This document shows positions 1 through 64,000 of a DNA stretch of 64,000 nucleotides, one piece after another. Origin of the DNA: Psammoneis japonica (Eukaryota); NCBI GenBank assembly GCA_008632985.1, contig QPGO01000023.1:403266-467265 (forward strand), read 5' to 3'. The notes beneath the pieces were generated by a model that was given only the letters and a program-made list of their open reading frames with translations, did not search any database and had not been told where the DNA came from. Both the position numbers and the translations under genes were made by a program. Each line of letters starts with the position of its first letter. Within the stretch, counting starts at the first letter, position 1.

Positions 1-3000
1 TTTCTGGCGGACTCTGAGCACCCTGACATCATTCATCAATGCTGTGGAGATGGACATGCTGCCATCAAGATGATCTTCTTTGACATCTCACCAATTTGGA
101 TGAAGCATCCACATGAGTTGATCAAGAGCCATCTGCACCAAAACAATCTTGCAATTCTTGGATGCTGTGCTCTGTTCAGAGACCACCTCCAGCTGCGGGC
201 AATTGTCTCCAACGTTGATGCTTCTCTTGATGACCCTGGAGAGCCAGACATTTTTCTTGGCAATGCTTGCTGTGGAGAATGCCTTCACCGTAAAACAGTG
301 GACGCCTGGGAAGACAAGAACAAGCAACACAAGTTCGCCCAGAAGAAGATTGTTGAAACCATCAGTGTGATTCTCAAGGAACAGGATGGCCCTGCTCTTT
401 GTGTCAAGGATCCTCCCAAATGCCCTCCACATTGTCTCCATGACTCGCCCAACCCTTCTCTTGCAGCTCCTGTTCGAGGTCTTGACTTGCTTCCTGCAGA
501 TGAGGTGTCTGCTCCACCTCCAGTTGTTGAGGAGACTCCAATCATGGAACCTGACCCTCCTGCTGCAGAAGAACCCATGGATGCCATGGAGCATTTTGTG
601 AATGAACTTGGTGCTGTGGACATTCCTGCTGGATGATGAAGCACATGCACCACATGGCATCTGCAAGGCGCGCATCTACAGGACCAAGTTTTCACCTGCC
701 ATTGCACAGACTCATCCGTGTGTGTTCCATGAGTGCCCTGCATTGAATGATGCTGAGCACCTGCACACCCACCCCACTTGGTTCTCCCAGTTTCTTCAAC
801 GTGATCGGCATGCTCGCAATGCACTCAAGTCTGACATGGCCAAGAAGGATTTTTCCTGGGGCCATTGTTGCGTTCGGGCAAACAATGCCACCCATCTTCA
901 TCCCATCCAAAACCTCATGCAAGTGGGGCAACTGTGAAAGAGGGTCCATCCGACTTGTTGCCTTCCACTGAAGCACCTCTTTCCCGTGTGTCATTGGGTG
1001 GGGAATTGCACAAGAATCCCAAAGTTTGTGACCTCTTTGAACAAGAATTCCAGCATGACATCTGTCCTTCTGGCGCTGGTGCATCCAGCCAATGTGGGCC
1101 TGTTGAACACTCACACTCAACTGTTGAGAACGCGATTCGTGCGATTTTAATTGGCGCCAACCTCCCGATTCGATTCTGGCCCTGTGCCTTTTGCCATTGC
1201 CTCCGCATCAAGAGTGCCACTCCTGTGAAAGATCAAGATGCAGCACCCATCACTCTTGCCACCAGAAAGGTCAAAGATTTTAGCACCCTGAAGACTTTTG
1301 GATGTCCAGCATGGTCCAAATGTTCCACTGCTTGTTCTGCTCCTTTCCGGACCAACTCGAAGAAAGGTGTCTTCCTTGGCCACCTCCCGAACACCCTGAA
1401 GAATGTCATGTGGAGGGATCCTGAGACTGACAAAGTCAAGACGGCCAAACATGTGCGCTGCAATGAAGGTGTGAATGATCTATTTTTTGGATCAACTTCC
1501 TCCAAATGCCATCCATTTGCAATGTGTGGAGAGAATGGTCAGCCTTTTCCGGCTGAAACACAGGACACAACTGTGCCCATGTTTGCTTCTTCATCAAATC
1601 CTTTTGCTGCGACCATTGCATGCACCATGAAACATCCTCACAGGGATCCTGCCTGTGGTTTTGGATTTTCCCAGTGCACCCTCATGGGCCGTGTCTGTGT
1701 TTCGGAAATCAAGCAGTGCAGTCCTGCGGCTTCCTTGTTCTCCTCTCTCCATGCTGCTTGCAACAAGATCATGGGTGCATGTGTCATCTTCATCAATGAG
1801 CGTGAAGTTTTTGCTCCACAGGATGCTGAGGAAGCCTCATCTCAGGTCTTCCATGTGACAAAATTCTGACCTTCGAGATTGCCTTTGCACCGGAACGACA
1901 TCTGGACTCCCGCACTCTCAACAAAGCATTTGAGGAAGCAGAGCTGTTTGAACCTGATTCCATGGAGGATGACTCTCACGCACCTGAACTTGCCTTGGAG
2001 GATGTCCAATCTGTTGCAGCTGTTCTCTGTCCCGAAGATGATTTCTCTGACAAGGCTGTCCCAATGGATTTTTTTCCATGCTCACCTCAGTGCGATCAGC
2101 TCCCGCTCTCTCGCTGCCCTTGACCATCTCACCCGTGCTGAGCTTCGTAAACTTGACAAATGGCCTGAATGGGAAGAAGGCGAGCAGCATCAATTGGACC
2201 AATTTTGTGCACTGGGCATGTGTGGTCCCCCTCAACCACGTCCTCCTGGAGCAAATGTCATGCATCCGCATTGGGATTGCATGGTGAAGCCTGATGGACA
2301 ACGCCATTCTCGGCAATGTGGAGATGGATCCAAGTCATCTGTGCCGGCTTTGCACAAGTTGACTTCCACCTGTTCATCATGTGTGGAACGCTCCATTGAA
2401 AAGATGTTCTTTGCTCTCAGCGCAGCTGTGTGTGTCCTGTTGTGTCTTTGGTGGCAATGCTTGGGATGCCTGTGCTCATTCTCCTGGTCCTTTGCAACTG
2501 GTTTTCATTGCCATCAATGATGCATGTGCTGCCTGGTGCAAAAAATGCTTTGGCAAGAAAGTGCCCTGCCACTGTGTTCTCCCACTCAAGCATGCTCTTC
2601 AAGGCCACCCTGAAGCTGGCGTCCTCTGGGAAAAGCATGTCAACTCGATCCTTGTGGGTGCAAAACTTCTTTTCCGCAATGCTGCCCATGACAAGTGCAT
2701 CTGCTCTGGTGAATGTGATGGTGTCAAGGTCCTGTTGCTCCATCAAGTCGATGATTTTGCACTTTCTTGTCCCTCCGAGAAGATTGCGAAAGAGATCTGT
2801 GACCATGTTGGCAAGGCTCTTCAGATGGAAAATGAAGACACTCCTCCATTCAAGCATTTGGGTTTGGTTTGCTGAATTCAATGGCATTGATGTCATCCAG
2901 AATGACGACTCAATTGCCATCAATGTTGCCAGTCACCTCGATCATGTTTTCAAGACTCATGGATGGGATGCTCCCACTGCGAATGAATCTGATTCTGACT

Positions 3001-4101
3001 TCAAAGCTGCTCCTGTGCTGGTTGATTGCATTTCTGATCTGTGTGCTGCTGAAGGCCCTGCTGAAGGTGCTCCCGAGCATGATGCTCTGTCGGAGTCCCA
3101 AGGTTTCTCCTGCCGTTCGGTTCTGGGTGAATTGGTCTTTGCTTGCTCGTGTTGATGCTTGGACATTGGTCGTCCTGTTGTCACTTTGTCCAAGTTCTCC
3201 AAGGCTCTGGCTGAACTTCATTGTGACTCTCTCAAGCACATGGCAAAGCATTTGTGGCACAGCAAGCATTGGGGTTTGACGCACAAGAAGGCCAAGTGTG
3301 ATCCTGGTCTTCCTCCTTGTGATTTTGAAGGGCTTGAGGATGATCCCTCTCTTCCTGACTTTCCTTGTGCCAATGATCTGTTTCAGCTTCTTGGTTTTAT
3401 TGATGCAGCTCATGCCAACGAACTTTGGCGTCGACGGTCTGCTGTTGGCTGCGCACATGTCCTTGCTGGTGCTGCGATTGGTTGCTGTTGTTGCGCCCAA
3501 ACGATTGCAGCTGCCAGTTCCATGGAAGCTGAATTTCTTGTGGCTGTTGCGGGTGCCAAGCAGACTCTCTACCTTCACATGGTTCTTGAAGAATTGGGAC
3601 TTCCCCAGCATGATCCTGCTCCCTTGCACATTGACAGCTCCTCTGCCATCCAGATGATCAACAACAAGGTGCCTGCGGAGCGATCCCGCCACGTTGATGT
3701 TCAACATTTTGCAATCCAAGACTGGCATGATGCAGGCAAGATTGTCACTCGACATGTCCCGGGTGTCATCAACCCCGCCGATGCACTGACCAAGGCTGTG
3801 GATTGGACACTTCGTTCCTGCCATGCCTGCCGTTTGATGGGGGACACTGACGTTGATTGTTGTCATGTTTGGCTTGTGGATCAAGTCTTGGGTGTGTTTC
3901 TTGTTTGTTTTTTGCCATTCTGGTCCTCTCTTTTTCACTCGGATTGTCTCTTTTCTTTCTTGATGAGCTTTTGCATTGCTCATCAGGGGAGGGTGACAGA
4001 CATCCGAGATGGGGAGCACACTCCCTTGTGTCGGACAGACTGGCATGGACAGCATTGGGAGATCCGATGATCTCTCCTTTGCTCACTTTCTTTCTCATCT
4101 A
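1..4101 (+). mobile_element. Degenerate Ty1/Copia LTR retrotransposon (diatom CoDi-like), 5' part outside window; integrase-RT-RNaseH order
   Basis: Integrase-like GGELHKNP...GPVEHSHSTVENAIRAILIGANLPIRFWPCAF (~990-1210); RT-like ALQGHPEAGVLWEKH and LLHQVDDFAL (~2590-2770); RNaseH-like SSMEAEF, HVDVQHFAIQDW, INPADALTK (~3510-3800); frameshifts and stops; polypurine tract aggggaggg (3985-3993) followed by TG (3994), the likely 3' LTR start. Confidence 0.92.
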
Positions 4102-5640
4102 CTACGAATTGCTGAACAATTGCGCGATACACGTGCCCGAACGGTGATTGTTGCTTCGGGCACGAAATTCGAGCTTCGCGCACGTAGAGACCGTAGAATA
4201 TGTACCAACATTCGAGAATGTCCGATTTGTGTAGATCACGTAGCACCGTACCACAGGGCGATCCAGGAAACTTCGAAGTTTCGAAAAATATACTAGAAGA
4301 TTCCTAATCCCTATCGATATATCTCTACGTGGACCTCGTGTAGGATAGACAAAAGCTTCGAACATTCTGAGGTTTCTGTCTCTATTGCCCTTAATATTGC
4401 CCCAGTGAAAGTTCGTAGTGTTCGAAGTTGTTCGAAGTGTTCGAATACTTCGAACACTTCGAAGTACTTCGAACATTTTCGAAGCTTTATATAATATCAA
4501 GTATCATATATAATTAATACTTTCTGATTTGTCAGCTTCCTCCGTATAACGTGGTAATGCTTCTACGAGTACGATATTTTTTTGTGTGCGAACGCGACCC
4601 TGACAGCGCTTCCGACGCGACAACATGTTGACACTACTGTGAGATGCCCCTGACTTGTCAATCAACCCACGAGGGATTGTGTGCCGTGTTGTAATGACAT
4701 CGTTCGACCCGTTTTTGCATTGACATCGTTGATGGAAGCTCGTCATTTTTCGTTTGTACGGGGTTTCACGTGGTTTGTCTCGACGACAATGGTGGAGCGG
4801 TTCTACAGACGACAAAATTGGATTTGAGGTGCTTCATCGTGGCATTTTTGACCCAAGTGGTCGACAGAGGACCCATGTATTGCTTGTAAGCGTCGAAATG
4901 AGTGGTTTTGGGCAATCGGCTTCCGAATTCCTGCCACCATGGTCGTGAAGCACGGCGTTGCACCATGACGTGATCAAAATCAAGCCAATTACAGTATTGA
5001 TAATGTACAGTGCCGAATAAATAATACGGGATAGATGATGTCATTTTTTTTCGTCCTTTATGTGATTGGGCAATACTGTTCCATTGTACGGTAGGTACGT
5101 ACTATTCGAAACGTCGAACTTGTTCGAACAAGTTCGAACTTTGTTCGAATAAGTTCGAAGTGGGCAAGAGGGCAATAATAATTGTTCGAACAATTAGACA
5201 CTTAGAATCAAAAGGATAAGAGGGCAATATGTTACCGACAAATATTCGAACACTTCGAACAATATTCGAAATTTTCGAACAACTTCGAACACAACAAATA
5301 TTTGTTCGAACTTTTATCTATTGCCCCTTGTTTAACTTGTACCAACCAGGTACGAGCTCTGCGCGTAGAATAATGTACAGAAATGTCATGGAATATAGAA
5401 TCTTTCGAAGCCTTTGAAGTTTCCTGGATCGCCCAGAGGTCATTTCCTGAAATTCCCGCGACGACTCATACGATTTTTCAATACCATATACTATGTAGAA
5501 TGGACTCTGCGCGAACGATGATTGTTGCTTCGGGCAACGATATTCGAGCTTCGGGCACGTGTATCGCGCAATTGTTCAGCAATTCGTAGTAGAGTGCACG
5601 ATTGTCATCTGTCCTAGAAATCCATTAGATTGTCCCTACA
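3994..5640 (+). repeat. Putative 3' LTR of the Copia element, split by the TIR insertion (3994-4101 plus ~5592-5640)
   Basis: TG immediately after the PPT; candidate ...ccctaCA end at ~5640; the 5' LTR is outside the window so the end cannot be confirmed. Confidence 0.45.
4102..5589. mobile_element. Non-autonomous TIR DNA transposon (~1.49 kb) with TA target-site duplication (Tc1/mariner-type)
   Basis: Perfect ~40 bp terminal inverted repeats ctacgaattgctgaacaattgcgcgatacacgtgcccgaa (from 4102) and its reverse complement ending at 5589; TA at 4100-4101 and 5590-5591; subterminal inverted repeat gggcgatccaggaaacttc/gaagtttcctggatcgccc; no recognisable transposase. Confidence 0.85.
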
Positions 5641-6112
5641 CCGCCAGTCCGTAAGTCACGACCCCCGGTGCAAGGCTCTGCACACTCACGGCGCATGCAA
5701 CACTGGCTGAAAATGAACAGAGTCAGCACCTGGCATGCAGAGGACAGCTGTTGTTTGCATGGTTTCTCTCCTTTTTTCTTTCTCTTCCCTTTTTCTTCGC
5801 TTCTCCTCCCTTTTTCTCTGTGTCCCATTCTTCGCGGCGCTTTGCGCTATTACGGTGTTCACCAGCTCTAGAGGGATCATACACTGTTCCCTGCTCTGGC
5901 AGAGCTAGCTAGTGGCTTTCTACAGCGGCTGCAGGCTGCTGCAGCTATCTGCAGCACGGAATTTTTGCCAGCCATCGCAACAGCCATCAGTCTTTTGTCT
6001 TTTCTGTCATCAGCAGAAGATCACCATACCCGGTACAAGTATACGGTACTACTAGAGCTACTCTAGCTAGGAAGCCATTTCGATAGAAGTGTACCTAACC
6101 TATTTTAAAAGT

Positions 6113-7701
6113 ATGCTGTCTGGTATAAAGACTGGCAAGAGGAAGCGCAAGTCCCAAGGCGGCAACGGTGGCAAAGCGGCATCATCGGTCGACAAATCCT
6201 CGCTCTCAAACTTGTCTGCTGCAGACGAGCTTCGAAGACAGCTTGCTTCAGGAATTTCACCAGCCCCTCCCTCAAACAAGTCAGAGCTTGCTGTCGATAA
6301 GTTACAAACGACTGGTCGCATCGGAAAGACGATCGCATCAGCAGAAGACACAATTGTGTTGACAGGATCTGCCGCTGCTTCTTCGGATCGGCCTGCGTAT
6401 CGAACAGGTAAGAGAAATTCAAGGTTGTTGGTTGTTGTACAATTTTGATTGGGTATTTCTGAATATTCTGAATTGTATGATGTGAAAATTAATTGTTTTA
6501 TGGTTGAAAACGATAATATCTATACCGCAGAGGACTTTCGCTTGGGATCGAGAAAGGGAAAGTTGAAACGGGAACCAAGAGATGTGGCTGGAACGTCAGA
6601 GGCGCAGGCGAACATGACGGTCGCAGAAATGGTTGCCGAGGAGAGAAACAACAAAATGTCAATGGACGAAATGTATGCGAGGAACGTTGCACGAGTTGGC
6701 TCTCGATACAAGGGAACAGACTTTAAGCAAGCTTCTGCCACCGGATTCGACGAGGAGGAACAGACGGACATGACAATGTTTGGATCTCAACGACTCACAA
6801 CTGTAGCTGCGCAACAAAAAGAAAAATCAAGACAGATTGCTAGGCATGACAAAGAAAGAAAAATTACTTCAAGATGTTGGTGGTGGGTGGAATCGTCCTC
6901 GTTCCAGAAGCACATGATGATTGCTCTTGGCAATCACGTGTCGCTTGTTTTGGCTCCGTCTCAACAATCTTTGGTCAAGGGGCACTCTTATCTAGTACCC
7001 ATCAAGGTGAGCTCGTTTGGGCGGGTATGAGGCTGGCGTGTGTCTGCACTTCTACTCACCTGCCTTTTGAATTTGGATGAAGCACGCTGAATCGTTTGTG
7101 AACTGCGAGGATGATGTTTGGAACGAGGTAGCATTGTTTCAAAAGTCCATCCGTTCCATGTTTGCGAAAGAGAACAAAGGTGTTATGTTCTGTGAAACTG
7201 TAATGCCATCCAGTAAAGGTCTGTGGCAGACTCGACTTGAGGTTATCCCGGTTCCAAAGCGCGACATGCAAGATGCTCCAATGTAAGCATGTATCGGTAG
7301 ATACGTGTGTTGCTATGTTTGCCTTTCGCACTTGTTCACATGTTGTTGTCTCTCATTGGGATTACAGGTTTTTTAAATCCGCACTGGCAGAAGAGGCAGA
7401 AGAATGGGGAACTCACACGAAACTATTGTCTACCAGAGGAAAAGGGCTGAGACGGGTAATACCAAAGAACTTTCCCTATTTCTTCGTTGAGTGGGAAGAA
7501 GGGGGTGGTTTTGCTCAAATTATTGAATCCTCGAGTTTCCAGAAGGATTTTGGTATCGACACGATCGCTTCGATGATGCAACTGGACCCTATCCGATTCA
7601 AGCGCAAACAGAAGCAACCCCCTGATGGCGATCGCCAATCTGTTCTAGACTTTCTGTCAAAATGGAAAGCTTTCGATTGGACTCTGGATCTAGACGAATG
7701 A
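6113..7701 (+). CDS. CWF19L2: CWF19-like protein 2 (CwfJ C-terminal domains), spliceosome-associated; 4 exons
   Basis: CWWW...KHMMIALGNHVSL...GHSYLVPI, VMFCET, WGTHTK...IPKNFPYFFVEW..GGFAQIIE...F..DFG..W..FDWT; GT-AG introns at ~6408-6530, ~7007-7083, ~7283-7367. Confidence 0.88.
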
Positions 7702-7758
7702 ACTTTTCACATAGTGTCGATCAATGCAAAAAAACTGCTATGTAATGGTTTCATCACT

Positions 7759-10700
7759 TTATCCCCTATCGGTATTACGGCGAGAGCGCGTCCTTGCCGT
7801 CGCCACGGGCTTTGATTTGGTCGCAAACCTACCGGAGCGTGAACGGCGTTTCAGGTTCGTGATTGAACTAGATTCCGAGGAATCAGGAGAAGAGACGCTT
7901 CCGAGAGACACCTCCTTTGGAGATTTCATTCTAGTAGTCCTCGAGCTAGTTGCACCCCGACCAGCGTTGTTGCCTCGACCAAGACGTGACTTCGTCGCCT
8001 TCGCCTCGGATTGCTCCCACTCATCCTCCATATCTCCGTCATCATCGGGGAAATCAAATTCATCTATTTCTCCTTCCTCGCTTGCCTCTCGCTGAGATGG
8101 CGCCTTCCGTTTCCTCTTGGAGGTGCGCTTCGTTGCCTGCCGGGTTGTCTTTTTTGCTAACGTATCGGATCTTCCTACTTTGATTTGCACGGGCTTCGAA
8201 GATCTCCTTTTCTTTGCGCTACTTCCTTTCGTGGAACTCCCCGGAGACTTACGCTTCTCATTGAGTGAATTACTCGAATTTGGAGTAGTCGACAAGTTCT
8301 CCTTGCCTTCCGCGGCAAAAGCCTTTCTTGAACGCCGACCGCGGCTGTTCCTTGGCTTCTTTTCATCTACAGCAGAATCGAGCGACTGCGGTGTAGGATG
8401 AGGATCAGGCGACCGCAGGATAGAAGGAGGGGTGGTTCCAAGAGTGAGTCTCTCGCTGTTACTGTCTTTGCTCGTACCAGGACTCGGGGATGCAGAATTT
8501 GGCGACTGAATCGGCGACAAATTTTCAAAGGCATCACGCGACTGTGGGGTATACGTTCGAACCGGGCTGGAGGCTTCGTCCTCATCATCGGACTGGCCAG
8601 CATCATCTTCCGCTCCGAATGAGTTGCTACCGAATTGGACTTCTGGGGAGAAATGGACGCGCCCTCTTCGCTGTGATGCCGAAAGAGCGCTTGTAGAACT
8701 GTCCACAGATTCTCTTGCCCTGGTACGTCTAGCTCTACTGATGGCCGAGCCCTCCCCGTCGCTGGCGTCACCGTGGTCCCTTCTGCGCAGAGATTTTCTC
8801 ATTCGTTGGCTACTGACACGTGGACTGGTTACCTGTGCTGTTTCATCAAAGCTTGCAGTCTGTGACTCAGGCTGACTTTGCTGGGAAGCCGTTCTCGTCG
8901 AAGAATGCGAGGGTGAACCCGGAAGAGAAACGTCACTCGACTGAGAAAGACTAGCGGTGCAAGTCCGACGTTTGAAGAGATTCGAGGGAACTTGCACAGC
9001 TCCAGGATAAGGAGTCAGATTCACATCCTTCTTCACAAACGAAAGAAGAACCTCTCGTGCTGTTCCACAGATCACCTTTAGCTTTGCAGCTGCTAGAGAT
9101 TCCTTGTCGTTGATATGGGACTCTTCCGAAGGTACACTCAAGGGCGTACCTCCGTTATCATCCTCCTGCGACAAACCGGCGTTTTCAAGGTCTTCCGATA
9201 CTACCGTTGGGCAATAATTCTTGCCAATAATTTCTGTCATTCGTAACAGGAAAGATATGTTGTCGGCCCCATCACCCAGACTCTGGACCAGAGGTTCAAA
9301 CAGCCACCTGAGGCGCTTCTTCAACATCCTGTGACGTCCTTGCTCGTCGGAAGTCATCTCGACTTCCTCATTTTCCGCGTTACTCGCTTGCGTCATACCA
9401 GTTCCAGATGACCCACCAGCAGAGGGCGTTTCACGGCGAAAGGATAAGAGATGAAGAGCAAAAGGAACGGAGAATTCTGGCATCAGCATCATCTTGACAT
9501 GGCTTTCGAACTTCATCTCCGCTTCTCTGCCACGAGCGCGACACTGAGCAAGATAGGTATCGCACGTCTTGCGGAGATAAGATATGAACTGCAAACCTGC
9601 ATCTTTCGTGGATACTGCACGTTTGCCAACGTGGGCTGCATTTCCATTTGCGCTGCTATGTCCACCATGCTCGCCGTCAACACAAAGACAGAGAAGAGCA
9701 AGGAAGCGTAAACTTGGAGCATGGTTGCCTCGCAGCATCTGCGATAACTGGTCCATTACGGCGGACCTTACAGCTCGTTCCTCGTCGACGAGCGACCGAC
9801 TGAATACATGCCACATACCTGGAGTCAAGTATTTCTTTTCAAGTTTCAAACGGGCATCACACAGAAGAAGTGTATGGACCGCCGCACACTGTCGCAATGC
9901 AGCTCGATCTTGACGGCTCCTGCAGGATCTGCGATCGCGGTTAGAAGGTGGTAGGCCGTTATCCCTCAAAATTTGCAAAAGAATGGAAAACACACTTTGA
10001 ATATGCTCTTGTTGTGGGGCTTTGGCTGTCCCCCGGCGGGCCATGATGGCCTTGGAAACAGTAGATCGGATATGTGAAACAAGGAACTCGATTGCAGCAC
10101 ACGCCGTTCTGCACGCGACAGACAGAGATGCGTCTTCGAGAACATCGATGCTATCACCCGGGGTCGAATGCTGTGTTACGCCTTCATTGCTGCGTCCGTT
10201 GGAGTTTCGACGCCTTGATTTCGTTGAAGCAGGTGTCGCCACATCCTCCTCTTCGTCAGTTCTGTCTGCGTCCTCGTCGCTTTCGATATCTTCAGATGAA
10301 TCGCTTCGCCCGAGCAGTATTGTTTCAAGGGCAAATCGGATCGCCTTCTGGCCTCTTGCATTGCTCTCGTTGAACATCCCTGGGGCGCTCTCTGCTAAAG
10401 CTGCTAGAGCTGTGAGGATGCTAACCAATTTGACATTTCCGGCCCCACCTCCACCGCTTGTCAAGGATAACCTTGTTGGCGATGTAAGCGACTTCAACAA
10501 GGAACTAAAGGCCTCGATTTCCCTTTCTCCATCATGAGAAGACGACCCCGTTGGCCGTTGAAGCGCGGCCATGGTAAAAACGGCAAACTTTGCCTGTTGA
10601 GGCGTTCCGTCGCGAGTGCAAAGGTTTGCCAGTTTCGTTTGAATGTCAATATCAATCAGCCCTGCCGTAATTCCTTTGTCCTGCGTAACGTACATTGGGA

Positions 10701-13700
10701 AGCCAAACAATAAGCTAGTATTGAAATGTAGAGAAACAGATTCATAACTCATGCCCTTCTCACCTTGTCCCCCGCAAAACGGGCTGCCCTAGCGGGAGCC
10801 GCGGCGGCGAGAATCTCGCTAAGAACAGTGACCACCCCGCTATCTTCGATGTCCTTTTTCGTACTACCAGAGTGGGGTGACCTGCATTCACCAAACAGCT
10901 CCACCAACGTACCAAACGCTTCTTTCGTACCACACAGCGTCGGAAAAGCGTTGACTGCCATTTTGACACAAACCAAGAAAGACATGCAGCCACGGAGGTC
11001 GCCTTCGTGTAAGCACTCTTGGGCCAGTAGAATGGAGTGGTGAATATTTTCAACATTGATAAAGTTACCCATGGCACATCGACGTGCAAGCCTTTTCACC
11101 CACTCAACCGTAGCTGTTCCGAGAGGCTTTGTGCGTTTTGGTAATTCATCAAGGGCCCGAGCACGCGCCGATGCCGAGTGCGTTGGATTTGCAATTGTCG
11201 CCAAGATACGAAAAATATGCGTGTCGCGAGCTGAGTGAAGCTTCTGTAAGACTGTTTGTAAATCTGTTGCCGAAGAGCCCGACCCACTGATGGGAGCCGT
11301 GAGTTTTGCCACTGCTTCAAGGCATTCCATTGCCTCCGCTTCCGCAGTGAGACCCTCTTCCGTATCTGTGACGAGAAAAGATGGATTAAAGTGAGACGTT
11401 AAAATGGGGGAAGCTGGCAAGAGAGGACTCTCCAAAACTCACCAGGCTCGCATTGTCGAATTTTGCTTCGAGCGTCTATATATTGTGCGACGGCGCGCTG
11501 TAGACTGGAGCGTTTACAAGCAATGCCCCATCCACTTGCAGGCATTGGATGTGGTGTTTTTATATCCTCTCCGTCGTCTCTGAGAGAGCTCACAATGAGC
11601 GCAAGACCCACCGCTCTGCTAGTCGCTGTAAGACTTCCCTTCTTGCTTTTCTCATCTTTTGAGGTGGAACCCAAAAGTACGTCGTCAACAATCTGAACGA
11701 CGCGACTTCTCATATCCGGATCCGTCGCATCAGTGTAGCTGGCACTTTCAAACACAAGTTTAGGTATCCATGCAAACCTCGTTTCAAGATCTGACGGGTC
11801 ATCTTCATCATCGGCGAGCGATCGACGCTTCTTGCTTTTGCGATTAGAGGGAGTATGTGCGTCGTCGATACATCCCGCTCCATGAAGAACATCCAGAATG
11901 ATGTGAATATCACAATCATCCCCGCCGCTTTGTACTTGGCGGAGCTTCTCTTCGATGTAGTGGCGAAAGTATATCTGCGCTAGGCCAGTGATTGCATCGC
12001 GATGTTCGGTCTTATTCTTGGAGCAAACACGGTTCCCGACCGCACGCAACAGTCGAGATGACACCCATGCGTGAGAGTCCGTGTCACGATCGCTTCGGCC
12101 CTTACTCTTGAACGCCAAATCACAAACCGTGTGAATTGCCTCCAGGCGGACTTCTAGGGTAGGATCGTGTTCAATAATGTCGATAATAGTATCCGATGCA
12201 TCCGTAACGAGCGTTTTTTCTTGACCCTTGTTTGAAAGAACGGCAACAAGATACTTGACCATGGCGTGACGGATCTTGGGTTCCTTGTCGTTGCTGCGGC
12301 CAAGCCACTTGCGAAAGCAAGGATTGAATTCAATAGCAATCTTGGAGGAAGGTGCATAAAACAGGCGACCGAGAAGCTTCGTGACACGCAGCCGCAGGTC
12401 AACGTCGGGCGATTCCAGCGAACTAGTGACGGTCCCAATCACAGTCGTCAGAATCGGTGGTGAAATCCTGTGTAGCTCGTATACAATGGCCCAAACATCC
12501 GCTCCCGCCTGCTTCTCTGGAACAGGAAACGCCGAGGAAGCGGCAGCAGGTGCAGCTTCTGCAGACGAAATCACCGTCTGGGTAATTACATTGTTATCCC
12601 CGTTCAAAAGGCCATTCAATAAACCCGCAATGGGAGTTGAGATTCGATCAACTGTTCGGCGAATCACGGCAGAAGCTGCGTGGTATGAAGGGTTAGTTTG
12701 CTGAATCTGCATGGGAGGCATTTTTTCTGGCTTCTCTTTCTTCTTGGCAGCCTTTGCGGCCGCCTCTACAGCGGCAGGGTTGGTTACGTAGACAACCGGG
12801 CCCTCACCAATACAGGTGAGAATCTCGTCAAGTACGCAAATCGGCACCGTCCCGTCAAATTCATCAATACAGGCACTGACGGCTGAAACAGCGTGGCTCT
12901 TTACTTCCGGAGGGTGGTCAATATGCACGCATCGTAGAATCGTGCGCACGAGATCTGCAAGCGTCTCGAGTGCCTCTTCACGACTGGGAGTATCGTCTCC
13001 ATCCTCCACGTCGGAGTCAAGACTGCGAGTCAGTTCTACCAGTACGACACCGATCCTAACTTCCGAGAGCTGCTCCAAAAGACGAAAGTAGTGATTGAAA
13101 TTGGCCTGACTTGGAGAGGTGCAGTGTGCCAGATTGGCCAATTGGCGAATCATTTGTGAAAAGACCTTTAGGATTTCAGATTCATACCATGGTGGGTCCG
13201 GGGCGTACTGAATAAGCGAGAGAAATAAGATCTCAATCGTAAGTTGCTGGAAAAGCCATAATGATATTGTGAACGCATAGTCGAAACATACCAGATAGAA
13301 GATTTCCATACATGCAAGAACTGTATGCAGCCGAACTTCTTTGTCTCTGTGTGATAAGAAGCGATCTCCCACCAGAGCCGATGCCAGACTAGCAAGCCCT
13401 GGATAATCTTGACTGTTATTCGGCTCAATGTCATCGTCTCCCAGAGCATCAACGACTGTTCTCAATCTGCGAACCAAATCATTCTGTAAAAGCAAGTACA
13501 ATCAAGAAGGTGAGACGACGATATGCCGAGAACGCAAAAAAGAGCTATCGTGAGCACGAGTCATGTATTCAACGTGGGTTTTGTATGAGCGGCAATCATC
13601 ATCATGACGATGCAGACCCCAGTTGCAATCCCGTCCACGTTCGGTCAGAAATGTTTCTTCTGTCATACTCTGGCCAGTTCAATCCATTTATAAAGCTGAT

Positions 13701-13863
13701 GTATGGGGAAAAAGAGCGAGCGTCTTTGTAGCAATTCTTTTCTTGTTCGTGGTTTACGGTGTCGATCTGTGCAGCGGTATGTTCTCACCTTGCTCGAGTG
13801 CTTCTCGATGTACGACGCGGATAATACCCGACTCGGAGAATCAGGAGCTCTTGATTTGCTCAT
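7759..13863 (-). CDS. PDS5: Sister chromatid cohesion protein PDS5 (HEAT repeats, S/R/K-rich disordered C-terminus); multi-exon
   Basis: FLSHRDKEVRL...YAPDPPW, AIVYELHRISPPIL..V...L, VRLEAI, FAWIPKLVF, MPEFSVPFALHLL; ORFs 11399-13501, 10749-11435 and 7759-10752 joined by introns; probable first exon MSKSRAPDSP (13863-13789). Confidence 0.85.
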
Positions 13864-14347
13864 TCTGAGCACACCTAAGGTTGTTCAAGTTGTCGTAAGT
13901 CTAGTCTCTTGTTTGCAACGTACCGAGAGACGAGAGTTCTGACAATGTGGTGCAGTGGCTTTGAGCTTTCGACTTGATTGTGATGACTTCGTGAGAAGTC
14001 GATTTATTTAGCGCGCGCCAAACTCACGACCGATTGCTCCTTGCGGTGATTTGTACCACACTGAACGTAGACTTAGAATGGTATATTTCCTACGTAGGTT
14101 GTACAGGCCAACAAAATAATTGAGTCGAAGTATTCGTTGAAGATACTGTATGATGCCCTCATAACCTTTCAAAACTTCCCTCCACCCGGAACGAGAAACA
14201 CGCACGCACTGCTTGCTCACAAAGTTGAAGTGATATCGTGATCGGCGGCGACCGATGGGCATGAATGAGAACATTTATTATTGTTGAAACTTCAACCGTC
14301 AAAGCATATCTTGCGCTGGAAATCCATCTAGATTCTTGATTGTCAGC

Positions 14348-16539
14348 ATGAGGATCGCTACGGCAGCTCTATCAGCCTTGTCATTGGCGCAACTGCTGGG
14401 ACTTGTCGATTCGTTCGCCCCGTCATCCACTTCCTTTGCTCGCGGTGCATCACAATCCCGAATCTTTTCCACCACCCAAGATCAAGATACGGAAGAAACT
14501 GTTGCATCGAGCGAAGCTGTGAATGGTGCCGGTGAGGATGATGCGGGTCTTCAAATCGATGCGGACGCCGAAGGACTTCCATGGTGGTGGGAATTGGTGT
14601 GGAAGTTGGATATGATGAAAAAGGGAGAACCGGGTGAGGAGATTATCTTCGGTGATTCAGCCAATGTTCTTCGAACGAATATTGAACAAATCTATGGCGG
14701 ATATCCTTCTCTGGATGGATGTCCGTTGGCAGAGGGAGAAATTACCGATATTGCCGACGGTAAGATCCTGACGGATTGCACAACCCTCACTTGATAATTA
14801 TGCATCTCACAATTTGTTATTGTTTTTGACAGGCACAATGTTTATTGGACTACAGCGTTACCAAGATAAATACGGTTCACCGTACAAACTTTGCTTTGGC
14901 CCCAAGTCTTTTCTGGTCGTTTCGGATCCAGTTCAGGCAAAGCATATCTTGAAAGATTTCAACACAAACTATGACAAAGGCATTTTAGCTGAAATCCTCA
15001 AGCCAATCATGGGCAAGGGTCTCATTCCCGCGGATCCAGAAACATGGAGAGTGAGGAGACGGCAGATTGTACCCGCATTTCACAAAGCGTGGCTGGAGCA
15101 CATGGTTGGTCTCTTTGGACATTGCAACGTTCCCCTCGTGGCTAGTCTTAAAAAAATTTCATCCGCTGACGGCAAGGTTGACATGGAAGAAAAGTTCTGT
15201 TCTGTCGCTCTTGATATCATTGGAAAGTCTGTGTTTAATTATGACTTTGGTTCCGTGACGGATGAAAGCCCTGTTATTAAAGCCGTTTACAGCGCGCTTG
15301 TAGAAGGTGAGCTATCGTCGTGGTAGTGGCGGAGAAGAATGATTTGTTTGACTTCACGCTCAAACTTCTAACATTTTCTGTTGTAGCCGAGCATCGATCC
15401 ATGACGCCAGCGCCTTATTGGGATCTTCCCTTTGCTAATCAGTTGGTTCCGAGGCTACGTAAATTTAACTCTGATCTTGCGCTGCTGAATGATGTACTGG
15501 ATAATCTCATCACCCGGGCCAAAAATACACGAACGGTGGAAGACATTGAAGAGTTGGAAAAGCGGAATTATGACGAAGTGCAAGACCCATCACTTCTCAG
15601 GTTCTTGGTTGATATGCGTGGTGCAGATATTGATAACACGCAACTTCGTGACGACTTGATGACAATGCTAATTGTGAGTTTTTGAAGGATTTGCCTTGGA
15701 TGAAAGAATGTGGCGATGACTGACTTGTTCGTGTAATGCTTGCTTTGAAAGGCCGGCCACGAAACTACAGCAGCGGTGTTGACCTGGGCGCTATTTGAAT
15801 TGTCAAAGAATCCTGAATTCATGGCCAAAGCGAGAGAAGAAATTGATAGAGTCGTGGGCGACCGAATCCCAACTTTGGAAGATGTTCAGAAAATGGAATT
15901 TGTGCGGCTCGTTGTAGCTGAAACCTTGAGGCTGTATCCGGAACCACCCCTACTCATTCGTCGTTGCCGCACTGAGGATCAGCTGCCAAAAGGTGGGGGG
16001 CGGGAAGCTACTGTTATCCGTGGCATGGATATTTTCTTAGCCCTGTACAACATTCACCGAGATGAAAGGTTCTGGCCCGAACCCAACAAGTTTGATCCTA
16101 TGAGATTTACACGCCCTTACAAGAATCCTGATGTTCCTGACTGGAAGGGTTACGATCCTCAACTATGGGAAGGGCTCTTGTATCCTAATGAGGTATCTGC
16201 TGACTTTGCTTACCTACCGTTTGGCGGAGGAGCAAGAAAATGTGTGGGCGACCAATTTGCTACCCTCGAGGCTACTGTTACCCTGGTAAGTTACGGTTAT
16301 GTGGTCCACAATTTCCCATCGTGTGCGTTGCCGGACCTTTTTCTCACGTGTTGTTCTTGTCGCGCTAGGCTATGGTTCTTCGACGTTTTGAGTTCGAATT
16401 TGATCCTTCAAAAGCAACAGATGTTGACATCAATGACCACCCCCAGGATTTGGAACACCCTATTGGTATGAGGACAGGAGCTACTATTCACACTCGACGG
16501 GGACTTCACATGATTGTGAAGGAGAGAAACGTAGATTAA
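14348..16539 (+). CDS. CYP97: Cytochrome P450 CYP97-family carotenoid hydroxylase, plastid-targeted; 5 exons
   Basis: Signal peptide plus DS-FAP presequence; [54 protein letters not shown], heme motif [13 protein letters not shown] at 16537-16539. Confidence 0.93.
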
Positions 16540-16950
16540 TGACAAAATGTTTACTGACAGTGAACTACTTTGGGCGTTTCTGGGTTAGCATCGCATTAGG
16601 TCTATTAGTCGGCAAGGGTCTCGTCGAATGTGTTTGTTTTACTGTAGCCTCTGTATTATGTCTCGGGTCATCTTGGAAGAAATCTAATCCTCGATTGTTT
16701 TTGTGGACTGAGATATATGGAAGAAAAGAGCAGGAATATGGCATGCAATAACTGAGAAGCAACCGCTGGCGATCGTGCGGTCGTCATTTCAATAAGAGCG
16801 TACCATAGTATCCAAACAAAAAGAGAGCAGCGGATCCTAACGCTGCAAAAGATGATTGAGGTATACACAACTCCCAAAGGTTACGATTCGATCGATCGAG
16901 GGGATGCAATTGGCAAGCTGAAGTTCATTAGCGACACTGAAGGATAGATA

Positions 16951-17721
16951 TTATGGCTGTGAACAAAAATTCGGCAACAATGCACAAGCGTGCTTCTCGC
17001 CAAGACCAACGTCTAGAACGAGTACATGCAAATGCCAACTATAGGCTCCAGGCATCAGACCCGATAGCACTGCCGAATCGGGAATCGCAAGACACGGGTC
17101 TCGAAAGTGATCCCCGAACGACCCAACCCTTTTTAGGCGTCGCTTCTTGAGGGGTTCGTCCAGAGCTAGTGCATCCTGATGGTCATCCAATTCGTAAATC
17201 GAGATTGGTCTTCTAAGAACATTGGAAAGTACAGTGAGCTCGGGTCCTCCTCCTTGTAGCCCTCCTTCAACTCCGCCTTTTCGAAGTCGTTCCAAGTACT
17301 CCTCTGTTGATATTCCTTCACTCTTTGCTGCCGATTTCAAAAGGTCCGGCGCCCTCACCAGTCGATTGCCCTCTATATGAAGATTTCCCTCGGGTGCACC
17401 AAGAACTTGTGCTACGACGTCTCGTGTCTCCGCGGCAATTGCTCTCAGCAGCGCGTCATTCCCCCCAAGACCCATAGATGTGGCAGTCGCAAGAGCCACG
17501 GCAAGAAACATGCAGTCTCCTTCACCCGGTACATTCCTCATGGTGAATTCAAGGACACCGTTACAGGAGGATTCTTCAATCACATAAAAGATTTCAGGGT
17601 CAATGCATACGCCGTTTTGCGCAAAAGTGAACTTTTGAAATGGCTGAGTAAAGGCCCACAACTTATGAACGCAAAGAGCCAAAAGCACCCACAGAATCAA
17701 CAGCGACCGTAACTTTCTCAT
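16951..17721 (-). CDS. OTU-like cysteine protease domain protein with N-terminal signal peptide
   Basis: NVPGEGDCMFLA (OTU Cys box), GGGPELTVLSNVLRRPISIY, C-terminal KHACAL; hydrophobic N-terminus ending LWA-F. Confidence 0.7.
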   Translation of the reverse strand: MRKLRSLLILWVLLALCVHKLWAFTQPFQKFTFAQNGVCIDPEIFYVIEESSCNGVLEFTMRNVPGEGDCMFLAVALATATSMGLGGNDALLRAIAAETRDVVAQVLGAPEGNLHIEGNRLVRAPDLLKSAAKSEGISTEEYLERLRKGGVEGGLQGGGPELTVLSNVLRRPISIYELDDHQDALALDEPLKKRRLKRVGSFGDHFRDPCLAIPDSAVLSGLMPGAYSWHLHVLVLDVGLGEKHACALLPNFCSQP

Positions 17722-20700
17722 TCAGCTTCTCGCAAATTCGACAGAGCTTGTGTCACTGGTGGGGCTAACGAGATAGCTAGCAACCAGGCAGAGAGCCCTA
17801 ATCTTGAAGATCCTGAGGCGCACTTTGCTCGCAGGCACATACCACTGCTGCCACTGCTGTCTCTCCCGCAGCACTGATGGCCTGCCTCCAATCTGTGTCA
17901 AAGCCAATGGCCAAAATGAATGCCCCCTCCGTCAATTTCGCTCTTGGCGACGACTCCTCTTGACCAAGAAATATCACGCACTGCGTGGTTGCGCGTCGCG
18001 GCGTCGCTCGCTCGAAGATTTGGATAGAGTGGTCTGTCCCTCGTTGAGGACAGGCACTCTCTCAAAACATGCCGCAGCCCCCGGAACCATGAGGTTCTCC
18101 GTGCGGTTGTGTCAACACAAACTTATGTCTGTGATGCAGCATGGCATTGGCTCTTCCTTACCACTGCATTGACATTTGTTCACTTTGTCAGCCAGAGCTG
18201 TCGGCTTGTGCGCAGCACTGGTCAAATGGGTTCACCACAAACACAAGCCACACCACCAATTTTCTTCCTCCTTGTCCTCTGCTGCTGACAGCAGAGAAAC
18301 TGTGCTGGGCTGCATGTGCATGCATCAGCACTCAGGTTGAGCACACTTCTTTTGACAAAAGGAGTGACCAGAATGGTGCAGTGCTTCCAAGAAGTGGTGT
18401 TGTTTCCAAACATGCAATGGGTGGGGTGTGTGGGGGGGGAGAGCCGTGGCAGCAGCGTTGGCGGGCATTGGAGGAACACAAGCAGCCACACCCAATGGCA
18501 TCTGCCCAGCCATTGACCAAAATGATGTGAGCTTGGTTGGACCCCATTGCCACAATGCCTGGAAGGCATGCAGCCTCCCATGCCTGCACAATTTCACTGC
18601 CTCATTTTGTTGAACCCACAAGCCAGCCAATGTGTTGCGAAAAGGGGGTCCTTTGATGTTTCCTGTGCCACTCATTGCACTTGTCCTGGCTGCCATGGCA
18701 GATGTGGTTTTGCCCAAAAGCTCTCAACAACTTTGTCACCACAATGTGAAGGTGACAAAAAGTGTGCACTGGTGGTGCCATGATGCAACTTGTGTGAGCC
18801 AGATGATTTGCTCCAAAGAGCAAGCTAAAAAGCAGGTTCTTGGTGAGATCGGCAACGAACACACATTCATTCATCAGGTGTCACTGAATCCACCATGTCA
18901 GGATCTGAAGCATTTTCTCTTCAATGGGTGCACTTTGGGGTCTCTTGCATTTCCTGCTCATCCACATGCTCCAACACCACATTTCCCAGGGATGGGAGGT
19001 CACCGCCATCTCTCTCTTTTGTGCAAGTGGGGCAACCATGGCAGCAATGCCCCCCCAAGCTGAGGTGCAATGAAGTGTTCAGATCAGAAAACCAGCAGAG
19101 TCATGGGAGCTGATGTGGCAAAGAAGGAGCCATTGAGGTGGTGCAATGTGAGGAACATGTGCGGTGGTGCCCTCTGGCAATGTGCTCATTTTGACACTCA
19201 GGAGCAGGAGGGCACGTGTCAGAGCCACCTTTGGCCATCAACACACTTTGACAGGAACCACTGATGCAGGTCAGTTGCATGCTGAAGGAATGCCTTGTTG
19301 ACATGGTGGGGCAAACACAGACTGAACCTTGTGACAAAACACAGAGAACAGGCAAGCTTCCACTTTTTGGGTTCTTTGGGCAGCATGCTGCCATCAAACC
19401 ACAATGGACAGGGCTCTGCAATCACTTGGCTTTGGTCAATGTCAAAATGCCATTTCACAACAATGAGAGGTTGTTGACATTTGAAAAGTGTGCAAAGAGA
19501 AGCTTGCTGGTGCATTTGCAACCCCAGGCAAGGACCCAGATGACTGCATGTTGGAGAGAGGGAGAGCACAGCAATCTTGCTCAATGCTTTGCTTGCTTCA
19601 AGCATGTGGTGTGTGAGATTGTCAGCCAGCTGACAGCACAGCACCCCAATGATTTTGCAGAGGCATGCACAATTTTCTTGTCCAAAGTCTCTTGTTTCTT
19701 GCGTGCAGGTGTGCTCAGCTGGAAGCTCCCAGCATCATCAACACAGCTTTTTTGGACATGGAAGCACCATGGCAACAATCATGGTGAGAGAGAGGGTGTT
19801 GTTTCATCATCAAGGCAGATGCCAACACAACCAGCCAGAGAACCCTCCAATCAAACCACACCAGGATCAGCAGGAGGGTTGACATGTGTCCAATTCTGTG
19901 CATGGGTTTCAGTCTAAAAGAGAGCAGGAGGTTGTTTTTGCTCATGGTTGTGGGCAATGCTGGGAGCATGGGTGTGGTGGTGGGTCTGGGTGTGTGGCTC
20001 AACCTCCAGACCAGCCAGAAAGCAGTGTGGTCTTGGGCTGTGGCCATTGGCAAAGCAGTGGCTGTGTTGCAGATGAGTGTGGACAATCTTTTAGCTGCGG
20101 CAGCTGTCAAGGGCTGACTTGACTGCTCAGGGTGTGTGCAGCAACTGCTGGGCACACTGGCTTCTGACATGTCTAAGATGCGAGGAACTGAGTTGTGGAG
20201 GAGTGGGAAATGATTTCTTTGAGACTCCTCTGGGAACGCTGCAGTCAAGAAATCACTCCAGCAGTTGTCAAGGCAAGTGGTGAGCTTGTTGGGTTGAAAC
20301 AAACAGAGGTGGTTGGCATCAATGACAGCTGTCATCACTGAGTCAAATCCATCTGCTGGCACACCCCCAAAATGTTTTCACACAATGACTTGGCTGCTGA
20401 GCAATCATTTGGGCCACACATGGGTCTCAACTCACTGAGCTGCACCCTGTCACAGCATTTGTCAGAAGTTTGAGTGGCAAAAGGCCCCTGCAAGTTGCAA
20501 GTGCAAGCACCTGGCCAAGAGAGCTGCAGGGGCAGTGTCCCTCTGCTTCAGATGTCGTGGACAAATGCTTTCTGCACCTTCTTCCGGCCAAGGCACTTTT
20601 TAGAGTGGCTTTTGACTTTGCAATTTTTTCCTTGCTCTTTCTGTGTCATTTTGAGATGTCCTCTGAGAGACCTCCCCAAGCACACTCCCCTGCAAAGCCC

Positions 20701-20834
20701 CACTGCCACAGCAGCTTTGCAGCCACCTGCACAGGAGCACCAATCACAAAACATGCTGTGCTCACAACAAAATGGCAGCCAGCACCAAAAAAGATTTGGC
20801 AAAAAGCAGCTCTCTTGTCTTGTTGAGCTGCCTC

Positions 20835-20835
<1 letters not shown>

Positions 20836-20872
<37 letters not shown>
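20836..20872. repeat. (CA)n microsatellite
   Basis: About 18 contiguous CA/AC units. Confidence 0.95.
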
Positions 20873-20874
<2 letters not shown>

Positions 20875-23165
20875 CCAGACACAAGTGCTTCCACAGCTGC
20901 TGTCACAATGGGAGTCATCATGGCTCTCAGACTGGTCATGCAGAAATTGTGCAGGACAGCGCCGAAAACAGTCATTGTCAGTTTGTCCATCTGTCCATGT
21001 CTGAATGTTGGTTTCTTGGGAAATCAATTGAAGTGCCATCTGATCAAAGGCATTGCTGTTTGCCATGTGAGTCAAAGTGCCTTTTGACGTTTCAAATGAG
21101 TTCCTGCAAAATCACTGGCTCCAATCACTCTGTCGTGCGACACCATTGTGCGCATTTCTTCCACACAATTTTGCAATTTTCCTCATGCAAAATGTCAATT
21201 GTGACTTTGATGCAACATTTTCAAATGACCCCCATTGTGCCAACACTTCAAGGTTTGATTCTTTTTTCAGTGAATGTTGCTGCTCTCACCTGTGCTGCTT
21301 TGGCCACTGAGCTTGCCATGTGCCCAAATGTTTTGACGTGCTTGCCACATGCCCACCCCCATCGTCCAATGAAAAAACATTCCAGCACCCAACCTTTTGC
21401 TGTGGCCTTGTGTGGCTGCACCACATTTGCTGCACCAAAAGCAGAAACAAGTGCAATGACAGCCCAACAACAGCAATGTCCTGAGCCCAAAAGTCCAGCA
21501 CCCAAACACAGGAAAATTGGTCACAACATCTGGTGCTGGGGCAACAGTCTGACATCGCACATGCACGCAGGCAAAACATGTCATTCTTGCCCATTGCGCC
21601 AAACATTTTTTGTTCTCATTTAAATGCAACAAGCATGCAAACAATGTTCCTGGCAATTTCAATTGTGACACTTGGCCACTTTTCACCACACGACAAATTG
21701 CTTTCCAGTCAATCCCCAATTCACATCACTTGCAAACTCTGCTTTGCTTGTTGTTTGAGGCCATTCTTGTTCTGGCATTCAAATGACATCCTGTCTTTAA
21801 TCCATTTTTTGTTGCTGCTGCTGTGAGTTGAATTCTGGTTGACTTTGCTGCTGTCATTGTGTGCTGCTTGCTGGCAAACATCGCCACTCTTCTGTCTGCA
21901 TGCTCGTGCATTCCTTGGCTGCTGCTGTGGGTTGCCATTCACTCTGCCTTCTCTTGAACCCACTTGCATTGAAGGACTGTTGTCCATGGCTGCTTTCCCG
22001 GAATCCCTTCCTCTGCTTTCCCATGTGCATTGTTCCTTCTCACTGCTTCCCTTTTGCTGTTGCTTCAATCAGTTTTTGGAGCAGCCCATCCCTTCATGCT
22101 GTCCTTCTTTCCTCTTTCTTTTCCTGCCATGCGCACTCTCTGTTTTCTTCATCTGCTGGTGCTGTGCATTGACTCTGGCTTTCTCTGTTCTTTCCTCCAC
22201 CACCGCATTGTGCACAGCTTGTTGCGCCATTCAATTCTTCCACTCTGGTTCCGTCCTTCATTGATCCAAGAACTGGGCCGCCAATGAATGCATCTGCAAC
22301 TCACATTGTCTGCACACCCAATGGTTGCTTCAATTGCAGGATTTTGAGATGCCTGCCGCATCTTCAGTCATGAATGCAAAGAACAAGAGCACTGCTTTTT
22401 GGTCGTGCACACCTGCTCTCTCTCTCACTTGCTTGCTTTTTCTTCCTTGGTGGTGGCATTGTTGCCGCAAACACTGAGCAACATCAACACTCAATGATGT
22501 GGTCAAGCAATCGTGTAAAACAGCAATGACAGCACAGATCTGTTGTCATGTCGACACGACATGACAAGATGTGAAGCATCATGGCAACACTTCTTGTTGT
22601 CCATTGTTGTCAGCACGATGTTTTGTCAGGAATTTGGAATCTCTGAATCCGATCCAGTTTCAACTGTCGACTGCCAGGTCTACAGTGATGGAAGTCATTC
22701 TGAAGCGATCCGATCCGGCGATCCGATCCGGCCGGCACGGCTCACCATGTGCAGCAGGGCCCTGCCAGCTGCCAGGGTTGCTCAGCAGTGCCAATGGACA
22801 GCTTGCCGAGCTTCATTTTTGGCATGCCAGTGGAAACTCAATGTGTTTTTACATGCAACAGTTCATCACACATGCTGGGGAAATCACGAACTCTGCGAGC
22901 TCCAACACGAGAACAACATGAAGCACGAAGAGGTTGCGAGAGAGTGAATGTCATTGCCAAAACACTGTGAATGCAAAGTGCAAAATGCCAAAACATTGTT
23001 GTCACATGACACACAGATGGTGAGTCTGTCGACAGACAAAACAAATTGCCTTCAAAGCTGGTCAGAAGCTTCAACAGACTGCACAGCTGTTTGCATGTTG
23101 TTGGGTCGCCCGCGTCGCCCACTTTGAATCATCATTCTCAAATGATCACCATGGCCAACTCCCCC

Positions 23166-23860
23166 CACCAATGTTGCTGATAACTTCTCTGCCAAGTCAC
23201 TGTTCAATTCCACCTGTGCTCTCTGCAGCAGAAGAGCAAATGATGAGACTTCCAGCTCATCCCCAACAAGATGACAACGCCGCCAACTCGACAACTCTCC
23301 AGCATTCCCGTTTCAGTCACAGACTTCACCAATGTTGCTGATGACTTCTCTGCCAAGTTGCTGTTCAATTCCACCAATGCTCTCTGCGGCAGAAGAGCAA
23401 ATGACAAGACTTCCAGCTCGTCCAACAAGATGACAACACCGCATGCCGCCGAGTTGACAACTCTCCCGCATTTTCATTTCAGTCGCAAGTTTGTCATGTG
23501 ACTGGTTGACATCCACAACCAGTGATCTTTTTGGAAGTGTTGCTTGTTTGCACCCACAAAGAAGAGCCCTCCAAACTGCTGCTGCATGGAGAAGAGGACG
23601 ACAAAGCAACCAGTCACAGTTCCTCATCCACAGAGAGCAACACACCTGGCATTCAGAACAAGTCCTCCTTGGGCTCGGGCTGACTTCACTGTCAAGCCAC
23701 CAATTTTAGCTCTGCTGAGTCATCCAAACCGGTTGTGTTTGTCATGACACTGCTAAAGTAACTTCCAATGTGGCCAACGCGTCATTTGCGGTTCTTGCAT
23801 CCACAGAAACACATTCAGGGCAAGTGCTCCTTGGGCTCCAGCTAACTCCGCCGTCATGCC
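23166..23860. repeat. Degenerate ~161-bp tandem/direct repeats
   Basis: 23166-23326 aligns with 23327-23490; ~23650-23700 aligns with ~23812-23860. Confidence 0.75.
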
Positions 23861-25150
23861 GCCACATTGAGAACTGCTGAGTCTTCCATGCCGCATGCCA
23901 ACGTCACAATGCTGCTGAGGATACTTCAAATGGGGTCAATGCATCGTCACCACTCCAACACCGACCATTGGTCATGTTGGTGGGTCCAACGGCATCTTTT
24001 CATGGCGAAACAAAACCCCTGGCACTCGGTCACGACCGGCCATCATCTTGAACCAATTGTCAGTGACATTCTAAAACTCCATGGCAAGGGAGATGTGATG
24101 CGGTAAGGTCGCGTCAGAGTACAAACAACGCCGTCGTATGTCATCACCATTGTGAGTGCGGCATGCACGGTAGTCTAGGTCGCGTACAAATTTGAATGAG
24201 CTGATGGGTCCAACTGCCATTTCAGTGCAAATGTACGTAGAAACTTGTATGTACAGATCTACACAACTTTGTACTGGCATACCAAAAATGAACTCGGCAA
24301 GCTGTCCATGACACCCATTCTACTGGATATTTATGTCCGTGTAACGGTATTTATTATCGACTTCCCACGATTTACATTATAGGCCATACTAAAACTTATC
24401 AAATTACCCTTGATGTAGAGGCGAGGGCGGATGGCTGCAAATTGTACTACAATTGCCAACGGACGGACAACGACAAAACGTCACTGGATGGAGACACTAC
24501 ATGCATCATAAAAAAGTTATTGTAGAATAGGTACGGGTCGGTACCGGTAGTACTCTTAGCTGCTACATAGCTAGAGGGCCCTACTAAGAGAGTAGTTAGC
24601 TCTCTATCTACTCTCTCTCTACTAAGTAGTAGAGAGTAGGGCCTAGTAGAGAGAGTAGGAACCTCTACTCTAGATATCTCTACTTTAGGGTATGTATGTT
24701 GCATTTTGTATTACTACTGTAGGGCCTACCTACAGTATGTTGCACCGTAGTGTCGTATGGTACTGTACCGTATGTAGGAAATTTACTGGGACCGCGGCAT
24801 TCGTGGGAGACTTTAATTTTTTCGTAGCTAAATAATAGCATAATGTTCAATGCAGCATTGAGAGTGGGGTGTCATCGCTAAAAGAAAACCGCTTTCGTCG
24901 TTGATTGTACTCAAGCTCATACTGCGTGGGATGTCTTTTCGCAAGCGATGACGGAGATTCACCTATTGCCCTTCCACCCTCATTGAAAGAAGCCACAACA
25001 CTACAGACTACTGTACAAGTACGTACTGTAAGGTCACACGATTCTTCTCTGTCCTCTCAGTCTCTCTTCCCCTCTCGCTCATCGAATCATCTCATGGGAT
25101 CGAACTGTCGCCTGTTTAGTCGTAGGGTTGTAGAGTAAGTTCACTACCGA

Positions 25151-26725
25151 ATGAGTATTATGAATGACAACGAAAGCAGCGAGCCACCGAGTGGTGCCAG
25201 CAAGAGCAAAAGGAAGGCTGGTCCGCCTGCGGCGAAGAAAAGGAAGTTCTACAAGAAGGCACCTCAAGCTCCGAAACGCTTCAAGTCCGCCTTCATTTTC
25301 TTTTCCACCGCAAAGCATCGTGAGATAAGGGAACAGATGGAAAAAGGAGAAATCAAGGATAGCGAAAAGGTAACACGTGATGATTCTGGTCCTCGTTCGT
25401 TCGTTCCTCTTCGTCCTTGCGCGCGGCGTTTCAGACTTCTTAGGTGTTCGTGTCACGTTCTTCCTGCGTTCAATACAGACGATAAGCGTAGCAAAACAAG
25501 TATCAGAAGCATGGAAGAAGCTCAATGACGAAGAACGCTATGAGTGGGAAGAACTTTCGCGTAAAGATAAAATTCGCTACGAAGCAGAGAAAGCCGCGTA
25601 TTCTGGTCCGTGGAGGGTGCAGACAGCGAAGCGAACAGCTAAAGATCCTCGAGCTCCTAAACGTCCCATGTCTGCATTTCTTGCTTACTCGAACTGTAGG
25701 AGAGCAGGACTGAAGCGTAAAGATCCCACGCTTAGCAACGCAGAAGTGTCCAGGATTCTTTCCAAGAGTTGGAAGGAAGCTCCTCAGGAAGTTCGGCAAA
25801 AGTACATTGACGAAGAATTCGAGCTGCGGCAGAAATACAAGGTTGCTAATGCCAAATATCGTGAGGAGGAAGAGCTAAAGCGGCAAGAGGAGAGGGAGCA
25901 ACGAGAGAAGCACGCCGTGAACGAAGCCGTTGGTGCCTCCTCCTCGCTTTCCGCTGCTGTTGGTGTTCCTGGTAGTGTTCCAAATCCTCCTCGTCACAAT
26001 AGGCCGCATGACGATCAACATCGCCAGCTGCTCCAACTTTCGGCAGAGGAGGACTTTGGCAATAATCTACATGGCGAGGAGGAAGACGGTGTGACCCAGC
26101 ACCCTCTTCCTGTACAAAGAGAGCTAGGACTATTACCCCCGGTGATGGGCCTGTCCCCGTCGCTTGCAGAGCTTGCGTCATCCCAACCGCCGCCTCCCCG
26201 TCTTCGTGAAGCTCCATACTCGTCGGCGATTTCTTCCTCTTTGCTTCTTCGTCGGCCTCAGAATCATCTCCTTGCGCTTTCAGGTGGCTTGGGGGCAAGC
26301 TTATTACCTAATGCTCCTGACGACCCCCTTGTTGATCCACTCGCCGCTGCCTATGGTACCGCCGGACTGCCACTTGTCATGAGGTCCAGCCCCTTTGCAT
26401 TGCCGGCCACTTCACTGGCTACTGGTGCGTCTTATTTGTAGCTGTTGTTTGATCCTCCTTTTCTTTCGCTCATTATGTTCCAAGGCGCTTTCTAACCGCC
26501 TTTACAAATATACCTTGCTTCGTTACAGACGCTTCGTTGTTGGCGACCCTTCAACTGCAGCAGCGACCAGAGGAGCAATTGCTAGCACAGAGGAGGGCGA
26601 TTGCTGCTCTCACTGCTGCTGCTGTTGGGGCAGAAGAATACTCACAATTGGATCCATCGACCTGGGGATATCGCGATTTGGACCCTCATCGGCCGAGAAG
26701 AAGCGACGATCATGGTGGCTTTTAA
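25151..26725 (+). CDS. Tandem HMG-box DNA-binding protein; 3 exons
   Basis: PQAPKRFKSAFIFF...SEAWKKL...RYEAEK and KDPRAPKRPMSAFLAYSN...SKSWKEAP; introns ~25370-25478 and ~26425-26528. Confidence 0.88.
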
Positions 26726-26995
26726 CTTCTTGGTTTGAGCCAAACGAAAGGTAAAACGAACAACAGGCTTGTTCTTATGAAGGTTGGACTTTTCTCAGAT
26801 TGAACATTCAGTGCGGTCGCGGTTTTAGCGTTGCACAGCGGAATCATCTTGGAACGATTTTTTCACTAAGTTCTACTTTAGGAAGCTCTGTTCAAGTTCT
26901 ATTTCGGTATTTAGAGTCTGAATCACCGAACAATTCCGTTTGGACAGTGAGTGACGTTGTTTTAGTTTTGACAATTCGGGCTCCTACTATCTCTG

Positions 26996-28102
26996 CTAGT
27001 AGTCCTGTTCCAACCCTGAGAAGAGTGCTTGCCAATTGTCGCCCCGTCGTTCCTTTCCACTCACAAGATCTGATGTAGCTGATGTCTGCTTCATGATGTT
27101 ACTCATTCCAACAGCATTCAAGGACTTGCCTGTATCGGCGTCGTAGCACTCGAAAGTAGCCCTGCCCGTAAGCTGAGGATAGTTTGTTGCTTCGATACAA
27201 ATGTTTGCTACATCTCCGCGACTGATTCTTCCGGATTTAGTATCTCCTTGATTCAATTCTAGAAAAGATACTCCTTGAGCGGGTTCTTCTGTTAAACCAC
27301 CGGGTCTCACAATGGTATACGTAAGCTTCTCGGGTAGGTTTTTGTACATGTTACGAACCTCATCCTCTCCCTTGATTTTCTCCGCCATGATATTACCAAA
27401 GATATTCAAGAATTTGTAAACGGATGAGTCAGGTTTTGACACTCCACCGGAACTAAGTATAACCAAATGAGGAACGTCACCTGCAATGGCTGCCTTGGCA
27501 ACATTGACCAAGCCTTCATTGTCGACCTGAGATGGCTTACCACCTTGTTTCGAAGCGGATGCAGCGAAAATGATTGCACGACAACCCTCGACAGCGCTTC
27601 CAATCGTTTCTGGAACTGTAACGTCACACACCATAGGCCTGATTAGATCCTTTTTGTCTCCCATAGCATCAAGATTGTTATATACTCCCAAGCGACTTGT
27701 GGCTCGGACAGGAATGTTTTGTTGGATACAACTTTCTACGCAACGCGTCCCCGTGCGGCCGTTTGCCCCGACAACACAAATGGGTGCATCTGCTGCATGA
27801 GCCACTCTCGGCTCACCAACAACTGTACTGGTAATAAGTCCAGTCAAAGCAGTGGTAATCTGAGCAAAGTTGCGACGTGACACAGACGTTCGCTCCATGA
27901 TGTTGTATGAATCCTCATTCTCGTTTACTTGACCAAGCAGACACCAACACGACTGTCTTTCACCTTGAGACCAACGAAAAGGACTGTTTGTCTTAATCGA
28001 AAAACTACGAAAGGCTGTGGCACTTCTTGCGAGCAAAGCAAAGAGAAAGTACCTCGCAAAACGCAGCGCCATTTTTCTCATCATGGCCATGGTCGTGCTC
28101 AT
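26996..28102 (-). CDS. Atypical SDR / NAD(P)-binding Rossmann protein (TIC62/NmrA-like), plastid/thylakoid-targeted
   Basis: CVVGANGRTG, VDNEGLVNVAKAA, YTIVRPGGL, GRISRGDVA; ATA-F presequence then SRRNFA...AHA twin-arginine-like signal. Confidence 0.85.
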   Translation of the reverse strand: MSTTMAMMRKMALRFARYFLFALLARSATAFRSFSIKTNSPFRWSQGERQSCWCLLGQVNENEDSYNIMERTSVSRRNFAQITTALTGLITSTVVGEPRVAHAADAPICVVGANGRTGTRCVESCIQQNIPVRATSRLGVYNNLDAMGDKKDLIRPMVCDVTVPETIGSAVEGCRAIIFAASASKQGGKPSQVDNEGLVNVAKAAIAGDVPHLVILSSGGVSKPDSSVYKFLNIFGNIMAEKIKGEDEVRNMYKNLPEKLTYTIVRPGGLTEEPAQGVSFLELNQGDTKSGRISRGDVANICIEATNYPQLTGRATFECYDADTGKSLNAVGMSNIMKQTSATSDLVSGKERRGDNWQALFSGLEQDY

Positions 28103-28236
28103 TTTTTGTAACTCACGAAGATTGATGCGAATGACGTCATCCTCATTTTTCTCCCGCCATTTTCTGCTGTCCGCCCGCCGGCCGTCAGCGATCGCGCCGT
28201 CGCAACAACAAAAAAAAAAAAAAAAAAGGACGGAGC

Positions 28237-28671
28237 ATGGCGGTCAGTTTCAGAAACAAGCAGCGTCTCTCAGTTTTGCCATTGTTCCTAATACTCCTAG
28301 TATGTGGGTCTAGTGGGTTCATCACTGATCCCGTTCGAATGAACAGAAAATTGAGTCGAGAAGTAGTGTTTTGGGCGCGTGCTTCTTGGGCTCGGCGGGT
28401 TCGTTGCGTCAACCCAATTCAGTCGACATTGCTGTTTTCCATCCAAGATGAAGAAAACGACGATGGCTGGGATGACGCGCAAGAGAGCAAACTGCAAGAA
28501 GGCTCGTCGGCACAAATATCTGTAGAACCAAGAGCAGGCGAAGAGCGTGATTTGTTCATTCCCATTTTCGCGGTTGTGTCCCTACTGGGTTTGTTCGGAG
28601 CATATGCGTATGAAATGGTGAGGCTTGCATCTCGAGGTGAATTGTACTTGCCATGGAATTTTCACTTGTAG
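28237..28671 (+). CDS. Small putative plastid membrane protein, head-to-head with the SDR gene
   Basis: Signal peptide SSG-F, acidic linker, C-terminal hydrophobic helix LFIPIFAVVSLLGLFGAYAYE...LYLPW. Confidence 0.65.
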   Translation: MAVSFRNKQRLSVLPLFLILLVCGSSGFITDPVRMNRKLSREVVFWARASWARRVRCVNPIQSTLLFSIQDEENDDGWDDAQESKLQEGSSAQISVEPRAGEERDLFIPIFAVVSLLGLFGAYAYEMVRLASRGELYLPWNFHL

Positions 28672-28753
28672 ATCTAAGAAGGGACCCTAAATGTAGAGAG
28701 AAGCTAGAAAGCACTCATTTTAACAAGAGTTTACGCCCTCTCTATATTCAATA

Positions 28754-31700
28754 TCAAACATCGTGTTTTGATGGGCTTGCTAAAGCTGGTCGGTTCAGTT
28801 TCTGGATGCCATCGAATTGACACTGGCAATTGCATCCACTTACGGGGCACACATCATGATTTGCAAACCAACCGACAAGGTGATGAGCGTGTCCGCCATG
28901 CTTGCACCGCATACACCACGTGAACCATTCCGCAAACGGGAGATTCGCCAAACGAGTCATGTCGTCGCCTGCCTGCAATCCAACCCCAGGACGTACCTGC
29001 CGGTTTCCTGCTCGTTTCAGTTCTGTATAAGGATTCAAGCACCCCAGCGATAATAAGCAAATAGAGCATCTTGGTAGAGGTTTCCTACATCGAGGGCAGC
29101 ACTGCAAGACTGGCTTCAGCTTGTTTAGCCACTGATTTGATATCCCAGCTTCACGCCTGAGCCCAGACAACGGCATTGAGCAGTAATTACATCTCGCTTC
29201 CAACTGGGCAGGTACCAATGGTAAATTACTCCCAGCAACAGCAGCTTGCTTTGGGGTAGGGCTTGGATATGGCAGCTTTTTCGCTCCCTGCGATCCCCTG
29301 CCTCGATTCTGGTAAAGCGATCCTCGGAGCCCTGGTGCTTGTGCATCTTCAGCTTGCCGTTCCTTGATATGGCGAAGGAGGCCGGCTCTATCAACATCAA
29401 ACATTGCCCTCGATTGCCACATTTGCCAAGTATTTAGCAAGTCACGATAGCATTCAACAAACTCAGAACATGTGGACCGCTCGGAGGCCCAGTCCGCAGG
29501 CATCACCACACGGCTGCAAACTAGCGCTGCTGTCTGAACATCAGCAGATTTGTCGACGTATGACTGCAAGATGGCAACGCCGTTTCGTTCCAAGCCCGTC
29601 ACTGTGCAACCCTCTAGCTTTCCTGTCTTTTGAGACATGTCAATAACACCCGCAAGGTACGATTTCAGATCTCTCCGTTCCAAGAAACGACACGCAAACG
29701 CCACCCTATCGCAAAGACTAAGGTATTCGTCGTGGAGGACTTTGTCTAGTCCATCCTCGGCACCAACACTGATAAGGAAGGTGCACAGGCCACGAAGGTA
29801 TGAAACGCCGCTTAGTTTCCTGTGGTCTCCATTGAGTTCTTCTCTTGCAAGCAGATTTGTACACGCTCTTCGCCAAACAGAAGACGAAGATGACGAGGGA
29901 TCCATACAGCTGTACCCTGCAATGCACATTGATACCAACTGGAGAGTCTCGGCATAACGGAGTGACTCAGACGATTGGGCTACTTCATCCGTGTCCTCGT
30001 CGGGAGATCGCAGAAAATCAGAGCCACGTTGTAGCGCTTCAACCGCGGCGCCGATATCGCCGTGCCAAACAGCCAAGGCCGCCGAGCGCTCAAACTCGCC
30101 GAGAGCTTCACAGTCAGCAAGCACGTCACCAATCTTGTACTTTCCAGCCCATCCACAAGCCGTCAATGCCGCACTGTCGAGGAAAATGGGAGAACCATAG
30201 AAAAAAGTGAAATGACCCGCTTATGTAGAGCAGTGAAAGCAAACGAAAATATACTCACCGTCTGGGAGCACTGTCATACGTGTTACAAAACAACGAGTCC
30301 GAATAGGTTGCTTCCTCTCGTTCAGCACCCGTTTGATTTGCACCATCCATCCCGAGTAATTTCCAAACGCCAGAGTCGATCAGCCCCTTGGCAGTCCAGG
30401 GGTTGTCTTCATCATGAGTCACGGCTTCATACGAACACAGAGACTCGACCCGTTCAATCCAACTCCACAACCTCAATAGTTCTTCGCTGTTTTGCTGCGA
30501 TACTGGTGTAGCGTCTCCTCCGGAGTTCTTTTCTTCAGAAAGCATTTGAATATTGGCCGCCGCGTCCATGGAATAGCGAGTCGTGCGGAGGCAACGGGCC
30601 CGACGCATCATGGTTGCCGAAATGTCTTCGTCGTGACGATACCGTAGGTTTTCCATGGCTGAGGGTCCTGTAGCCGTTGCAACAAAGGAGAGACGCACTA
30701 GGTGAGATACTCATGCAAAATTGCAAATAACCAGTATCAATCATGCTGCAACTCACCTTGATCGGTAGAACCAATCCATACCGTTCGCCCAAGGGCGTGA
30801 ACGACACGACCATCCCTCCTCGAAATAGCCAAGGGCGCAATCCTAAACTTGGGCATGTCGTGTATCGTGCCGTCCGACAAGGCCACCAACATGCGATGCG
30901 ATTGCAAATCGTTTTGTTTATTAACAGCATCTTGTTGTTTTTGTTGCTGTTTGGTTTGATCCTTTGTTTCTGGTGATTTGGCAGCAGCCACTTGATGTGT
31001 CGGCGCGGTTGTTGTTGTCGTCTTGACTTGCTGATGAGTAGCCATGTCCATTATCGGCCCAGGAGCATGATTGATGTGTGTCAGTACCGGTCTGGATCCC
31101 GAAGAAGTCGTGTCGTAGTGTCGAATGGTATCCCCAATCGCCACACAAATTGTACCCGGATTCAAAAAGGACCATCGAATAGTGGAAACCACGGGTCCGT
31201 CCAATCCTGTTGTACCAAACAAGGACATGTACCCCGAACCACTACTGGTCGCTGGAGTCAATTCCGTCTCGGGCACTGCCGAATCATTGGTCTGTTGCAA
31301 AGAAGCAACCAGTCCGCTTGTTTTGATTTCTCCAAGACACGAATCCATTCGTCTTGCATCCCACAGCTTGACGGGTTCTCCTACACTCCGACTATATGTG
31401 GCAAAGACATTGGGACGGTGTGGATCGACATGAATGCCATTGACGCCTTCATCGTGTGCAAACGTTGAAATGGGTGGAGAGTTGGTACCCGAGACGCGCA
31501 AATCGTAAATTTGGACAGTTCGTTGCTGGCAGCCCACTGCCACGTTTGTCCGTCTTGTAACCACGCCAAGGAGGCGACTCCGGCATTGTGTGATAGTTTG
31601 GTTACAGGAGTCTGTCCAGTTCCTGTCGAAACAAAAAACAAAAAATATTATTGTAAGAGTGGGTGTTCGGATGGATTCGGCATATTCAATACACAACTCT

Positions 31701-32670
31701 CTTTAGCATACCTTTTCCAGTAGTCCGTCCTTGTGTTTCAACATCCCACACTAGACAACAAAAGTCACGATCTCCACCCCCCGCACGTGATCCCACGACA
31801 CCCCGTCTCATACCCGACGATGGTCCACCAACGTGTCCAATGGCAACATGATTGGTGGGAGAAGGTCGCCACGCCACGGACGATGCCAATCGTGAATGAC
31901 GGGCAGGTGCAAAGTACTCCAGAGAGGCATGATGATGATTCCACTCGTTATCGTCGAGTCGAAAGGAATGGATTCCAAGTGCTCCCGTCGTGAGACCCGT
32001 GGCGCATTTTAACATCTCACCACCAGCAGAGCTGTTTGGTTGCATGGATAGACAGGTGCTTGTGACACTGAGACCCAATTGTGGATTCCTCGTGACACGG
32101 CCAAGGTAGTGCTTTGAAACAATTGGTGATCTCGTCGTCTTGCTTCAATATCGGTAACGAGATTTAATTGTCGCAATTCGCACAAGACGGGTCCCACCTG
32201 CGTTGTGTTGTTGAGGATGATGAAGGTGATGGTGGTTGTTGCTGTGTAGAACTGCTAGAATTGATGCAGGCATAAATATTGGAGTGCACGGGAGAATACT
32301 GAACACGCACCGGTGCTACCAGTCGACGAGATGTGGCTGCAGATCGTGGTGAATTCCCGCGTTCTTGATGATGTTGTTCTCCAAGACTTGCGCTTCGTCC
32401 GCGTTGATCTTTCGTTTCACGTTCGGAAGATGATGTAGCTGCAGCAGAATGAGGAGAGCTGTACAGACTCGAATTTTTGTTTGATACACGTTCACTCTGC
32501 ACGACATTTTTCGAATAATGTGGACTCGATGATAGCGACGAACGCAAATGATGAGCCTGTCTCGTTGCTGCTGATTCCGATGCCGTCAAAACGGAGGATA
32601 CGGCGCCGCTGAACTTTACGCGAGCCAGTCGAAGAAGAATCAGGACGAGAAGATGGTGATGGATTTGACA
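28754..32670 (-). CDS. MIOS: GATOR2 subunit MIOS/SEA4 (WD40, alpha-solenoid, C-terminal RING); multi-exon, 5' end uncertain
   Basis: WD40 repeats (CLVWDVE, IYDLR, KLWDAR), EDISATMMRRA, ILQSYVDKSADVQTAA, YRDLLNTWQMW..RA.FD, CPRCRKPLPRCSICL, WFTWCMRCKHGGHAHH...CPVSGCNCQC. Confidence 0.88.
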
Positions 32671-33180
32671 TTTTTATTTCACTTTTTGTAGAGCGACACA
32701 CACGGCGGTTTCGTGATACACAGCTGGGGTTTGCTTTGTGAACACCGCGACAACGACACCAAGTCTTCGTGTGTATTGTTGCTGTCGCTCATCGTCGTCG
32801 CCGCGATCCGCGATCTTATCTTTTTTATTTTTCTCGAGATGATATCGCCTGTCCATCTTCCGTCGGTCTTCTTAGAGACGATAGCCTGTCCTTCTTCCGT
32901 CGCGCTGAGATTTTTGATTCATTGGACTCAACTCTCGGCGGGACTCACGCAAAAAATCGAAAAATCTGAAAAAATCGAAAATCGTGGCTTCTACGTAACT
33001 TACCAGTATGAATTCTACGTGCGGACATTGGCAGGTGCGTTGAGTGCGGCACAGTGGCGGCAGATTTATTTTTCTCGAGAGAAGAAGAACAAAGAACGAA
33101 GAACGAGACGCTGTTTGTTCTTGTTGTTATCATACTTCGTACAAAGAACCACTCAACACATCTCTATCATTGCACAGACA

Positions 33181-36100
33181 ATGCCGTTTGAAAACCCCGC
33201 TGCGGCGAAAGGATGGGTCAAAGGCAAAGACCCCAAGACGGGTCGTGTGTTTTATGCCAATCACGTGACTCGCTCGACACAGTGGGACCCGCCCATGGGA
33301 TGGGTCGACGAAGAGTCCTTACCACCTCCACCGCCTCCGCCGCCTCCTCCTCCGAAGCAAGATGACGATTTGCCTGCCAATTGGGAAGTCATGCATGATC
33401 CAACCACGGGCAAACCGTTTTATGTGGATCACGAATCGAAAATCACAACATGGACACGACCTACCGCGGCGTCTACTGCGTCTCCCCGTGTACCACCACA
33501 GCGTGCAGCATCGCAGTCTTCGGTACTTGCCAAGCCATCGTGGTTTGAAGACACGGCTGTAGCTCCGGCTCCCGCTCCACAGCGATCCTATTCAGCTTCT
33601 TCCTCTGCTGCTTCCTATCAAAACAGTTGGCAACAAGAACAACAACACCAAGCCTACTTTAGTCATTCGCACGCACACGATGACGACTTTTCCGATGCAC
33701 TCCCCACGCTCGATTTCAAAGTCAAGAAAGTCCCCGATCACTTGCATCCCAAGTGTCCCAATTGCAATGTCCTCTTTACGTACTCGCTAAGACGTCATCA
33801 TTGCCGCTTGTGCGGAGATGTCTTTTGTGATTCGTGCTCGTCGCATCGAGTCGAATTGCCCCTGGAGGGTGCCGAATTCGAAAAGCCTGTGCGAGTGTGT
33901 GACTTGTGTTTTAAAGATGTCGACAAGGGAAATTTCTTTTCCATGCGACGATACTTGACGCCTCTTCAATTGTTTGATCCCAACAATAACGAAGACGAGC
34001 AAGACGAAGATGGAGTGGCCACGGCGAAAAATGTCGAGGCGGCCCTGTGTGCGCTCTCGTCGGATTTGGATTCCCTCTTGACGAATTCATCCTCGTTTGA
34101 AGAAAAAGTCACCATTCCTCCCGATGTATTGGTGCCGGCCATTACGAGGCACTTGCAATTGGCCAGCACATCGGATCGGGCCATTCGAGCCTTGGCGTCG
34201 CTCTTGGCGTTGGGGAGCATTGTCATGAATACCGAGTTTGCTCACTTGGTGTACACGACGGGTGGTAAGCCCGTGTTGGATGCCATTTTGGCACTCTTGG
34301 AACGGAGTGGAACCAATCGAAGAACACTTTTTGTTCAAGAACAAGCGGCGCGTGCTCTCTTTTATCTCACCGATTCGTCCGTTGTCTCGACATTGGCGTC
34401 GAGGGTTTCCCAACAAGACGATGAGAATGAAGTCAATGTTGACGATAATGCCTTGGATATCCATCGCGCTCTACGAAGCATGTTGGATCACGTGTCGGTT
34501 TCTAAAAATCCCGCACTCCAGCGTTGGGCGGCTGCGTGCATTCGCAATTTGATCACCGAAGACCAGCGTCGGACCTGTCTGGCGATCAACGATGTGGCTG
34601 CCGCGGTAGCGTCGGGAGAAGAACACAGCGGCGCCATTGGGTACGACTCGTTTTTACCCCAACTCGTTTCGACGGGTGGAATCATGATTTTGTGTAGCAT
34701 CATTGGAGCCGACGATGCCGACACGAGATCGCACGCAACGGGAGCTCTCTCGGCCACCATTGCGGCGACGCGGGCGATTGATTCCAGTTTGGCGGCGCTT
34801 TCGGAAATGACGGGTGGACGAGCGGGAAGTGTCGAAACCAAGGATGGGGCCATTGTACGAGCCATTGTATCGGGTGGTGGATGTGGTTCGTCCTTATCAC
34901 AGCTCTTGCTTTCGGCTGAAAATGCTGTGGTCAATATGGGATTGAGCTTTGCGTCGTCACTCGTCTTGCCACTCTTTACCGATCCGCGTGGGAGTATCTC
35001 CTTGCCATCGGATTATGATCCAGCCAAGGATCCAGACGGCTTGGGCGCGTGTCGCGAAGCGGCTCTGGCGATTGCCACGGGTGGCTGTTTACCGGCACTC
35101 TTGTCGGTGGTGCGCGATGCCGAACTTGGTGGGCGCATTGCAAGGCCGATTGAATTGAAAAAGTGTGCCATGGAGACACTTGCCGCAGTGGTGTTTGCCG
35201 TGGGACAAATGGGAAAGGCTCTCATTGGTACTTGTGATGATAATTCGGGACAAGCCTTGGCATCCTCTACATCCATGGCGGCGTCGGGTGTGAGTGACGC
35301 GATTGCTACATTAAACAAGGAGGGCGTCGTTCATGTGGCTTTGGCGCTGTTGGACTCGTCGTCGTCACAATCCCTCATGGCATCGCGTGATACGCCTTCC
35401 TCAAGAATTCGTGAAGCTGCCGGTATTGTGATTGCGTCCATGACGGGATGTTCCTCCGAAGCAATCGAGACGTTGCAATCCATGAATGCGGTTTCCGCCA
35501 TGCTGGCAGCGTCGAGTGATGCGGGAGCGGCGACACCTTCCACCTTGCGCGGTGATGGCGCCGTGCGTTGTTCGGGTATGTTGGAAACGTCGGCCGCCAT
35601 TATAATGTATGAATGGAAGAACCGATCTCCCAAACTCTTGGATCGGTTGCTGGAAGCCATTGACGCGGGTGCCGTCTCGACCGTGTCACGCATCTTGGCT
35701 TCTCCGCTGGACTTTGAATCTCAAGACAAGTCGGTGGGTGCCATGAAGGCACGAGACGCGTGTTGCCGGATTCTCTATGCCCTGTTTGGGATTGCTCGTA
35801 CCGACGAGACGGGAATTGGTTTGACGAGACTCTATCAAATGGTGGATACCGATTCGTATACCTACAAGAAAAAAGGAAAGCAGGCTCGCAACGCTCCACG
35901 AGACGTTACAACGACGGCGCTGTGGATTCTGCAGGCGGCGTGTGCTCAAGCCAAGACGGAGTTTGCGAGTGGAAACAAGGGTCCTCATTACAATGCAGCG
36001 CTTGTGGACTTGGTGGAGGCTGCCTTGCTTGCGGCGGGCAGTTTTTGTGGTTCTTCTGTGGCTCCGGGAAGTGGAAAGGGATCGTTGTTTAAAATGGTGA

Positions 36101-39100
36101 GTAACCGTGTAATCTATGAGTTGGAACGAAGGGTTGGATGGAATTCTTATCTTTAAAATGTAAATGCTGGTTTTTGCAGGATGATGTTCCCACAGACAAT
36201 GAAGACTTTAAAAGGCGAGAACAAGAATCCTGTTCCATTGCGTGTGACGTTCTCGTATACGGAACCAGACAACGACAAGCTGTGTTGCCCACTCTTCTTG
36301 TGGGTGGCTTTGGAGAAAGATCTGTTTCTGCTGCCTTGCGTCTGGCTTTGGCGGTAGCTCGGAACGGAACGGAGAAGGAACACGCCAAGCTTGCCATGAG
36401 TGGTATTCTAATTCCCATCAATGACATGCTTCGTGTTTCTCTCACGGGTAAGTTTTTGTCTACATAAATCGATTCCACTTGACAGCGTAGAAAGTGTTGT
36501 TTCTCACCGGCCCCATCCTACTTTTGTCTACAGATGGCGATTTGTTCAAATTCACGGCATCGCTTGCTGTTATCCGATTCTGTGGTCCACATATTGCCGC
36601 TGGAGAAGGCAACGGCCTTCAGTCGGTGAGAGAATCTATTCGGGTTGCGACCAATGTGCTTACGCTTCCGGTAGATCCTAACGCCAGTATCAAGCAGATT
36701 GAGACTCAAGAGTCGCTCAAGTCGGAATGCATTAGTGCTCTTGAGGCACTCAGCAAGAATGCTTCCTTGTGGAATTCCATTTCCAAGGACGCCCTCCCGT
36801 CTGTTGTCAACTACCTTCATAGTGGTGAGATGGGGTTGGCAAACCAATGTCAACGTGAAACGCGCTTGGCCGCACTCAAAGCGGTGCAACGAATCATCCA
36901 ACTGCCTTCGCATACTCTTTCTGCAGCCCAATGTGGAATCGCCGAGCCGTTGGCCAATATCATTGCGTCAAACAGAAAGAACGACGACGAGAGCGGTGGT
37001 AATGTGCTGTTGCGAGCAATGGAGGTACTACACGTTATTTCCCGTAGTGATGACGCAAGACGAGCAGCTCATCTTTTGGAATGCGGAGCTGTCGCTGCAG
37101 TGTGTGGCGCTGTCGGTGACGCTGCAACTGATAATCCAGAACAGCCAACCGACCCTCGTGCCGATATTACCTTTCTTGGACTGGATATTCTCCATTCCGT
37201 GTTGTCCGACATTGAGCGCTCCCTCGCCGCTCCGCTTGTTTTGCAGTCTCCAGCCGCCAAGGCCTTTGTCGAGTCGGTATCAAACGGGGCAACCTTTGTC
37301 CGGGCCCTCTGTGCCACACTCCTTGTTGGTACAAAGACGAAAATGGATAGCTTTAAAGTTCCTCCGCTTTATGGGCCGCAACTTGTCCACGTAGACGAAA
37401 AGTGCGCAGGATTCAAGGACACGCATGACGCCGCGAATTCGCTTTTCTTCATGTGTGCTGTGTTTTGCTGTGCGATTGAGTCGCCTTCGAGTGATTTGTT
37501 CTGGAACAATGCGCTTTTGCGAGAAAACGCTGGTGAGGTGGAGTCCGCTGAACGTGAAAAGGCTGCCGCGGTCTTGTGCGCCCATCTCCTCGTTCTTCTC
37601 GGTGACGATGAATCTGGGCCTTTTGTTCCTTTGTCGCCAAAGAAGAAGCAAGACTATGCCACGATTTTCCGACCGCTCCTTCGCCATCGGCTTCTGGACG
37701 AATTGAAGGAATTCATTGTCGAGAAGGAAGATTCCCCGGTACTAGCGCCAGCATACGAGGATGACGACTCGTACATGTTGTGTCTGCTGAAAGAATTTCG
37801 TGTCCCTCAGCAGTGTCTTTCTCTTTGCAAGGACCAAGCCTTGTTGGGCCCTTCGTTTGAGTTGATCAAGTTGCTAATGGACGAGTACGCAGACGATGTC
37901 CCTAACCTCTTCATTGACAACAAGGCTACCGTGTTGGCTCTTTTTGATTTGTTGAATATCGAAAGTTCAGACGAAGTCTCAAGTGAAGCAGTTGACGATA
38001 TTCGGGCCACAATTGCATCCATGTTGGGCACCTTGGCGGAACAAAGGTTGCTTGCAGAAGCCGTTGATCGCCTTGATGTCCGTTCTAGCGCGATTGCAGC
38101 GCTGGCTGCAGCTTGCCTTGCTGAAGATGAGCAGGGCTCTTCAGCGATGCACGACGACGAGGATGATGACAAACCCTCAACGTCAGCAAGAATGTCAAGC
38201 AGGTGTATGCAATGCATGGTTGAGTTATGTGCAGCTGAGAATGCTCCGGAAGACGCGACCTCGAAAGTAATGCACCTAGCTCCACAAGAGGCGGAAGCAA
38301 TTGCTTCGAGACTTGGAAAGAAGATTTGTCAAATGGTCATTTCTCGCTTCTTGGAAAGGGCCAAGCTTGAACAGTACGAAATAGAAGACGATGAGCTCAT
38401 TACGGAGGCGCCCGACGTGAAGATGCTCTGTGCTGTAGCCCAGCATGACAACGCTTTGAAGACGCTTTGCTCTTTGGGTGGTCTCAATGCTCTGAGTTTG
38501 ATAGCCGCGGAAGGTGAGCTTCAAGCTATTTTGTCAATGCAGAAGGCTTGCGAAGACGACCCCGCGGAGGTACTCAAGGTCGACGGACATTTGAATGTCA
38601 TGGAATTGTTTGGCGAAGACAAGGAACATGCTCATTGGCACTCATCGGAAGGAGACAGCCGCCGTATCGAGGAAGAGGCATTCGGGCTTCTGACTAGCAT
38701 TTGCACGGGGTCTACAAAGGGCAAGAGAGCTGTTGCATCCGCTGAACAATGTGGCCATTGCATTGCACGTGCTTCCGAAATAATCTCGGTTTTAGTGGCC
38801 GACTCAGACGTTGACGCAACTGACGAAGAGGAAATCGACGATGTTCCTGAAGCTGCTGATAATGGAGACGAGAACACGGATGAAGAAGGTTCGGAAATCG
38901 ATGACAGTGCACCCGAGGAAGAGAAAGCCAAAAGCCCTGACGAGCCTACGAAGAAGCAATCCCGGGAAATAAAGGCAGTCGTTGACGATCCCGGTCTGGA
39001 GATTGCTGCGTATTTGTTCCTTTCACAGCTTTTGTTCTCCAAAAAGTGCCGCGGAACCATTCTTAGAGATTCCGCCCTTTTGGAGGCGTCTACGGCTGTG

Positions 39101-39913
39101 GCTTCGCAGTCTACCTCTCCCAAATTGCAGTATGCGGCGGTGTCGTTTCTGACCAAGGTTGTACCGTTTGTAATGAGCTCTGGTGTTGACGCTGCTGTCT
39201 CGCCGGCAGAACTCGCGGAGGTTTTCCACTCTGTTTTGAAGGGGTCTCAGGACCATGAGGCGCCATCAAAGCCGACAAAACGGGGAAGCGCACGCGATGT
39301 GAATAAGCTGCCCAAATCCACGGGATCGGCCAACAACCTTCTTCATAGCGCTGTCATTTCGGGAATCGAAGCTGTTTTTGATTGTGTCGATGCAGATGTC
39401 CAATTGGCTCTGCTGCAGGATGTGTCTTCTCGGTTTACAAAGTTGATCAACAGTTTTACGGTTGGCCGAAGTGTGGCGTCCGAGTGCGATCGAAGCAACG
39501 GTGGTCTCTTAGCCTGCAACTTGACGTCTCTTATTGTTCTCGCCCGTGCAAAGGACTCAGCCCACGATGTCCTATTGAACTCGGAATTGGCCATGTCCAT
39601 GGTCCGCCTTGTTCAGTGGCACTACGATCCGAAGCTATCGGCACAGGAGAAGACTGATATTTTTTGGAAGGCTGCCGCTACGCACAGTCTTCAATTCTTA
39701 TCGTTTGTGAGCCGAAACGACGACACGTTGGCAAGGGCTGGCGTTCGTCTGCAAGACTTTGTCGGGGCTTCACTGATGGTATCGAGGCCTGGAAAGGCTC
39801 CGCGAAAAGCGCCCGACTTTGTTTTTGCCCTCAGAAGGGCTGAGGAAGAAGGCGTGGCTGCGAATGCTGTTGCTGCTAGGCGAATCAAAGAGAGGATCAG
39901 CTTGCTTGAGTGA
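33181..39913 (+). CDS. Large WW-WW-FYVE protein with long ARM/HEAT-like helical region (~2200 aa); 3 exons
   Basis: [28 protein letters not shown] and [31 protein letters not shown] (WW); [17 protein letters not shown]...VRVCDLC (FYVE); introns ~36097-36179 and ~36448-36533. Confidence 0.85.
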
Positions 39914-40100
39914 AACCCGCGAGATGACTATATCCAAAATATATGAAAGCCAGAGGCTAAAGCAGACACGTTTTAGAGGTAGTATTTTAACTTGCATATC
40001 AAAGAAGCTATGGTAGGGCATTACCATTGAATCTCTTGTTGTTGTTAGAATTACTTCCCAGATCCCAGACGCGTCAACTTCGCTTTTCGGGAGCATAAAA
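39900..40100 (-). pseudogene. Duplicated 3' end of the carbonyl reductase gene plus its downstream flank
   Basis: 39900-40095 aligns with ~42643-42826 (cttgcttgagtgaaacccgcgag...ctatggtagggcattaccatt..atctcttgtt); encodes LPKSEVDASG versus LPKSEFDASG. Confidence 0.8.
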
Positions 40101-41259
40101 ACCCTAGTGGCTTTGTCGTCGGCATTCTTCTGTTCCTCCAGGACCACAAGTGAATACGACGAATCGATAAAAATATGCAGGCGATCAGCGCCGAAATAGC
40201 CCAGCACATGTCGACGACAAGCCTTGGGGCATGCCGCAACGAATACACCAGCATGGACCCCAGGCAAGCAAGTATGCAACGACATTGCAAGCGCTGTGAC
40301 CGTCATCGTAGTCTATTGACATACGCACGGAATAAGTTACACACAAGTAAAGATTGCTATATTGCACTTTATATTTTCTATTTCTATTGGAAAAGTTTCA
40401 AAGAGTCAAAAGTTGCTATTGAAATCGGTTGCGTAGGGTAACGTTGCCTCAAGAGCGCCATCAAAAGATGGAGCTCAAGCTTTTACGCATCTTCAGAGTG
40501 AAAAATATCACTCTAAAAAATGTAAAAGGGGGGACGTACTACGGAGACGACAAGTAAACTTGCGAGTCAACCGCGTGCTAAATCAACACTCCCTACGAGT
40601 GAAGACTTACCGTATCATGTCACTGATAAGACGGAACCCCAAACCCCGCGTTCCGTCAACGGTATGATCTGCTTGGCGAGCTTTTGCTGCTTCACAGACG
40701 AACGCTGCTGTCTATTTCAACAGCCGTGACCTGACGGGTCAAGCGAACAGGCAACTTCCTACGGTCAAAGACACAGGAGTAACATGGACTCCGGGCCGGA
40801 GACACGCATTCGATTTGCCCCGACCTCCGGACTTAACTGGCAACACCTACGCCACCTAGAGACAACACGCCATCAAGCAAAATGAGTTGTGGAATGCCAA
40901 ACAAATGCAAGGTCTCGATCCGGAAGAAGGGCGAGCCATCCTTTGGCGATAACGGCATTCAGGCTTTGGCAAACAACAAGCACATGGTGCGAGACGACGA
41001 CGAGTTGTGATCGAAAAACGAGTGGATTCTCTGAGATTTTGTTCGAGTCATGACCGTTGCTAAATTTCTCAATCACTATCATTTTTGTGTACATTCGTAG
41101 AATTAATACCATGATTTCGTATGTAGAAGATTGGTTGGAACTCGGTACTTTCAAAATTGTACCAATTCCTACGTACACTTTACGGTAACCGTAGAAAAGA
41201 AACTGCCGACAGTGACGTCTTCGCGGTCGAGGTCCGAGCTCCAGATTAAAGCAGGCTGA

Positions 41260-42175
41260 CAAAAAGGACTTTTCTGCCATGCTCTCTCAGTGCAGTAGAG
41301 AGGGCTAGCAGCAGCCACCAGATCAAGGCATGATGATGATAAAGCTCTGTGTTCTGACTGAAGTTAGGAGCTTCAGTTCTCCAGGTGATGGGTGTGACAC
41401 AGCTTGCAATCTCTGGAGCCAGAGCACTGCGCGTGCAGCCGAGCTCCTTCATCATGGCTGGTCATGGGCTCAAAAACAATGTGCCCATGCAACAAGTTGT
41501 CATGTGGGCAGAGCCAAAGAGAGCAGTGAGGGTTTGTGTTTTTTGGTTGGGGAAGTTCACTTCTTGTCATGGAAAGAGCCGTCATTGTCAAGAGACAACA
41601 ATGGCGTGTCAAAAGTCTTTGATGCCAAAGAAGCCACAGCTCTTCTCTTTCATCATGAGAGATGCAATGTGCTGTGGTCAACCACACATGGCTTTCTCTT
41701 GAAACAATGTGCAGCTGGCCTTGAGTCAGCTTCAATTTGTTGTTGCTCACAGCTTCCACTGGCCCGCATGGGTTGCGCATGTGGCCACCCTTTTTTGTCA
41801 CTGATTGTGTCTCCAGGATGATCTGAGTTGGTGGATGTTGACATTTCCCAGTGGGATTTCTTGCTGACATCATGGGGAGCTGACCCATGAAGAACTGGCA
41901 ACCTGCTGACCCTGTTCTTTGCAAAAAGGTGCAATTTTTTGCATTGAAGTTGCCATGAAGCTCCTCAGGAATTTGCTGAGGGTGCATGTGCCAAAGAAGC
42001 AAATGTGCAGATTGCCTTGTGTGGCTTGTGAGTGGCTGATCATTTCCAACTGCAGCAGATTTTGCAAGCTTTGTCAGCCTGAACACTGTTTTGAGCTCAC
42101 CTTTTCTAAAAACAGCAATGAGAGCAAGGATGACAGTGAGGCCTCATTTTTCAAAAAAAAAAAAAAAAAAAGTTG
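41260..42175. repeat. TpA-depleted decayed repeat ending in a poly(A) run (42153-42171)
   Basis: Near-absence of TA; A19 tract; family not recognised. Confidence 0.55.
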
Positions 42176-42180
42176 GGATG

Positions 42181-42390
42181 ACTGGCACGGCTCTGCGTGT
42201 TCAAAGCCCTTCTTGGCCGCTGGCAAGAGGCAAGAGCAGTTCATTGGTGGAGCTTACGACAAAGAGAGCAGTTTGCACAAAAACAAAAAATAACTTTCGT
42301 GGCACACTGAGGTTCAAGGTGCATGGAAGCAACAACACCAATGGCAACAATTCGTTGCCAAGGACCACGGGGCATGGTGGCATGAACAAA
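42181..42390 (-). pseudogene. Mutated fragment copy of the membrane-protein gene at 49112-49948
   Basis: Aligns with 49300-49495; still reads FVFVQTALFVVSSTNELLLP versus FAFVQTALFVVSSANELLLP. Confidence 0.9.
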
Positions 42391-42760
42391 CGGCGCATCT
42401 CACACAACGCCACACCCACACGACATCAACGCTGGTCGATGTGCGGAAGTGTGGTTCACACTGCTGCTGCTCGCACTGCTTACCTGGAGACTATTTCACC
42501 TACCGTATCATCCTCCTCTTGCCCCAAATAACAGAATGACTATGCCGGAACAACCGCCCGCAGATACTGTTATTCCTCGTAGAGATCGGAATCGATCGAC
42601 GATTTCGATGATATCGCAGGGAGTACGTCGATCCATTGTGTCTTGCTTGAGTGAAACCCGCGAGGTTGACTCTCCAAAATATATGAAAGCCAGAGGCTAA
42701 AGCAGACAAGTTTTAGAAGAAGTATTTTAACTTGCATATCAAATTAGCTATGGTAGGGCA

Positions 42761-43717
42761 TTACCATTTAATCTCTTGTTCTTCATAGAAATACTTTCCC
42801 GACGCGTCAAACTCGCTTTTCGGAAGCGTTGCCAACAAGTACGGCGTGAAAGCGCCCCGTTCAGCCTTGACGAACCCTTGATTGTTGTTTTGGTCAGTGG
42901 CGCAGTACCCAGGATCAACAGCATTACACATAATGTCTGGATATGTTCTGGAAAACAACTTGGTCATGGCAATTATACCAAGTTTGCTCATTCCATAGCA
43001 AGTGTTTGGATAGCCCTTGTCAGCATGCGTACCGCCCTGAACTGCTTGGACAAAATCTTTCATTAGAGCCTCAAGAGCATCTAGAGTCAAATCTGGCGAG
43101 GTGACGGTCTCTACAAGATCTTTTGATTTCAGAATCGCCAGTCTACCGGCGGCACTAGCTATATTGATAATTCGAGGCGACTTGGAGCCGCTTGACTGAA
43201 GCAATGGAAGCATCGCCTGGGTAACTCTTAACGTGCCGAAAAAGTTGGTTCGAATAGTGATATCAGCTTGTTCTTCGAAAGGCGTGTATGCAACCTTGCC
43301 ATATAGAGTCGGATCATTGAAACAAATTGCCGCATTGTTTATGAGTACATCAATGTGTCCGTACGTCTCCTTGACAAACTCAGCGGCGGAAGTAATGCTG
43401 TTTTCGTCTACAAGGTCAAGTGTTACTTGAACGACTTTACTAGTCGATTGACAATCCTTGGACAATTCATCACATGCTTGTTTTCCCAACTCGTCATTAC
43501 GACATGCAATAATTGTGACCGTGTTTGGATCTTGGCTGAGACGATGTGCGATTTCCTTTCCGATGCCCTTGTTGGATCCCGTCACTAGTGCAACTCGTTG
43601 TGGCGGTGCTGCTGAAAATCCTATAGCAGCTCGTATGCTCAAGCGCAAAAGCAGAAGAGAAAAGAGCAACAGGTGGCTGGAAGTGCAGGTGCTCCTTTGG
43701 TTGTGTATGGCCATCAT
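42761..43717 (-). CDS. Classical SDR, carbonyl reductase (CBR1-like), putative plastid-targeted
   Basis: VALVTGSNKGIG, IDVLINNAA, TNFFGT, YGMSK catalytic motif, VDPGYCATD; signal peptide AAIG-F. Confidence 0.9.
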   Translation of the reverse strand: MMAIHNQRSTCTSSHLLLFSLLLLRLSIRAAIGFSAAPPQRVALVTGSNKGIGKEIAHRLSQDPNTVTIIACRNDELGKQACDELSKDCQSTSKVVQVTLDLVDENSITSAAEFVKETYGHIDVLINNAAICFNDPTLYGKVAYTPFEEQADITIRTNFFGTLRVTQAMLPLLQSSGSKSPRIINIASAAGRLAILKSKDLVETVTSPDLTLDALEALMKDFVQAVQGGTHADKGYPNTCYGMSKLGIIAMTKLFSRTYPDIMCNAVDPGYCATDQNNNQGFVKAERGAFTPYLLATLPKSEFDASGKYFYEEQEIKW

Positions 43718-44040
43718 CTATTGTATTGTCATCAGTGCCGAGTGCCGAGGGCCCGGACGCGATGAGCGATGCATGTGCAAACGAATAATCGAAGCAAGAG
43801 GTCACACCTACCGGTAGGTACGTACGTACTGTAGACCCTACCATACATACGATACATTGGAGTCTCTAATAGGTTATGGGCCTATGGTCTCTGCCGTCGC
43901 ACAGTGCCTCTGAAACTCCCTGCGTAACCAAACCTCTTTTGCACGAGCATTTCGACACCGCCCTTGAGCGTTTTCAACGTAAACTTGGGTGCTCTGTCGA
44001 TCGCAAAGAGGTCACTCCTACGATACATTGGAGTCTCTAA

Positions 44041-47000
44041 CAGGAGGAAGCATGAAAGCAACAAGCTGTGCGCTGCAACTCTCGGAGTTGAAGCTCATGC
44101 AGTGCGATTGTTTAAATTCGGCTGACGTCATGAGGCCAACACAAGGTGCACAAAATGTGACAGTGAATAAAAACCATTTGTTTCCCCACCACATTTTCCT
44201 CTGCGGTTTCAAAATCTTGCCGTTTTTGAAAAATCCATTCACAAATCGCCGCAACGAAATCACCAGCGACATTGGTGCGGGAACAATGATGTGGGTGGCA
44301 CCACAGGTGTGAAGGAAGTGCACACGAACCCCACCTGCGGAGCATTGGAACCCGTCTGTTGAAGGCAGAGAGTCCGCTCCAGTGTGGAGAAGGATCAAGC
44401 ACTTCTCTTCAGCTTCATCATTCAAGAGAAATGTGATGATTGAAGCCTTCTTTGTCCCTCATGCACCAGCGCTCTTGTGCTGTTGAAATCGGCAGCACAG
44501 GTGTTGCCACGGCTGTTGAAACAGACAGCAGCATTCATCTGCAAAACAGCAAAAGCTTGCTGAGCAGATCATGCCATTGATGAAACACAGGGTTTGGGGT
44601 TCTGTCATGTCAGCAACATGGTGCGGCAAGTCTTCACTTGCAGGGAGTGTTGATTTGGCGCACGCAGTTGACTCGCAAGTTCTCTTGTCATCTCCGCAGT
44701 GCGCCCCCCCCTCTGTTTCTTTTTTTGGATGGTGATCCACCTGGAAAATTGGAAAAAGCTTGAGTGCCATCTTTTGATGGTGCCCTTGAGACAATGTTGC
44801 CCCACACAATGACCAATTTCTGTGTCAACTTTTGACATTGGTGTGTCTCAATCTCTTGAAACTTTCTTTGAAACCACTTTTTCCAATCTGCAGAAGTGGG
44901 AAGATGAAAAGCAAAGTGCAGCAATCTTTGTTTGCGTGCAAGTCATTCCACATGTGCACTGACAGACTGTGGTGGCAGTTGCAGTGCTTGTGATGTCATT
45001 TCTGTTTTTCACCACTTTGTTCTCTTGTTCTCTTTCCTTTTCAGATGGGGTCCACAACGGGGCAGGCATTCATTGCAGTGTGCTTCAAGATGATGTGTGC
45101 TGGGCCATTTCAGCATTGATCATCTGTGTGTTTTCCAATTGATTCGGCATTTGTTGTCAGGGAGTTGCGATCGTTCTGCCAAACTGGTGGAGCAACAGAA
45201 GAATGCCAATTTTCTAAAGAAGCTGGCTGCAAGTCTAGAACACTCTCCAGAGACAAACAAAAGATTCTTTTTTTTTTGCAAGTTCATTTGTGAGATGGCG
45301 CCATGACTCGTTCATCCTCAACTGGCTGGACAATGTTGAAAGCCTTCTTGAGCTGAACAACCAAACCATCAAATGATGCCCGTGTCAGGGTTGAGCAGAG
45401 GCTGTGAGATGAGTTGAATTGATGACTGCGTTGAACATTGGGATTGTCTTCATTGACAATCTTCATGGCCACAGACAATCCCTTGCAAGCAGTCTCCTGC
45501 TCCCAGCCATTGCTCTCAATGGAGGTCACTTTTCCAACATGTGGTCCTCCCAGGGCTGGGACACACAATGGAGTGTCAACTTTGAGAATGCCTTCCGTGA
45601 CTTTGACACCAACAATGTTTTGGATCCTTTTGGTTGAAAATGTGTTGAGGCAAAATGTTGATGATGCTGGGAAACAAAGTGACTCTTTTGGGTAAAAAAA
45701 TGCAAATCAAGTGTGAGTTGATCAAGCAGACCTGCAACTGCTTGTGTGCAACAAAGCATGTGGTTGCCACTTGCGCTGCTGCCTCTCTCATCTGCAATCC
45801 ACTGGAGTTTGTCCATGAACCTGGCAGACTGATCAAACTGGTGGTGGACAATCTCATTGGCGTGTTCTCAGGCCTTGCGCTCAATCATCAACTCAAAGAA
45901 TGCAAGGAATGCAGGGCACTCCAGACAGCCTCTCTTGTTCACAATGAAGATTTTTGTCACATCACGTTTGTGCGCTGCTCCAACTCCAATTTTGCATTCA
46001 AGGGTGTTGGAGGGTTTGCATCTTCCTGCAAGAACCACAGGAGCACTTCAAGTGTGCCCAAGGTTGAGGCTTGGACCATTGTTCTAAGACAGTCAGACCA
46101 CAGACAACAAGTCTGATGCACAGGACTGTCGACAGGGTTCCTCCAGCCATGACCTTCTTGAGTCCATTTCCAAAACTCTTGACACCAAGTGCCCCTTTGA
46201 TTTCTTTATGATGCATGCAGTCTGTTCAGACTTGATGTGCGTTTCTTGGCTTGGCAGCAGCATCAGCATTTTGGTGACAATTGGGCCATCCGCTGTGCAG
46301 TGCATGGTCTTGTTGCCCTCCTGTGCTCATGGGATGGCAGCCATTCACCTCCAGAGCATCTGCACTTGTGCCCAATCACAAGTTGGTCTGGTGTTGAACC
46401 ATGTCACAAAGCAGCATCAAGACACCTTGAACTCCCTCTCCAGTCACAACCGACATTGATGCAAATGGGACAGAGTCAGAATTGGTCTAATCTTTGTCTC
46501 CCATTTCCCAGTGCAAGTTTGAGACAAGGCCCTGTTCCTGCAGTGGAACCTCTGCTTCTACAGAATGACTGGAGACCTCTGAAATCATCATGTGCTTGGG
46601 GCGATCCTTGAGAGCATCTTGAGTTGGAGTGTCTTTTCACATCTTCCAAGCACAGCACCTGTCCACCTTGTTCAATGAAAGGACAGCTTTGTCTGCACAG
46701 CTTGTTGAGACTTTTGATTGTCTGCTGTCACAAACCATTCATGAGATTGTCATCTGGAGTGGCAATGTTGCAAAGGGATGATCCAAGAGAACAAAGATTG
46801 GCAAAGGACTCATGGACTGGTGCATCAATCACAAACATTCCCCAAACTTTGCTGTCAAACTTTTCCCTTTCATTGAGCTCAGCCTGGTTTGGTGGCTAAG
46901 AATCAATTGTTGGAAGCATGTTGCTGAAATTTTCTGTGCAACACCACCTGCTCATTCTGTTTTGTGCTTCATTGAGCTCCCAAGACAAGAAAGGAATGTC

Positions 47001-48640
47001 AAAAAAACACAGCGGGAAACAAGCTGTCCACTTCAAAATGCACAATGCCATTCTTGGTCAAGGTTGAAGAGAAACACATGCGCAGGACTGCCATGGCCAA
47101 GAGTTGTCTCAATTGACACGTTCTGGGGACAACTTTGTGGGTGGCTGGCTGATGGCTGCACAACATGTGTCAACAGGCAAATTGTGCACCCCCCATCATG
47201 TGCAAGTCTGGCAAAGTCAGCATGCATGCACTTCTCTTCAGTTGTTTCACTCATCAAAAGCAACAGAAAACTCTGTGCCAGACTTGACACTTGATGATGA
47301 CAAAAACATGATCGTGCAGACACAAACAACATTTTCTGTTGACTGCATCATGCAACACACCATGTGCAACTCTGCCTGCACTCCTGCGCCGTTGAATGAC
47401 AGAAAAAGGTGTCAAACACAGCACGTGAAAAATTGCAGTCTGTTCATTGCAGGCAAATTTTCAAAAGCATTCAGAACTCCACATCATGATTGTTTGCACT
47501 GCAAATTCTCCCTCCATCACACATCACACCCAGTTCAGTCAGTGTTCTATAAAAGTTTGAGTGTGGGTGGCAATGAGCATGTCACCAAATGCTTGTGGTT
47601 GCATCTCAGTGAGATCTTCTGGACTGTTGATTTCAAGAAGAAACCAGACTGCGACTCGCTCAAGTTGCACCTCAAGGGCTTGAACGCATTCATTGGAGCC
47701 AAGGCTTCTGAAGAAGAGTCCAAAGAATGTTTTGGGATGTGCTGGCATCACTGCTGCCCCATCAATGCAGACAGTGATTCAGAGCCAGAGGAATCTGCTG
47801 CCAGGCTGACATGATCTCGACAAGCTGCCAAGCGATCCTCTCTCCAGGCTCGCAGCTCCAAGCTCACCAAATCTCATCACACCAAAAAAGATGACAACAG
47901 TGAGGATGAGATGACTGCCATGGATGTGTCAGATGAGGAAGAATCTGAAGATGCCAACACGGAACTGGATGAAAAAGTTTCTACGAGAACCACGCCCCTT
48001 CTAAAGGTGGCGTCCTTCTTTTCCCATCCGAAGGACCGCATCGTGGTGAAACCTTTGCTCTTCAGTTCAGTGCTGCCAACACTGTTGTCTTCACAAGCAA
48101 CCACAGCAGATGCTTGCAGAAATGACATTTGGGGCAGGGTTGCACAGATCTCTTGCTCTTTGCAATGACTGGTTTGGGGGTCAGCTTCTGAAGTGAGGCC
48201 CCCCTCTGCCTTTCAGGGCACCATGCACTTGTCCAACTGTTCCTCTGCCTTTGTCATCTTGTTGTTTGGTGCAGTTCTTGCTGCACTCTTCATTGGATGC
48301 CTTGCCCCTTCAAAGACACATGCACAGGAACTGCCCCAGCTGAGATGAGAGCTTGTGTCGTGTGCATGTGGGGCTGAAGAGTTGGGCTGCCAACTGCCAA
48401 CAAACTTTTCATGGTGGATGTGGTGTGACTGTGGCAGGAGGCACTGCGTGGTGGCATCTTTGTGGCAGAAGCCAAACAGCCAAGTCGACAAGTCGATCTG
48501 CAGACCTCCCATGCATGTTGAGAGCGAGTTGGGGGCGGGGAGCGGAGTCTGAGCGGGCAAGTGTTTTTGCGTGTGAGGTTGGGTTTCGCGTGAAAGTGCG
48601 AGACGCGACGACGACTCCTCGATGCTTCCAAATGAAGTGC
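44041..48640. repeat. TpA-depleted decayed block containing the eIF5B pseudogene and unidentified repeat remnants
   Basis: Near-absence of TA; Tyr-poor spurious ORFs. Confidence 0.7.
45340..46960 (-). pseudogene. EIF5B: Degenerate copy of translation initiation factor eIF5B
   Basis: Minus-strand remnants in the correct order: AGGVAQKISAT, DAPVHESFANLCSLGSSLCNIA, QTIKSLNKL, GPIVT, HHKEIKGALGVK, VQASTLGTLEVLLWFL, GKVTSIE...SVAMKI, LTRASFDGL; stops and frameshifts. Confidence 0.82.
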
Positions 48641-49111
48641 CACGTGTAAGTTAGAAGTTCGGCACATCTGGACGACTCTTCGGCGAGGGTCTGTCTACAT
48701 AAAGTACAAGAGAGTCTTTAAAGTACCGGTAGAACAGGACTACGCCAAAAGACTTTCCATTAGGCTCTAAAAGTTGATATACATTTCCTGTGTACAAGTC
48801 GACGAAGGTAAGGAAGTAGCAGTTACCGTCTTCAGGGTTGATGAAAAGGTGTTCATCCTGCAGTCGGGTACGAGCACATCCGAGACACCACTGCACAAGA
48901 TTTCATCACTAATTTTTGAATGTCGTCAGATTCCTTAGATAATTATTAAAGATGTAATCTAAAATCTATGACACCGTCTTGTCGTTTTGAAAGTACGACG
49001 TAGCATGCAGATTCGGTGCCGCCAGTTCAAGGGTCTCTGCCTAGCTAATGTAACTATGTCCGCTCGCTTGAATTTCATGCAGGTCGATGCAAAAGAGACT
49101 TGACAAATGCT

Positions 49112-49948
49112 TTACGCCACCTTCTTTTTGATGACGGACGCAGACGTCTTCTGATGATACCAACAGATGCAATACGTCGCTGCAATTCCAACACCCAAGA
49201 ATCCGTCATAGGTCAAGTGGCCACCCAATGCCATGACGCCACGAGTACACATGGTTGCTTCCGCCCAGGCCACAAGAGTCGACGGGAATCCAACCACAAC
49301 CGGTACGACTGCGTATTCAAAACCCTTCTTGGTGGTTGGCAAGAGTAGCTCGTTGGCGGAGCTTACGACAAAGAGAGCAGTTTGTACAAAGGCAAACCCA
49401 AACTTGCGTGGCACGCTAAGGTGCATAGAAACAATAACCACAGCAATGGCAACAATTCGTTTCCAAGGACCACGGGGCATGGTGGCACGAACAAATGAGA
49501 TCCAAAACACGCAAAACAGAAAAAGCTCAAGGATGACTCGAGGCGGAGACAATGCCCCACCTCGCATGTCGTCCAAGTGGCTCACTTCGGGATCAGACAT
49601 GAATCCGTCTCGCATATTCTTGCCGATGAATCCGTGCGCCAAGCCGTGAATAAAGTGAGCCACCGCGTTGCTGATTAAAAACTTGTTGGCATCCGCCATG
49701 CCGTCGGAAGCGTGACGCATCTTGCGGTAGAGTACACACATGATTCCACAGACAAACGAATCAAAGTAGAAACAAAGATCATGGGAGGTCCAGTAGTCCT
49801 TGTTGGCGTTGGCGATGCAAAACCCATTTTCTTTCCAGACCGGGTCGAACTTATTCCACTCTCGCGCGACTGCCACGGCATAGACCGCGGCGGATAGAAA
49901 GGAAAGCATGTTGGCAGTATCGCCTACCTTCTCATACGACAAAGTCAT
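49112..49948 (-). CDS. Multi-pass membrane protein of unknown function with His motifs
   Basis: Intact 278-aa ORF with normal Tyr/TA usage, several hydrophobic helices, SHDLC, HGLAH and GGHLTYD motifs. Confidence 0.75.
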   Translation of the reverse strand: MTLSYEKVGDTANMLSFLSAAVYAVAVAREWNKFDPVWKENGFCIANANKDYWTSHDLCFYFDSFVCGIMCVLYRKMRHASDGMADANKFLISNAVAHFIHGLAHGFIGKNMRDGFMSDPEVSHLDDMRGGALSPPRVILELFLFCVFWISFVRATMPRGPWKRIVAIAVVIVSMHLSVPRKFGFAFVQTALFVVSSANELLLPTTKKGFEYAVVPVVVGFPSTLVAWAEATMCTRGVMALGGHLTYDGFLGVGIAATYCICWYHQKTSASVIKKKVA

Positions 49949-52900
49949 TTCGGCGTGGTGCTAGGTGAAGAGGAGTTGCTAATGATACTAAATTGTGCTA
50001 ATGTTGGCGTCACTTTGTGAATTCTCGGTCCCACATCAATGTGAACAACACAGAATTCTCTCGTCATTCCAATTTCATCACGCGTTTCCCGTTTTTTGGT
50101 TTCCCGCCATTTTTTGATCTTTTCCGGGTTCTTTCATTGACATCAGCATTGCAGCGCGTGTGATCATTCTGAATTCATCGCTCGCTCGTCGACCTTACGC
50201 GCGTGTCCGTCGCACGTCAAGGCGTTGAGCAAAGTAAACGTACGCAGGATTGAAAGGGCCCAGATGGTTGGAGCAACACGCAGTTCAAAGACACAACTTT
50301 GGAGAAGGCCCATGATGCCATTGCAGGCTTGTTGGGAAGCAGCATTGCTGGCAAGAAGCTTTGCATTTGGTTTGATCACACAGGCATTGGCGCCACCTCT
50401 CAGCAGCAGAAGCAGCACGTCTGCGCCACATGTGGGGCCAAAATGTCGCGATCTGCAAGTGGAGAAGTTTTGGGCTGCAAGATCATTTTCTTGCCACAGA
50501 TGTTGGCATGCATGCAATGGCACAGAGTCACCACAAAAAGCAGCCACTGGAAAGTCATTTCGTGTGTGATCTTGGTTGGGGTCAAAATGAAATCACTGGC
50601 TCGACCCCAAAATCTCGGTTCCAAAAGCAGTGCCTTGTTGGCAAAGTGCCCTGAGACCATTGTGCCAAACTGACTTTGTCATTGAACATGGTCTGCAAAG
50701 CCCTTCTAAGTGAGAATCAGCAAAAAGGTCAGCTTGGTGGATCTGCAATGTTTGCAAAATGTCTTGAGTGCTGGCTCTCTCGTGAGCGCTCTCCAAAGCT
50801 GGCAGATCGTGGGAGGGCACTTTGCAAATCTTGGTTGCTTTCCATGTTGCTTTCCAGATTGCTTTCCAGGTTGCCAGGCCATGCAGTGCTGCAGTGTTTC
50901 TGGTGTGCACTGCCGCATCTCCAAGCCTGGGAGGCTGCTCCAGCTCCCGTTGTCACGCAGAGGTGCGCGATCGTCCATCACTGGCCCATTTTTGCATTCT
51001 TTGGCACAACAAACTCCTTCAAGGGTGAGTGCACACAAAGCTTTTGTTTTTTTGTGCTTCTGTTTTTGAATGATCAAAATTGAAGGAGTTCACACTGCTG
51101 AATGTGGGCTTTGGCTGGCATTGCATTTTGCATGAAGGACACACACATCAAAAAATGCTTTCTGTGTGCACACTTTTTCATTTTGTGGAGCCTGTGTTTG
51201 CAGTCTGCTTCAAGAACTCAACTGACATCTGAGCACAACCACTTTCTACAGACACCAAAAATTTCATTTTCATGGAATGCACCACAAAATGATGATGTCC
51301 TCTCATCCATCTCATCCACCAGCCCCCTTTGTGCACACATTTCACTGACACATTGAATGCACCATGGTCAAGAAAAGGAAGCAAACTGTTCTGGAGTTGG
51401 CCATTGACACAAGTCAGGAACTGGCAGCTGCAAAAACAGAAGGTGTTGTTGTGATGGGCTGTTCTTTCTAAGACAACCCACCCCTCCCAAGTCAATGCTG
51501 AAGGAGCAACAGCCACTCCCTCCAACCTCACCTCTGACAAAATGCCGCCATCACTCCCTCTGTTTCTCCTGCCAGCCAAACTCCTGTCATCTGCAGCACG
51601 CTTCAATTTTGATCTTCAAGCCCATGACAAAACCCACAAAGATCCTCAACAAGTGTGCTGTGTTGTGCAGCAGTCAAAACAACATCAGAGTGCACGACAT
51701 CGTAATGTCTGCACACATGATAAAAACACATTGCTGTGTTGTGAAATCTGCTCATCTGCACATGACGGTTTTTGTCATTTAGTTGATCATCAATCTCCTG
51801 CTGTTCTTCATGTTTGAACACAGATGTTTTTTAATTTTTGTGCTCTGCCTTTTTCACAACAACTGACGATCTTTAACAACAAGCCAAACATTGCAATTGC
51901 ATGCAATGAAATTTTCATCATGCAAAGTGCGCACCAATTGTTTGGTCAATGACTGTGCTCCAATTTGCCTGGTCGTCCGCATGGTCCTCTTCATTCCACA
52001 TGTCTTGTCTGCTCTCTTGCAAGAATTTCAAACATGCCACTGCCGCATTGGATGTTTCCTCGTCGCCGTTCCAAAAAAGCCACACTGCATTTCTTGCATT
52101 TGGGTGAACATCATCGAGAGGAAGAGGTCCCTCGAAATGCTGAATCGCATCACTGCTCCCCTCTTGACGTCGTGTTGTCGGCTTCTTTTTGTCTTTCTTC
52201 ATTTTGCCCGTCCCATTTTTCTCTTCCTTCCTCGTCTTGGCGCCGCCTGTTTTCACCGTCTACGGCATCTTTCCATCCGAGTTCTTCTTTTTCATCGATC
52301 CCGTCGCCATTGCCTTCATCTCTTGTTGTTGTTGTTTTTTTTTCTGTTGTGTCACTTTGTTTTGGATCCATGTTTCTGACTTCTCTCCATGCCATCTCCA
52401 TTTCCAAATGTTTCTTTGTGATTGTTTGCATGCGTCACTTGAAGGCACCCACGTGTTTTTCACGCACCTTAACGCGTGTGTAGAAATCCATGTTGTTTTC
52501 CAGCACATGCACCCTTTTTCCTGATGCTGTTCCGCACAATGTTTTCTTCCATCAATTCCACACTCCGCATTGCCCTTTCCCGGCATGATCTCAAGCAGGA
52601 TTTCCCTGGGAGAAGTCACATGCGCATCTGGCAGGTTTTTGCATTTAAAACTCCAAATCGCACCAGGCGCATGTGTGACTTCTCCCACACACCACTCTGG
52701 CACATTTCTGCAGAAACCAGATTTTTTGGTGTTGGAACAGCAACCATGGCGCCGCATGACCTGTCGGTTGCCTCTCTGTTGCAAGACAACAATGATTCCC
52801 ACCTCGAGGAGGCCGCATTTGAATCTCTCTTTGCCAACGGTTTTGGAGTGATCGACAGCAATGAGCAGAGCCGTGTCAAAGCGACAATCGAGACGGTGAA

Positions 52901-55900
52901 ATCCAAGGTTCAGTTTCACCGTGATTCCACTTATGATCCCTCTCCGAACTGGATCGCGCTTGCCTGTGTGTGGCAAAAGTCGAAGGGCAGACCTCATTTT
53001 TTTGCAGAGCTGATGGCTGTGAACCATGTTGTTGCAAAGGAACTTGGGTGCAAGAGCTTGCTGCACTTTCTTTCCGCAAAAGGATGGAGTTGTTCCAGTC
53101 AAGGCGCCAAACATCCTCATGTGTTGGAGTGTCGCCGTGCTCCCAAAGCAGAGGATGCGAAAGTCGTCGGCGACAAGGCAAAATCAGACGCGTTCCAGGT
53201 CCAGGTGGGACCTCGCACTGCTGAACTGTGACATCGACAGTTTTTTGAATCACGTCGCATGTCGCACACGTAGATTTCTACGTGATTTTTTCAATGTTTT
53301 GTGTCATTTTACGGTGCACTTGTTGAGCGATCCGTCCAACAACTTTTGACATTTTTTGTTGCAGCGCGATTCTATGATGTCTTGAGAATCGCGTGGGGCA
53401 GGCGCATTTGCAAAAACATCAAGTGGTGAGAGGCACAATTGCACCACAAACTTGGCCGTTCATTTGATGTTGAAGACAAATGTGTCCATCAACTGAATTC
53501 TCACACTGCAGAGCTTGCACGTAGAATTCTGCGGGCCCAATGTCACACGGAGTCCCACCTGGGGCTGGAACGCGTCATCAACAGACATTGCAACCAACAT
53601 GATGGCAAAGATTTCCATGTTGCACAAGCTTCTCCATGATCCCGGATTGTGCGACCCAAAGGGAGAGCCACTTGTCAAGCACACCAAGCTGAGAAGTTTT
53701 GAAGGGAAGGTTTTGCGTTACGTGCAATGCCTTCACATTGGTTTTTTGATTCTTTGTGACAAGATTCCACCATGCACACCTGAAAGGAATGGTGATTGCG
53801 ATCATTGGCTGCACTCCCTGTTCGGTGAATGTGATGAGACATCAACTTGCATCAACTTTTTGGAGAATTTCCTGGCTCTTGGTCACTGTGAGATGACCAA
53901 AGAGGAGTGCCCCATGTCCTTCCCTGAATTCAAAAGTCGTTGTTCCGCCAACACAAACATTCTTGGGAAAAGCCTGTGCGACTGGCGATGCTCGATGTCG
54001 AGCGAGAACAAATGTGTGCAACACATGTTGATGAGACTCTTTTAAGATGTGTGAAAATTGATTGTGTGGTTTCTGCCGCTGATGATTCCGGCAAAAGCAA
54101 GGCTGCAAGGGATCGTTTTGAGGCCATGTGGAAAGCCAGGCTTTGTGACTTTGCCACTCAGTGCAAGAAGAAAGAAATCGGCAATGCAATTCCATCCGTT
54201 ACGAAAAATGCTCGGAAACGAAAAAATCCAAATGGCATGAATCCATCACATTGTTTGATTGATTGTTTGTGCTCCTCTTCTTGTCTCTAATTCTTCCATT
54301 CTTCTTGCCACCTCTTTAGCCGCCTCCCTTTGCTCCTCAAGCCCCAGTCTCAAAAACCCCAAAGATGGTGAACCTTCTGATGTTTCTCAGAACGAATCGC
54401 TGATTCTCCAACATGTGCCGACTCTCAAGGAACAATTTGAACATTCCCGAACAAAGTGGCCGACCCTCGGCACGACTCATCAGTCGCCTCCTCCTCTGCC
54501 AGACAATTTCACAAAAGAAGAGCTTGTGAAAGTGTTTCCTGAACCATCTCCGTTTGCGATTCCGGGTGAGGTGAAGTCACAACATTCTCACCTTGTCATC
54601 TTTGAGGAAACCCCCATTTCCGGTTCCTTCAAGGGGAACTGTGTCAAGCACCAGTCATTCCACAGCATCTCCGATTTCTGCTTGGTGAATCACCTCCGCA
54701 AGTTTGTGCATGGATTTGAAAACGGCACAGCTCCCAATGATCCGATGCAAGAATCGATGGCTGCGATTGCTTGCCCAACCCAGCCAACCTCTCATTTTTC
54801 TGACATGGTCACTTGTTTGTGACACACGGACAAGATGTGTCAGAAATGCTTTTTTGGATTGCCAGTCAGTGTGTCGTCGACACTCCATGCAGTGTTGGAA
54901 CATGGCGAGCAGAACGAAAAAAGGGATGGACCAGAATGCAAGTTGCGCTGTCGGATCTGTTTTGGTTGTTGTGGCCAGAATTACGAAGTTGTGGACGGTG
55001 AGTTAGCTGAAGTGGGACCTGCTCACAAGCCTGGTGCTGTCTTTGGCAGGGACAAGTGGGAGAAGCTTCCAAAGGATGTGCAGGCAATGACAGCCTCAAT
55101 CTTGGATGCCACGCAACTCTGCGAGGACGAAATTAATCTTGTTGCATTGAAAGAAATGCGTTCCTTCCATGACCTGCACCGTGACAGTCTTTTCGCGGCT
55201 GAGCTCTGTAAGATGGTTGGAGCCAAGCACATTGGAAGGGAAGGCGTGGAAATTCAAGTTAAGTGCATCTTGTCGTCCGGCAAAAAATCCGTCAATTCGA
55301 AAACTGAGCTGCACATTGACAAAGAGGATTGTGACATGGATGGGTGCACCAAGACTGGTGCTCTTTGCTCATCACTGCGAGACGCTGTTGGTTGCTCTTG
55401 GTCGTTGAAGGTCATCACTGCATCCAAAGGCAATGCTGGAAACTGTGTCAGTTCGGCACATGGGCATGCCGAGTTCCGATCGCGTGTGCATGGTCATTTC
55501 GCAAAACTTGATCTGTCACATGCTGCAGCAATGATGAGACACCGTGGCCCTTGTCGTCCTCCGTCGGGCAAGCCAACCCACAGAAACATCAAAATTTTTT
55601 TCCTTGACCCTCACTCTGCGTGGGTGGAAGAGGAAATTGGCAAGCCAAATCTTCTGTCCAACACAATTTAGTGTCCCGTCATTGTCATGCCGAGGAAACG
55701 TCCTCCGTTTGCCATCGTGAAGGACCCCAATTTCTCGTGCGGTTGTTCGGCAATCATCGACAACCTCGATGAGGTTGGTGCACACGATTGCTTTCGTTGC
55801 GCCGTTGTGGCTGGGTGTCAATCCGGATTCTCCCGTTTTTGCCGCTTGTTGTGCAACACAGATGCTGTGAAGCGTCCTTTTGTGGCTGGCGATCGTGCCC

Positions 55901-58405
55901 TTCATTGCTTCAGAGAAGCCATGAGGCTGTTCGGCAGCATTGCGGGGGATCGCAATGACCAACGCATGCAGAGCCTGGGACTCAATTTTGAGGAGGTTCA
56001 TGTGGCAGAGTGCGGGACGAAACTCAACGGTTTGATGGATTTGCTTGTTGGCAGACTGGTTGTCATCATCGACTGGATCAATGACAATGTTGGCAAGCCA
56101 ATGTTCAACCACAAGGCGATCGAGGATGTGTTTCAAACCGTGGTCCAAACATGGGATCACACAGGTGCTGATTGTGGAGAGTTCAGATGCATGAACTCTG
56201 TGCAGACATTGATGCTGTGTGGCACAGGGATCCATCCTCACCCTGACCTTCACAATCTTGTCTGTCCGGCAGCCAAGTTGGGAGCGGCGAAGCAAATGGA
56301 GGAAATGAAGGTCCCGGTGGAGGAGCGCGATTTACTCTTGGAACAGATGGAGGGTGATTTTGATTTGGAAGACTGTGGAAAGAATGGTCCAGAGTCTTTG
56401 CTGTGTGACCTGAGTGCAGCTCGTGAAAAGATGGGAATCTGCGATGTCTTTTGTTGCGGACAGCATCTGTTGCTCTTGTTCTCTGATGGGCAATCAATGA
56501 CCAAGCGGTTTGGAAGGTGTGAATGGGAGCCAGCCCCATTCGTGTCGATTGATGAAGTTCGAGCCGAACTGGAATGGCAAAGAGAGGTCACTTTTTCGTG
56601 GCAATCACATTTGTTTTTTGTCTGATTGTGCCAACATTGTCACATTGATTTCTCGTTCTAACAGGAAGAAGGCCGCCGGTGATTTGTTGTCATTCACAAT
56701 GAACAAAAGTGATGATTGCAAGGAGGAGTCAATTGACAAGAAAACAAGCAAACTTCCAACTGCTTGCATGGGTGAAGAGGACAAAAGCGAAGAGCCTGTT
56801 GACGATGAGCACAACCAAGTTGCACATTGCTCCAAGGGTGAAGAGGACCACAGCGACTTGGGAGATTGTTTTGCAAGTGATGAAACTGACGGGGAAACAC
56901 ACAATGTGCCATGGTTGGGGATGACCCGTCCACTCAATGCAAGGCAACTGTCTTCTCAAGAATTGTGCTCTGAGAAGGGGGTGGCCTCAGTGTTGTCCGA
57001 CCAACACAGGCGAGATGAGGCCCGCGCAATGGCATTTGAGGAATCTAACAAAACAACCACAAATGTCATTCTGACAGTTTCTCTCCAAGACGGACATCCT
57101 GATCTGCACTTAAATTGCAATGTGAAAGCAAGAGATTTCGTCAAGAGAGTCAAGCAGCAGTTTGAGAAACTTGTTGATTTCGACAATCATGGGTTCGACC
57201 AAATCATGTTGGACTGCTGCTGGATCCCAGATGGAGAGTGGCACGACAGTCGTTTTGGGACGACTCAATTTTTCCAAAATCCAATTGATCTTTGGGCCTT
57301 GCTCTCCAAAAACAAAGAAGGGGGGGACACAGTGATTCCCTTCACTCTTGCAACCTTCTTCCAGGTTGTCAAACAATGGAAGAAATTGTCAGCTGTGTTC
57401 GACACATGCACAATGGACAAGGATGCTGCAAAGAGCTGTGCGAGCACATTCTTTGCAAGCAACCTTACAACCCAAGAACAACAAGAACAGTGGTTGGGAA
57501 AGCCTTCCAATCAGGAAGAAGCTCATCTTGGAGTTTCCCCAAAGAAGACATCAGAATGAAAGCAACGGAAGGTGCTTGCACCGCACTGCTTCACGTGCAC
57601 CGCAATGACTTTGCCAATTCTGAAAGGATCAAATTCATCATGTTTGCGAGAAAGAGTTGGGCAATCACTGTGAGTGAATGACAGATTGACACGTGCACCC
57701 CATTTTAGAAACAAATCTGACCAACACTTCCTTCTGTCCTGTGTGGCCCAAACAAGTGGGGCCTTTTCTTGTGCTTCCACTGCTCCTGGACATTCTTCAC
57801 AAACCAAAACATTGTCCCCAATTGCTTTGACAGGGACAACCCGCAACTTGGGTGAGTGCTGAGTCTTCTCAGGCATTGAAAGCAAGTTGTTTTGTTTGTG
57901 ATCAAGCTGCCAGCGACTGACCAAGTCTGCATGCTGATGCTGTTGCCTCACAGTTCTCTGGTCAATGTTGACAGGGCCTTCATCAAGACTCATGCTCGTC
58001 ATCCTTGTCTTGTGGATGAGAAGGGAAAAGAAGAACAACACGCAAAAAATGGCGGGAAAATGGCAAACATTACATTGTCTTCCAGATTTGGATGACTCTC
58101 ATGGGTGTGACGTGTCTGCATTTTGATTTTTTATCTGGCATTTGCAGCGAACATTGTTCTTTTTTATTTGCTGTCAAAATGAAGGATGTTGTCTCCGTTG
58201 GAACGCAATGACAGCCACATCAAAAAGCAAGTTGGGCTGTTCATTGTTACACACAAACATGTTTTCAAATTTCAATGTTGCCGACAACAATTTGTGCAAT
58301 GTCACAGAGAAAAATGGAGTGGCTGGCTGTCTCAACACGACCCAGACGACGGTTGCACTGTCAAACAGCAACGCTGCTCTCATTGTTGCCGTGCAAAGAT
58401 CAAGA

Positions 58406-59724
58406 TGTCGTCTCCAGCACCACCGGCAAAGAAGAGAAAGAAAAATGAGACTGTCAAGCCAATGAGCCCGAGACTTCAGGCAGTGTTGAAGAGAACAGGT
58501 GCGCAGGCAGTGCATGGTGCATTGAAATCAGAAGCAGAGAAGGTGGCTGGAAATGATCTCTTTCCACAAGTGAAGTTTCTCAGTCCATCAGAGCTGGCAA
58601 GCAATGGGAGCGTCTCAATGTTTGTCAAGAAACAGATTGCTGGTGGCAACATGGACACTTCAAATTGGTCAGGAACTTGGGAGGAATGGGCAAAAAAGGC
58701 AGTAAAAAGGCAAATTGACAATCGCAGAAACACGGTGTGTTCGGCCATTGGGGCGGAGGCAATGGCCCGCAAGTCAAGTGACCAATGTGTGTGACTCGAG
58801 AGTTGCGTGCATCTCACAAGAAGATGACGGTGATGCTTTGTCTGTGTGGGCGTTGTCACTGAGGAAGAGGGAAAGGAAAAAGAAAAGAAACTCAAGGCGG
58901 CAGTCAGGAGGAAAAAGCAAAACAGGAAAAAGTCAAGCCGTGACAAGAATGAAGAGAATGACATCCCGTTTGTGCCGACATGGGATCCGTTCAGCCTGGA
59001 CACTGTCACCGGCGGCAAACGAAGGAACAAGCAGGCACGCAAGTGGTTCTGTGATCACATCCCACCTCAAACCAAGCAAAAGCAGGCATGGAGTCGCACC
59101 GTCAAAACTGGGAATGCACAGGTCTCACAGTTGTTTGTGGCAGGTGACGAAGCTTTGGCGCCATCAGCCATGGAGAATTGTTGGCAGGTGTGGGCACACA
59201 GGAACAAGGAGGAGGCGGTGGAAGAATTGGGTGAGGAAATGGAGCCCGAAGAAACAAGGCCTGCCCCTCAGCACACGAAGCCAAAGAAACAACGAGAGTC
59301 TTGGGGAGATGACGGAATCATTCGGTTCAACGATTCATGCAAAGAGGTGACAAAAGACAGAGACTCCAAGGAGGGCAAGGAGTTTGAAAAGTGGCACGAG
59401 GAGATCAAGAAAAGCGAGTGCAAGAAGTCCGGAGAAGCAAAAAAGAAGAAGAAGACAGCGCCGACCGGTGATGCGGAGAAGGTGAAGGCAATGAACAGCC
59501 CAATGGTGGAGAGCAGCAGGGGTGACAACAGCAATGACGATGAGCAGGAGGAAGGAGCAAAAGGAAAAACAAATGACGGAGGAGATGAATCCGATGAAGA
59601 CAAGTCCAATGAAGACAAGTCCGATGATGATTGTCAGCTCAGTTTGAGAGAGTTGCAGCAAGAAAATGTGCACACAGTTGACACAGCACTCGGTCATTGC
59701 ACTGCAGATGTGACAAGGAATTGA
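58406..59724 (+). pseudogene. Transposon-associated accessory ORF remnant (DEA..hhEN.W ... W..DG..RFN type)
   Basis: LFPQVKFL...W, AGDEALAPSAMENCWQVW, SWGDDGIIRFNDSCKEV; resembles from memory a repeat-associated diatom protein type; not verified. Confidence 0.45.
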
Positions 59725-60099
59725 CTCAACTGATGAAATGTTTTTCTCGTTTAAAATGATGTTTGCGAAATTAACAAACCAAGGTTTGTGTGGCAATGCA
59801 ATCACGCATTGGCACATGGCAACAAGGTGGAGGCAGAAATGGTGATGTGGACATGGTGAAAAACAGCACACACAATTCTCAACAAGTTGTTGCAACATTG
59901 GTGCGCCAAACTTGCAACCAGAGGTTGGCCTGTCATCATGTGACAACAACATTTTGCAACATTTTAATGAATTGTCATCATGCAAATCTACACATTTTTA
60001 ACATTTCGTGCACTCTGATGGCCAAGAGATGTGTTGTCTTGTCTTGTGCTGCCATGACTCAGGAGCAACAAGCCTGCACCTTGCTGGGTGGCCCTTCAC

Positions 60100-63000
60100 A
60101 CACTGCAAATGCCTGAGTTTAACTTCCTTGTTGAGGTTTGTGGTTGAACACCACCAAAAACAAAGGACACTGCTTTGCAAATGGACAAGTGGTTTGGCAA
60201 AATGTGAGGATGTGCCAATGACAAAAGCAATGGTCAGTGCCACACTGATGACAAAAAGACTTTTGTCTGCTGTTCAGTGGCAATTTGAGTCTCAAGTTCT
60301 CCAGACAAATCTGCCAATGAACCCAAGCTGTCTTCCAAGGACTTTGCCAATGCACTTGGTCTAAATCCAAAAACCTTTTGTCAACAAATGAAGCAAAAAA
60401 ATTGCCAGAGTGGCCTTGATTGAGAACAAAAAAGACAATGTCATGTGGTCTTCAGTGCAACCCCACCCATTGGCATGCTCACAAAGTTTCCCCTGAGATC
60501 CTGCCAGAATGGTGTGCAATGCAGCAAGGCAATGGACATGCATGCATTGCAGGAGATCATGGTGAAATCTGCGCAACTGTTTTTGATCAAACATCATGCA
60601 AAATGCAACGTTGTCCTGTGGCAAAAAAACAGTGTTTGCACCATGAAAATTTCTGTTTGAGGATCAAAAATGGTGGCACACTCACTCAGCTCACAAACCA
60701 AAAGAATCGCAGTTGGATTTTGAACACAGAGGAATGTTCACCTGACAAGGCTGCAACCTGTCAGAGTGCCAATGGTGTGAGCAACAAGCCAAGGAGCTCC
60801 CTGCAAACCAGCGACATTGGACAACATGTGTGCCAGTGAAAAAGAGCAAGAGATGCAGATCTCAGCAGAGATCTGCTCACCCATCTAGAGTTCAGCATCT
60901 GTTGTCTTCAAACAGTCTGATGACCATGCACAGCAGTTGGTCTGCTGACATGTCCGCGGAGCCTTTGTGCATTGGTTGCGGTTGGAAAATCATCCTGATT
61001 CAGTGCAGTTGCCCAAAACTCAAGAGATGTGATTCTGTTGAAGAGGAAGAAGATGGAAGCAAAAAAATGAGCAAACAAGTGGTTGCACAACATGTCCATG
61101 CATCAGCTGCACAACAACATCATGTGGAAGCCTGTGGGTTCTGGAGGTTTTGAATTTGCCCATGACGCCAATGGCAAGACCCTCATTGGTGACACCATTT
61201 TTGCTTTTTGATTTGATTGGGCATTGGACAGATTCAAAAAAGGCTTTTAAATGAGATGCAGGTGAAGCAAAAATGGCTGAAGGCTGCAAGTGATGACCCT
61301 GAAATCTCTGACAACCATGACAGTGAAATCATGAATTTGTGGAAGATCAAACTGGCCATTGTCAACAAGAAGCGCTTGGCTCCAGCTCCAATCACCTTCA
61401 TCCCAAAGCATGAGATGCCACTGCATTCACCATTTGCAGCAACACAAATGGTCAGGATCACTCTCATTTGAAATGTGTGTTGGCTGAGTGCAACAATTGC
61501 CCACTCCATCTAACTCCATTGCTGGATGAACAGAACAAAAGTCCCAAAGGACCCCAAATTGTTTCAACGGCATTTGACTGTGATTGGTTTTTCCAAGCAT
61601 GGCATGTTCATGGAAGCATGTCCTGTTTGTGAGGCAGATCCAGGTGGAAATGAGGGTGCACAGCTCAAAAGAAGAATTTTGTTGACAAGGTTCCACAAAC
61701 CTGTTGGGGTGTTTGTGAAAGAGCAACGTGCTCCCAGTTTGAAGAAGCTGCGTTGCCATCTTGGCCAAGTGTCTGTTCTTGGGGGGAATGCATGGAAATG
61801 TGTCACAAACAGCATTTTCACATCTGCTGATTGCTCTGAGCATCTTCCATCTGAGATCAACAACCAAGGTCAAGGCAGCCATTGTGGCAACAGCCAATCA
61901 ATGTGTGCTGAGGGTGGAGTTTGCAATGTGATGATTGACAATGAGTCTAAAAAAATGCACCATGCGCATCTCTTTGATTTGTCCAAGCAAGATGCCACTG
62001 CATCCCAGATGGTTGTGCCAAACAGCACTGGCATGCTTCAGCAATGTGCTTGTTGTCTGTGTTTGCCCACAAATGCAAAGTTGTCTTTGAATGGCTGGAG
62101 CACCTGGACAGGGCAAATGCAAGGTTGATGAAATTAGAGCCTGCACCAAATTTGCCACATGTCAAGAAATGCAGTCTGCAACTGTTGCAGGAGCAAGCAG
62201 CAACAAGGACAAAAAATCAGAGCTGATGCTTTGGTCATGCAGTGGAGCACAGTGTCTTCTTGCAGGAGTGTTTGAAAATTCTTTTGGGGAAGAGAGTGCT
62301 TTTGGGGAAGTTGTTGGTGACAGAGGAAACATGCTTTGAGGGAATCCCACAAAAAGTTGAAAGAAGTCAAAGGGTGCATCAACTGCAAGACCCAAAGGAT
62401 GTTTCTGGTTCTTGCGCCAAAGTCAAGTTGCAAGGATTGGCGCAACTGTGTCAGTGCTGTTGTGGCATTGGTGCCATGTGCCATTTTTGATTAGAGCCCT
62501 TTTTCCCTGTTGGCTGGGTTGCCATGTGACACATTCCTTGTGCTTGTGATGGCTGCCCAGCTCAGCTCAGACAACCTTGGGCAAACAATGAGCACAACCA
62601 AGCAGCCTTGACATGCATCTGGCAACCAATCTCACAAACCCTGGCCCATCTTTGAGGGACTGAATGATTGGCAAGTTTGTCAGGTTGTTCAAACAACTGA
62701 GAGTGTTGCCAACAAGGCACAGTCAGTTCAAAAACTGGGATGGATTTTTGATTGAGGAAAAGGCAGAACAAGTTGTTGCAAACAGCTGTGCCGCCCTGTC
62801 TGGTGAATCTGAAAAGGGCTTTTTTCTGCTGCAACTGGATGAACTGCTGCCCAAAGCACAAGAAAATGCTGTGTGGAATGAGTTTGATCCACCTGCAAAT
62901 TTCAAGGCTGGTCAGTGGGTTTGCATGGGAACACATCCAACCAAGCCGTGCTCCAAGGGCCAGAGGATGGTGCTGCACTCCTGGAGATGCTGGGGAATGT

Positions 63001-63324
63001 CAAACAAGAGTTTTGCTCAAGCAAATTGCAGTTGCAAACATTTTGCTGAATGAACCACCAGGCTCTCTGCAAATTCCAAGGATGTGCAAAAGGAATGAGG
63101 CTTCACTTTTCAGCCCCCATCATTTGACTGAGGATGAGCATGAAGCCATTCTTGGTGCAATGCACCAGCATGAGTCACTGGATCATTTTGAGGATTGCTT
63201 GGATGATGATGATGAAGAGCACAGCAAGCATGAAGAGCCAGAGGAAGAGAGTGACAACAAAGCAGAGGAGGACAACAGTGGTGCGTGGGTGTGGGGGTGT
63301 TGGGGGGGGGAACAACAAAGCTGA
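60100..63324 (+). pseudogene. Degenerate DDE-type DNA transposase-like gene
   Basis: DCSEHLPSEINNQ...HCGNSQSMCAEG, HAHLFDLSKQDA, GAPGQGKCKVD (GHGK..D-like), HIPCACDGCPAQLRQPW; superfamily uncertain. Confidence 0.5.
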
Positions 63325-64000
63325 TGAGGAGGAACAACACGATGACTGGAAAATGAACAAGCACCATGATTGTCACTTTGCATCACCTGACCACCTGATC
63401 AGATGCACCACCCATGACACAAATGTGTGCTTCCAAAGTCACAGCTCACAAGCGTTCTGCTTGCCGACCCTCCGTGCTGTTTTGCCACATTTGGAATTTC
63501 AAACTGGCACACAGCGGCCAATTGTTTTGTTTGTCAGGGATTTGCAACACATTTCACCTCATGTTTGTCATTTCCAAGACACCAGTTCAGCCACCTGACA
63601 TCACTTGCTGGCATGAAAAATGGTGGTTGGAACCAAAGATCCACTCACAGCACAAGGCATTGCAGTGGTTGTTCACTGGATGGCACAAAATCATGCAGTC
63701 ATCATTGCAGGCTGTCACATCAATTTCACCACCTGCTTCCAAGGAAAAGGTTTGCTCCAAACTGCCTCAAAACTTCATTTTGGAGTTCCTTGGTGGGAAC
63801 TTCCCCCTTCAAACAGCTGCTCAGCATGCTCTTTGCAAGCAACACCTGGCTGTTGTCAGTTTCAACTCATTTGGCAGATGTTTCAAGGTGAGATGTGTGT
63901 TCATTCATTTCCAAGTTGCCGACAAAAGACAAAACACTGGCCAGGGACAAAAACACACAAGTGTCTTTGTTTCCTCTGCAAGAGGCAGCTTTGTGGGCAG

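Follow-up and report, generated by a model that had tools for sequence, protein, structure and literature searches.

Nearly every TpA in five blocks of the window, the 64-kb stretch of DNA analysed here, has become TpG or CpA by one transition per site on either strand, and this loss of TA favours R-TA-Y flanks. Nearly all TA is gone from a retrotransposon, from other repeats and from dead copies of genes, and the adjoining working genes are untouched. The signature has so far been published once, in the unrelated alga Bigelowiella natans (bioRxiv 10.64898/2026.01.13.699255). The reading put forward here is that a continuing process aimed at silent DNA, most likely adenine deamination, acts in place at TpA. 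Taken as a whole, this reading has about an even chance of being correct.

The block boundaries are those of a two-state HMM on TA, run over the 64-kb window with forward strand numbering (Table 1). A first-pass annotation of the sequence had described five blocks nearly free of TA, and its coordinates are off by only 0.1–0.3 kb; for the first 4 kb it had estimated some ten TA, and the count is 8. The five blocks (29.9 kb) contain 99 TA, and approximately 1150 are expected at the density of the intervening genes. In a per-kb scan of the 64-kb window, TA observed/expected (O/E) is 0.00–0.10 in the blocks and 0.34–1.16 elsewhere. Block averages are 0.03–0.06 for TA and 1.56–1.84 for TG and CA, an excess that had also been described. 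The blocks are discrete within the 64-kb window, again as first claimed, with normal genes between them and step edges: the four inter-block segments show TA O/E values of 0.57–0.74 and a CG O/E of about 1.0. When the 8 edges are pooled, TA O/E is 0.0 over the first 100 bp on the inside, and on the outside 0.73 at 0–50 bp and 0.86 at 50–100 bp. The nearest flanking TA is situated 1–3 bp outside every one of the 8 edges, and the flanking genes show no trace of the change.

Table 1. Positions of the blocks and related features in the 64-kb window.
Feature	Position	Strand	Remarks
Block 1, 3′ part of Ty1/copia LTR retrotransposon	1–4099	+	8 TA, O/E 0.032; cut by window start
Copia polyprotein homology (integrase, reverse transcriptase, RNase H), three frames	937–3842	+	tblastn, 15 polyproteins
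Block 2, right part multi-copy	17841–24071	.	20 TA, O/E 0.051
Unmutated paralogue of 44506–45209, ancestral stand-in	40119–40730	+	in normal segment; 33 TA, 37 CG
Block 3, with mutated partial gene copy 42178–42392	41366–42480	-	3 TA, O/E 0.041
Block 4, dead eIF5B copy and ~1.2 kb 3′ flank	44169–48646	-	12 TA, O/E 0.039
Mutated copy of normal 40119–40730	44506–45209	-	alignment to paralogue
eIF5B pseudogene core, aa 447–1013 of diatom orthologue	45329–46951	-	tblastn; several frames, in-frame stops
Unmutated paralogue of 42178–42392, within open frame 49112–49960 (-)	49296–49497	+	7 TA
Block 5, 14 kb, runs off window end	50000–64000	.	56 TA, O/E 0.058

Compared with normal DNA, the blocks show per kb 35.0 fewer TA, 39.5 fewer CG, 37.1 more CA and 34.9 more TG, and all remaining dinucleotides are within 9.3 per kb. 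The TA and CG lost (74.5 per kb) balance the TG and CA gained (71.9 per kb). The TG/CA excess had been taken as the product of TA loss; this is correct for the TA half of the signal, but by mass balance CpG to TpG/CpA change supplies about half of it. CG is depleted inside the blocks, with O/E values of 0.30–0.47 per block and 0.06–0.84 per kb; neither this depletion nor its gradient is mentioned in the annotation. The depletion weakens towards the edges (O/E 0.72, 1.04, 0.75, 0.44 and 0.29 going inward) and fades over about 400 bp, in contrast to the stepwise loss of TA. This slower second process, CpG to TpG/CpA inside the blocks, is ordinary methylated-cytosine decay with fuzzy edges. It is like the methylated-CpG decay of transposons and accounts for the CG half of the signal only; it cannot touch TpA, and the CG-loss domain is smaller.

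Block 1 belongs to the Ty1/copia group. It displays an SH3_retrovirus Pfam match in 835–1866, a phmmer match (E-value = 3.7e-63) to the C-terminus of a 1280-aa polyprotein, and tblastn homology in which P0193 aa positions 323–1276 are collinear with 937–3842 at 40–51% identity. The 257 bases past the pol homology (3843–4099) are presumably the 3′ LTR, with the 5′ LTR beyond the window. Tyr makes up 0.1% of residues in the copia remnant vs 3.4% in homologues. Block 2 has multi-copy stretches at approximately 21.0–21.3 kb and 22.0–24.0 kb, where word depth is 340–1130 vs about 60 in the flanks. It also has tandem units of about 161 nt (23160–23495 and 23640–23960) and an (AC)18 run at 20836–20872; Pfam and Atlas gave no identity for this block. 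The gene copy in block 3 derives from part of the normal gene at 49112–49960.

Block 4 shows a GTP_EFTU_D4 Pfam match and matches diatom eIF5B at 58–67% identity. In the pseudogene 311 of 545 conserved columns are identical, and 5 of 27 conserved Arg are kept, with replacements that include 6 Gln, 4 His, 2 Cys and 1 Trp. Nothing matched the 5′ part of the block (46952–48646). The 14 kb of block 5 are too decayed to name and gave no match in Pfam, databases, PDB or Atlas; their + strand carries an open frame that is long but decayed (approximately 53497–57556). A foreign origin fits the copia element and one multi-copy repeat; two blocks are copies of host sequence, and blocks 2 and 5 (20 of 30 kb) matched no named sequence.

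The direction of change was read from stand-ins for the ancestral state: two short paralogue pairs (about 700 and 200 bp), copia homologues that are 28–51% identical, and eIF5B of other diatoms. The pairs and the conserved Tyr columns agree with the earlier claim of TA to TG/CA change on both strands. In pair 1 (normal 40119–40730, mutated 44506–45209) none of the 33 TA is kept; 16 are CA, 11 TG and 6 other, so that 27 of 33 show the expected A>G or T>C at TpA. Of the 37 CG of pair 1, 7 are kept, 19 are TG, 10 CA and 1 CC. Identity of this pair is 78% in four letters vs 94–96% in purine/pyrimidine coding, thus the differences are nearly all transitions. Pair 2 (normal 49296–49497, mutated 42178–42392; 88% identity in purine/pyrimidine coding) keeps 1 of 7 TA, with 4 CA and 2 TG, i.e. 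6 of 7 as expected. The 18 conserved Tyr columns of the copia sequence show 1 Tyr kept, 8 Cys, 6 His, 1 Arg, 1 Ser and 1 Phe, and all 7 conserved Tyr of the eIF5B pseudogene are lost (4 Cys, 2 His, 1 Arg). Together 20 of 25 became Cys or His, with 12 Cys (A>G on the sense strand) and 8 His (antisense); since both residues replace Tyr, both DNA strands are affected.

As a fraction of the density in normal DNA, residual TA in the blocks amount to 0.01 for RTAY, 0.06 for RTAR, 0.10 for YTAY and 0.27 for YTAR. The same order of contexts is found in unrelated metagenome contigs, where RTAY makes up 3 of 96 residual TA in one (L002) and 1 of 46 in another (L001).

The annotation had itself raised the alternative that the TA-poor blocks are an assembly or base-calling artefact of modified bases in heterochromatin. 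Contigs were built from words of a public sequencing run that is possibly from the assembly's own source sample, which leaves some room for this alternative. Read contigs with a word depth of about 58–68 cross a normal-to-block edge with 0 differences, and those over 18660–22910 show 10 differences. The contigs display the same TA-poor sequence at a depth like that of the flanks (about 61 vs 58), and they are unsplit at former TA sites, which indicates that the strands are not read differently. Among the 40 of 47 variant rows listed, 2 of the 31 tabulated events create a TA inside the blocks. The same signature is present in proteins and contigs of other assemblies. The artefact was therefore not borne out and is extremely improbable.

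A second alternative is a homology-triggered process like fungal RIP, which depends on a RID/DNMT4 enzyme and precedes meiosis: duplications would be detected when they pair, and the mutations would span the whole duplicated stretch. The mutated stretches do include host duplicates and a multi-copy repeat, with sharp limits, and DNMT4, an enzyme class akin to fungal RID but with no assigned function, occurs in diatoms (PMC9998398). Ascomycete RIP likewise hypermutates by transitions in a dinucleotide-specific manner, inactivating transposons and duplicated genes within fairly sharp limits, but it turns CpA into TpA and mutates both copies (PMC2621366). The diatom blocks lose TpA. As had been argued from the sequence at the outset, neither RIP nor 5mC deamination explains the loss: TA falls from 38.4 per kb outside the blocks to 3.3 inside while CA and TG rise, and C>T at CpA with a rise in TpA is not seen.

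Nor are both duplicates mutated. TA remain in the partners at 40119–40730 and 49296–49497 (33 and 7), neither copy of a 190-bp repeat pair (39901–40094 and 42642–42827) is mutated, and the essential eIF5B must have an intact copy elsewhere. A RIP-like origin is accordingly improbable. The clean repeat pair and the unmutated paralogues of two stretches also contradict the view that repeats as such are the targets. That view fits the copia element and the multi-copy part of block 2, but not the eIF5B pseudogene of block 4 or the partial gene copy of block 3. The targets extend beyond repeats to dead copies of host sequences whose normal paralogues are intact, unlike RIP.

The step-like edges could also arise if RNA or cDNA of retroelements and retro-copied genes were hyper-edited, ADAR- or APOBEC-like, and then inserted, leaving mutations exactly over the insert. 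TA loss in the LTR retrotransposon stops 2 bp past the last CA before the host flank, and retro-copying could account for the dead housekeeping-gene copy. ADAR hyper-editing and APOBEC3 share with the proposed process an enzymatic deamination directed against selfish nucleic acids, but their substrate is RNA or a single cDNA strand that has yet to integrate, whereas in the diatom blocks both chromosomal strands would be altered, in place and still. The strands are about equally affected: Tyr became Cys vs His in 8 vs 6 columns of copia and 4 vs 2 of eIF5B, and TG and CA have the same O/E. The change is not limited to transcribed units either, as non-coding flanks are included; downstream of its coding homology, block 4 continues for about 1.2 kb into non-coding flank and ends without a poly(A).

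Evidence on timing bears on the same alternative. In pair 1 transitions outside YpR steps are about 5–18%. By a rough estimate, 213 CA+TG per kb should give about 13–25 new TA per kb, and 3.3 are present. Since new TA from background mutation do not pile up, the process appears to be continuing. In pair 1, 13 of 80 CA/TG sites are swapped, as CA to TA to TG predicts, and the tandem units of block 2 and other genomic copies of the repeat differ by CA-vs-TG swaps. The missing TA and the swaps need a continuing process in place, and independent CA/TG outcomes among repeat copies also speak against editing before integration, as does B. natans, where the mutations arise in chromosomal DNA during culture (bioRxiv 10.64898/2026.01.13.699255). 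Editing before insertion is thus quite improbable.

In the reading favoured here, the window would be nuclear DNA of a raphid pennate diatom; an NmrA-like protein in the flanking DNA has its best matches in Cylindrotheca, Nitzschia and Bacillariaceae (60–67% identity), and the eIF5B remnant also matches diatoms. The five blocks would be non-functional and presumably silenced DNA, silencing being suggested by decayed coding sequences and lost CpG. The TpA process would act in place on the chromosome and still be running. It would be aimed by a silent chromatin state or a stretch-specific guide, and not by repeat pairing, although spreading chromatin marks seldom give step-like edges.

The process may be of the same kind as that of B. 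natans, where TpA to TpG/CpA hypermutation of integrated viral DNA is described (bioRxiv 10.64898/2026.01.13.699255). This account overtakes the annotation's statement that no system with the signature had been described; a diatom report of it was not found in the literature. In the preprint's mutation-accumulation lines, mutations of integrated viral regions are almost all A>G/T>C, and only at TpA, and reverse transcriptase and DDE domains are over-represented among TpA-poor genes. An ADAT2-like deaminase is proposed there as the enzyme. In both cases the change is A>G/T>C at TpA and keeps to discrete regions whose DNA is, in the diatom at least partly, unlike that of the host. They differ in host (Rhizaria vs a stramenopile diatom) and in extent: B. 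natans is caught in action with mild depletion (viral-region Rho TpA 0.45), and the diatom blocks are near saturation (0.03–0.06). In the diatom an LTR retrotransposon and dead host-gene copies are affected. The RTAY preference and the separate CpG decay are features of the diatom blocks that do not appear in the available part of the B. natans account.

A wider proposal is that diatoms, chlorarachniophytes and further marine protists share a dedicated enzyme system that picks out silenced or foreign stretches of the chromosome almost to the base pair and continuously rewrites their TpA, RTAY by preference, to TpG/CpA. This is tentative, and we hold it to be somewhat less probable than its negation. 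If true, genome defence would here rely on a natural DNA editor, targeted and changing A to G (or T to C), whose mechanism is unrelated to RIP or APOBEC. Tyr codons, TAA/TAG stops and TATA-like signals would be erased from transposons, viruses and dead genes.

We infer only that the enzyme is an adenine deaminase or a thymine oxidase. The likeliest chemistry would be conversion of adenine to hypoxanthine at 5′-TA, read as G at the next replication, and the likeliest enzyme a TadA/ADAT-type polynucleotide adenosine deaminase that has been recruited. Deamination is favoured because it gives pure transitions, as observed. TadA and ADAT edit A34, which follows the conserved U33. Against a deaminase, these polynucleotide enzymes usually need a single-stranded substrate, which is not obviously commoner in silent DNA. 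In favour of a deaminase, ADAR prefers U before the edited A (discussion of bioRxiv 10.64898/2026.01.13.699255). However, one natural ADAT2 with measured DNA activity is described as preferring not TA but GAA when it deaminates A, and TCG when it deaminates C.

A TET/JBP-type dioxygenase could instead oxidise the thymine of TpA in silenced DNA to 5-hydroxymethyluracil (5hmU) or 5-formyluracil as an epigenetic mark, with T>C as a by-product. TpA is self-complementary, so T>C at T-A-Y would yield TA to CA/TG with the RTAY preference. Such enzymes work on double-stranded DNA and mark domains, and the change would parallel the CpG decay, a by-product of 5mC, within the same blocks. 5-formyluracil mispairs with G, but 5hmU pairs with A. 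Dinoflagellates carry bulk 5hmU yet are not known to be TA-free. Their TET/JBP enzyme makes repeat-enriched 5hmU that silences transposons, and earlier work quoted in the same paper found T replaced preferentially in TA and TC (PMC11572971). The likeness to the diatom blocks is a thymine modification aimed at repeats in another SAR lineage with a reported TA/TC preference; the difference is that 5hmU is an epigenetic mark with no TpA loss reported in the available part of that account (PMC11572971). Overall, thymine oxidation is rather unlikely. Some transversions would be expected, but 27 of the 33 changes in pair 1 are single transitions, and TC shows no depletion, at 67.2 per kb in the blocks vs 69.8 outside.

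Five stretches of the window (blocks 1–5) are nearly free of the dinucleotide TA. Ratios of observed to expected dinucleotides (O/E) were computed per kb across the 64 kb and the blocks were delimited with a two-state HMM on TA positions; all results on the blocks refer to this one window. The O/E of TA is 0.00–0.10 per kb in the five stretches vs 0.34–1.16 in the rest. Summed, the blocks hold 99 TA in 29,924 bases (3.3 per kb) and the DNA between them, here called normal DNA, 1307 TA in 34,076 bases (38.4 per kb), with TG and CA in the blocks each at 1.56–1.84 of expectation. The ratios and the HMM thus bear out the first-pass annotation, which described TA-poor, TG/CA-rich blocks, and the normal DNA, which carries ordinary genes, does not share the depletion.

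Features of the window (window coordinates; strand in parentheses where given)
Feature	Position	Observation
Block 1	1–4099	8 TA
Copia homology	937–3842 (+)	collinear alignment of fifteen copia polyproteins
Copia open frame	3156–4067	matches the C-terminus of 1200–1700-aa polyproteins
TTCGAA arrays	4411–4484, 5114–5159, 5241–5292	short tandem arrays of a palindrome, intergenic, just right of block 1; CG and TA both intact
PDS5 gene (cohesin-associated)	7759–13501 (−)	two long open frames, 7759–10788 and 11399–13501; split presumably due to introns or frame changes in 10749–11438
Likely P450 intron	16284–16368	skipped in X2 contigs, GT..AG ends
Block 2	17841–24071	20 TA
TA-rich intergenic DNA	24072–24800	right of block 2; O/E 1.16 (24001–25000); CTACT/AGTAG-type repeats
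Likely HMG-box gene intron	25367–25477	skipped in X2 contigs, GT..AG ends
Open frame	36491–39913 (+)	1140 aa, normal DNA; no Pfam family at E<=0.001
Direct repeat pair	39901–40094, 42642–42827	about 190 bp, 87% identical, normal DNA
Pair 1, unmutated copy	40119–40730	normal DNA
Block 3	41366–42480	3 TA
Pair 2, mutated copy	42178–42392	block 3; copies part of the open frame 49112–49960
Block 4	44169–48646	12 TA
Pair 1, mutated copy	44506–45209	3′ flank in block 4
eIF5B remnant	45329–46951 (−)	aa 447–1013 of diatom orthologues; several frames, in-frame stops
Open frame	49112–49960	normal DNA
Pair 2, unmutated copy	49296–49497	
Block 5	50000–64000	56 TA
Decayed open frame	~53497–57556 (+)	block 5

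The TA edges are steps. Pooled over eight edges, the O/E of TA is 0.73 in the first 50 bp outside and 0.86 in the second 50 bp, and it is 0.0 from the edge to 100 bp inward. CG is likewise scarce in the blocks (0.30–0.47 per block, 0.06–0.84 per kb), but its loss fades at the edges, with values of 0.72, 1.04, 0.75, 0.44 and 0.29 at 0–50, 50–100, 100–200, 200–400 and 400–800 bp inward. Thus the footprints of TA loss and CG loss differ, and a separate CpG decay is found beside the TpA process. The difference between blocks and normal DNA is −35.0 per kb for TA, −39.5 for CG, +37.1 for CA and +34.9 for TG, so that a loss of 74.5 per kb in TA and CG is close to the gain of 71.9 per kb in CA and TG; all other dinucleotides differ by no more than 9.3 per kb.

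The direction of change is read from two short paralogue pairs and from distant homologues, on which the ancestral states rest. In pair 1, none of the 33 TA of the normal copy is kept (16 are CA, 11 TG and 6 other), and 7 of its 37 CG are kept, with 19 changed to TG, 10 to CA and 1 to CC. The shorter pair 2 keeps 1 of 7 TA (4 CA, 2 TG) and 6 of 11 CG (3 TG, 2 CA). The identity of pair 1 rises from 78% in four letters to 94–96% in merged purine/pyrimidine coding, therefore the differences are almost all transitions; transitions outside YpR (pyrimidine–purine) steps amount to about 5–18%, and 23 transversions are counted over an alignment of about 600 bases. Selection against TA is rejected as the source of the blocks, and so is their import from a foreign genome free of TA, because they hold copies of the genome's own DNA that differ almost solely by transitions.

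Protein comparisons give the same direction. Over 545 columns that are the same in four or all of 5 diatom orthologues, the eIF5B remnant has lost all 7 conserved Tyr, to 4 Cys (TGY), 2 His (CAC) and 1 Arg (CGC), and keeps 5 of 27 conserved Arg, with replacements including 6 Gln, 4 His, 2 Cys and 1 Trp. In the copia element, at columns where 70% or more of the homologues (10 or more per column) agree, 1 of 18 Tyr is kept (the others are 8 Cys, 6 His, 1 Arg, 1 Ser and 1 Phe), and Trp (9/9), Gln (7/7), Gly (31/34) and Leu (31/35) are largely or wholly kept. The polyprotein as a whole has 0.1% Tyr vs 3.4% in homologues, and 6.1% Cys vs 2.2%. A>G turns Tyr into Cys when it falls on the sense strand and into His when it falls on the antisense strand; both residues are present, therefore both strands are affected. 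The proposed change of TA to TG or CA on either strand is upheld by the pairs, by the Tyr losses and by the mass balance.

The 99 residual TA in the blocks are not random in their flanking bases (R, purine; Y, pyrimidine). YTAR is found 49 times in blocks and 208 times in normal DNA (density ratio 0.27), YTAY 30 and 334 times (0.10), RTAR 17 and 335 times (0.06), and RTAY only 3 and 426 times (0.01). Since TA is self-complementary, the pattern is consistent with each strand being changed preferentially where a purine precedes T (R-T-A), equivalently where a pyrimidine follows A (T-A-Y). What the data show is a TpA-specific transition process on both DNA strands, confined to the blocks and with a preference for RTAY. 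TC, CC, AA and TT are unchanged in the blocks, and a UV or generic repair-deficiency signature is rejected on this ground.

Unaltered TC also bears on thymine oxidation by a TET/JBP enzyme, which we consider unlikely: TC should not have escaped such an enzyme if it had the preference reported in dinoflagellates, where 5hmU marks repeats and TA/TC is reported to be favoured (PMC11572971). Thymine oxidation would parallel 5mC decay, which speaks for it. The favoured reading is adenine deamination, which would yield pure transitions, as needed. We know of no strong miscoding by 5hmU itself, a further point against oxidation, and the polynucleotide adenosine deaminases known to us favour a target preceded by U or T. 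TadA and ADAT act on A34, which follows U33. ADAR favours U before the target A, as stated in a preprint (bioRxiv 10.64898/2026.01.13.699255). Against deamination, the one natural ADAT2 with measured activity on DNA in the literature consulted prefers GAA and TCG. Taken jointly with the rest of the explanation preferred here, adenine deamination has in our estimate about an even chance of being correct.

Block 1 is, judged by its sequence, a Ty1/copia retrotransposon of which the window, starting inside the element, holds the 3′ part. Its copia open frame matches the polyprotein P0193 at E 3.7e-63 in a full-database search, and the 257 bases from the pol homology to the block edge presumably form the 3′ LTR. 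Block 4 is not a transposon; it carries a dead copy of the gene for the translation factor eIF5B, after which about 1.2 kb of 3′ flank follows. The right part of block 2 is present in multiple genomic copies (word depth 340–1130 vs about 60 in the flanks), and the block carries tandem units of about 161 nt each. A word depth of about 1190 is still seen in the bin 24016–24349, on both sides of the block edge (24071); it may stem from the mutated block or from a multi-copy element next to it that is unmutated. Block 5 is 14 kb long, and a database search with 56501–57556 from its long decayed frame gave no match. PDB sequence searches with three open frames gave nothing at E<=1; in the ESM Atlas, 20667–21620 (block 2) gave only LRR-like leads with scores under 0.9 and 55672–56622 (block 5) no usable match. 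There is no identity match for 20 of the 30 kb of block DNA, and self-comparison, whether with four letters, with purine/pyrimidine coding or with tblastx, showed no LTR pair, terminal inverted repeat or inter-block family.

The public sequencing run X1, which may be the same sample that yielded the assembly, contains 0.86 of the sampled words of 17000–25000. Of its word-based contigs compared over 16000–26000, one (16000–18687) spans the normal-to-block edge of block 2 with 0 differing letters, and those at 18660–20827, 20884–21621 and 21716–22910 show 3, 2 and 5 differences. Depth is 61–68 over the block 2 contigs vs 58 in the flank. With no halving of depth and no contig breaks at former TA, the TA-poor sequence is not a modified-base artefact, and reads with TA where the assembly has TG or CA, a possibility raised in the first-pass annotation, are not what X1 gives: its contigs reproduce the TA-poor sequence. 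An error of assembly or base calling fits the data worse and is exceedingly improbable, as depth and contig continuity hold over block 2.

Copies of the block 2 repeat and its tandem units differ at the same dinucleotide, with CA vs TG, or CA or TG vs CG. This fits independent resolution of ancestral TA and CG in each copy, therefore mutation came after copying. Editing before integration fits the data worse, and we hold it to be very unlikely. Among the 31 events tabulated from the 40 X1 variant rows listed, 4 create TA and 1 removes it, and 5 are adjacent double changes of CA vs TG; 2 of the 4 TA-creating variants listed lie inside block 2, both in its multi-copy part. CA and TG are swapped between the copies of pair 1 at 13 of 80 sites, and at two Tyr-to-Arg codons (CGC at 45430, CGT at 3171) both TA bases are altered; YpR steps can thus change twice. 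A TpA process active to this day would explain the swaps: it would turn the new TA that arise from background C>T at CpA into TG or back to CA. By a rough estimate, a process halted at insertion would leave about 13–25 new TA per kb from 213 CA plus TG per kb, vs the 3.3 per kb present. Read as a steady state, and from small numbers, the TpA rate would exceed that of background transitions by a factor of some tens. We infer a continuing process that acts in situ.

Genes between the blocks include PDS5, a P450, an OTU protease, an HMG-box protein, an NmrA-like reductase, MIOS, a WD40 protein, a WW-FYVE protein and a short-chain dehydrogenase. The best named matches of the NmrA-like protein are in Cylindrotheca, Nitzschia and Bacillariaceae (60–67% identity), and the host is on this ground a raphid pennate diatom. 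Run X2 (filed 'DNA?') shows GT..AG skips resembling spliced RNA and covers the genes flanking block 2; it gives no cover of 18004–25017, a lack that is not evidence of silence. Neither copy of the direct repeat pair in normal DNA is mutated, thus repetition alone, at least at about 190 bp, is not sufficient to draw mutation. The first-pass annotation had proposed a mutator targeted to chromatin or repeats: confinement to the blocks agrees with targeting, but the target is not simply repeats, the dead eIF5B copy being hit and this pair spared. Targeting would rather follow a silent state or a guide than repeat pairing, and a homology trigger of the RIP type, which fits the data worse, is improbable to a high degree.

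RIP itself converts CpA to TpA and mutates both duplicate copies (PMC2621366). Here TpA is destroyed and the partner copies are spared, therefore the process is not RIP, as had been claimed from the sequence; methylated-CpG decay accounts for the CG half of the signal only, so that the same claim holds for 5mC deamination and TA loss. The further remark, made there subject to a literature check, that no described system with this signature was known is superseded by a preprint on Bigelowiella natans (bioRxiv 10.64898/2026.01.13.699255). In the mutation-accumulation lines described there, the mutation rate of two integrated viral regions is about 1000 times that of the remaining genome, with changes almost only A>G/T>C and all at TpA. 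It reports 324 TpA-poor coding sequences enriched in reverse transcriptase and DDE domains, and its authors propose an ADAT2-like DNA adenine deaminase; diatoms are unmentioned in the text available. This preprint is the only report of the signature in the literature searched, with subscription journals outside coverage, and none was found for a diatom or other stramenopile. The window is thus a further case of a very recently described kind in another major lineage. The signature is here at saturation, with unusually clean edges, and extends to an LTR retrotransposon and dead host genes. An enzymatic, targeted process would make this only the second organism in which TpA-specific hypermutation of selfish or dead DNA is seen, and the first among stramenopiles.

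The same signature is found in metagenomes. Among the 150 best representatives of the copia RNase H region (median Tyr 3.36%), four have at most 0.3% Tyr (P0229, P0293, P0300 and P0262); all are metagenome proteins, and when aligned show Cys or His at the Tyr positions of ordinary homologues. A metagenome scan with P0300 found no locus. The fragment of another Tyr-poor member, P0255, is present with 100% identity on two metagenome contigs of different collections, L001 (1–2314) and L002 (1–7960). Their O/E is 0.11–0.5 for TA, 0.05–0.8 for CG and 1.3–2.0 for TG/CA, with a near-normal segment at 6501–7000 of L002. RTAY makes up 3 of 96 residual TA in L002 1001–6000 and 1 of 46 in L001, and the order of flanks is that of the window, RTAY being scarcest. 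Two chance matches (L003 and L004, 42% over 34 aa), used as controls, have normal TA (0.8–0.9). From depletion and flank bias, the process is therefore present in one further organism or more, and L001 and L002 look like a second organism at a less advanced stage. Tyr-free copia fragments in unrelated metagenome assemblies point to a wide natural occurrence of the process.

Among diatoms, which are major primary producers, several species are open to transformation, so that genetics could find the enzyme and its targeting. A natural enzyme that turns A:T into G:C at a set motif of double-stranded chromosomal DNA would be of interest to genome editing. For annotation, decayed transposons and pseudogenes escape Pfam, and gene finders and domain scans will mis-handle TA-poor DNA. 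Pfam matched 2 of 129 block open frames of at least 95 aa at E<=0.001 (SH3_retrovirus and GTP_EFTU_D4), the others giving no match or chance-level E of 0.005–0.05; one copia open frame without a Pfam match is still recognised by full-database search. False long open frames are many in TA-poor DNA because TAA and TAG are nearly absent, and of the window's 342 frames of at least 80 aa (six frames), 187 fall in the blocks.

Follow-up and report, generated by a model that had tools for sequence, protein, structure and literature searches.

What removed nearly every tyrosine from the Copia polyprotein at the left end of this locus? The earlier note on this DNA had claimed, from the letters of the window alone (the window being the whole stretch of 64,000 nucleotides analysed), that tyrosine is systematically replaced by cysteine or histidine in conserved pol motifs, and had named a transition within the dinucleotide TA as the cause. 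All six strings quoted in its support are present on the + strand, in frame 1 or frame 3 (Table 1).

To follow the fate of tyrosine, three frame pieces of the window were aligned to 50 intact relatives, and a column was counted as a tyrosine column when at least 60% of the relatives carry Tyr (29 columns). Here the window reads Cys 16 times (TGT 9, TGC 7), His 6 times (CAT 3, CAC 3), Arg and Phe twice each, Leu and Thr once each, and Tyr only once. At 19 stricter columns (Tyr in at least 80%) Cys was found 11 times, His 4 times and Tyr once. In a leave-one-out control the 50 relatives retained Tyr at a mean of 86%, with a maximum of 2 Cys or His per relative. Systematic replacement in Copia pol is thus borne out, as Cys or His occupies 22/29 tyrosine columns in the window versus 20/1446 cells in the intact relatives (Fisher p = 2e-31). 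This count against intact relatives, which the earlier note had proposed as a check, also revealed that tyrosine losses are not spread evenly over all amino acids. Other conserved residues are largely kept (Trp 12/12, Gly 38/44, Glu 18/21, Leu 43/56, Phe 28/37), and Tyr is gone even where 50/50 relatives agree on it. Overall, the conceptual pol contains 1 Tyr in 965 residues compared to 2.7-5.4% Tyr in the relatives, and its Cys share is 5.8% versus 0.8-2.0%. The suggested TA transition agrees with these outcomes, since 22 of the 28 lost tyrosines were exchanged for residues reached by one transition in the TA of TAY. The cause of the tyrosine loss lies at the DNA level.

The statement that the quoted sites are typically Tyr held for only some of them. 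Tyrosine columns were confirmed for GGELH (39/50 relatives), FQH (50/50), FWPC (47/50) and FSC (41/50), whereas GVFLGH, AFC and HVDVQH are not diagnostic. The final column of GVFLGH is Phe in 33 and Tyr in 16 relatives; the first Cys of AFCHC stands in a column of His (37) and Tyr (10), and the second in one of Tyr (18), Trp (14) and Phe (7). The final His of HVDVQH aligns with His in 20, Tyr in 14 and Phe in 12 relatives and is thus common in intact elements.

At the protein level the copy shares 40-46% identity with its nearest intact relatives, so that ancestral states had to be taken from their consensus. Read in this way, single-base A>G replacements are preceded by a 5' T in 37/45 cases, T>C replacements are followed by a 3' A in 9/14 and C>T replacements by a 3' G in 16/21. 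Relative to the consensus, Thr changed to Ala at 13/32 and Ile to Val at 9/38 positions, exchanges that arise because the same A>G-after-T or T>C-before-A rule applies to them. Other fates were few (Ile to Thr 3, Leu to Ser 1, Val to Ala 1).

Judged by its protein matches, 955-3851 is the integrase-RT-RNase H portion of a broken Ty1/copia element. The best relatives with a species name come from the diatoms Nitzschia inconspicua, Fistulifera solaris, Cylindrotheca fusiformis and Fragilaria crotonensis, and the Pfam domains RVT_2, gag_pre-integrs and SH3_retrovirus were found in the best relatives. The element shares the order integrase-RT-RNase H with the Ty1/copia elements of diatoms, for which we take 'CoDi' groups to be the label: aa 480-1426 of the relatives P0001-P0004 are colinear on 997-3842 (tblastn, frames 1/2/3). 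It differs from them in being non-functional and in carrying an RT that Pfam fails to recognize. While PF07727 (RVT_2) is found in all close relatives, it was unmatched at E<=0.1 in the window's own ORFs, where SH3_retrovirus was the sole match for the element. The Gag-side matches cover aa 366-551 of P0032 and aa 336-487 of P0036, and the next tblastn match begins at 949-997, about 420 aa further along either protein, indicating an internal deletion of ~0.9 kb 3' of the Gag-side remnant in which the protease and the N-terminal portion of the integrase were lost.

Table 1 Features of the window with their coordinates.
Feature	Positions	Strand	Remarks
Gag-side remnant	1..660	+	Cut by window edge; tblastn of P0032/P0036 matches 25-627, frame 1; TA o/e 0.03-0.04
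Integrase core (C-terminal part), SH3-like domain, linker, RT start	955..2431	+	Frame 1; tblastn P0001-P0004; Pfam SH3_retrovirus, E 4e-8; in-frame TGA at 1867-1869; contains GGELH, FQH, FWPC, GVFLGH
Motif GGELHKNP	997-1020	+	
Motif FQHDI	1048-1062	+	
Motif FWPCAFCHCLRI	1174-1209	+	
Motif GVFLGHLP	1366-1389	+	
RT core	2432..2869	+	Frame 2, past frameshift near 2431; tblastn HSPs 2444-2869, 50-53% identity
RT C-terminal part and RNase H	2871..3851	+	Frame 3, past second frameshift; tblastn 2871-3842, 45-50% identity; as query recovers P0001-P0004, E 1e-51 to 1e-66; in-frame TGA at 3153-3155; sole remaining Tyr codon TAC at 3570
Motif FSCRSVLGEL	3105-3134	+	
Motif HVDVQHFAIQDW	3690-3725	+	
3' non-coding part and start of presumed 3' LTR	3852..4097	+	No TA
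Younger TIR element inside Copia 3' end	4098..5593		44-bp perfect inverted repeats 4098-4141 and 5550-5593
Copia 3' end resumed past insertion	5594..5850	+	Empty-site joints; right limit uncertain; 5652-5848 without TA, 4 TA in 5615-5652
Second TA-depleted block	18160..23700		11 TA and 78 CG in 5541 bp; ORFs without Pfam match
Third TA-depleted block	41366..42480		Contains mutated repeat copy 42193-42390; TA-normal copy 49309-49495
Fourth TA-depleted block	44169..48646		12 TA in 4478 bp; contains 44508-44836, mutated copy of 40405-40728
eIF5B pseudogene, frameshifted, 5'-truncated	45329..46951	-	Inside fourth block; Pfam GTP_EFTU_D4, E 2e-7
Fifth TA-depleted block	50000..64000		56 TA in 14001 bp; no Pfam match; extends past window end

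The 5' end of the Copia element lies beyond the window edge and its 3' end is split by the TIR insertion. An LTR at the end of the non-coding part is suggested by the word depth at 4001-4200 (~15000 versus ~57 in unique flank) and by the joints of empty sites, contigs of run X1 linking 4099/4100 straight to 5593-5597. The inserted multi-copy TIR element has a normal TA o/e of 0.57-0.82 and stands outside the mutated element. On its right side, the TA-free tract stops sharply at this insertion.

At the DNA level, the Copia element retains 8 TA in 4080 bp (o/e 0.03), with TG at 1.76, CA at 1.55, CG at 0.38, AA at 1.26 and AG at 0.88; AA, AT and TT are no rarer than expected. Five tracts of the window show TA o/e values of 0.0-0.17 with TG and CA mostly at 1.5-2.3, compared to a TA o/e of 0.3-0.8 in the genes between them and 0.4-0.8 in host DNA of the window. 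TpA depletion with a gain of CpA and TpG is hence clustered in tracts and spares the host genes. The edges are sharp, as no TA occurs over 3570-4100 and 48002-48647 and TA is dense directly beyond. The depleted blocks have the same G+C content (0.46-0.50) as the remainder of the window, and a TG/CA ratio of ~1.0 in four blocks indicates that both strands were affected. Surviving TAs of the window are enriched in TTAA (6.4x) and CTAA (3.6x), and none is found in ATAT or ATAC. A purine precedes 5/6 His outcomes versus 5/16 Cys outcomes.

The change can be read directly from repeat pairs. Of the 17 TA in the TA-normal copy 40405-40728, none is left in the depleted copy 44508-44836, where 8 became CA, 5 TG and 4 something else, while TG is conserved at 16/19 and CA at 15/20 sites of this pair. 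The 7 TA of the copy at 49309-49495 correspond to CA (3), TG (2), TA (1) and AG (1) in 42193-42390. Two TA-normal copies, compared as a control pair, share 12/14 TA. Thus, the inferred replacements, the repeat pair and three environmental copies described below all limit the change to A>G or T>C within TpA.

Besides the Copia element, a second target, of host origin, is the eIF5B pseudogene, identified by homology (PDB eIF5B chains, E 1e-7; tblastn of P0245 aa 423-986), in which tyrosine met the same fate. Six consensus Tyr columns read Cys 3, His 2 and Phe 1, and 10 aligned Tyr of P0245 became Cys 6, His 3 and Arg 1. These are the two identified targets in the window, and Pfam yielded 2 domains in ~29 kb of depleted DNA.

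Other diatom-type Copia copies in metagenomes carry TpA hypermutation as well. In 79 metagenome loci encoding relatives, the native TA o/e ranges from 0.25 to 0.89 with a median of 0.62. Three partly mutated copies show 39-42 changes at 59 TA sites with other A/T sites not raised, and their A>G : T>C counts at TA are 23:19, 22:17 and 21:18, although subfamily structure may distort counts that are polarized by a family consensus. In the environmental copies the rate of change depended on the base 3' of the target A (C 0.36, T 0.31, G 0.17, A 0.16; p 1e-5). TA o/e was inversely related to the share of Cys and His over 77 loci (rho -0.41, p 2e-4), the latter amounting to 12/368 in intact-looking and 212/1266 in broken loci. 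At one locus (L079) the low-TA tract and the element share the same end. Most of the hypermutated loci are located on contigs with a common name prefix, and may thus represent few organisms.

Taken together, we consider it likely that window 1-~4097, continuing to ~5850 past the insertion, is what remains of one now dead copy of a multi-copy diatom Ty1/copia element, in which a TpA-specific mutation process turned TpA into TpG or CpA. Such a process would convert A after T to G on either strand, until nearly all TpA of the element had become TpG or CpA. An event on the sense strand would change TAY to TGY (Cys) and one on the antisense strand would change it to CAY (His); tyrosine is erased because both its codons are TAY. 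By the same route NNT|ACN would give Ala and NNT|ATN Val, and with TAA and TAG removed, every frame is left with TGA as its only stop. Repeats and pseudogene DNA are affected up to sharp edges, adjoining host genes are spared, and both strands are hit about equally with a preference for 5'-T-A-pyrimidine, which is why Cys exceeds His. The sequences themselves show the dinucleotide change with its direction and context, its restriction to certain blocks, its mark on the protein and its occurrence in other diatom-type Copia copies from metagenomes. We infer that the process is a genome defence directed at double-stranded genomic DNA after integration, mirroring the RIP of fungi. By analogy with the proposal made for the alga Bigelowiella natans, the chemistry may be that of a TadA/ADAT-like enzyme deaminating adenine to inosine. 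The 5'-T-A-Y preference resembles the U33-A34 setting of the tRNA wobble adenosine.

A TpA-targeted A-to-G process has so far been described in this one unrelated alga only. In a mutation-accumulation experiment with B. natans, integrated viral DNA (NCLDV, virophage) underwent TpA to TpG/CpA hypermutation, for which the authors propose an ADAT2-like deaminase, and the TpA-depleted genes named in the text include DDE transposases (Mettrop et al. 2026, bioRxiv 10.64898/2026.01.13.699255). As far as the text of the preprint describes it, the likeness is close: the A:T pair of TpA alone changes, to TpG or CpA according to strand; foreign or repeat DNA alone is affected, while mutation in all other DNA is normal; and over the long term TpA is depleted in clusters with a gain of CpA and TpG, reverse-transcriptase genes being among the depleted sequences. 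The systems differ in host, a chlorarachniophyte there and a pennate diatom (stramenopile) here, and, going by the same text, in targets, which are viral inserts there and an LTR retrotransposon family plus a host-gene pseudogene here. Depletion is near saturation in the diatom (o/e 0.03) versus 0.45 given for the B. natans NCLDV region, and mutation was seen in real time in B. natans while the diatom case is read from sequences. The text of the preprint contains no flanking-base analysis that we could find, whereas the T-A-pyrimidine preference was measured in the diatom case. Our literature search found no report of TpA hypermutation in diatoms.

Editing prior to integration offers another reading, in which an adenine deaminase modifies retrotransposon RNA and/or single-stranded cDNA in the particle, and copies insert already mutated and stay unchanged afterwards. 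Both identified targets could have passed through RNA (the 5'-truncated eIF5B pseudogene aligns to the protein without intron gaps), the edges of the depleted tract coincide with element ends, and the TA-normal element within this tract is of the DNA type. The sharp edges, this TIR element and the TA-normal repeat copies would also fit such editing, or else the youth of the unmutated copies. We nevertheless regard it as unlikely. RNA editing alone gives only sense TA to TG and minus-strand cDNA editing alone only TA to CA, at odds with the near parity of outcomes. It would be extreme for a single passage to remove ~95% or more of TA, and a frameshifted, deleted copy cannot enter more cycles without help in trans. 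AA shows no depletion and AG no rise, unlike the loose 5' U/A preference of ADAR. Finally, in the text of the B. natans preprint the signature arises in integrated DNA in culture, and DDE transposases are among its TpA-depleted genes.

A native composition, with the Copia lineage or the genome's repeats avoiding TA by selection (e.g., against a TA-reading nuclease) and functional Cys and His, is very improbable. It could draw on the few environmental relatives with lowered TA (o/e 0.25-0.43), including L008 with an open 921-aa frame at 0.36. However, the window copy carries two frameshifts, two in-frame stops and the ~0.9 kb deletion; its RT is unmatched by RVT_2, and tyrosine was lost at invariant columns. 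Non-coding DNA, the eIF5B pseudogene and unrelated blocks are depleted to the same degree, intact-looking relatives keep their Tyr, and those environmental copies that combine low TA with a strong loss of Tyr are broken; on these grounds the idea was rejected. Just as little credit can be given to GC-biased gene conversion among repeat copies, as a general AT-to-GC pressure, or to old age, both without dinucleotide specificity. Transitions do make up 1113/1477 listed differences among copies, but the blocks do not differ from the rest of the window in G+C, AA, AT and TT are not below expectation, hypermutated copies have no excess of A>G or T>C outside TA, and TA loss does not follow the loss of CpG, by which the age of methylated repeats is usually judged. 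An artefact of sequencing, polishing or assembly that rewrote TA in repeats has a negligible probability, even though repeats are the usual place of assembler and polisher errors and the one DNA run containing the stretch is probably the source sample. Short-read-derived contigs of this run match the sequence (348 bp, 0 differences; 72% of words), the footprint recurs in independent metagenome assemblies, and the changes follow codon-independent dinucleotide rules with biological edges, e.g., the insertion site.

The TpA-specific process that we favor may also be set against other mutators of repeats. RIP in Neurospora and other ascomycetes is confined to repeats, causes near-saturating transitions in a dinucleotide context and destroys transposon frames, leaving neighboring genes intact. 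The diatom window likewise shows repeat-confined near-saturating transitions, ruined reading frames and spared adjoining genes. The polarity is opposite, as RIP turns CpA into TpA and enriches TA, while here TpA becomes TpG/CpA and TA vanishes; moreover, some repeat copies in the window are mutated and others not, and the multi-copy TIR element is untouched. Fungal RIP as such (C>T at CpA, raised TpA/ApT index) was discarded, as TA is removed and CA/TG are enriched 1.5-2 fold. ADAR edits one strand per molecule with a loose preference for 5' U/A and 3' G, and APOBEC3 converts C to U, seen as G-to-A on the plus strand. Both resemble the present case in that deaminase-type transitions inactivate retroelement copies and are fixed in the genome. 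Unlike with ADAR, the window and its relatives show a strict 5' T, a preferred 3' pyrimidine and both strands, and the C-to-U or G-to-A change of APOBEC3 is not the one seen in the diatom element. ADAR-type hyperediting was dismissed, given about equal strands and no editing of A after A, judged by AA and AG.

A bolder version of our reading, which we put forward tentatively and hold to be somewhat less probable than its negation, is that diatoms possess a dedicated mirror-RIP defence: a 5'-T-A-Y DNA adenine deaminase would be aimed at integrated repeats, would erase TpA to saturation and would be homologous to the Bigelowiella pathway, hence ancient across stramenopiles, alveolates and rhizarians. 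Such a defence would shape repeat composition, remove two of three stop codons and could select active elements toward low TA. If the reading of the locus itself is right, TpA-directed A-to-G hypermutation is not peculiar to one chlorarachniophyte but operates to saturation in diatoms too, which rank among the main primary producers of the sea, and a second, chemically opposite RIP-like defence becomes a general question for eukaryotes. Handles for an enzyme search are the strict 5' T, the preferred 3' pyrimidine, action on both strands and independence from CpG decay. On the practical side, depleted tracts lose Tyr, TAA and TAG, so domain searches overlook their transposons, gene callers will report long false ORFs in all six frames, and divergence-based insertion dating will be wrong. 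The count of Tyr to Cys/His against intact relatives, combined with TA o/e, is a simple screen for any genome or metagenome.

The loss of TA is separate from the decay of CpG to TpG/CpA, which also acts on the depleted blocks. Diatom transposons can be methylated, and CpG methylation decay likewise yields TpG and CpA, as well as Cys and His from Arg CGY codons. It differs from the TpA process in that it cannot remove TA, and in its extent: CG o/e varies ~30-fold across the blocks (~0.03 to 1.0) while TA loss is uniform. The fifth block is itself a mosaic with 177 CG in 52000-56000 versus 25 in 60000-64000 and uniform TA loss, and in the pair 40405-40728 and 44508-44836, 9 of 22 CG became TG and 6 became CA. 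Decay of Arg CGY codons is a second source of Cys and His in the Copia element, where 9/49 conserved Arg read Cys and 6/49 read His.

Tyrosine has almost disappeared from the conserved columns of the Ty1/copia element at the start of the window, and cysteine and histidine stand in its place, as an earlier note had proposed for a set of Copia pol motifs. Relatives of the element were gathered in two steps, using its RNase H part and then the protein relative P0001 as query. The relatives carry the Pfam domains RVT_2, gag_pre-integrs and SH3_retrovirus, and the named ones come from Nitzschia inconspicua, Fistulifera solaris, Cylindrotheca fusiformis and Fragilaria crotonensis. Fifty full-coverage relatives were aligned with the three frame pieces of the window copy, and columns with Tyr as majority residue in at least 60% of the relatives were taken as Tyr columns. 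At these 29 columns, the window copy shows Cys 16 times and His six times, next to two Arg, two Phe and one each of Leu, Thr and Tyr. Intact relatives scored by leave-one-out (n = 50) hold Tyr in 86% of the cells and Cys or His in 20 of 1446, with at most two per protein (Fisher p 2e-31 against the window copy). Both the column counts and this control confirm the observation. All six strings quoted in the earlier note are present in the window sequence. GGELH, FQH, FWPC and FSC mark true Tyr columns; GVFLGH, AFCHC and HVDVQH, however, are non-diagnostic, with Phe 33 and Tyr 16 at the first, His 20, Tyr 14 and Phe 12 at the His of HVDVQH, and both Cys of AFCHC in likewise non-diagnostic columns. 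The replaced codons are TGT/TGC and CAT/CAC throughout, which supports the proposed origin in transitions at TA.

Other conserved residues are mostly retained (Trp 12/12, Gly 38/44, Glu 18/21, Phe 28/37). The conceptual pol contains one Tyr in 965 residues, and Cys at four times its usual level. Part of the Cys/His excess does not stem from TA, since 49 conserved Arg gave nine Cys and six His, as predicted from CpG decay of CGY codons. A unique single-base explanation was available for 148 of the 236 substituted conserved columns. Among these 148, A>G was inferred 45 times (37 after T), T>C 14 times (nine before A), C>T 21 times (16 before G) and G>A 27 times (12 after C). Besides the Tyr losses, changes in TA context account for Thr to Ala (13/32) and Ile to Val (9/38).

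The features of the window are listed in the table below. They lie in a compact eukaryotic genome, in which ordinary genes (PDS5, CwfJ, P450, an HMG-box protein, MIOS and a WW/FYVE protein) stand between the odd blocks. For an NmrA-like host protein, the closest named matches, at 58-63% identity, are in Cylindrotheca, Nitzschia inconspicua and a Bacillariaceae MAG, and the database contains no identical protein. These matches mark the host as a pennate-type diatom. When Pfam was run on stop-to-stop ORFs of the window, the RT and integrase of the element itself stayed below threshold, and of its domains SH3_retrovirus alone reached it.

Features of the window, with the evidence or remark for each.
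Feature	Coordinates	Strand	Evidence or remark
Ty1/copia element, broken	1 to ~4097	+	tblastn with relatives
Gag-side remnant	25-627		tblastn, two long relatives; ~420 aa of protein then absent
Colinear tblastn match, frame 1	997-2424	+	40-46% identity overall (three matches)
Colinear tblastn match, frame 2	2444-2869	+	as for frame 1
Colinear tblastn match, frame 3	2871-3842	+	as for frame 1
In-frame TGA codons of element	1867 and 3153	+
TIR element	4098-5593		terminal inverted repeats
Second TA-depleted block	18160-23700		pattern like element's
Third TA-depleted block	41366-42480		pattern like element's
Fourth TA-depleted block	44169-48646		pattern like element's
eIF5B pseudogene	46951-45329	-	frameshifted, 5'-truncated; inside fourth block
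Fifth TA-depleted block	50000-64000		pattern like element's

At the DNA level, the element contains eight TA in 4080 bp, an observed/expected ratio (o/e) of 0.03, with TG at 1.76, CA at 1.55 and CG at 0.38. The process is confined to repeat and pseudogene DNA, and host DNA between the depleted blocks has a TA o/e of 0.3-0.8. Edges of the depleted tracts are sharp: 3570-4100 and 48002-48647 are free of TA, followed by one TA per 5-40 bp. Among equally TA-free stretches, CG o/e ranges from ~0.03 to 1.0, and TA loss is therefore independent of CpG decay.

The direction of change can be read without any protein from repeats that have one copy in normal DNA and the other in a depleted block. The copy at 40405-40728 holds 17 TA and 22 CG, its homologue at 44508-44836 none and seven, respectively. 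The 17 TA align to CA (8), TG (5) and other dinucleotides (4), the CG to TG (9), CA (6), CG (6) and CC (1), and TG was retained at 16/19 and CA at 15/20 positions. Similarly, seven TA in the pair 49309-49495 and 42193-42390 became CA (3), TG (2), TA (1) and AG (1). In a control pair with both copies normal, 12 of 14 TA were retained. A TA-normal pair, 39901-40094 and 42642-42827, flanks the third depleted block (89% identity over 186 aligned bases); together, the three repeat pairs point to a larger structure of rearranged repeats within 39.9-49.5 kb.

The Tyr footprint recurs in the eIF5B pseudogene. At six Tyr-consensus columns of 38 eIF5B relatives, it has three Cys, two His and one Phe, and the ten aligned Tyr of its closest relative correspond to six Cys, three His and one Arg. 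The pseudogene begins at about residue 423 of a 986-aa relative and shows several frameshifts and no intron-sized gaps in the protein alignment. It may be a retrocopy or a transposon-captured fragment.

Conversion is near saturation in the window's genome and partial in environmental copies. An alignment of 30 relatives, used to scan metagenome contigs, yielded 79 loci, whose matched parts have TA o/e values of 0.25-0.89 (median 0.62, none near 0.03). For 77 distinct loci, Cys and His together fill 12 of 368 Tyr-column cells in the 17 intact-looking ones and 212 of 1266 (Cys 128, His 84) in the 60 broken ones. TA o/e and the Cys+His share are inversely related over these 77 (rho -0.41, p 2e-4). 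The footprint is strongest in the loci L063 (Tyr 4, Cys 10, His 7 of 25), L067 (7, 16, 4 of 28) and L079 (8, 13, 6 of 28). To polarise changes, we aligned 36 distinct copies of one family over 1.6 kb against a majority consensus with 59 TA. Changes at TA numbered 42 in L063, 39 in L067 and 39 in L079, with A>G:T>C of 23:19, 22:17 and 21:18, and 3-26 in the remaining copies; A>G and T>C outside TA were no higher in these three than in the others. In L079, the low-TA tract and the element end coincide. L063, L067/L069, L079, L036, L023 and L071 are part-hypermutated members of a family in which many other copies, 80-90% identical in DNA, have normal TA; these six represent intermediate stages of the process, from which context and strand can be measured. 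Most of these contigs share a name prefix and may thus represent few organisms. Two further loci, L008 (an open 921-aa frame, TA o/e 0.36, Tyr at 20/25 columns) and L077 (TA o/e 0.39-0.43, Tyr at 17/22, but two stops), possibly belong to a lineage natively low in TA outside Tyr codons, perhaps as an adaptation to a TA-directed defence.

The change itself is specific for TpA, converts A:T to G:C on both strands and prefers a 3' pyrimidine. Hit rates in the six environmental copies with the most mutations depend on the base that follows the target A (C 0.36, T 0.31, G 0.17, A 0.16; p 1e-5), and double hits from TA to CG are rare (1/352). The base before T had no significant effect in the polarised environmental copies (p 0.08). 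A preference at position -2, hinted at by the surviving TA, was accordingly dropped, and both data sets are accounted for by the base that follows the target A. Surviving TA number 90 in the 29.2 kb of depleted DNA, with TTAA 6.4-fold and CTAA 3.6-fold over-represented; both have a purine after A on both strands. ATAT and ATAC have no survivors, versus 108 and 202 in normal DNA. With such a preference for T-A-pyrimidine, TAY codons yield Cys above His (16:6 here) and His outcomes are predicted after a purine; a purine precedes the codon in five of six His and five of 16 Cys outcomes (p 0.056). The TG/CA ratio of 1.38 in the element had suggested a sense-strand bias, which was rejected: host ORFs reach 1.48 and the other blocks ~1.0. 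The sense strand of the relatives natively has TG (~1.5) above CA (~1.15), and this removes the apparent bias of the window copy.

The controls contradict native composition, general GC pressure and artefact as sources of the signature. The element keeps AA, AT and TT at or above expectation and its G+C is unchanged. The window stretch was recovered as contigs in one DNA run, which is probably the source of the assembly; no RNA run containing the stretch is listed. The main rival explanation is that RNA and cDNA were edited before integration. Such editing would account for the sharp edges and for a TIR element left untouched, but the two-strand parity and the degree of saturation fit it poorly. 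We infer instead, leaning on a preprint on Bigelowiella natans, that the process would be a defence directed at integrated DNA, with adenine deamination as its chemistry.

As far as the text of that preprint goes (bioRxiv 10.64898/2026.01.13.699255), mutation-accumulation lines of B. natans gained A>G/T>C at TpA only, in two integrated viral regions. It describes TpA-depleted clusters rich in CpA and TpG, notes RT and DDE genes, and proposes an ADAT2-like enzyme as agent; the signature described there is the same as in the window. The process is the chemical mirror image of fungal RIP and is unlike APOBEC. It also differs from ADAR in that it leaves A after A unaffected, acts on both strands and favours a 3' pyrimidine over G. 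Our literature search for TpA depletion or hypermutation in diatoms and algae returned nothing on diatoms and the Bigelowiella preprint as sole match. The kind of process is hence already known, albeit very recently described. What is new is a second eukaryotic supergroup lineage, a retrotransposon and a pseudogene as targets, saturation, and a simple protein-level read-out. Relative to the preprint's text, the measured flanking preference is new as well, although its figures or supplements may hold such an analysis.

In the same DNA run, 1679 contigs align to window 1-6000 at a likeness of at least 80%. Word depth over the element is ~600-2700 versus ~57 for unique flank, indicating a family of tens of copies, about 20-45 as judged from contig depth. 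Transitions make up 1113 of the places of difference (A>G 218, T>C 338, C>T 293, G>A 264), against 364 transversions. Some contigs run directly from 4099/4100 into 5593-5597 and represent empty sites in other copies, which shows that the TIR element was inserted into the 3' end of the Copia element. Its terminal inverted repeats are perfect over 44 bp, and neither TA nor CG departs from normal content. This non-autonomous element, with many internal repeats containing TTCGAA, was spared by the TA process, and its ends reach a word depth of ~15000 in the sample's contigs versus the same unique flank.

On both strands of 1-4097, the stop triplets are TGA 201, TAA 6 and TAG 4. Scarcity of TAA and TAG leads to long ORFs in all six frames, which exist only because these triplets mutated away, and gene callers would call false genes; one antisense ORF (2910-4055, -) spans 381 aa. 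Searching depleted-block ORFs against Pfam (131 ORFs of at least 100 aa, and 150 of the 164 ORFs of 55-99 aa) returned SH3_retrovirus and GTP_EFTU_D4 alone, and no Pfam-recognised domain in the second, third and fifth blocks. The fifth is a TA-free tract of 14 kb that runs past the window end, with 177 CG in 52000-56000, 25 in 60000-64000 and an A-rich part at 56000-60000. Its sub-blocks differ strongly in CpG loss and A/T skew, and it thus probably consists of several nested elements. Tandem direct repeats mark the right edge of the second block, at 23166-23321 and 23327-23487 (84% identity) and at 23650-23783 and 23812-23945 (71% identity).

What the first reader, a model, noticed from the sequence alone, without database searches (positions are those of the whole stretch)
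42181..42390. Internal control: duplicated gene fragment has 7 of 8 TA sites converted relative to its intact parent
Seen: 42181-42390 aligns with 49300-49495 of the intact membrane-protein gene. Parent->copy changes: ggTAcg->ggCAcg, gcgTAtt->gcgTGtt, gagTAg->gagCAg, tgTAca->tgCAca, cTAag->cTGag (beside a small duplication), caTAg->caTGg, caaTAac->caaCAac. Only ctTAcg survives. About 5 of 11 CG sites changed to TG/CA, and most other positions are conserved. This polarises the mutation and shows both strands are hit. The parent copy is untouched, unlike fungal RIP, which mutates both duplicates.
Basis: seen in the sequence. Interest (0 to 1): 0.88.

Follow-up and report, generated by a model that had tools for sequence, protein, structure and literature searches.

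The report
TA-erasing hypermutation recorded by a pseudogene
A decayed copy of a neighbouring gene shows that this diatom-like genome has turned almost every TA step into TG or CA inside sharply bounded silent blocks, a DNA-editing-like mutation pattern so far reported only from one unrelated alga.

Summary
42181-42415 is a frameshifted pseudogene fragment of the intact 278-aa membrane-protein gene at 49112-49948(-). Of the parent's 8 TA sites, 5 are clean TA>CA/TG transitions, 2 more are the same change beside indels, and 1 survives. 5 of 11 CG became TG/CA.

Polarity is supported. One converted site is Tyr212 (TAC), invariant in 21 of 21 aligned homologues and His (CAC) in the copy.

The fragment lies in one of five blocks (29,924 of 64,000 bp) with TA obs/exp of 0.03-0.06, against 0.57-0.73 elsewhere. 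A second, larger control (40278-40733 vs 45000-44506) lost 26 of 26 TA, 19 to CA/TG. A normal/normal duplicate kept 12 of 15, with none converted. Read contigs at about 50-70x depth match the TA-free sequence exactly, so this is not a consensus artefact.

TG and CA outcomes are interspersed, so both DNA strands were hit.

The best reading is a TpA-specific A:T>G:C hypermutation confined to delimited silent DNA, with ordinary CpG decay on top. The same signature was shown experimentally in Bigelowiella natans (2026 preprint). Here it appears in a diatom-like genome, near saturation, and hits duplicated host-gene pieces.

The parts
42181..42415 (-). Frameshifted pseudogene fragment (about residues 145-217) of the membrane-protein gene. 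It records the TA>CA/TG and CG>TG/CA conversion.
   Evidence: Alignment to 49299-49517. Three-frame translation shows the parent's peptide pieces in different frames.
49112..49948 (-). Intact parent gene: 278 aa, no Pfam family, member of a diatom-dominated family. It sits in a 1,353-bp island of normal TA content (48647-49999).
   Evidence: ORF; no Pfam hit; 315 homologues, best 38% identity; top three atlas clusters have Bacillariophyta as commonest phylum; island TA obs/exp 0.69.
41366..42480 (.). TA-depleted block holding the fragment: 3 TA in 1,115 bp, obs/exp 0.04, CG obs/exp 0.33.
   Evidence: Two-state segmentation. Step-like edges.
42153..42171 (+). 19-nt poly(A) tract 9 bp to the left of the fragment. 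Possibly the tail of a retroposed piece that makes up the left part of the block.
   Evidence: Read directly from the sequence. Origin not resolved.
1..4099 (.). TA-depleted block (8 TA, obs/exp 0.03) with a Copia-type pol relic at 835-1866(+).
   Evidence: SH3_retrovirus, E 3.9e-8.
17841..24071 (.). TA-depleted block (20 TA, obs/exp 0.05; CG obs/exp 0.30). It holds a tandem duplicate, 23166-23321 / 23327-23487, whose copies differ by CA/TG double mismatches.
44169..48646 (.). TA-depleted block (12 TA, obs/exp 0.04). It is a mosaic holding the mutated copy of control pair B (44506-45000) and an eIF5B domain-IV fragment (45287-45706, minus strand).
50000..64000 (.). Largest TA-depleted block (56 TA in 14 kb, obs/exp 0.06; CG obs/exp 0.47, locally up to 1.0). 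Origin unknown. It runs off the end of the window.
   Evidence: No Pfam, homologue, atlas or viral match.
40278..40733 (+). Unmutated (normal-TA) copy of control pair B. Its inverted partner at 45000-44506 has lost all 26 TA.
39901..40094 (+). Negative control: duplicate of 42642-42827, with both copies in normal DNA. 12 of 15 TA kept and none converted to TG/CA.

Best explanation
The fragment is a dead partial duplicate of the neighbouring membrane-protein gene. It lies inside one of several sharply bounded blocks of silent DNA, made of transposon relics and duplicated host-gene pieces. In these blocks a TpA-specific transition process has converted nearly every TA to TG or CA, that is, A:T>G:C at the A that follows a T, on either strand. 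Ordinary decay of methylated CpG to TG/CA has run more slowly alongside it.

Shown:
- The direction of change.
- The TpA specificity.
- That both DNA strands were hit, in interspersed independent events.
- That the process acted on DNA after duplication.
- That it spares genic DNA and unmutated duplicates only a few kb away.
- That it is present in read-level contigs.

Inferred: that an enzyme drives it, as a genome-defence-like editing of silenced or foreign DNA, as proposed for Bigelowiella natans. My split on the chemistry is about 45% adenine deamination in DNA by an ADAT2/TadA-type deaminase. Their natural substrate is A34 after the near-universal U33 of tRNAs (recalled, not from a call), which would explain the T-A rule. 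I give about 30% to oxidation of thymine at TpA (5hmU/5fU made by a TET/JBP enzyme) with T>C mispairing, and the rest to something else.
For: Pair A: 5-7 of 8 parent TA converted, 1 kept.

Pair B: 26 of 26 TA lost, 19 to CA (12) or TG (7); 15 of 22 CG became TG/CA.

Pooled A>G: 25 of 60 A's in TpA context against 15 of 247 other A's (P = 8e-11). Pooled C>T: 20 of 66 at CpG against 14 of 202 elsewhere (P = 5e-6).

Negative control pair C: 12 of 15 TA kept, 0 converted.

Outgroup: Tyr212 is invariant in 21 of 21 sequences and is His in the copy.

Blocks: 99 TA in 29,924 bp against 1,307 in 34,076 bp.

Mass balance: TA+CG fall by 74.5 per kb and TG+CA rise by 71.9 per kb. No other dinucleotide shifts by more than 9.3 per kb, and base composition is unchanged.

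Purine/pyrimidine recoding raises the identity of pair B from 77.8% to 93.7%, so the extra divergence is made of transitions.

A tandem duplicate inside a block shows 2 CA/TG double mismatches and 1 TA/TG in 163 columns, so conversion followed duplication.

TG and CA outcomes are interspersed (runs tests P = 0.90 and 0.62).

Read contigs at depth about 50-70 match the window with 0-2 differences across depleted blocks. One of them is a 665-nt contig over 41915-42578.

The same signature was measured de novo in B. natans mutation-accumulation lines (preprint 10.64898/2026.01.13.699255; results and discussion read).
Against: No enzyme, chromatin or methylation data exist for this organism, and its genome is not held.

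Block edges are step-like within about 50 bp at 6 of 8 boundaries. That fits pre-mutated insertions or element-delimited targeting better than spreading heterochromatin.

Nothing shows that the process is still active. The few read-level differences from the window are not at TA sites.

The read run may be the very data the window was assembled from, and its platform is not on record.

Only 1 of the 7 conversions in the fragment is polarised by an outgroup.

The origin of most depleted DNA is unknown: 2 of 145 ORFs have a Pfam hit.
Confidence: 0.72

Rival explanations
1. The signature is the same, but it was acquired before integration. The blocks were hypermutated as mobile, viral or extrachromosomal DNA and then inserted, so the chromosome itself is not edited in place.
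For: Step-like block edges at 6 of 8 boundaries. A Copia-type relic. A poly(A) tract beside the fragment. Unmutated duplicates and a high-copy, TA-rich short repeat lie within a few hundred bp of block edges.
Against: Both strands are hit in interspersed order, unlike editing of a single-stranded replication intermediate. The blocks are mosaics of host-gene pieces: the membrane-protein gene, eIF5B and pair B. Near-complete loss (33 of 34 sites) needs many hits. A tandem duplicate diverged by conversion after it was duplicated, although that could also have happened before integration.
Confidence: 0.15
2. RNA-level A-to-I hyperediting (ADAR-like, with a 5' U preference) of double-stranded transcripts, followed by reverse transcription and insertion of the edited copies.
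For: ADARs favour a U upstream of the edited A (stated in the preprint's discussion). There is a poly(A) tract beside the fragment and a retrotransposon relic in another block.
Against: One RNA strand would give only TG, or only CA, within a copy. Instead, outcomes alternate within 200-500 bp: C G C C G, and 12 CA with 7 TG interspersed. Loss is close to complete (33 of 34 sites). The poly(A) tract lies on the wrong side for a sense retrocopy of the gene fragment. CA/TG differences exist between tandem copies in place.
Confidence: 0.05
3. Sequencing or consensus artefact: modified bases at TA and CG in heterochromatin are miscalled, so the TA-free blocks are not real sequence.
For: Modified thymine at TA occurs in repeats of another SAR lineage: 5hmU in dinoflagellates (PMC11572971, passages read). 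The platform of the runs is not on record.
Against: k-mer contigs of run X1, at depth about 50-70, span depleted DNA for up to 2,032 nt with 0 differences and no strand-dependent bubbles at former TA sites. The copies also differ from their parents by transversions and indels, and tandem copies differ by CA against TG at the same site. A base-caller would not produce that. The run may not be independent of the assembly.
Confidence: 0.03
4. Reverse polarity: the 'parents' gained TA through RIP-like C>T changes at CpA/TpG, and the TA-free copies are ancestral.
For: Without an outgroup, TA/CA and TA/TG differences are symmetric.
Against: Tyr212 (TAC) is invariant in 21 of 21 homologues and is His in the copy. 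The parent is intact and has the same TA content as all other genic DNA. The TA-free state extends over unrelated flanking DNA. The normal/normal duplicate shows no such changes.
Confidence: 0.02
5. No special process: neutral decay plus selection against TA (avoidance of stop codons, TATA elements or nuclease sites) in old non-coding DNA.
For: TA is mildly under-represented in all DNA here (obs/exp 0.57-0.73 in normal blocks).
Against: Obs/exp of 0.03-0.06 over 30 kb of apparently functionless DNA. Replacement is almost only by the two transition products (24-26 of 33 lost sites). Non-TA A>G is 15 of 247. Boundaries are sharp.
Confidence: 0.02

Closest known systems
TpA-targeted hypermutation of integrated NCLDV and virophage DNA in Bigelowiella natans (Mettrop et al., bioRxiv 10.64898/2026.01.13.699255; abstract, results and discussion read)
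   Same: [quoted passage not shown] The process is confined to particular regions of non-genic or foreign DNA, and TpA-poor, CpA+TpG-rich clusters are enriched for transposon domains. The enzyme is unknown; an ADAT2-type deaminase is proposed.
   Different: That organism is a rhizarian. This window's named protein relatives are diatoms. Depletion here is near saturation: obs/exp 0.03-0.06 over 47% of the window, against a Rho of 0.45 for their NCLDV region and 124 small clusters. The targets here include duplicated host-gene fragments. CpG decay accompanies the loss here. Activity here is inferred from sequence, not measured. The preprint's main text does not mention flanking context, diatoms or stramenopiles. 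Its supplements were not available to me.
Repeat-induced point mutation (RIP) of ascomycete fungi
   Same: Context-specific transition hypermutation that inactivates duplicated and mobile DNA and leaves a dinucleotide signature.
   Different: RIP is C:G>T:A at CpA, so it creates TpA, and it mutates both copies. Here TpA is destroyed and one copy of each duplicate stays untouched. The RIP features are taken from abstracts listed and from recall.
5-hydroxymethyluracil marking of repeats in dinoflagellates (PMC11572971; abstract and passages read)
   Same: A SAR-lineage system acting on thymine, preferentially in TA (and TC), enriched at repeats and linked to transposon silencing.
   Different: It is a base modification, not a recorded mutation. 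No 5hmU data exist for this organism. The step from modification to T>C mutation is my inference.
ADAR hyperediting and APOBEC editing of retroelements in animals
   Same: Deaminase-driven clustered transitions in mobile elements. ADAR prefers a 5' U.
   Different: Those give strand-coordinated clusters arising from a single-stranded or RNA substrate. Here the outcomes on the two strands are interspersed, and the context is not the APOBEC TC/CC context.

Membership tests
B. natans-type TpA hypermutation | Substitutions are almost exclusively A:T>G:C transitions | tested here: met
   24 unambiguous TA>CA/TG changes among 33 lost TA sites in pairs A and B, or 26 with the two indel-adjacent sites. 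Purine/pyrimidine recoding raises pair B identity from 77.8% to 93.7%.
B. natans-type TpA hypermutation | Restricted to the TpA dinucleotide | tested here: met
   A>G at 25 of 60 A's after T against 15 of 247 after A, C or G (P = 8e-11).
B. natans-type TpA hypermutation | Both TpG and CpA products (either strand) | tested here: met
   Pair A: 3 CA and 2 TG. Pair B: 12 CA and 7 TG, interspersed. Block-wide TG and CA obs/exp are both 1.6-1.8.
B. natans-type TpA hypermutation | Confined to particular regions, with the rest of the genome normal | tested here: met
   Five blocks against four normal stretches, with step-like edges. The normal/normal duplicate is unaffected.
B. natans-type TpA hypermutation | Targets are of viral or transposon origin | tested here: inconclusive
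   One Copia-type relic was found, but host-gene fragments are present too. 143 of 145 ORFs have no Pfam hit, and two viral-contig scans were negative.
B. natans-type TpA hypermutation | Elevated de novo rate measured across generations | not testable with these tools
   Needs mutation-accumulation lines or several strains. The sequence gives only a lower bound of roughly 25-fold: 33 of 34 sites lost against about 10-14% background divergence.
Fungal RIP | C:G>T:A at CpA/TpG, enriching TpA | tested here: not met
   The direction is opposite: TpA is erased.
Fungal RIP | Both copies of a duplicate are mutated | tested here: not met
   The parent gene and the normal copy of pair B keep normal TA content.
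ADAR-edited retrocopies | A>G confined to one strand of each copy | tested here: not met
   Outcomes alternate between strands (runs tests P = 0.90 and 0.62).
CpG decay through 5-methylcytosine deamination | CG>TG/CA in the same DNA, leaving a CpG deficit | tested here: met
   5 of 11 CG (pair A) and 15 of 22 (pair B) converted. Block CG obs/exp is 0.30-0.47 against about 1.0. Methylation itself was not tested.

The most novel reading that the evidence does not exclude
Diatoms (stramenopiles) and chlorarachniophytes (rhizarians) share an enzymatic system that edits chromosomal DNA at TpA in silenced units. It would work either by adenine deamination or by TET/JBP oxidation of thymine, as in the 5hmU-at-TA mark on dinoflagellate repeats. 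In this diatom it has run to completion and erased TA from transposons, and also from stray duplicates of the cell's own genes. That would make TpA editing an ancient genome defence across the SAR supergroup, a mirror image of fungal RIP.
Probability: 0.35. Interest if true: 0.92.

Novelty: new member of a known kind. Interest (0 to 1): 0.8.

Why it matters
Natural DNA-level A:T>G:C editing used as a genome defence is barely documented. The one report, a 2026 preprint, concerns two viral inserts in a rhizarian alga, and the enzyme is unknown.

This window shows the same signature in a diatom-like genome and at far greater intensity. It comes with built-in controls: a parent and copy, a second pair, a normal/normal pair, and a tandem pair. 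Together these fix the direction, the context and the strand symmetry of the change.

It also shows that host-gene duplicates are hit as well as mobile DNA, that edges are sharp, and that CpG decay is a separate and slower process.

If the pattern holds genome-wide, it gives three things:
- a second system in which to look for the enzyme, which would be a natural TA-specific adenine editor or thymine oxidase;
- a simple way to date and map silenced DNA in diatoms;
- a warning that repeat and pseudogene detection in such genomes fails unless transitions at TA and CG are allowed for.

Tried and rejected
- **Whole genome.** None is held for this window, so deaminase or TET/JBP genes could not be sought.
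- **Word-index search with the parent protein.** No hit. The exhaustive search then found 315 homologues.
- **Cluster look-up of the four best homologues.** It gave no organism names.
- **DNA outgroup.** The nearest relatives are only 24-38% identical as proteins, so only non-synonymous sites could be polarised. One of the two such sites was informative.
- **Same phenomenon elsewhere.** 69 environmental loci around relatives of the parent gene (487,419 bp) hold no 1-kb window with TA obs/exp below 0.2; the lowest is 0.29. These are short, gene-rich contigs, so this says little about repeats in those organisms.
- **Origin of the largest block.** Only 2 of 145 ORFs (90 aa or longer) in depleted blocks have a Pfam hit. 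A homologue search with 56501-57556(+) found nothing. An atlas search with 55672-56622(+) gave no usable hit. Two scans of viral contigs found no relative.
- **Hidden repeats.** Purine/pyrimidine-recoded self-comparison found no further long repeats between blocks.
- **Strand-coordinated clustering of outcomes.** Absent.
- **3'-neighbour rule for which strand is hit.** My hand tally of the pair B sites listed was mixed and I dropped it.
- **TYTA as a protected context.** 73 of 99 surviving TA have TT or TC just upstream on one strand, against 325 of 1,307 in normal DNA (P = 2e-22). Yet all 10 ancestral sites of that type in pairs A and B were lost. Protection is therefore at most partial, and re-creation of TA is an alternative.
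- **Expression.** No RNA holder is listed for this stretch. Run X2 covers mostly the genes, including 48972-50047 at depth 65, but its kind is only guessed.
- **Earlier scan notes.** Nothing relevant.
- **Literature.** Searches for this signature in diatoms or other algae found only the B. natans preprint. One search found nothing. led to the dinoflagellate 5hmU paper.

Full report
**1. The observation**

blastn aligns 42193-42390 with 49309-49495 at 79.6% identity over 201 columns (E 5e-47). A local alignment runs from 42181-42415 against 49299-49517.

The partner lies inside an intact 278-codon ORF, 49112-49948 on the minus strand. The ORF has no Pfam family but has 315 homologues in an exhaustive search, the best at 38% identity. 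The copy is a pseudogene piece: the parent's peptide segments appear in three different frames.

The parent segment has 8 TA sites, at 49304, 49314, 49346, 49364, 49385, 49417, 49426 and 49435.
- Five are clean transitions in the copy: 3 TA>CA and 2 TA>TG.
- One is kept.
- Two sit beside a 7-bp insertion and a 3-bp deletion.

Five of 11 CG became TG/CA. Of the 159 other bases, 141 are unchanged.

A:T>G:C transitions hit 5 of 15 aligned TA bases against 2 of 81 other A/T bases (Fisher P = 8.5e-4). The background is 37 of 174 other dinucleotides changed. Against it, 5 of 8 gives P = 0.014 and 7 of 8 gives P = 1.3e-4. The description is therefore correct. On its own the fragment is moderately, not overwhelmingly, significant.

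**2. Polarity**

One converted site is the codon of Tyr212, which is TAC in the parent and CAC (His) in the copy. In an alignment of the parent with its 20 best homologues (30-39% identity), Tyr212 is one of 16 invariant columns. TA is therefore ancestral at that site.

The other conversions are synonymous (GTA>GTG, CTA>CTG, TCT|ATG>TCC|ATG) or fall in unconserved columns, so proteins cannot polarise them. This codon mapping is my reading of the sequences. Their polarity rests on context: the pseudogene state of the copy and the absence of TA from the unrelated DNA around it.

**3. The setting**

The window as a whole has TA obs/exp 0.33 and TG and CA at about 1.4.

A two-state segmentation finds five depleted blocks: 1-4099, 17841-24071, 41366-42480, 44169-48646 and 50000-64000. 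Together they cover 29,924 of 64,000 bp. They hold 99 TA (obs/exp 0.03-0.06), CG at obs/exp 0.30-0.47, and TG and CA at 1.6-1.8. The four normal stretches hold 1,307 TA (obs/exp 0.57-0.73) and CG at about 1.0.

The books balance. TA+CG fall by 74.5 per kb and TG+CA rise by 71.9 per kb. No other dinucleotide moves by more than 9.3 per kb, and base composition is unchanged.

TA loss is uniform across the blocks, but CG loss is not. The 500-bp windows in 52001-56000 keep CG obs/exp of 0.57-1.0 with TA at 0.03-0.12, while windows in 18501-21000 have CG at 0.03-0.13. The two losses are therefore separate processes, and the TA process is the faster or more thorough one.

Six of eight block edges are steps. 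TA density goes from normal to nil within a few tens of bp. The edges at 17841 and 24071 have 300-400 bp of intermediate density.

All recognisable genes lie in normal DNA: PDS5, an HMG-box protein, an NAD-binding protein, MIOS, a WD40 protein, a WW/FYVE protein, an SDR and the parent gene. The parent sits in a 1,353-bp normal island between two blocks.

**4. Replicates and controls found here**

A self-comparison gave a second parent/copy pair. The normal copy is 40278-40733 and the inverted copy is at 45000-44506, inside a depleted block.
- Of 26 TA in the normal copy, none survives. 12 became CA, 7 became TG, and 7 changed otherwise or are gapped.
- Of 22 CG, 15 became TG/CA and 6 are kept.
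- Recoding to purine/pyrimidine raises identity from 77.8% to 93.7%, so the excess divergence is made of transitions.

Pooling both pairs, A>G occurred at 25 of 60 A's preceded by T against 15 of 247 other A's (P = 8e-11). C>T occurred at 20 of 66 CpG cytosines against 14 of 202 others (P = 5e-6).

A negative control has both copies in normal DNA (39901-40094 and 42642-42827, 87% identical). It kept 12 of 15 TA, converted none to TG/CA, and kept 6 of 7 CG.

A tandem duplicate inside a block (23166-23321 and 23327-23487) differs by two CA/TG double mismatches, one TA/TG, five CA/CG and one CG/TG in 163 columns. That is what independent resolution of ancestral TA and CG after the duplication would give.

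Contigs from elsewhere in the same read sets also carry TA where the window's depleted block has CA or TG, at 45504, 45543, 45562, 46802 and 46823. This is consistent with intact parents of further fragments.

**5. Real sequence or artefact**

Contigs built from public run X1, at mean word depth of about 50-70, lie on the window with 0-2 differing letters. They include:
- 665 nt over 41915-42578, which covers the whole fragment;
- 2,032 nt over 45627-47658;
- 1,968 nt over 47826-49793.

Strand-dependent miscalling of modified bases would break such contigs at every former TA, and that is not seen. The run's platform is not on record, and it may be the data the window came from. This check therefore rules out a consensus error, not every conceivable artefact. 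The transversions, the indels and the CA-versus-TG differences between copies also argue for real divergence.

**6. What the blocks are**

Of 145 stop-to-stop ORFs of 90 aa or more in the blocks, only 2 match Pfam. One is a Copia-type pol relic (SH3_retrovirus, 835-1866, plus strand). The other is a fragment of eIF5B domain IV (45287-45706, minus strand). The eIF5B match is confirmed against solved eIF5B chains at E 1.3e-7.

Adding the membrane-protein fragment and pair B, the blocks are at least partly mosaics of transposon remains and stray pieces of host genes. The 14-kb block at the right end matched nothing.

A 19-nt poly(A) tract lies 9 bp from the fragment. How the fragment got there is unresolved.

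**7. Organism**

The top three atlas clusters for the parent family have Bacillariophyta as their commonest phylum. The named relatives of the window's PDS5 are diatoms: Skeletonema marinoi, Stephanocyclus meneghinianus and Thalassiosira pseudonana, at 43-49% identity, with the best unnamed hit at 58%. The parent protein itself is not in the protein collections. The window therefore comes from a diatom-like stramenopile that these collections sample poorly. It is not Bigelowiella natans, which is a rhizarian.

**8. Mechanism**

What the sequence shows:
- The change is A:T>G:C at the A of TpA. Because TA is its own complement, this is the same event as T>C at the T of TpA on the other strand.
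- The two outcomes alternate along each copy (C G C C G in pair A; 12 CA and 7 TG interspersed in pair B; runs tests P = 0.90 and 0.62). Many independent hits therefore fell on both DNA strands. A single edited RNA or a single-stranded cDNA would give one product per copy.
- Only the copy inside a block is affected. Repetition alone is not enough: the parent gene, the normal copy of pair B and a high-copy, TA-rich short repeat at about 41047-41198 (summed depth about 2,250) are untouched.
- 33 of 34 ancestral TA are gone, against about 10-14% divergence at other positions. From this I estimate a per-site rate at least some 25 times the background. That is a lower bound, because the sites are saturated.

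The rest is inference. The pattern fits an enzymatic, targeted process on silenced units, as proposed for B. natans.

I favour adenine deamination by an ADAT2/TadA-type enzyme. Their natural substrate is A34 following the near-universal U33 of tRNA (recalled, not from a call), which would explain the T-A rule.

A serious alternative is hydroxylation of thymine at TpA by a TET/JBP enzyme, with T>C mispairing of the oxidised base. In dinoflagellates 5hmU replaces T preferentially in TA and TC, is enriched at repeats and silences transposons (PMC11572971; abstract and passages read). The mutagenic step is my inference.

Sequence alone cannot separate the two routes. The sharp edges leave open whether editing happened in place on delimited units or before insertion.

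**9. An unexplained detail**

The 99 surviving TA are not random. 73 have TT or TC immediately 5' on one strand (TYTA, or TARA on the other strand), against 325 of 1,307 in normal DNA (P = 2e-22). This is not the context of CA/TG in the blocks, where TT plus TC make up 14%. The bias remains when the block edges are trimmed: 68 of 84.

Yet all 10 ancestral TYTA-type sites in pairs A and B were lost. The bias therefore means either slower conversion in that context or preferential re-creation of TA there.

**10. Comparison with what is known**

Six literature searches found one report of this signature: the B. natans mutation-accumulation preprint. There, 230 of 231 mutations in two integrated viral regions were A>G or T>C, and these fell on TpA. 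TpA-poor, CpA+TpG-rich clusters were enriched for transposon domains.

This window meets every sequence-level criterion of that phenomenon. It differs in lineage, in degree (near-total erasure over 47% of the window), in hitting host-gene duplicates, and in the accompanying CpG decay.

It is the opposite of RIP in direction and in symmetry. It fails the one-strand criterion of ADAR- or APOBEC-edited retrocopies.

I file it as a new member of a very recently described kind.

**11. Limits**

- This is one 64-kb window, with no genome, no methylation or chromatin data and no evidence of current activity.
- Only one site is polarised by an outgroup.
- Most of the depleted DNA is of unknown origin.

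Noticed in passing
window 4098-5593: A 1.5-kb element bounded by perfect 44-bp inverted terminal repeats (4098-4141 and 5593-5550). It has no long ORF and normal TA content, and it sits exactly at the edge of a TA-free block. It looks like a young non-autonomous DNA transposon that the TA process has not touched.
   Followed up: partly
window 45287-45706 (-): A fragment of translation initiation factor eIF5B domain IV inside a TA-free block (Pfam GTP_EFTU_D4, E 1.9e-7; solved eIF5B chains, E 1.3e-7). Other contigs in the same read set carry TA where the window has CA or TG at 45504, 45543 and 45562, so an intact parent probably exists elsewhere in the genome.
   Followed up: partly
depleted blocks (99 sites; list): Surviving TA are strongly biased to the context TYTA/TARA: 73 of 99 against 325 of 1,307 in normal DNA, P = 2e-22. 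Yet all 10 ancestral sites of that type in the two parent/copy pairs were lost. Slower conversion and re-creation of TA are both possible, and the bias is unexplained.
   Followed up: partly
window about 41047-41198: A short TA-rich repeat (15 TA in about 130 bp) with summed read-contig depth of about 2,250 against a baseline of about 60. It lies 170 bp outside a TA-free block and is unmutated. High copy number alone does not trigger the process, or the repeat is too short or too young.
   Followed up: no
window 48972-50047 and 42733-43761: Run X2 (kind only guessed) covers the parent gene (depth 65) and the SDR gene (depth 13) with clean contigs. It covers the TA-free blocks hardly at all. 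This would fit a transcript-like library and silent blocks, but it is not evidence of either.
   Followed up: no
window 52001-56000 versus 18501-21000 and 60001-64000: CpG loss varies widely between TA-free stretches: CG obs/exp of 0.57-1.0 in the first against 0.03-0.26 in the others. TA loss is uniform. This may give a relative age scale for the blocks.
   Followed up: no
window 42153-42171: A 19-nt poly(A) tract 9 bp left of the pseudogene fragment. It lies on the strand opposite to the fragment's coding sense, and read contigs are cut there.
   Followed up: no
window 7759-10788 and 11399-13501 (-): PDS5 (a cohesin-associated protein) is split over two long ORFs, presumably by an intron. 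The best database relative is only 58% identical, so the organism is poorly represented in public protein sets.
   Followed up: no

What the first reader, a model, noticed from the sequence alone, without database searches (positions are those of the whole stretch)
52400..59750. TpA loss is uncoupled from CpG loss
Seen: this stretch keeps many CG (e.g. around 55690-56000: gccgaggaaacgtcctccgtttgccatcgtg) yet has very few TA. In 18.2-22.4k and 60-64k both are largely lost. Inference: TA conversion saturates earlier than, or independently of, 5mC deamination. The two ratios could date the silencing of each repeat.
Basis: partly seen in the sequence, partly recalled or inferred. Interest (0 to 1): 0.7.

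Follow-up and report, generated by a model that had tools for sequence, protein, structure and literature searches.

The report
TpA erased before CpG in transposons
In this diatom-like genome a young DNA transposon has already had about nine in ten of its TA steps rewritten to TG or CA but only a third of its CG steps, which shows that an unexplained TA-specific mutation process works in the same silenced DNA as ordinary CG decay but several times faster.

Summary
Observation confirmed: 52400-59750 has TA o/e 0.06 and CG o/e 0.62; the comparison blocks have TA 0.03 and CG 0.12-0.15. The stretch is one 8.3-kb DNA transposon (51683-60020; CATCA..TGATG ends, 2-bp target duplication). Across 20 copies, each mutated independently, 89% of ancestral TA became TG or CA but only 33% of CG (hazard ratio about 5.6). 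The CG-poor block at 60-64k is an older family. The losses are nested, not independent: 117 of 907 1-kb bins lack TA but keep CG, none shows the reverse. TA saturates almost at once, so only CG loss can serve as a rough clock. The TA process gives pure transitions, prefers TAY, leaks weakly to other A's, has no strand clustering and follows chromatin-like domains rather than repeat homology. It matches the TpA hypermutation reported in Bigelowiella natans, and this scan noted it before on other DNA of this genome. Best guess: a host DNA adenine deaminase; the enzyme is not shown. New lead: the element carries a gene whose intact homolog models as a TET-like domain fused to an amino acid:DNA transferase-like domain, which keeps a thymine-modification route open.

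The parts
51683..60020 (+). Whole TIR DNA transposon, PlavakaB-like ends, no transposase recognised; TA about 89% erased, CG about 33% lost
   Evidence: 19 further copies fetched, 92-94% identical; ends; 2-bp target duplication in 10 of 16 copies with both ends
51683..51705 (+). Left terminal inverted repeat, begins CATCA
   Evidence: (I7)
59998..60020 (-). Right terminal inverted repeat, element ends TGATG
   Evidence: (I7)
53187..53576 (.). 390-bp miniature element inserted in this copy (25-bp inverted ends, 4-bp duplication); 5 TA, 23 CG
   Evidence: (I3)
52803..56625 (+). Decayed cargo gene; main frame 54259-56625 has two in-frame stops (54820, 55669) and almost no Tyr
54643..55465 (+). 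Part matching the TET/JBP-like dioxygenase fold of homolog P0001 (residues 158-432); limits approximate; HxD codons at 55312-55320
55466..56529 (+). Part matching the amino acid:DNA transferase / helix-hairpin-helix-like fold of P0001 (residues 434-760); limits approximate; includes the CG-rich patch 55690-56000
56501..57673 (+). Second frame, related to a 277-aa frame beside the open family member L170; no family
58183..59724 (+). Two further Tyr-free frames (58183-58794, 58834-59724); no family
60021..64000 (.). Comparison block: old repeat family, copies about 70-78% alike, TA and CG both lost
18105..22203 (.). Comparison block: TA and CG both lost; only short 71-78% matches elsewhere
44508..45000 (.). 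Small repeat used as control: siblings in TA-normal flanks keep TA, siblings in erased flanks lose it
1..4099 (.). Copia-type retroelement remnant, TA o/e 0.03, CG 0.38; comparison family

Best explanation
Two mutation processes act on the same silenced, transposon-rich domains. (1) CpG decays to TpG/CpA, most likely by deamination of 5-methylcytosine (inferred). (2) A separate host activity turns A:T into G:C at TpA, about 5-6 times faster per step on average and faster still at TAY (shown). It acts one site at a time, on either strand, and keeps acting over many generations (inferred from lack of clustering and lack of re-created TA). The element in the finding is young, so TA is nearly gone while CG is only a third gone; older repeats have lost both. 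The most likely chemistry is deamination of the adenine to inosine, read as G, by a tRNA-deaminase-type enzyme recruited to silent chromatin (inferred; enzyme not identified). Confidence is about 0.9 for 'same domains, different rates, young element' and about 0.5 for adenine deamination; the figure given is for the whole statement.
For: Direction: where intact homologs have Tyr the element has Cys 32% or His 11%; Tyr is the top homolog residue at 9 of 19 TG/CA-dimorphic codons vs 2 of 34 monomorphic ones; siblings of 44169-48646 keep TA. Separate site classes: of columns with both TG and CA, 342 also show CG, 74 TA, 2 both. Independent hits: TG/CA discordance 0.30-0.43 among 12 full copies; 585 singletons vs 53 doubletons. 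Pure transitions: 25 of 5318 outcomes at TA sites are not TA/TG/CA/CG. Context: survival 0.000-0.004 at ATAT/GTAC/ATAC, 0.38 at TTAA; same 3' order in the part-erased pair L170/L171. Leak: A>G at RAY 124/11046 vs RAR 47/20080 vs non-CG C>T 73/21320. No strand clustering, |r| at most 0.052. Nesting. Age: median background divergence 0.016 here vs 0.171 at 60-64k. Ongoing: 8 TA at 60021-64000 vs a rough 69-159 expected had erasure stopped. The genome encodes C5-methylases, TadA-like and ADAT2-like deaminases and two editase loci; no MPG match. Same signature measured per generation in B. natans.
Against: TpA is a palindrome, so sequence cannot tell an A lesion from a T lesion. The deaminases found look like housekeeping genes and none showed a chromatin-reader domain in Pfam. 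Engineered TadA is described as mutating A in any context (PMC10085711, passage), far less TA-exclusive than seen here. The RAY leak has a mixed control: R.Y/R.R transition ratio 3.26 in this family, 1.39 in five TA-intact pairs, but 0.96 in the erased copia family and up to 3.8 in single intact pairs. The rate ratio is not constant: it is nearer 2 in L170/L171 (TA/TA 176, TA/x 114; CG/CG 314, CG/x 87). No methylation, chromatin or expression data. The MPG blank is weak evidence in an incomplete, intron-containing genome.
Confidence: 0.5

Rival explanations
1. Thymine mark with mutagenic decay. A TET/JBP-type enzyme oxidises or hypermodifies T at TpA in silent DNA, and the modified T mispairs with G, so TpA erodes the way methylated CpG does. 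The TET-like/transferase-like protein family on these elements would belong to that chemistry, as source or as counter-measure.
For: The element's gene family models as TET-like plus amino acid:DNA transferase-like, with invariant HxD in 7 of 7 aligned homologs, 65 matches in the genome and two open-frame members. Dinoflagellate 5hmU marks transposons and is reported to replace T preferentially in TA and TC (PMC11572971, passages). Phage T-dioxygenases are sequence-specific and linked to such transferases (PMC13229309, passages).
Against: Fold scores are borderline (Z 7.7-8.8; typical best Z for unmatched models is 7-8) and come from a homolog, not the window protein. No second metal-binding His is conserved in the TET-like part. 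The family is itself a victim of erasure. No Tet_JBP Pfam match in the genome (control silent). That oxidised T causes T>C is recalled, not tested.
Confidence: 0.2
2. Error-prone repair: mismatches from 5mC deamination recruit a Y-family polymerase (eta or iota type) that writes G opposite T in the repair patch.
For: Would explain the shared domains; polymerase eta favours TA (recalled).
Against: Nearly 90% of TA is converted while A>G at AA is about 0.2-1.3%; transversions are at background; TA near a CG survives no worse (154 observed vs 119 expected within 5 bp; 3 vs 18 beyond 40 bp); TA and CG events share no strand.
Confidence: 0.1
3. RIP-like, homology-triggered burst at the sexual stage, with reversed polarity.
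For: Confined to repeats; domain edges can lie within about 100 bp of an element end (L099); diatom DNMT4 is related to RID (PMC9998398, passages) and a chromodomain methylase is present.
Against: No strand clustering; about half of 34 copies of one small repeat keep their TA, as predicted by their flanks (rho 0.82); old blocks stay TA-free; a C5-methylase does not explain A:T>G:C.
Confidence: 0.08
4. The cargo protein removes or shields 5mC on its own element, so CG is kept here by anti-silencing rather than by youth.
For: Fungal TET-bearing transposons, PlavakaB among them, are proposed to counter methylation (PMC12730594, passages); relatives L173-L175 keep CG o/e 0.73-0.78 with TA 0.08-0.14.
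Against: CG loss here is large for so little divergence (hazard 0.39 at 0.0012 pairwise transversions), and methylase-bearing repeats L050-L052 keep as much CG (0.66-0.74). Counts are small.
Confidence: 0.07
5. Sequencing or assembly artefact from a modified base misread as C or G.
For: Random TG/CA choice and sharp domains could arise this way.
Against: A 1007-bp erased flank held on two contigs is 99.5% identical with 1 TG/CA mismatch, against about 35% discordance between independent copies. Contigs of run X1 carry the L171 letter at 39 of 40 listed differences, 11 of them TA steps (X1 may be the source sample, so this checks the assembly method only).
Confidence: 0.02

Closest known systems
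TpA hypermutation of integrated viral DNA in Bigelowiella natans (bioRxiv 10.64898/2026.01.13.699255; parts 1-3 of 5 read)
   Same: A>G and T>C transitions at TpA on both strands, in silent foreign DNA; TA-poor windows enriched for transposon domains; adenine deaminase proposed, not shown.
   Different: Here a diatom-like stramenopile, not a rhizarian; near saturation across transposon families; read from copies, not mutation-accumulation lines; parallel CpG decay, TAY preference and RAY leak, none of which that text discusses (term search for CpG, flanking, trinucleotide, thymine, diatom gave 0; its supplements were closed).
Repeat-induced point mutation (RIP) of ascomycetes and TCG hypermutation of Pucciniomycotina
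   Same: Dinucleotide-specific transition hypermutation that wrecks transposon genes.
   Different: Opposite polarity (TA is destroyed, not made); no strand clustering; repeat status alone is not enough.
CpG decay by 5mC deamination in methylated transposons (diatom DNMT5 system, PMC9998398 passages)
   Same: The CG part: C>T on both strands, increasing with age, in transposons.
   Different: Cannot account for TA loss, which is the faster process.
TET-bearing PlavakaB transposons of fungi (PMC12730594 passages); 2OG-oxygenase accessory gene of red algal Plavaka (10.1101/2025.02.11.637652 passages)
   Same: 5'-CATCA..TGATG-3' ends, 2-bp target duplication, dioxygenase-like cargo.
   Different: Diatom-like host; no transposase found in this element; the dioxygenase-like domain is fused to a transferase-like domain and seems to lack the second His.
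Phage thymine hypermodification: T-dioxygenase plus amino acid:DNA transferase (PaMx11 gp46, PDB 8z2m; PMC13229309 passages)
   Same: The two folds that the cargo homolog resembles.
   Different: One polypeptide on a eukaryotic transposon; no sequence-level match; kinase partner not looked for; no activity shown.

Membership tests
B. natans-type TpA hypermutation | TA>TG/CA transitions only, both strands | tested here: met
   TG 2425, CA 2265, other 25 of 5318 outcomes; polarity
B. natans-type TpA hypermutation | Restricted to foreign or silent DNA | tested here: met
   Gene-rich segments TA o/e 0.57-0.59; erased blocks are repeats. Silence itself not measured.
B. natans-type TpA hypermutation | Rate about 1000 times background per generation, in some lines only | not testable with these tools
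   Needs mutation-accumulation lines; relative excess here is about 200-fold or more over other substitutions
B. natans-type TpA hypermutation | Same enzyme | not testable with these tools
   Unknown in both organisms
RIP | C>T polarity that raises TpA | tested here: not met
   TA is lost
RIP | Triggered by duplication as such | tested here: not met
   One small repeat: TA survival 0-0.95 across 34 copies, set by flanks, rho 0.82
RIP | Strand-coordinated runs (feature recalled) | tested here: not met
   Residual strand correlation at most 0.052 in all distance bins
RIP | Acts before meiosis, needs RID | not testable with these tools
   Methylase genes present, roles unknown
CpG decay by 5mC deamination | CG>TG/CA on both strands, rising with age | tested here: met
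   TG 1120, CA 1105 at 407 sites; CG o/e 0.63 young vs 0.19 old; ongoing in L073/L076
CpG decay by 5mC deamination | The CG sites are methylated | not testable with these tools
   No methylome
Polymerase eta WA signature | AA mutated at a rate of the same order as TA, with transversions (feature recalled) | tested here: not met
PlavakaB transposon | Ends 5'-CATCA..TGATG-3' | tested here: met
   All 34 ends shown (window and 19 loci); definition
PlavakaB transposon | 2- or 3-bp target duplication | tested here: met
   10 of 16 copies with both ends; the window copy is among the 6 without
PlavakaB transposon | Plavaka DDE transposase | tested here: inconclusive
   No Pfam match in nine frames of the mutated element; non-autonomous or too decayed
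TET/JBP dioxygenase | TET-like double-stranded beta-helix fold | tested here: inconclusive
   Homolog model: TET2 Z 8.8 (rmsd 4.7, 209 aligned), NgTET1 8.6 (3.8, 172), CcTet 7.2, FTO 7.2, CMD1 6.5; no Foldseek, Pfam, PDB-sequence or Atlas match
TET/JBP dioxygenase | HxD metal motif | tested here: met
   H381 and D383 invariant in 7 of 7; HID in the window copy
TET/JBP dioxygenase | Distal His and 2-oxoglutarate Arg | tested here: inconclusive
   No conserved second His in this domain; 32 residues from HxD to the last conserved strand; no residue-level structural alignment was available
Amino acid:DNA transferase (PF18724 clan) | Helix-hairpin-helix-like transferase fold | tested here: inconclusive
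   PaMx11 gp46 Z 7.7 (rmsd 4.7, 214 aligned); Atlas features 0.85-0.88, under the 0.9 lead line; viral library row prob 0.80, E 0.09; 8-oxoG glycosylases Z 5.7-6.0
Amino acid:DNA transferase (PF18724 clan) | Partner 5hmU kinase and activity on phosphorylated 5hmU | not tested

The most novel reading that the evidence does not exclude
TpA is a second epigenetic palindrome in this lineage: thymine in TpA of silent DNA is enzymatically oxidised or hypermodified, the modified base decays to C as 5mC decays to T, and a family of transposon-borne TET-like/transferase-like fusion proteins takes part in writing or resisting that mark.
Probability: 0.12. Interest if true: 0.93.

Novelty: new variant of a known kind. 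Interest (0 to 1): 0.72.

Why it matters
A natural process that turns A:T into G:C in chromosomal DNA at a chosen dinucleotide has one preprint precedent and no identified enzyme. This element gives a calibrated record of it beside CpG decay: relative rate, context, leak, lack of clustering and domain dependence. These narrow the candidate enzymes and can be compared with the B. natans mutation list. A native duplex-DNA adenine deaminase, or a mutagenic thymine mark, would be a new genome-defence chemistry and of use for base editing. In practice, transposon ages and annotations in such genomes are distorted: about three quarters of the differences between copies lie at TA or CG steps, so divergence-based ages are inflated and Tyr-free frames evade profile searches.

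Tried and rejected
Independence of the two losses: rejected at domain level, kept at event level. TA as product of CG via TG/CA: rejected, only 2 of 76 TA columns with both TG and CA also show CG. Erasure in the master before amplification: rejected by star-like discordance. Strand-specific RNA editing of a retroelement: rejected, DNA transposon with TG about equal to CA in every copy. TA as a clock: rho -0.05 with divergence. Homolog search with frame 54823-55668, longer proteins only: nothing. Pfam, PHROGs, PDB sequence and Foldseek searches of the cargo family: no match at E 0.001. Single-sequence fold of the window frame: pLDDT 32.6, unusable. Atlas search of the TET-like part: no usable hit. 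Tet_JBP search of the genome: 0, control silent, so no evidence. Viral contigs: no relative. Metagenome contigs: 3 short loci, all TA-normal, o/e 0.47-0.57, no context. Sequencing runs for L170: no RNA holder listed. Literature searches for TpA loss in diatom or protist repeats and for a TET plus transferase fusion in diatoms listed no such paper; the library lacks most subscription journals. PMC7755918 passages gave nothing on context. Rows left out: 8 of 34 small-repeat copies (intermediate or duplicate) in the intact/erased means; one search counts the window copy twice for 22790-24071; only 24 of 1739 candidates were scored, so unerased copies of this element are not excluded.


Full report
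OBSERVATION. The counts hold. 52400-59750 has 268 CG (o/e 0.62) and 31 TA (0.06); 55690-56000 has 23 CG and no TA; 18200-22400 and 60000-64000 have CG 0.15 and 0.12, TA 0.03. A two-state segmentation splits the window into TA-normal segments (the two long gene-rich ones TA 0.57-0.59, CG 1.04) and five TA-poor blocks: 1-4099, 17841-24071, 41366-42480, 44169-48646, 50000-64000. Genes in the normal segments are eukaryotic (PDS5, HMG box, MIOS, P450), and the named relatives of one of them are pennate diatoms. The CG contrast between the finding and the two comparison blocks is strong (odds ratio 4.9, p=3e-37); TA differs slightly too (31/7351 vs 15/8202, p=0.007).

WHAT THE STRETCH IS. It is one dispersed repeat. 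The genome search gave 62 matches from 24 of 1739 candidates scored; I fetched the 19 best other loci, 92-94% identical. The shared unit runs 51683-60020, with a 390-bp insertion at 53187-53576 that most copies lack at this place. It has terminal inverted repeats, ends CATCA..TGATG, and a 2-bp target duplication in 10 of 16 copies with both ends. These are the stated features of PlavakaB transposons (PMC12730594, passages). No transposase was recognised in nine frames, so I call it PlavakaB-like, not a proven member.

TA WAS THERE AND WAS CONVERTED IN EACH COPY. Of 9210 differences between the window copy and 19 others, 4134 are TG/CA double differences and 2820 are CG versus TG/CA. Columns with both TG and CA fall into separate classes: 342 also show CG, 74 TA, 2 both, 243 neither. 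Intact protein homologs fix the direction: of 461 aligned Tyr positions the element has Cys at 32% and His at 11%; Tyr is the top homolog residue at 9 of 19 TG/CA-dimorphic codons and 2 of 34 monomorphic ones, and Arg at 6 of 8 codons that still show CG. Each copy has TG and CA in similar numbers, and the 12 full copies disagree at 30-43% of sites with no close pair; background variants are 585 singletons and 53 doubletons. The letters are real: an erased 1007-bp flank held on two contigs is 99.5% identical, and contigs of run X1 carry the other copy's letter at 39 of 40 listed differences in L170 (X1 may be the source sample).

RATES. At 315 inferred TA sites survival is 0.109; at 407 CG sites 0.675. 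The hazard ratio is 5.65, bootstrap 4.97-6.43, a lower bound because the fast contexts are saturated. Site classes were inferred from the copies, so sites converted the same way in all copies are missed. Other substitutions are near 1% per copy.

WHY CG IS KEPT HERE. The element is young: median background divergence 0.016 against 0.171 for the family at 60021-64000, whose CG o/e is 0.19. Over 67 copies of five families CG falls loosely with divergence (rho -0.25, p=0.04), TA not at all (-0.05). A 97.2%-identical erased pair differs at 68 CG steps, 11 TG/CA steps and 5 TA steps: CG decay goes on after TA is spent. For 18105-22203 I have only short 71-78% matches, which fits an old block but does not date it. 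Protection of CG by the element's own cargo is not needed: other young erased repeats keep as much CG.

NESTED, NOT INDEPENDENT. Among 907 1-kb bins from the window and all loci then held (overlapping and repeat-enriched, so not independent), 573 have TA o/e below 0.15, and of these 117 keep CG above 0.7; 279 have TA above 0.35, and none of these has CG below 0.3. In a 490-bp repeat from 44508-45000, TA survival across 34 copies ranges from 0 to 0.95, follows the TA level of the flanks (rho 0.82) and correlates with CG survival (rho 0.53). Sixteen TA-intact copies have 5.58 TA and 5.89 CG per 100 bp; ten erased ones 0.51 and 4.69 (8 copies left out). Being repeated is therefore not enough; lying in an erased domain is what counts. 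Within copies of the large element the two kinds of event share neither strand nor position, and per-copy survivals correlate only weakly (rho 0.34, p=0.14). The ratio varies: about 2 in the part-erased pair L170/L171.

FINGERPRINT OF THE TA PROCESS. Outcomes are transitions: 25 of 5318 are not TA, TG, CA or CG. Written on the A strand, a 3' C or T raises the hazard 3.5- to 4-fold over a 3' A; survival is 0.000-0.004 at GTAC, ATAT and ATAC and 0.38 at TTAA. L170/L171 repeats the order (C 0.24, T 0.26, G 0.16, A 0.08). Outside TA, A>G is raised with the same 3' preference: RAY 124/11046, RAR 47/20080, against C>T at CC/CT 73/21320. The control is supportive but mixed: ratio 3.26 in this family, 1.39 in five TA-intact pairs, 0.96 in the erased copia family. 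There is no strand clustering at any distance, and TA near CG is not hit harder. Erasure seems to continue: 8 TA in the old block against a rough 69-159 expected from back-mutation, and 58 TG/CA swaps against 13 new TA at near-fixed sites (some may be misclassed ancestral sites).

MECHANISM. Shown: direction, rates, context, independence among copies, domain dependence. Inferred: 5mC deamination for CG; an enzyme for TA. I put adenine deamination first (0.5): pure transitions, a strict 5' T, a graded 3' preference that leaks to other A's, and the same proposal for B. natans. The genome has TadA-like and ADAT2-like genes, a weaker deaminase match (L067), two editase loci, several C5-methylases, one beside a chromodomain frame, and no MPG match (weak). 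None is tied to the process. Against: TpA is palindromic, so the lesion could be on T; and engineered TadA is described as acting on A in any context (PMC10085711, passage). Error-prone patch repair (0.1) and a RIP-like burst (0.08) fit the fingerprint poorly.

THE CARGO GENE. The main frame has 60 relatives in the representative library and no Pfam family. A model of the intact homolog P0001 (pLDDT 79.8) aligns residues 158-432 to TET2 (Z 8.8), NgTET1 (8.6), CcTet and FTO (7.2) and CMD1 (6.5), and residues 434-760 to the phage PaMx11 amino acid:DNA transferase (7.7). The Atlas (0.85-0.88) and one viral-library row point to the same transferase clan. These scores are borderline, and sequence searches and Foldseek on PDB gave nothing. 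HxD is invariant in 7 of 7 homologs and kept in the window copy; a second His is not evident. The family has 65 matches in the genome; L170 and L171 have open frames of 1373 and 1411 aa and are only partly erased. The plain reading is an anti-silencing or DNA-protecting accessory gene, as proposed for fungal TET-bearing transposons. It also keeps a thymine route open (0.2): dinoflagellate 5hmU marks transposons and is reported to prefer TA and TC (PMC11572971, passages), and phage T-dioxygenases travel with such transferases (PMC13229309, passages).

WHAT IS KNOWN. An earlier scan note led me to the B. natans preprint. I read parts 1-3 of 5: 230 A:T>G:C mutations, all at TpA, among 231 mutations in two viral inserts, with an adenine deaminase proposed. 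Its text has no mention of CpG, diatoms or flanking context; its supplements were closed and bear on the TAY comparison. Five searches for TpA loss in diatom or protist repeats and three for the fusion listed no describing paper, within a library that lacks most subscription journals. This scan has reported the TA erasure many times in this genome, including the TAY preference and domain edges; look-ups by sequence and by words found no note on the cargo gene. Features of RIP, polymerase eta and oxidised-T mispairing are recalled.

VERDICT. Real and well measured. The uncoupling is a difference in speed on shared targets, seen in a young element. The process is a new variant of a kind reported once; the enzyme is open. 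Interest 0.72.

Noticed in passing
L170:3478-7596 (-) and L171:3227-7459 (-): Open-frame members (1373 and 1411 aa) of the TET-like/transferase-like family, 94% alike over about 7.6 kb, caught early in erasure; L171 has lost more TA than L170 (82 vs 32 one-sided sites).
   Followed up: partly
L050-L052, L056, L059: C5-methylase genes lying in TA-erased DNA, apparently carried by repeats (TA o/e 0.03-0.11, CG 0.24-0.74).
   Followed up: no
L053: C5-methylase frame next to a chromodomain frame, in TA-normal DNA; fits the described diatom DNMT4 type.
   Followed up: no
L162/L167 (C40) and L163-L166 (C79): Two separate adenosine-deaminase (editase, PF02137) loci; the C79 one lies right at the edge of a TA-erased block.
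   Followed up: partly
L064:313-1785 (-): One frame joins a guanine-deaminase-like domain to a 2OG-Fe(II) oxygenase whose top PDB hits include thymine 7-hydroxylase; probably base salvage.
   Followed up: partly
L107 and L109: Two copies of the element share the same left flank (99.5%) but have different right flanks and differ inside like independent copies: recombination between copies or an assembly join.
   Followed up: partly
window 45374-48100: Erased copy of a sequence whose relatives on other contigs keep normal TA and CG; one relative (L090) has a kinase-like frame.
   Followed up: partly
window 22790-24071: 1.2-kb element with inverted ends; copies show every stage of TA loss (survival 0 to 0.70), some with one half erased more than the other.
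   Followed up: partly
   Followed up: no
window 4411-4484, 5114-5159, 5241-5292: Short tandem arrays built on a TTCGAA motif just outside the first erased block, in TA-normal DNA.
   Followed up: no
P0014, P0019, P0030: Three of 64 public homologs have under 1% Tyr and high Cys+His, as TA-erased frames do; the process may occur in other sampled organisms.
   Followed up: no
L099 right flank; L101 right flank: TA returns to normal density within about 50-140 bp of the element end, whereas most other flanks stay erased for 600 bp or more.
   Followed up: partly
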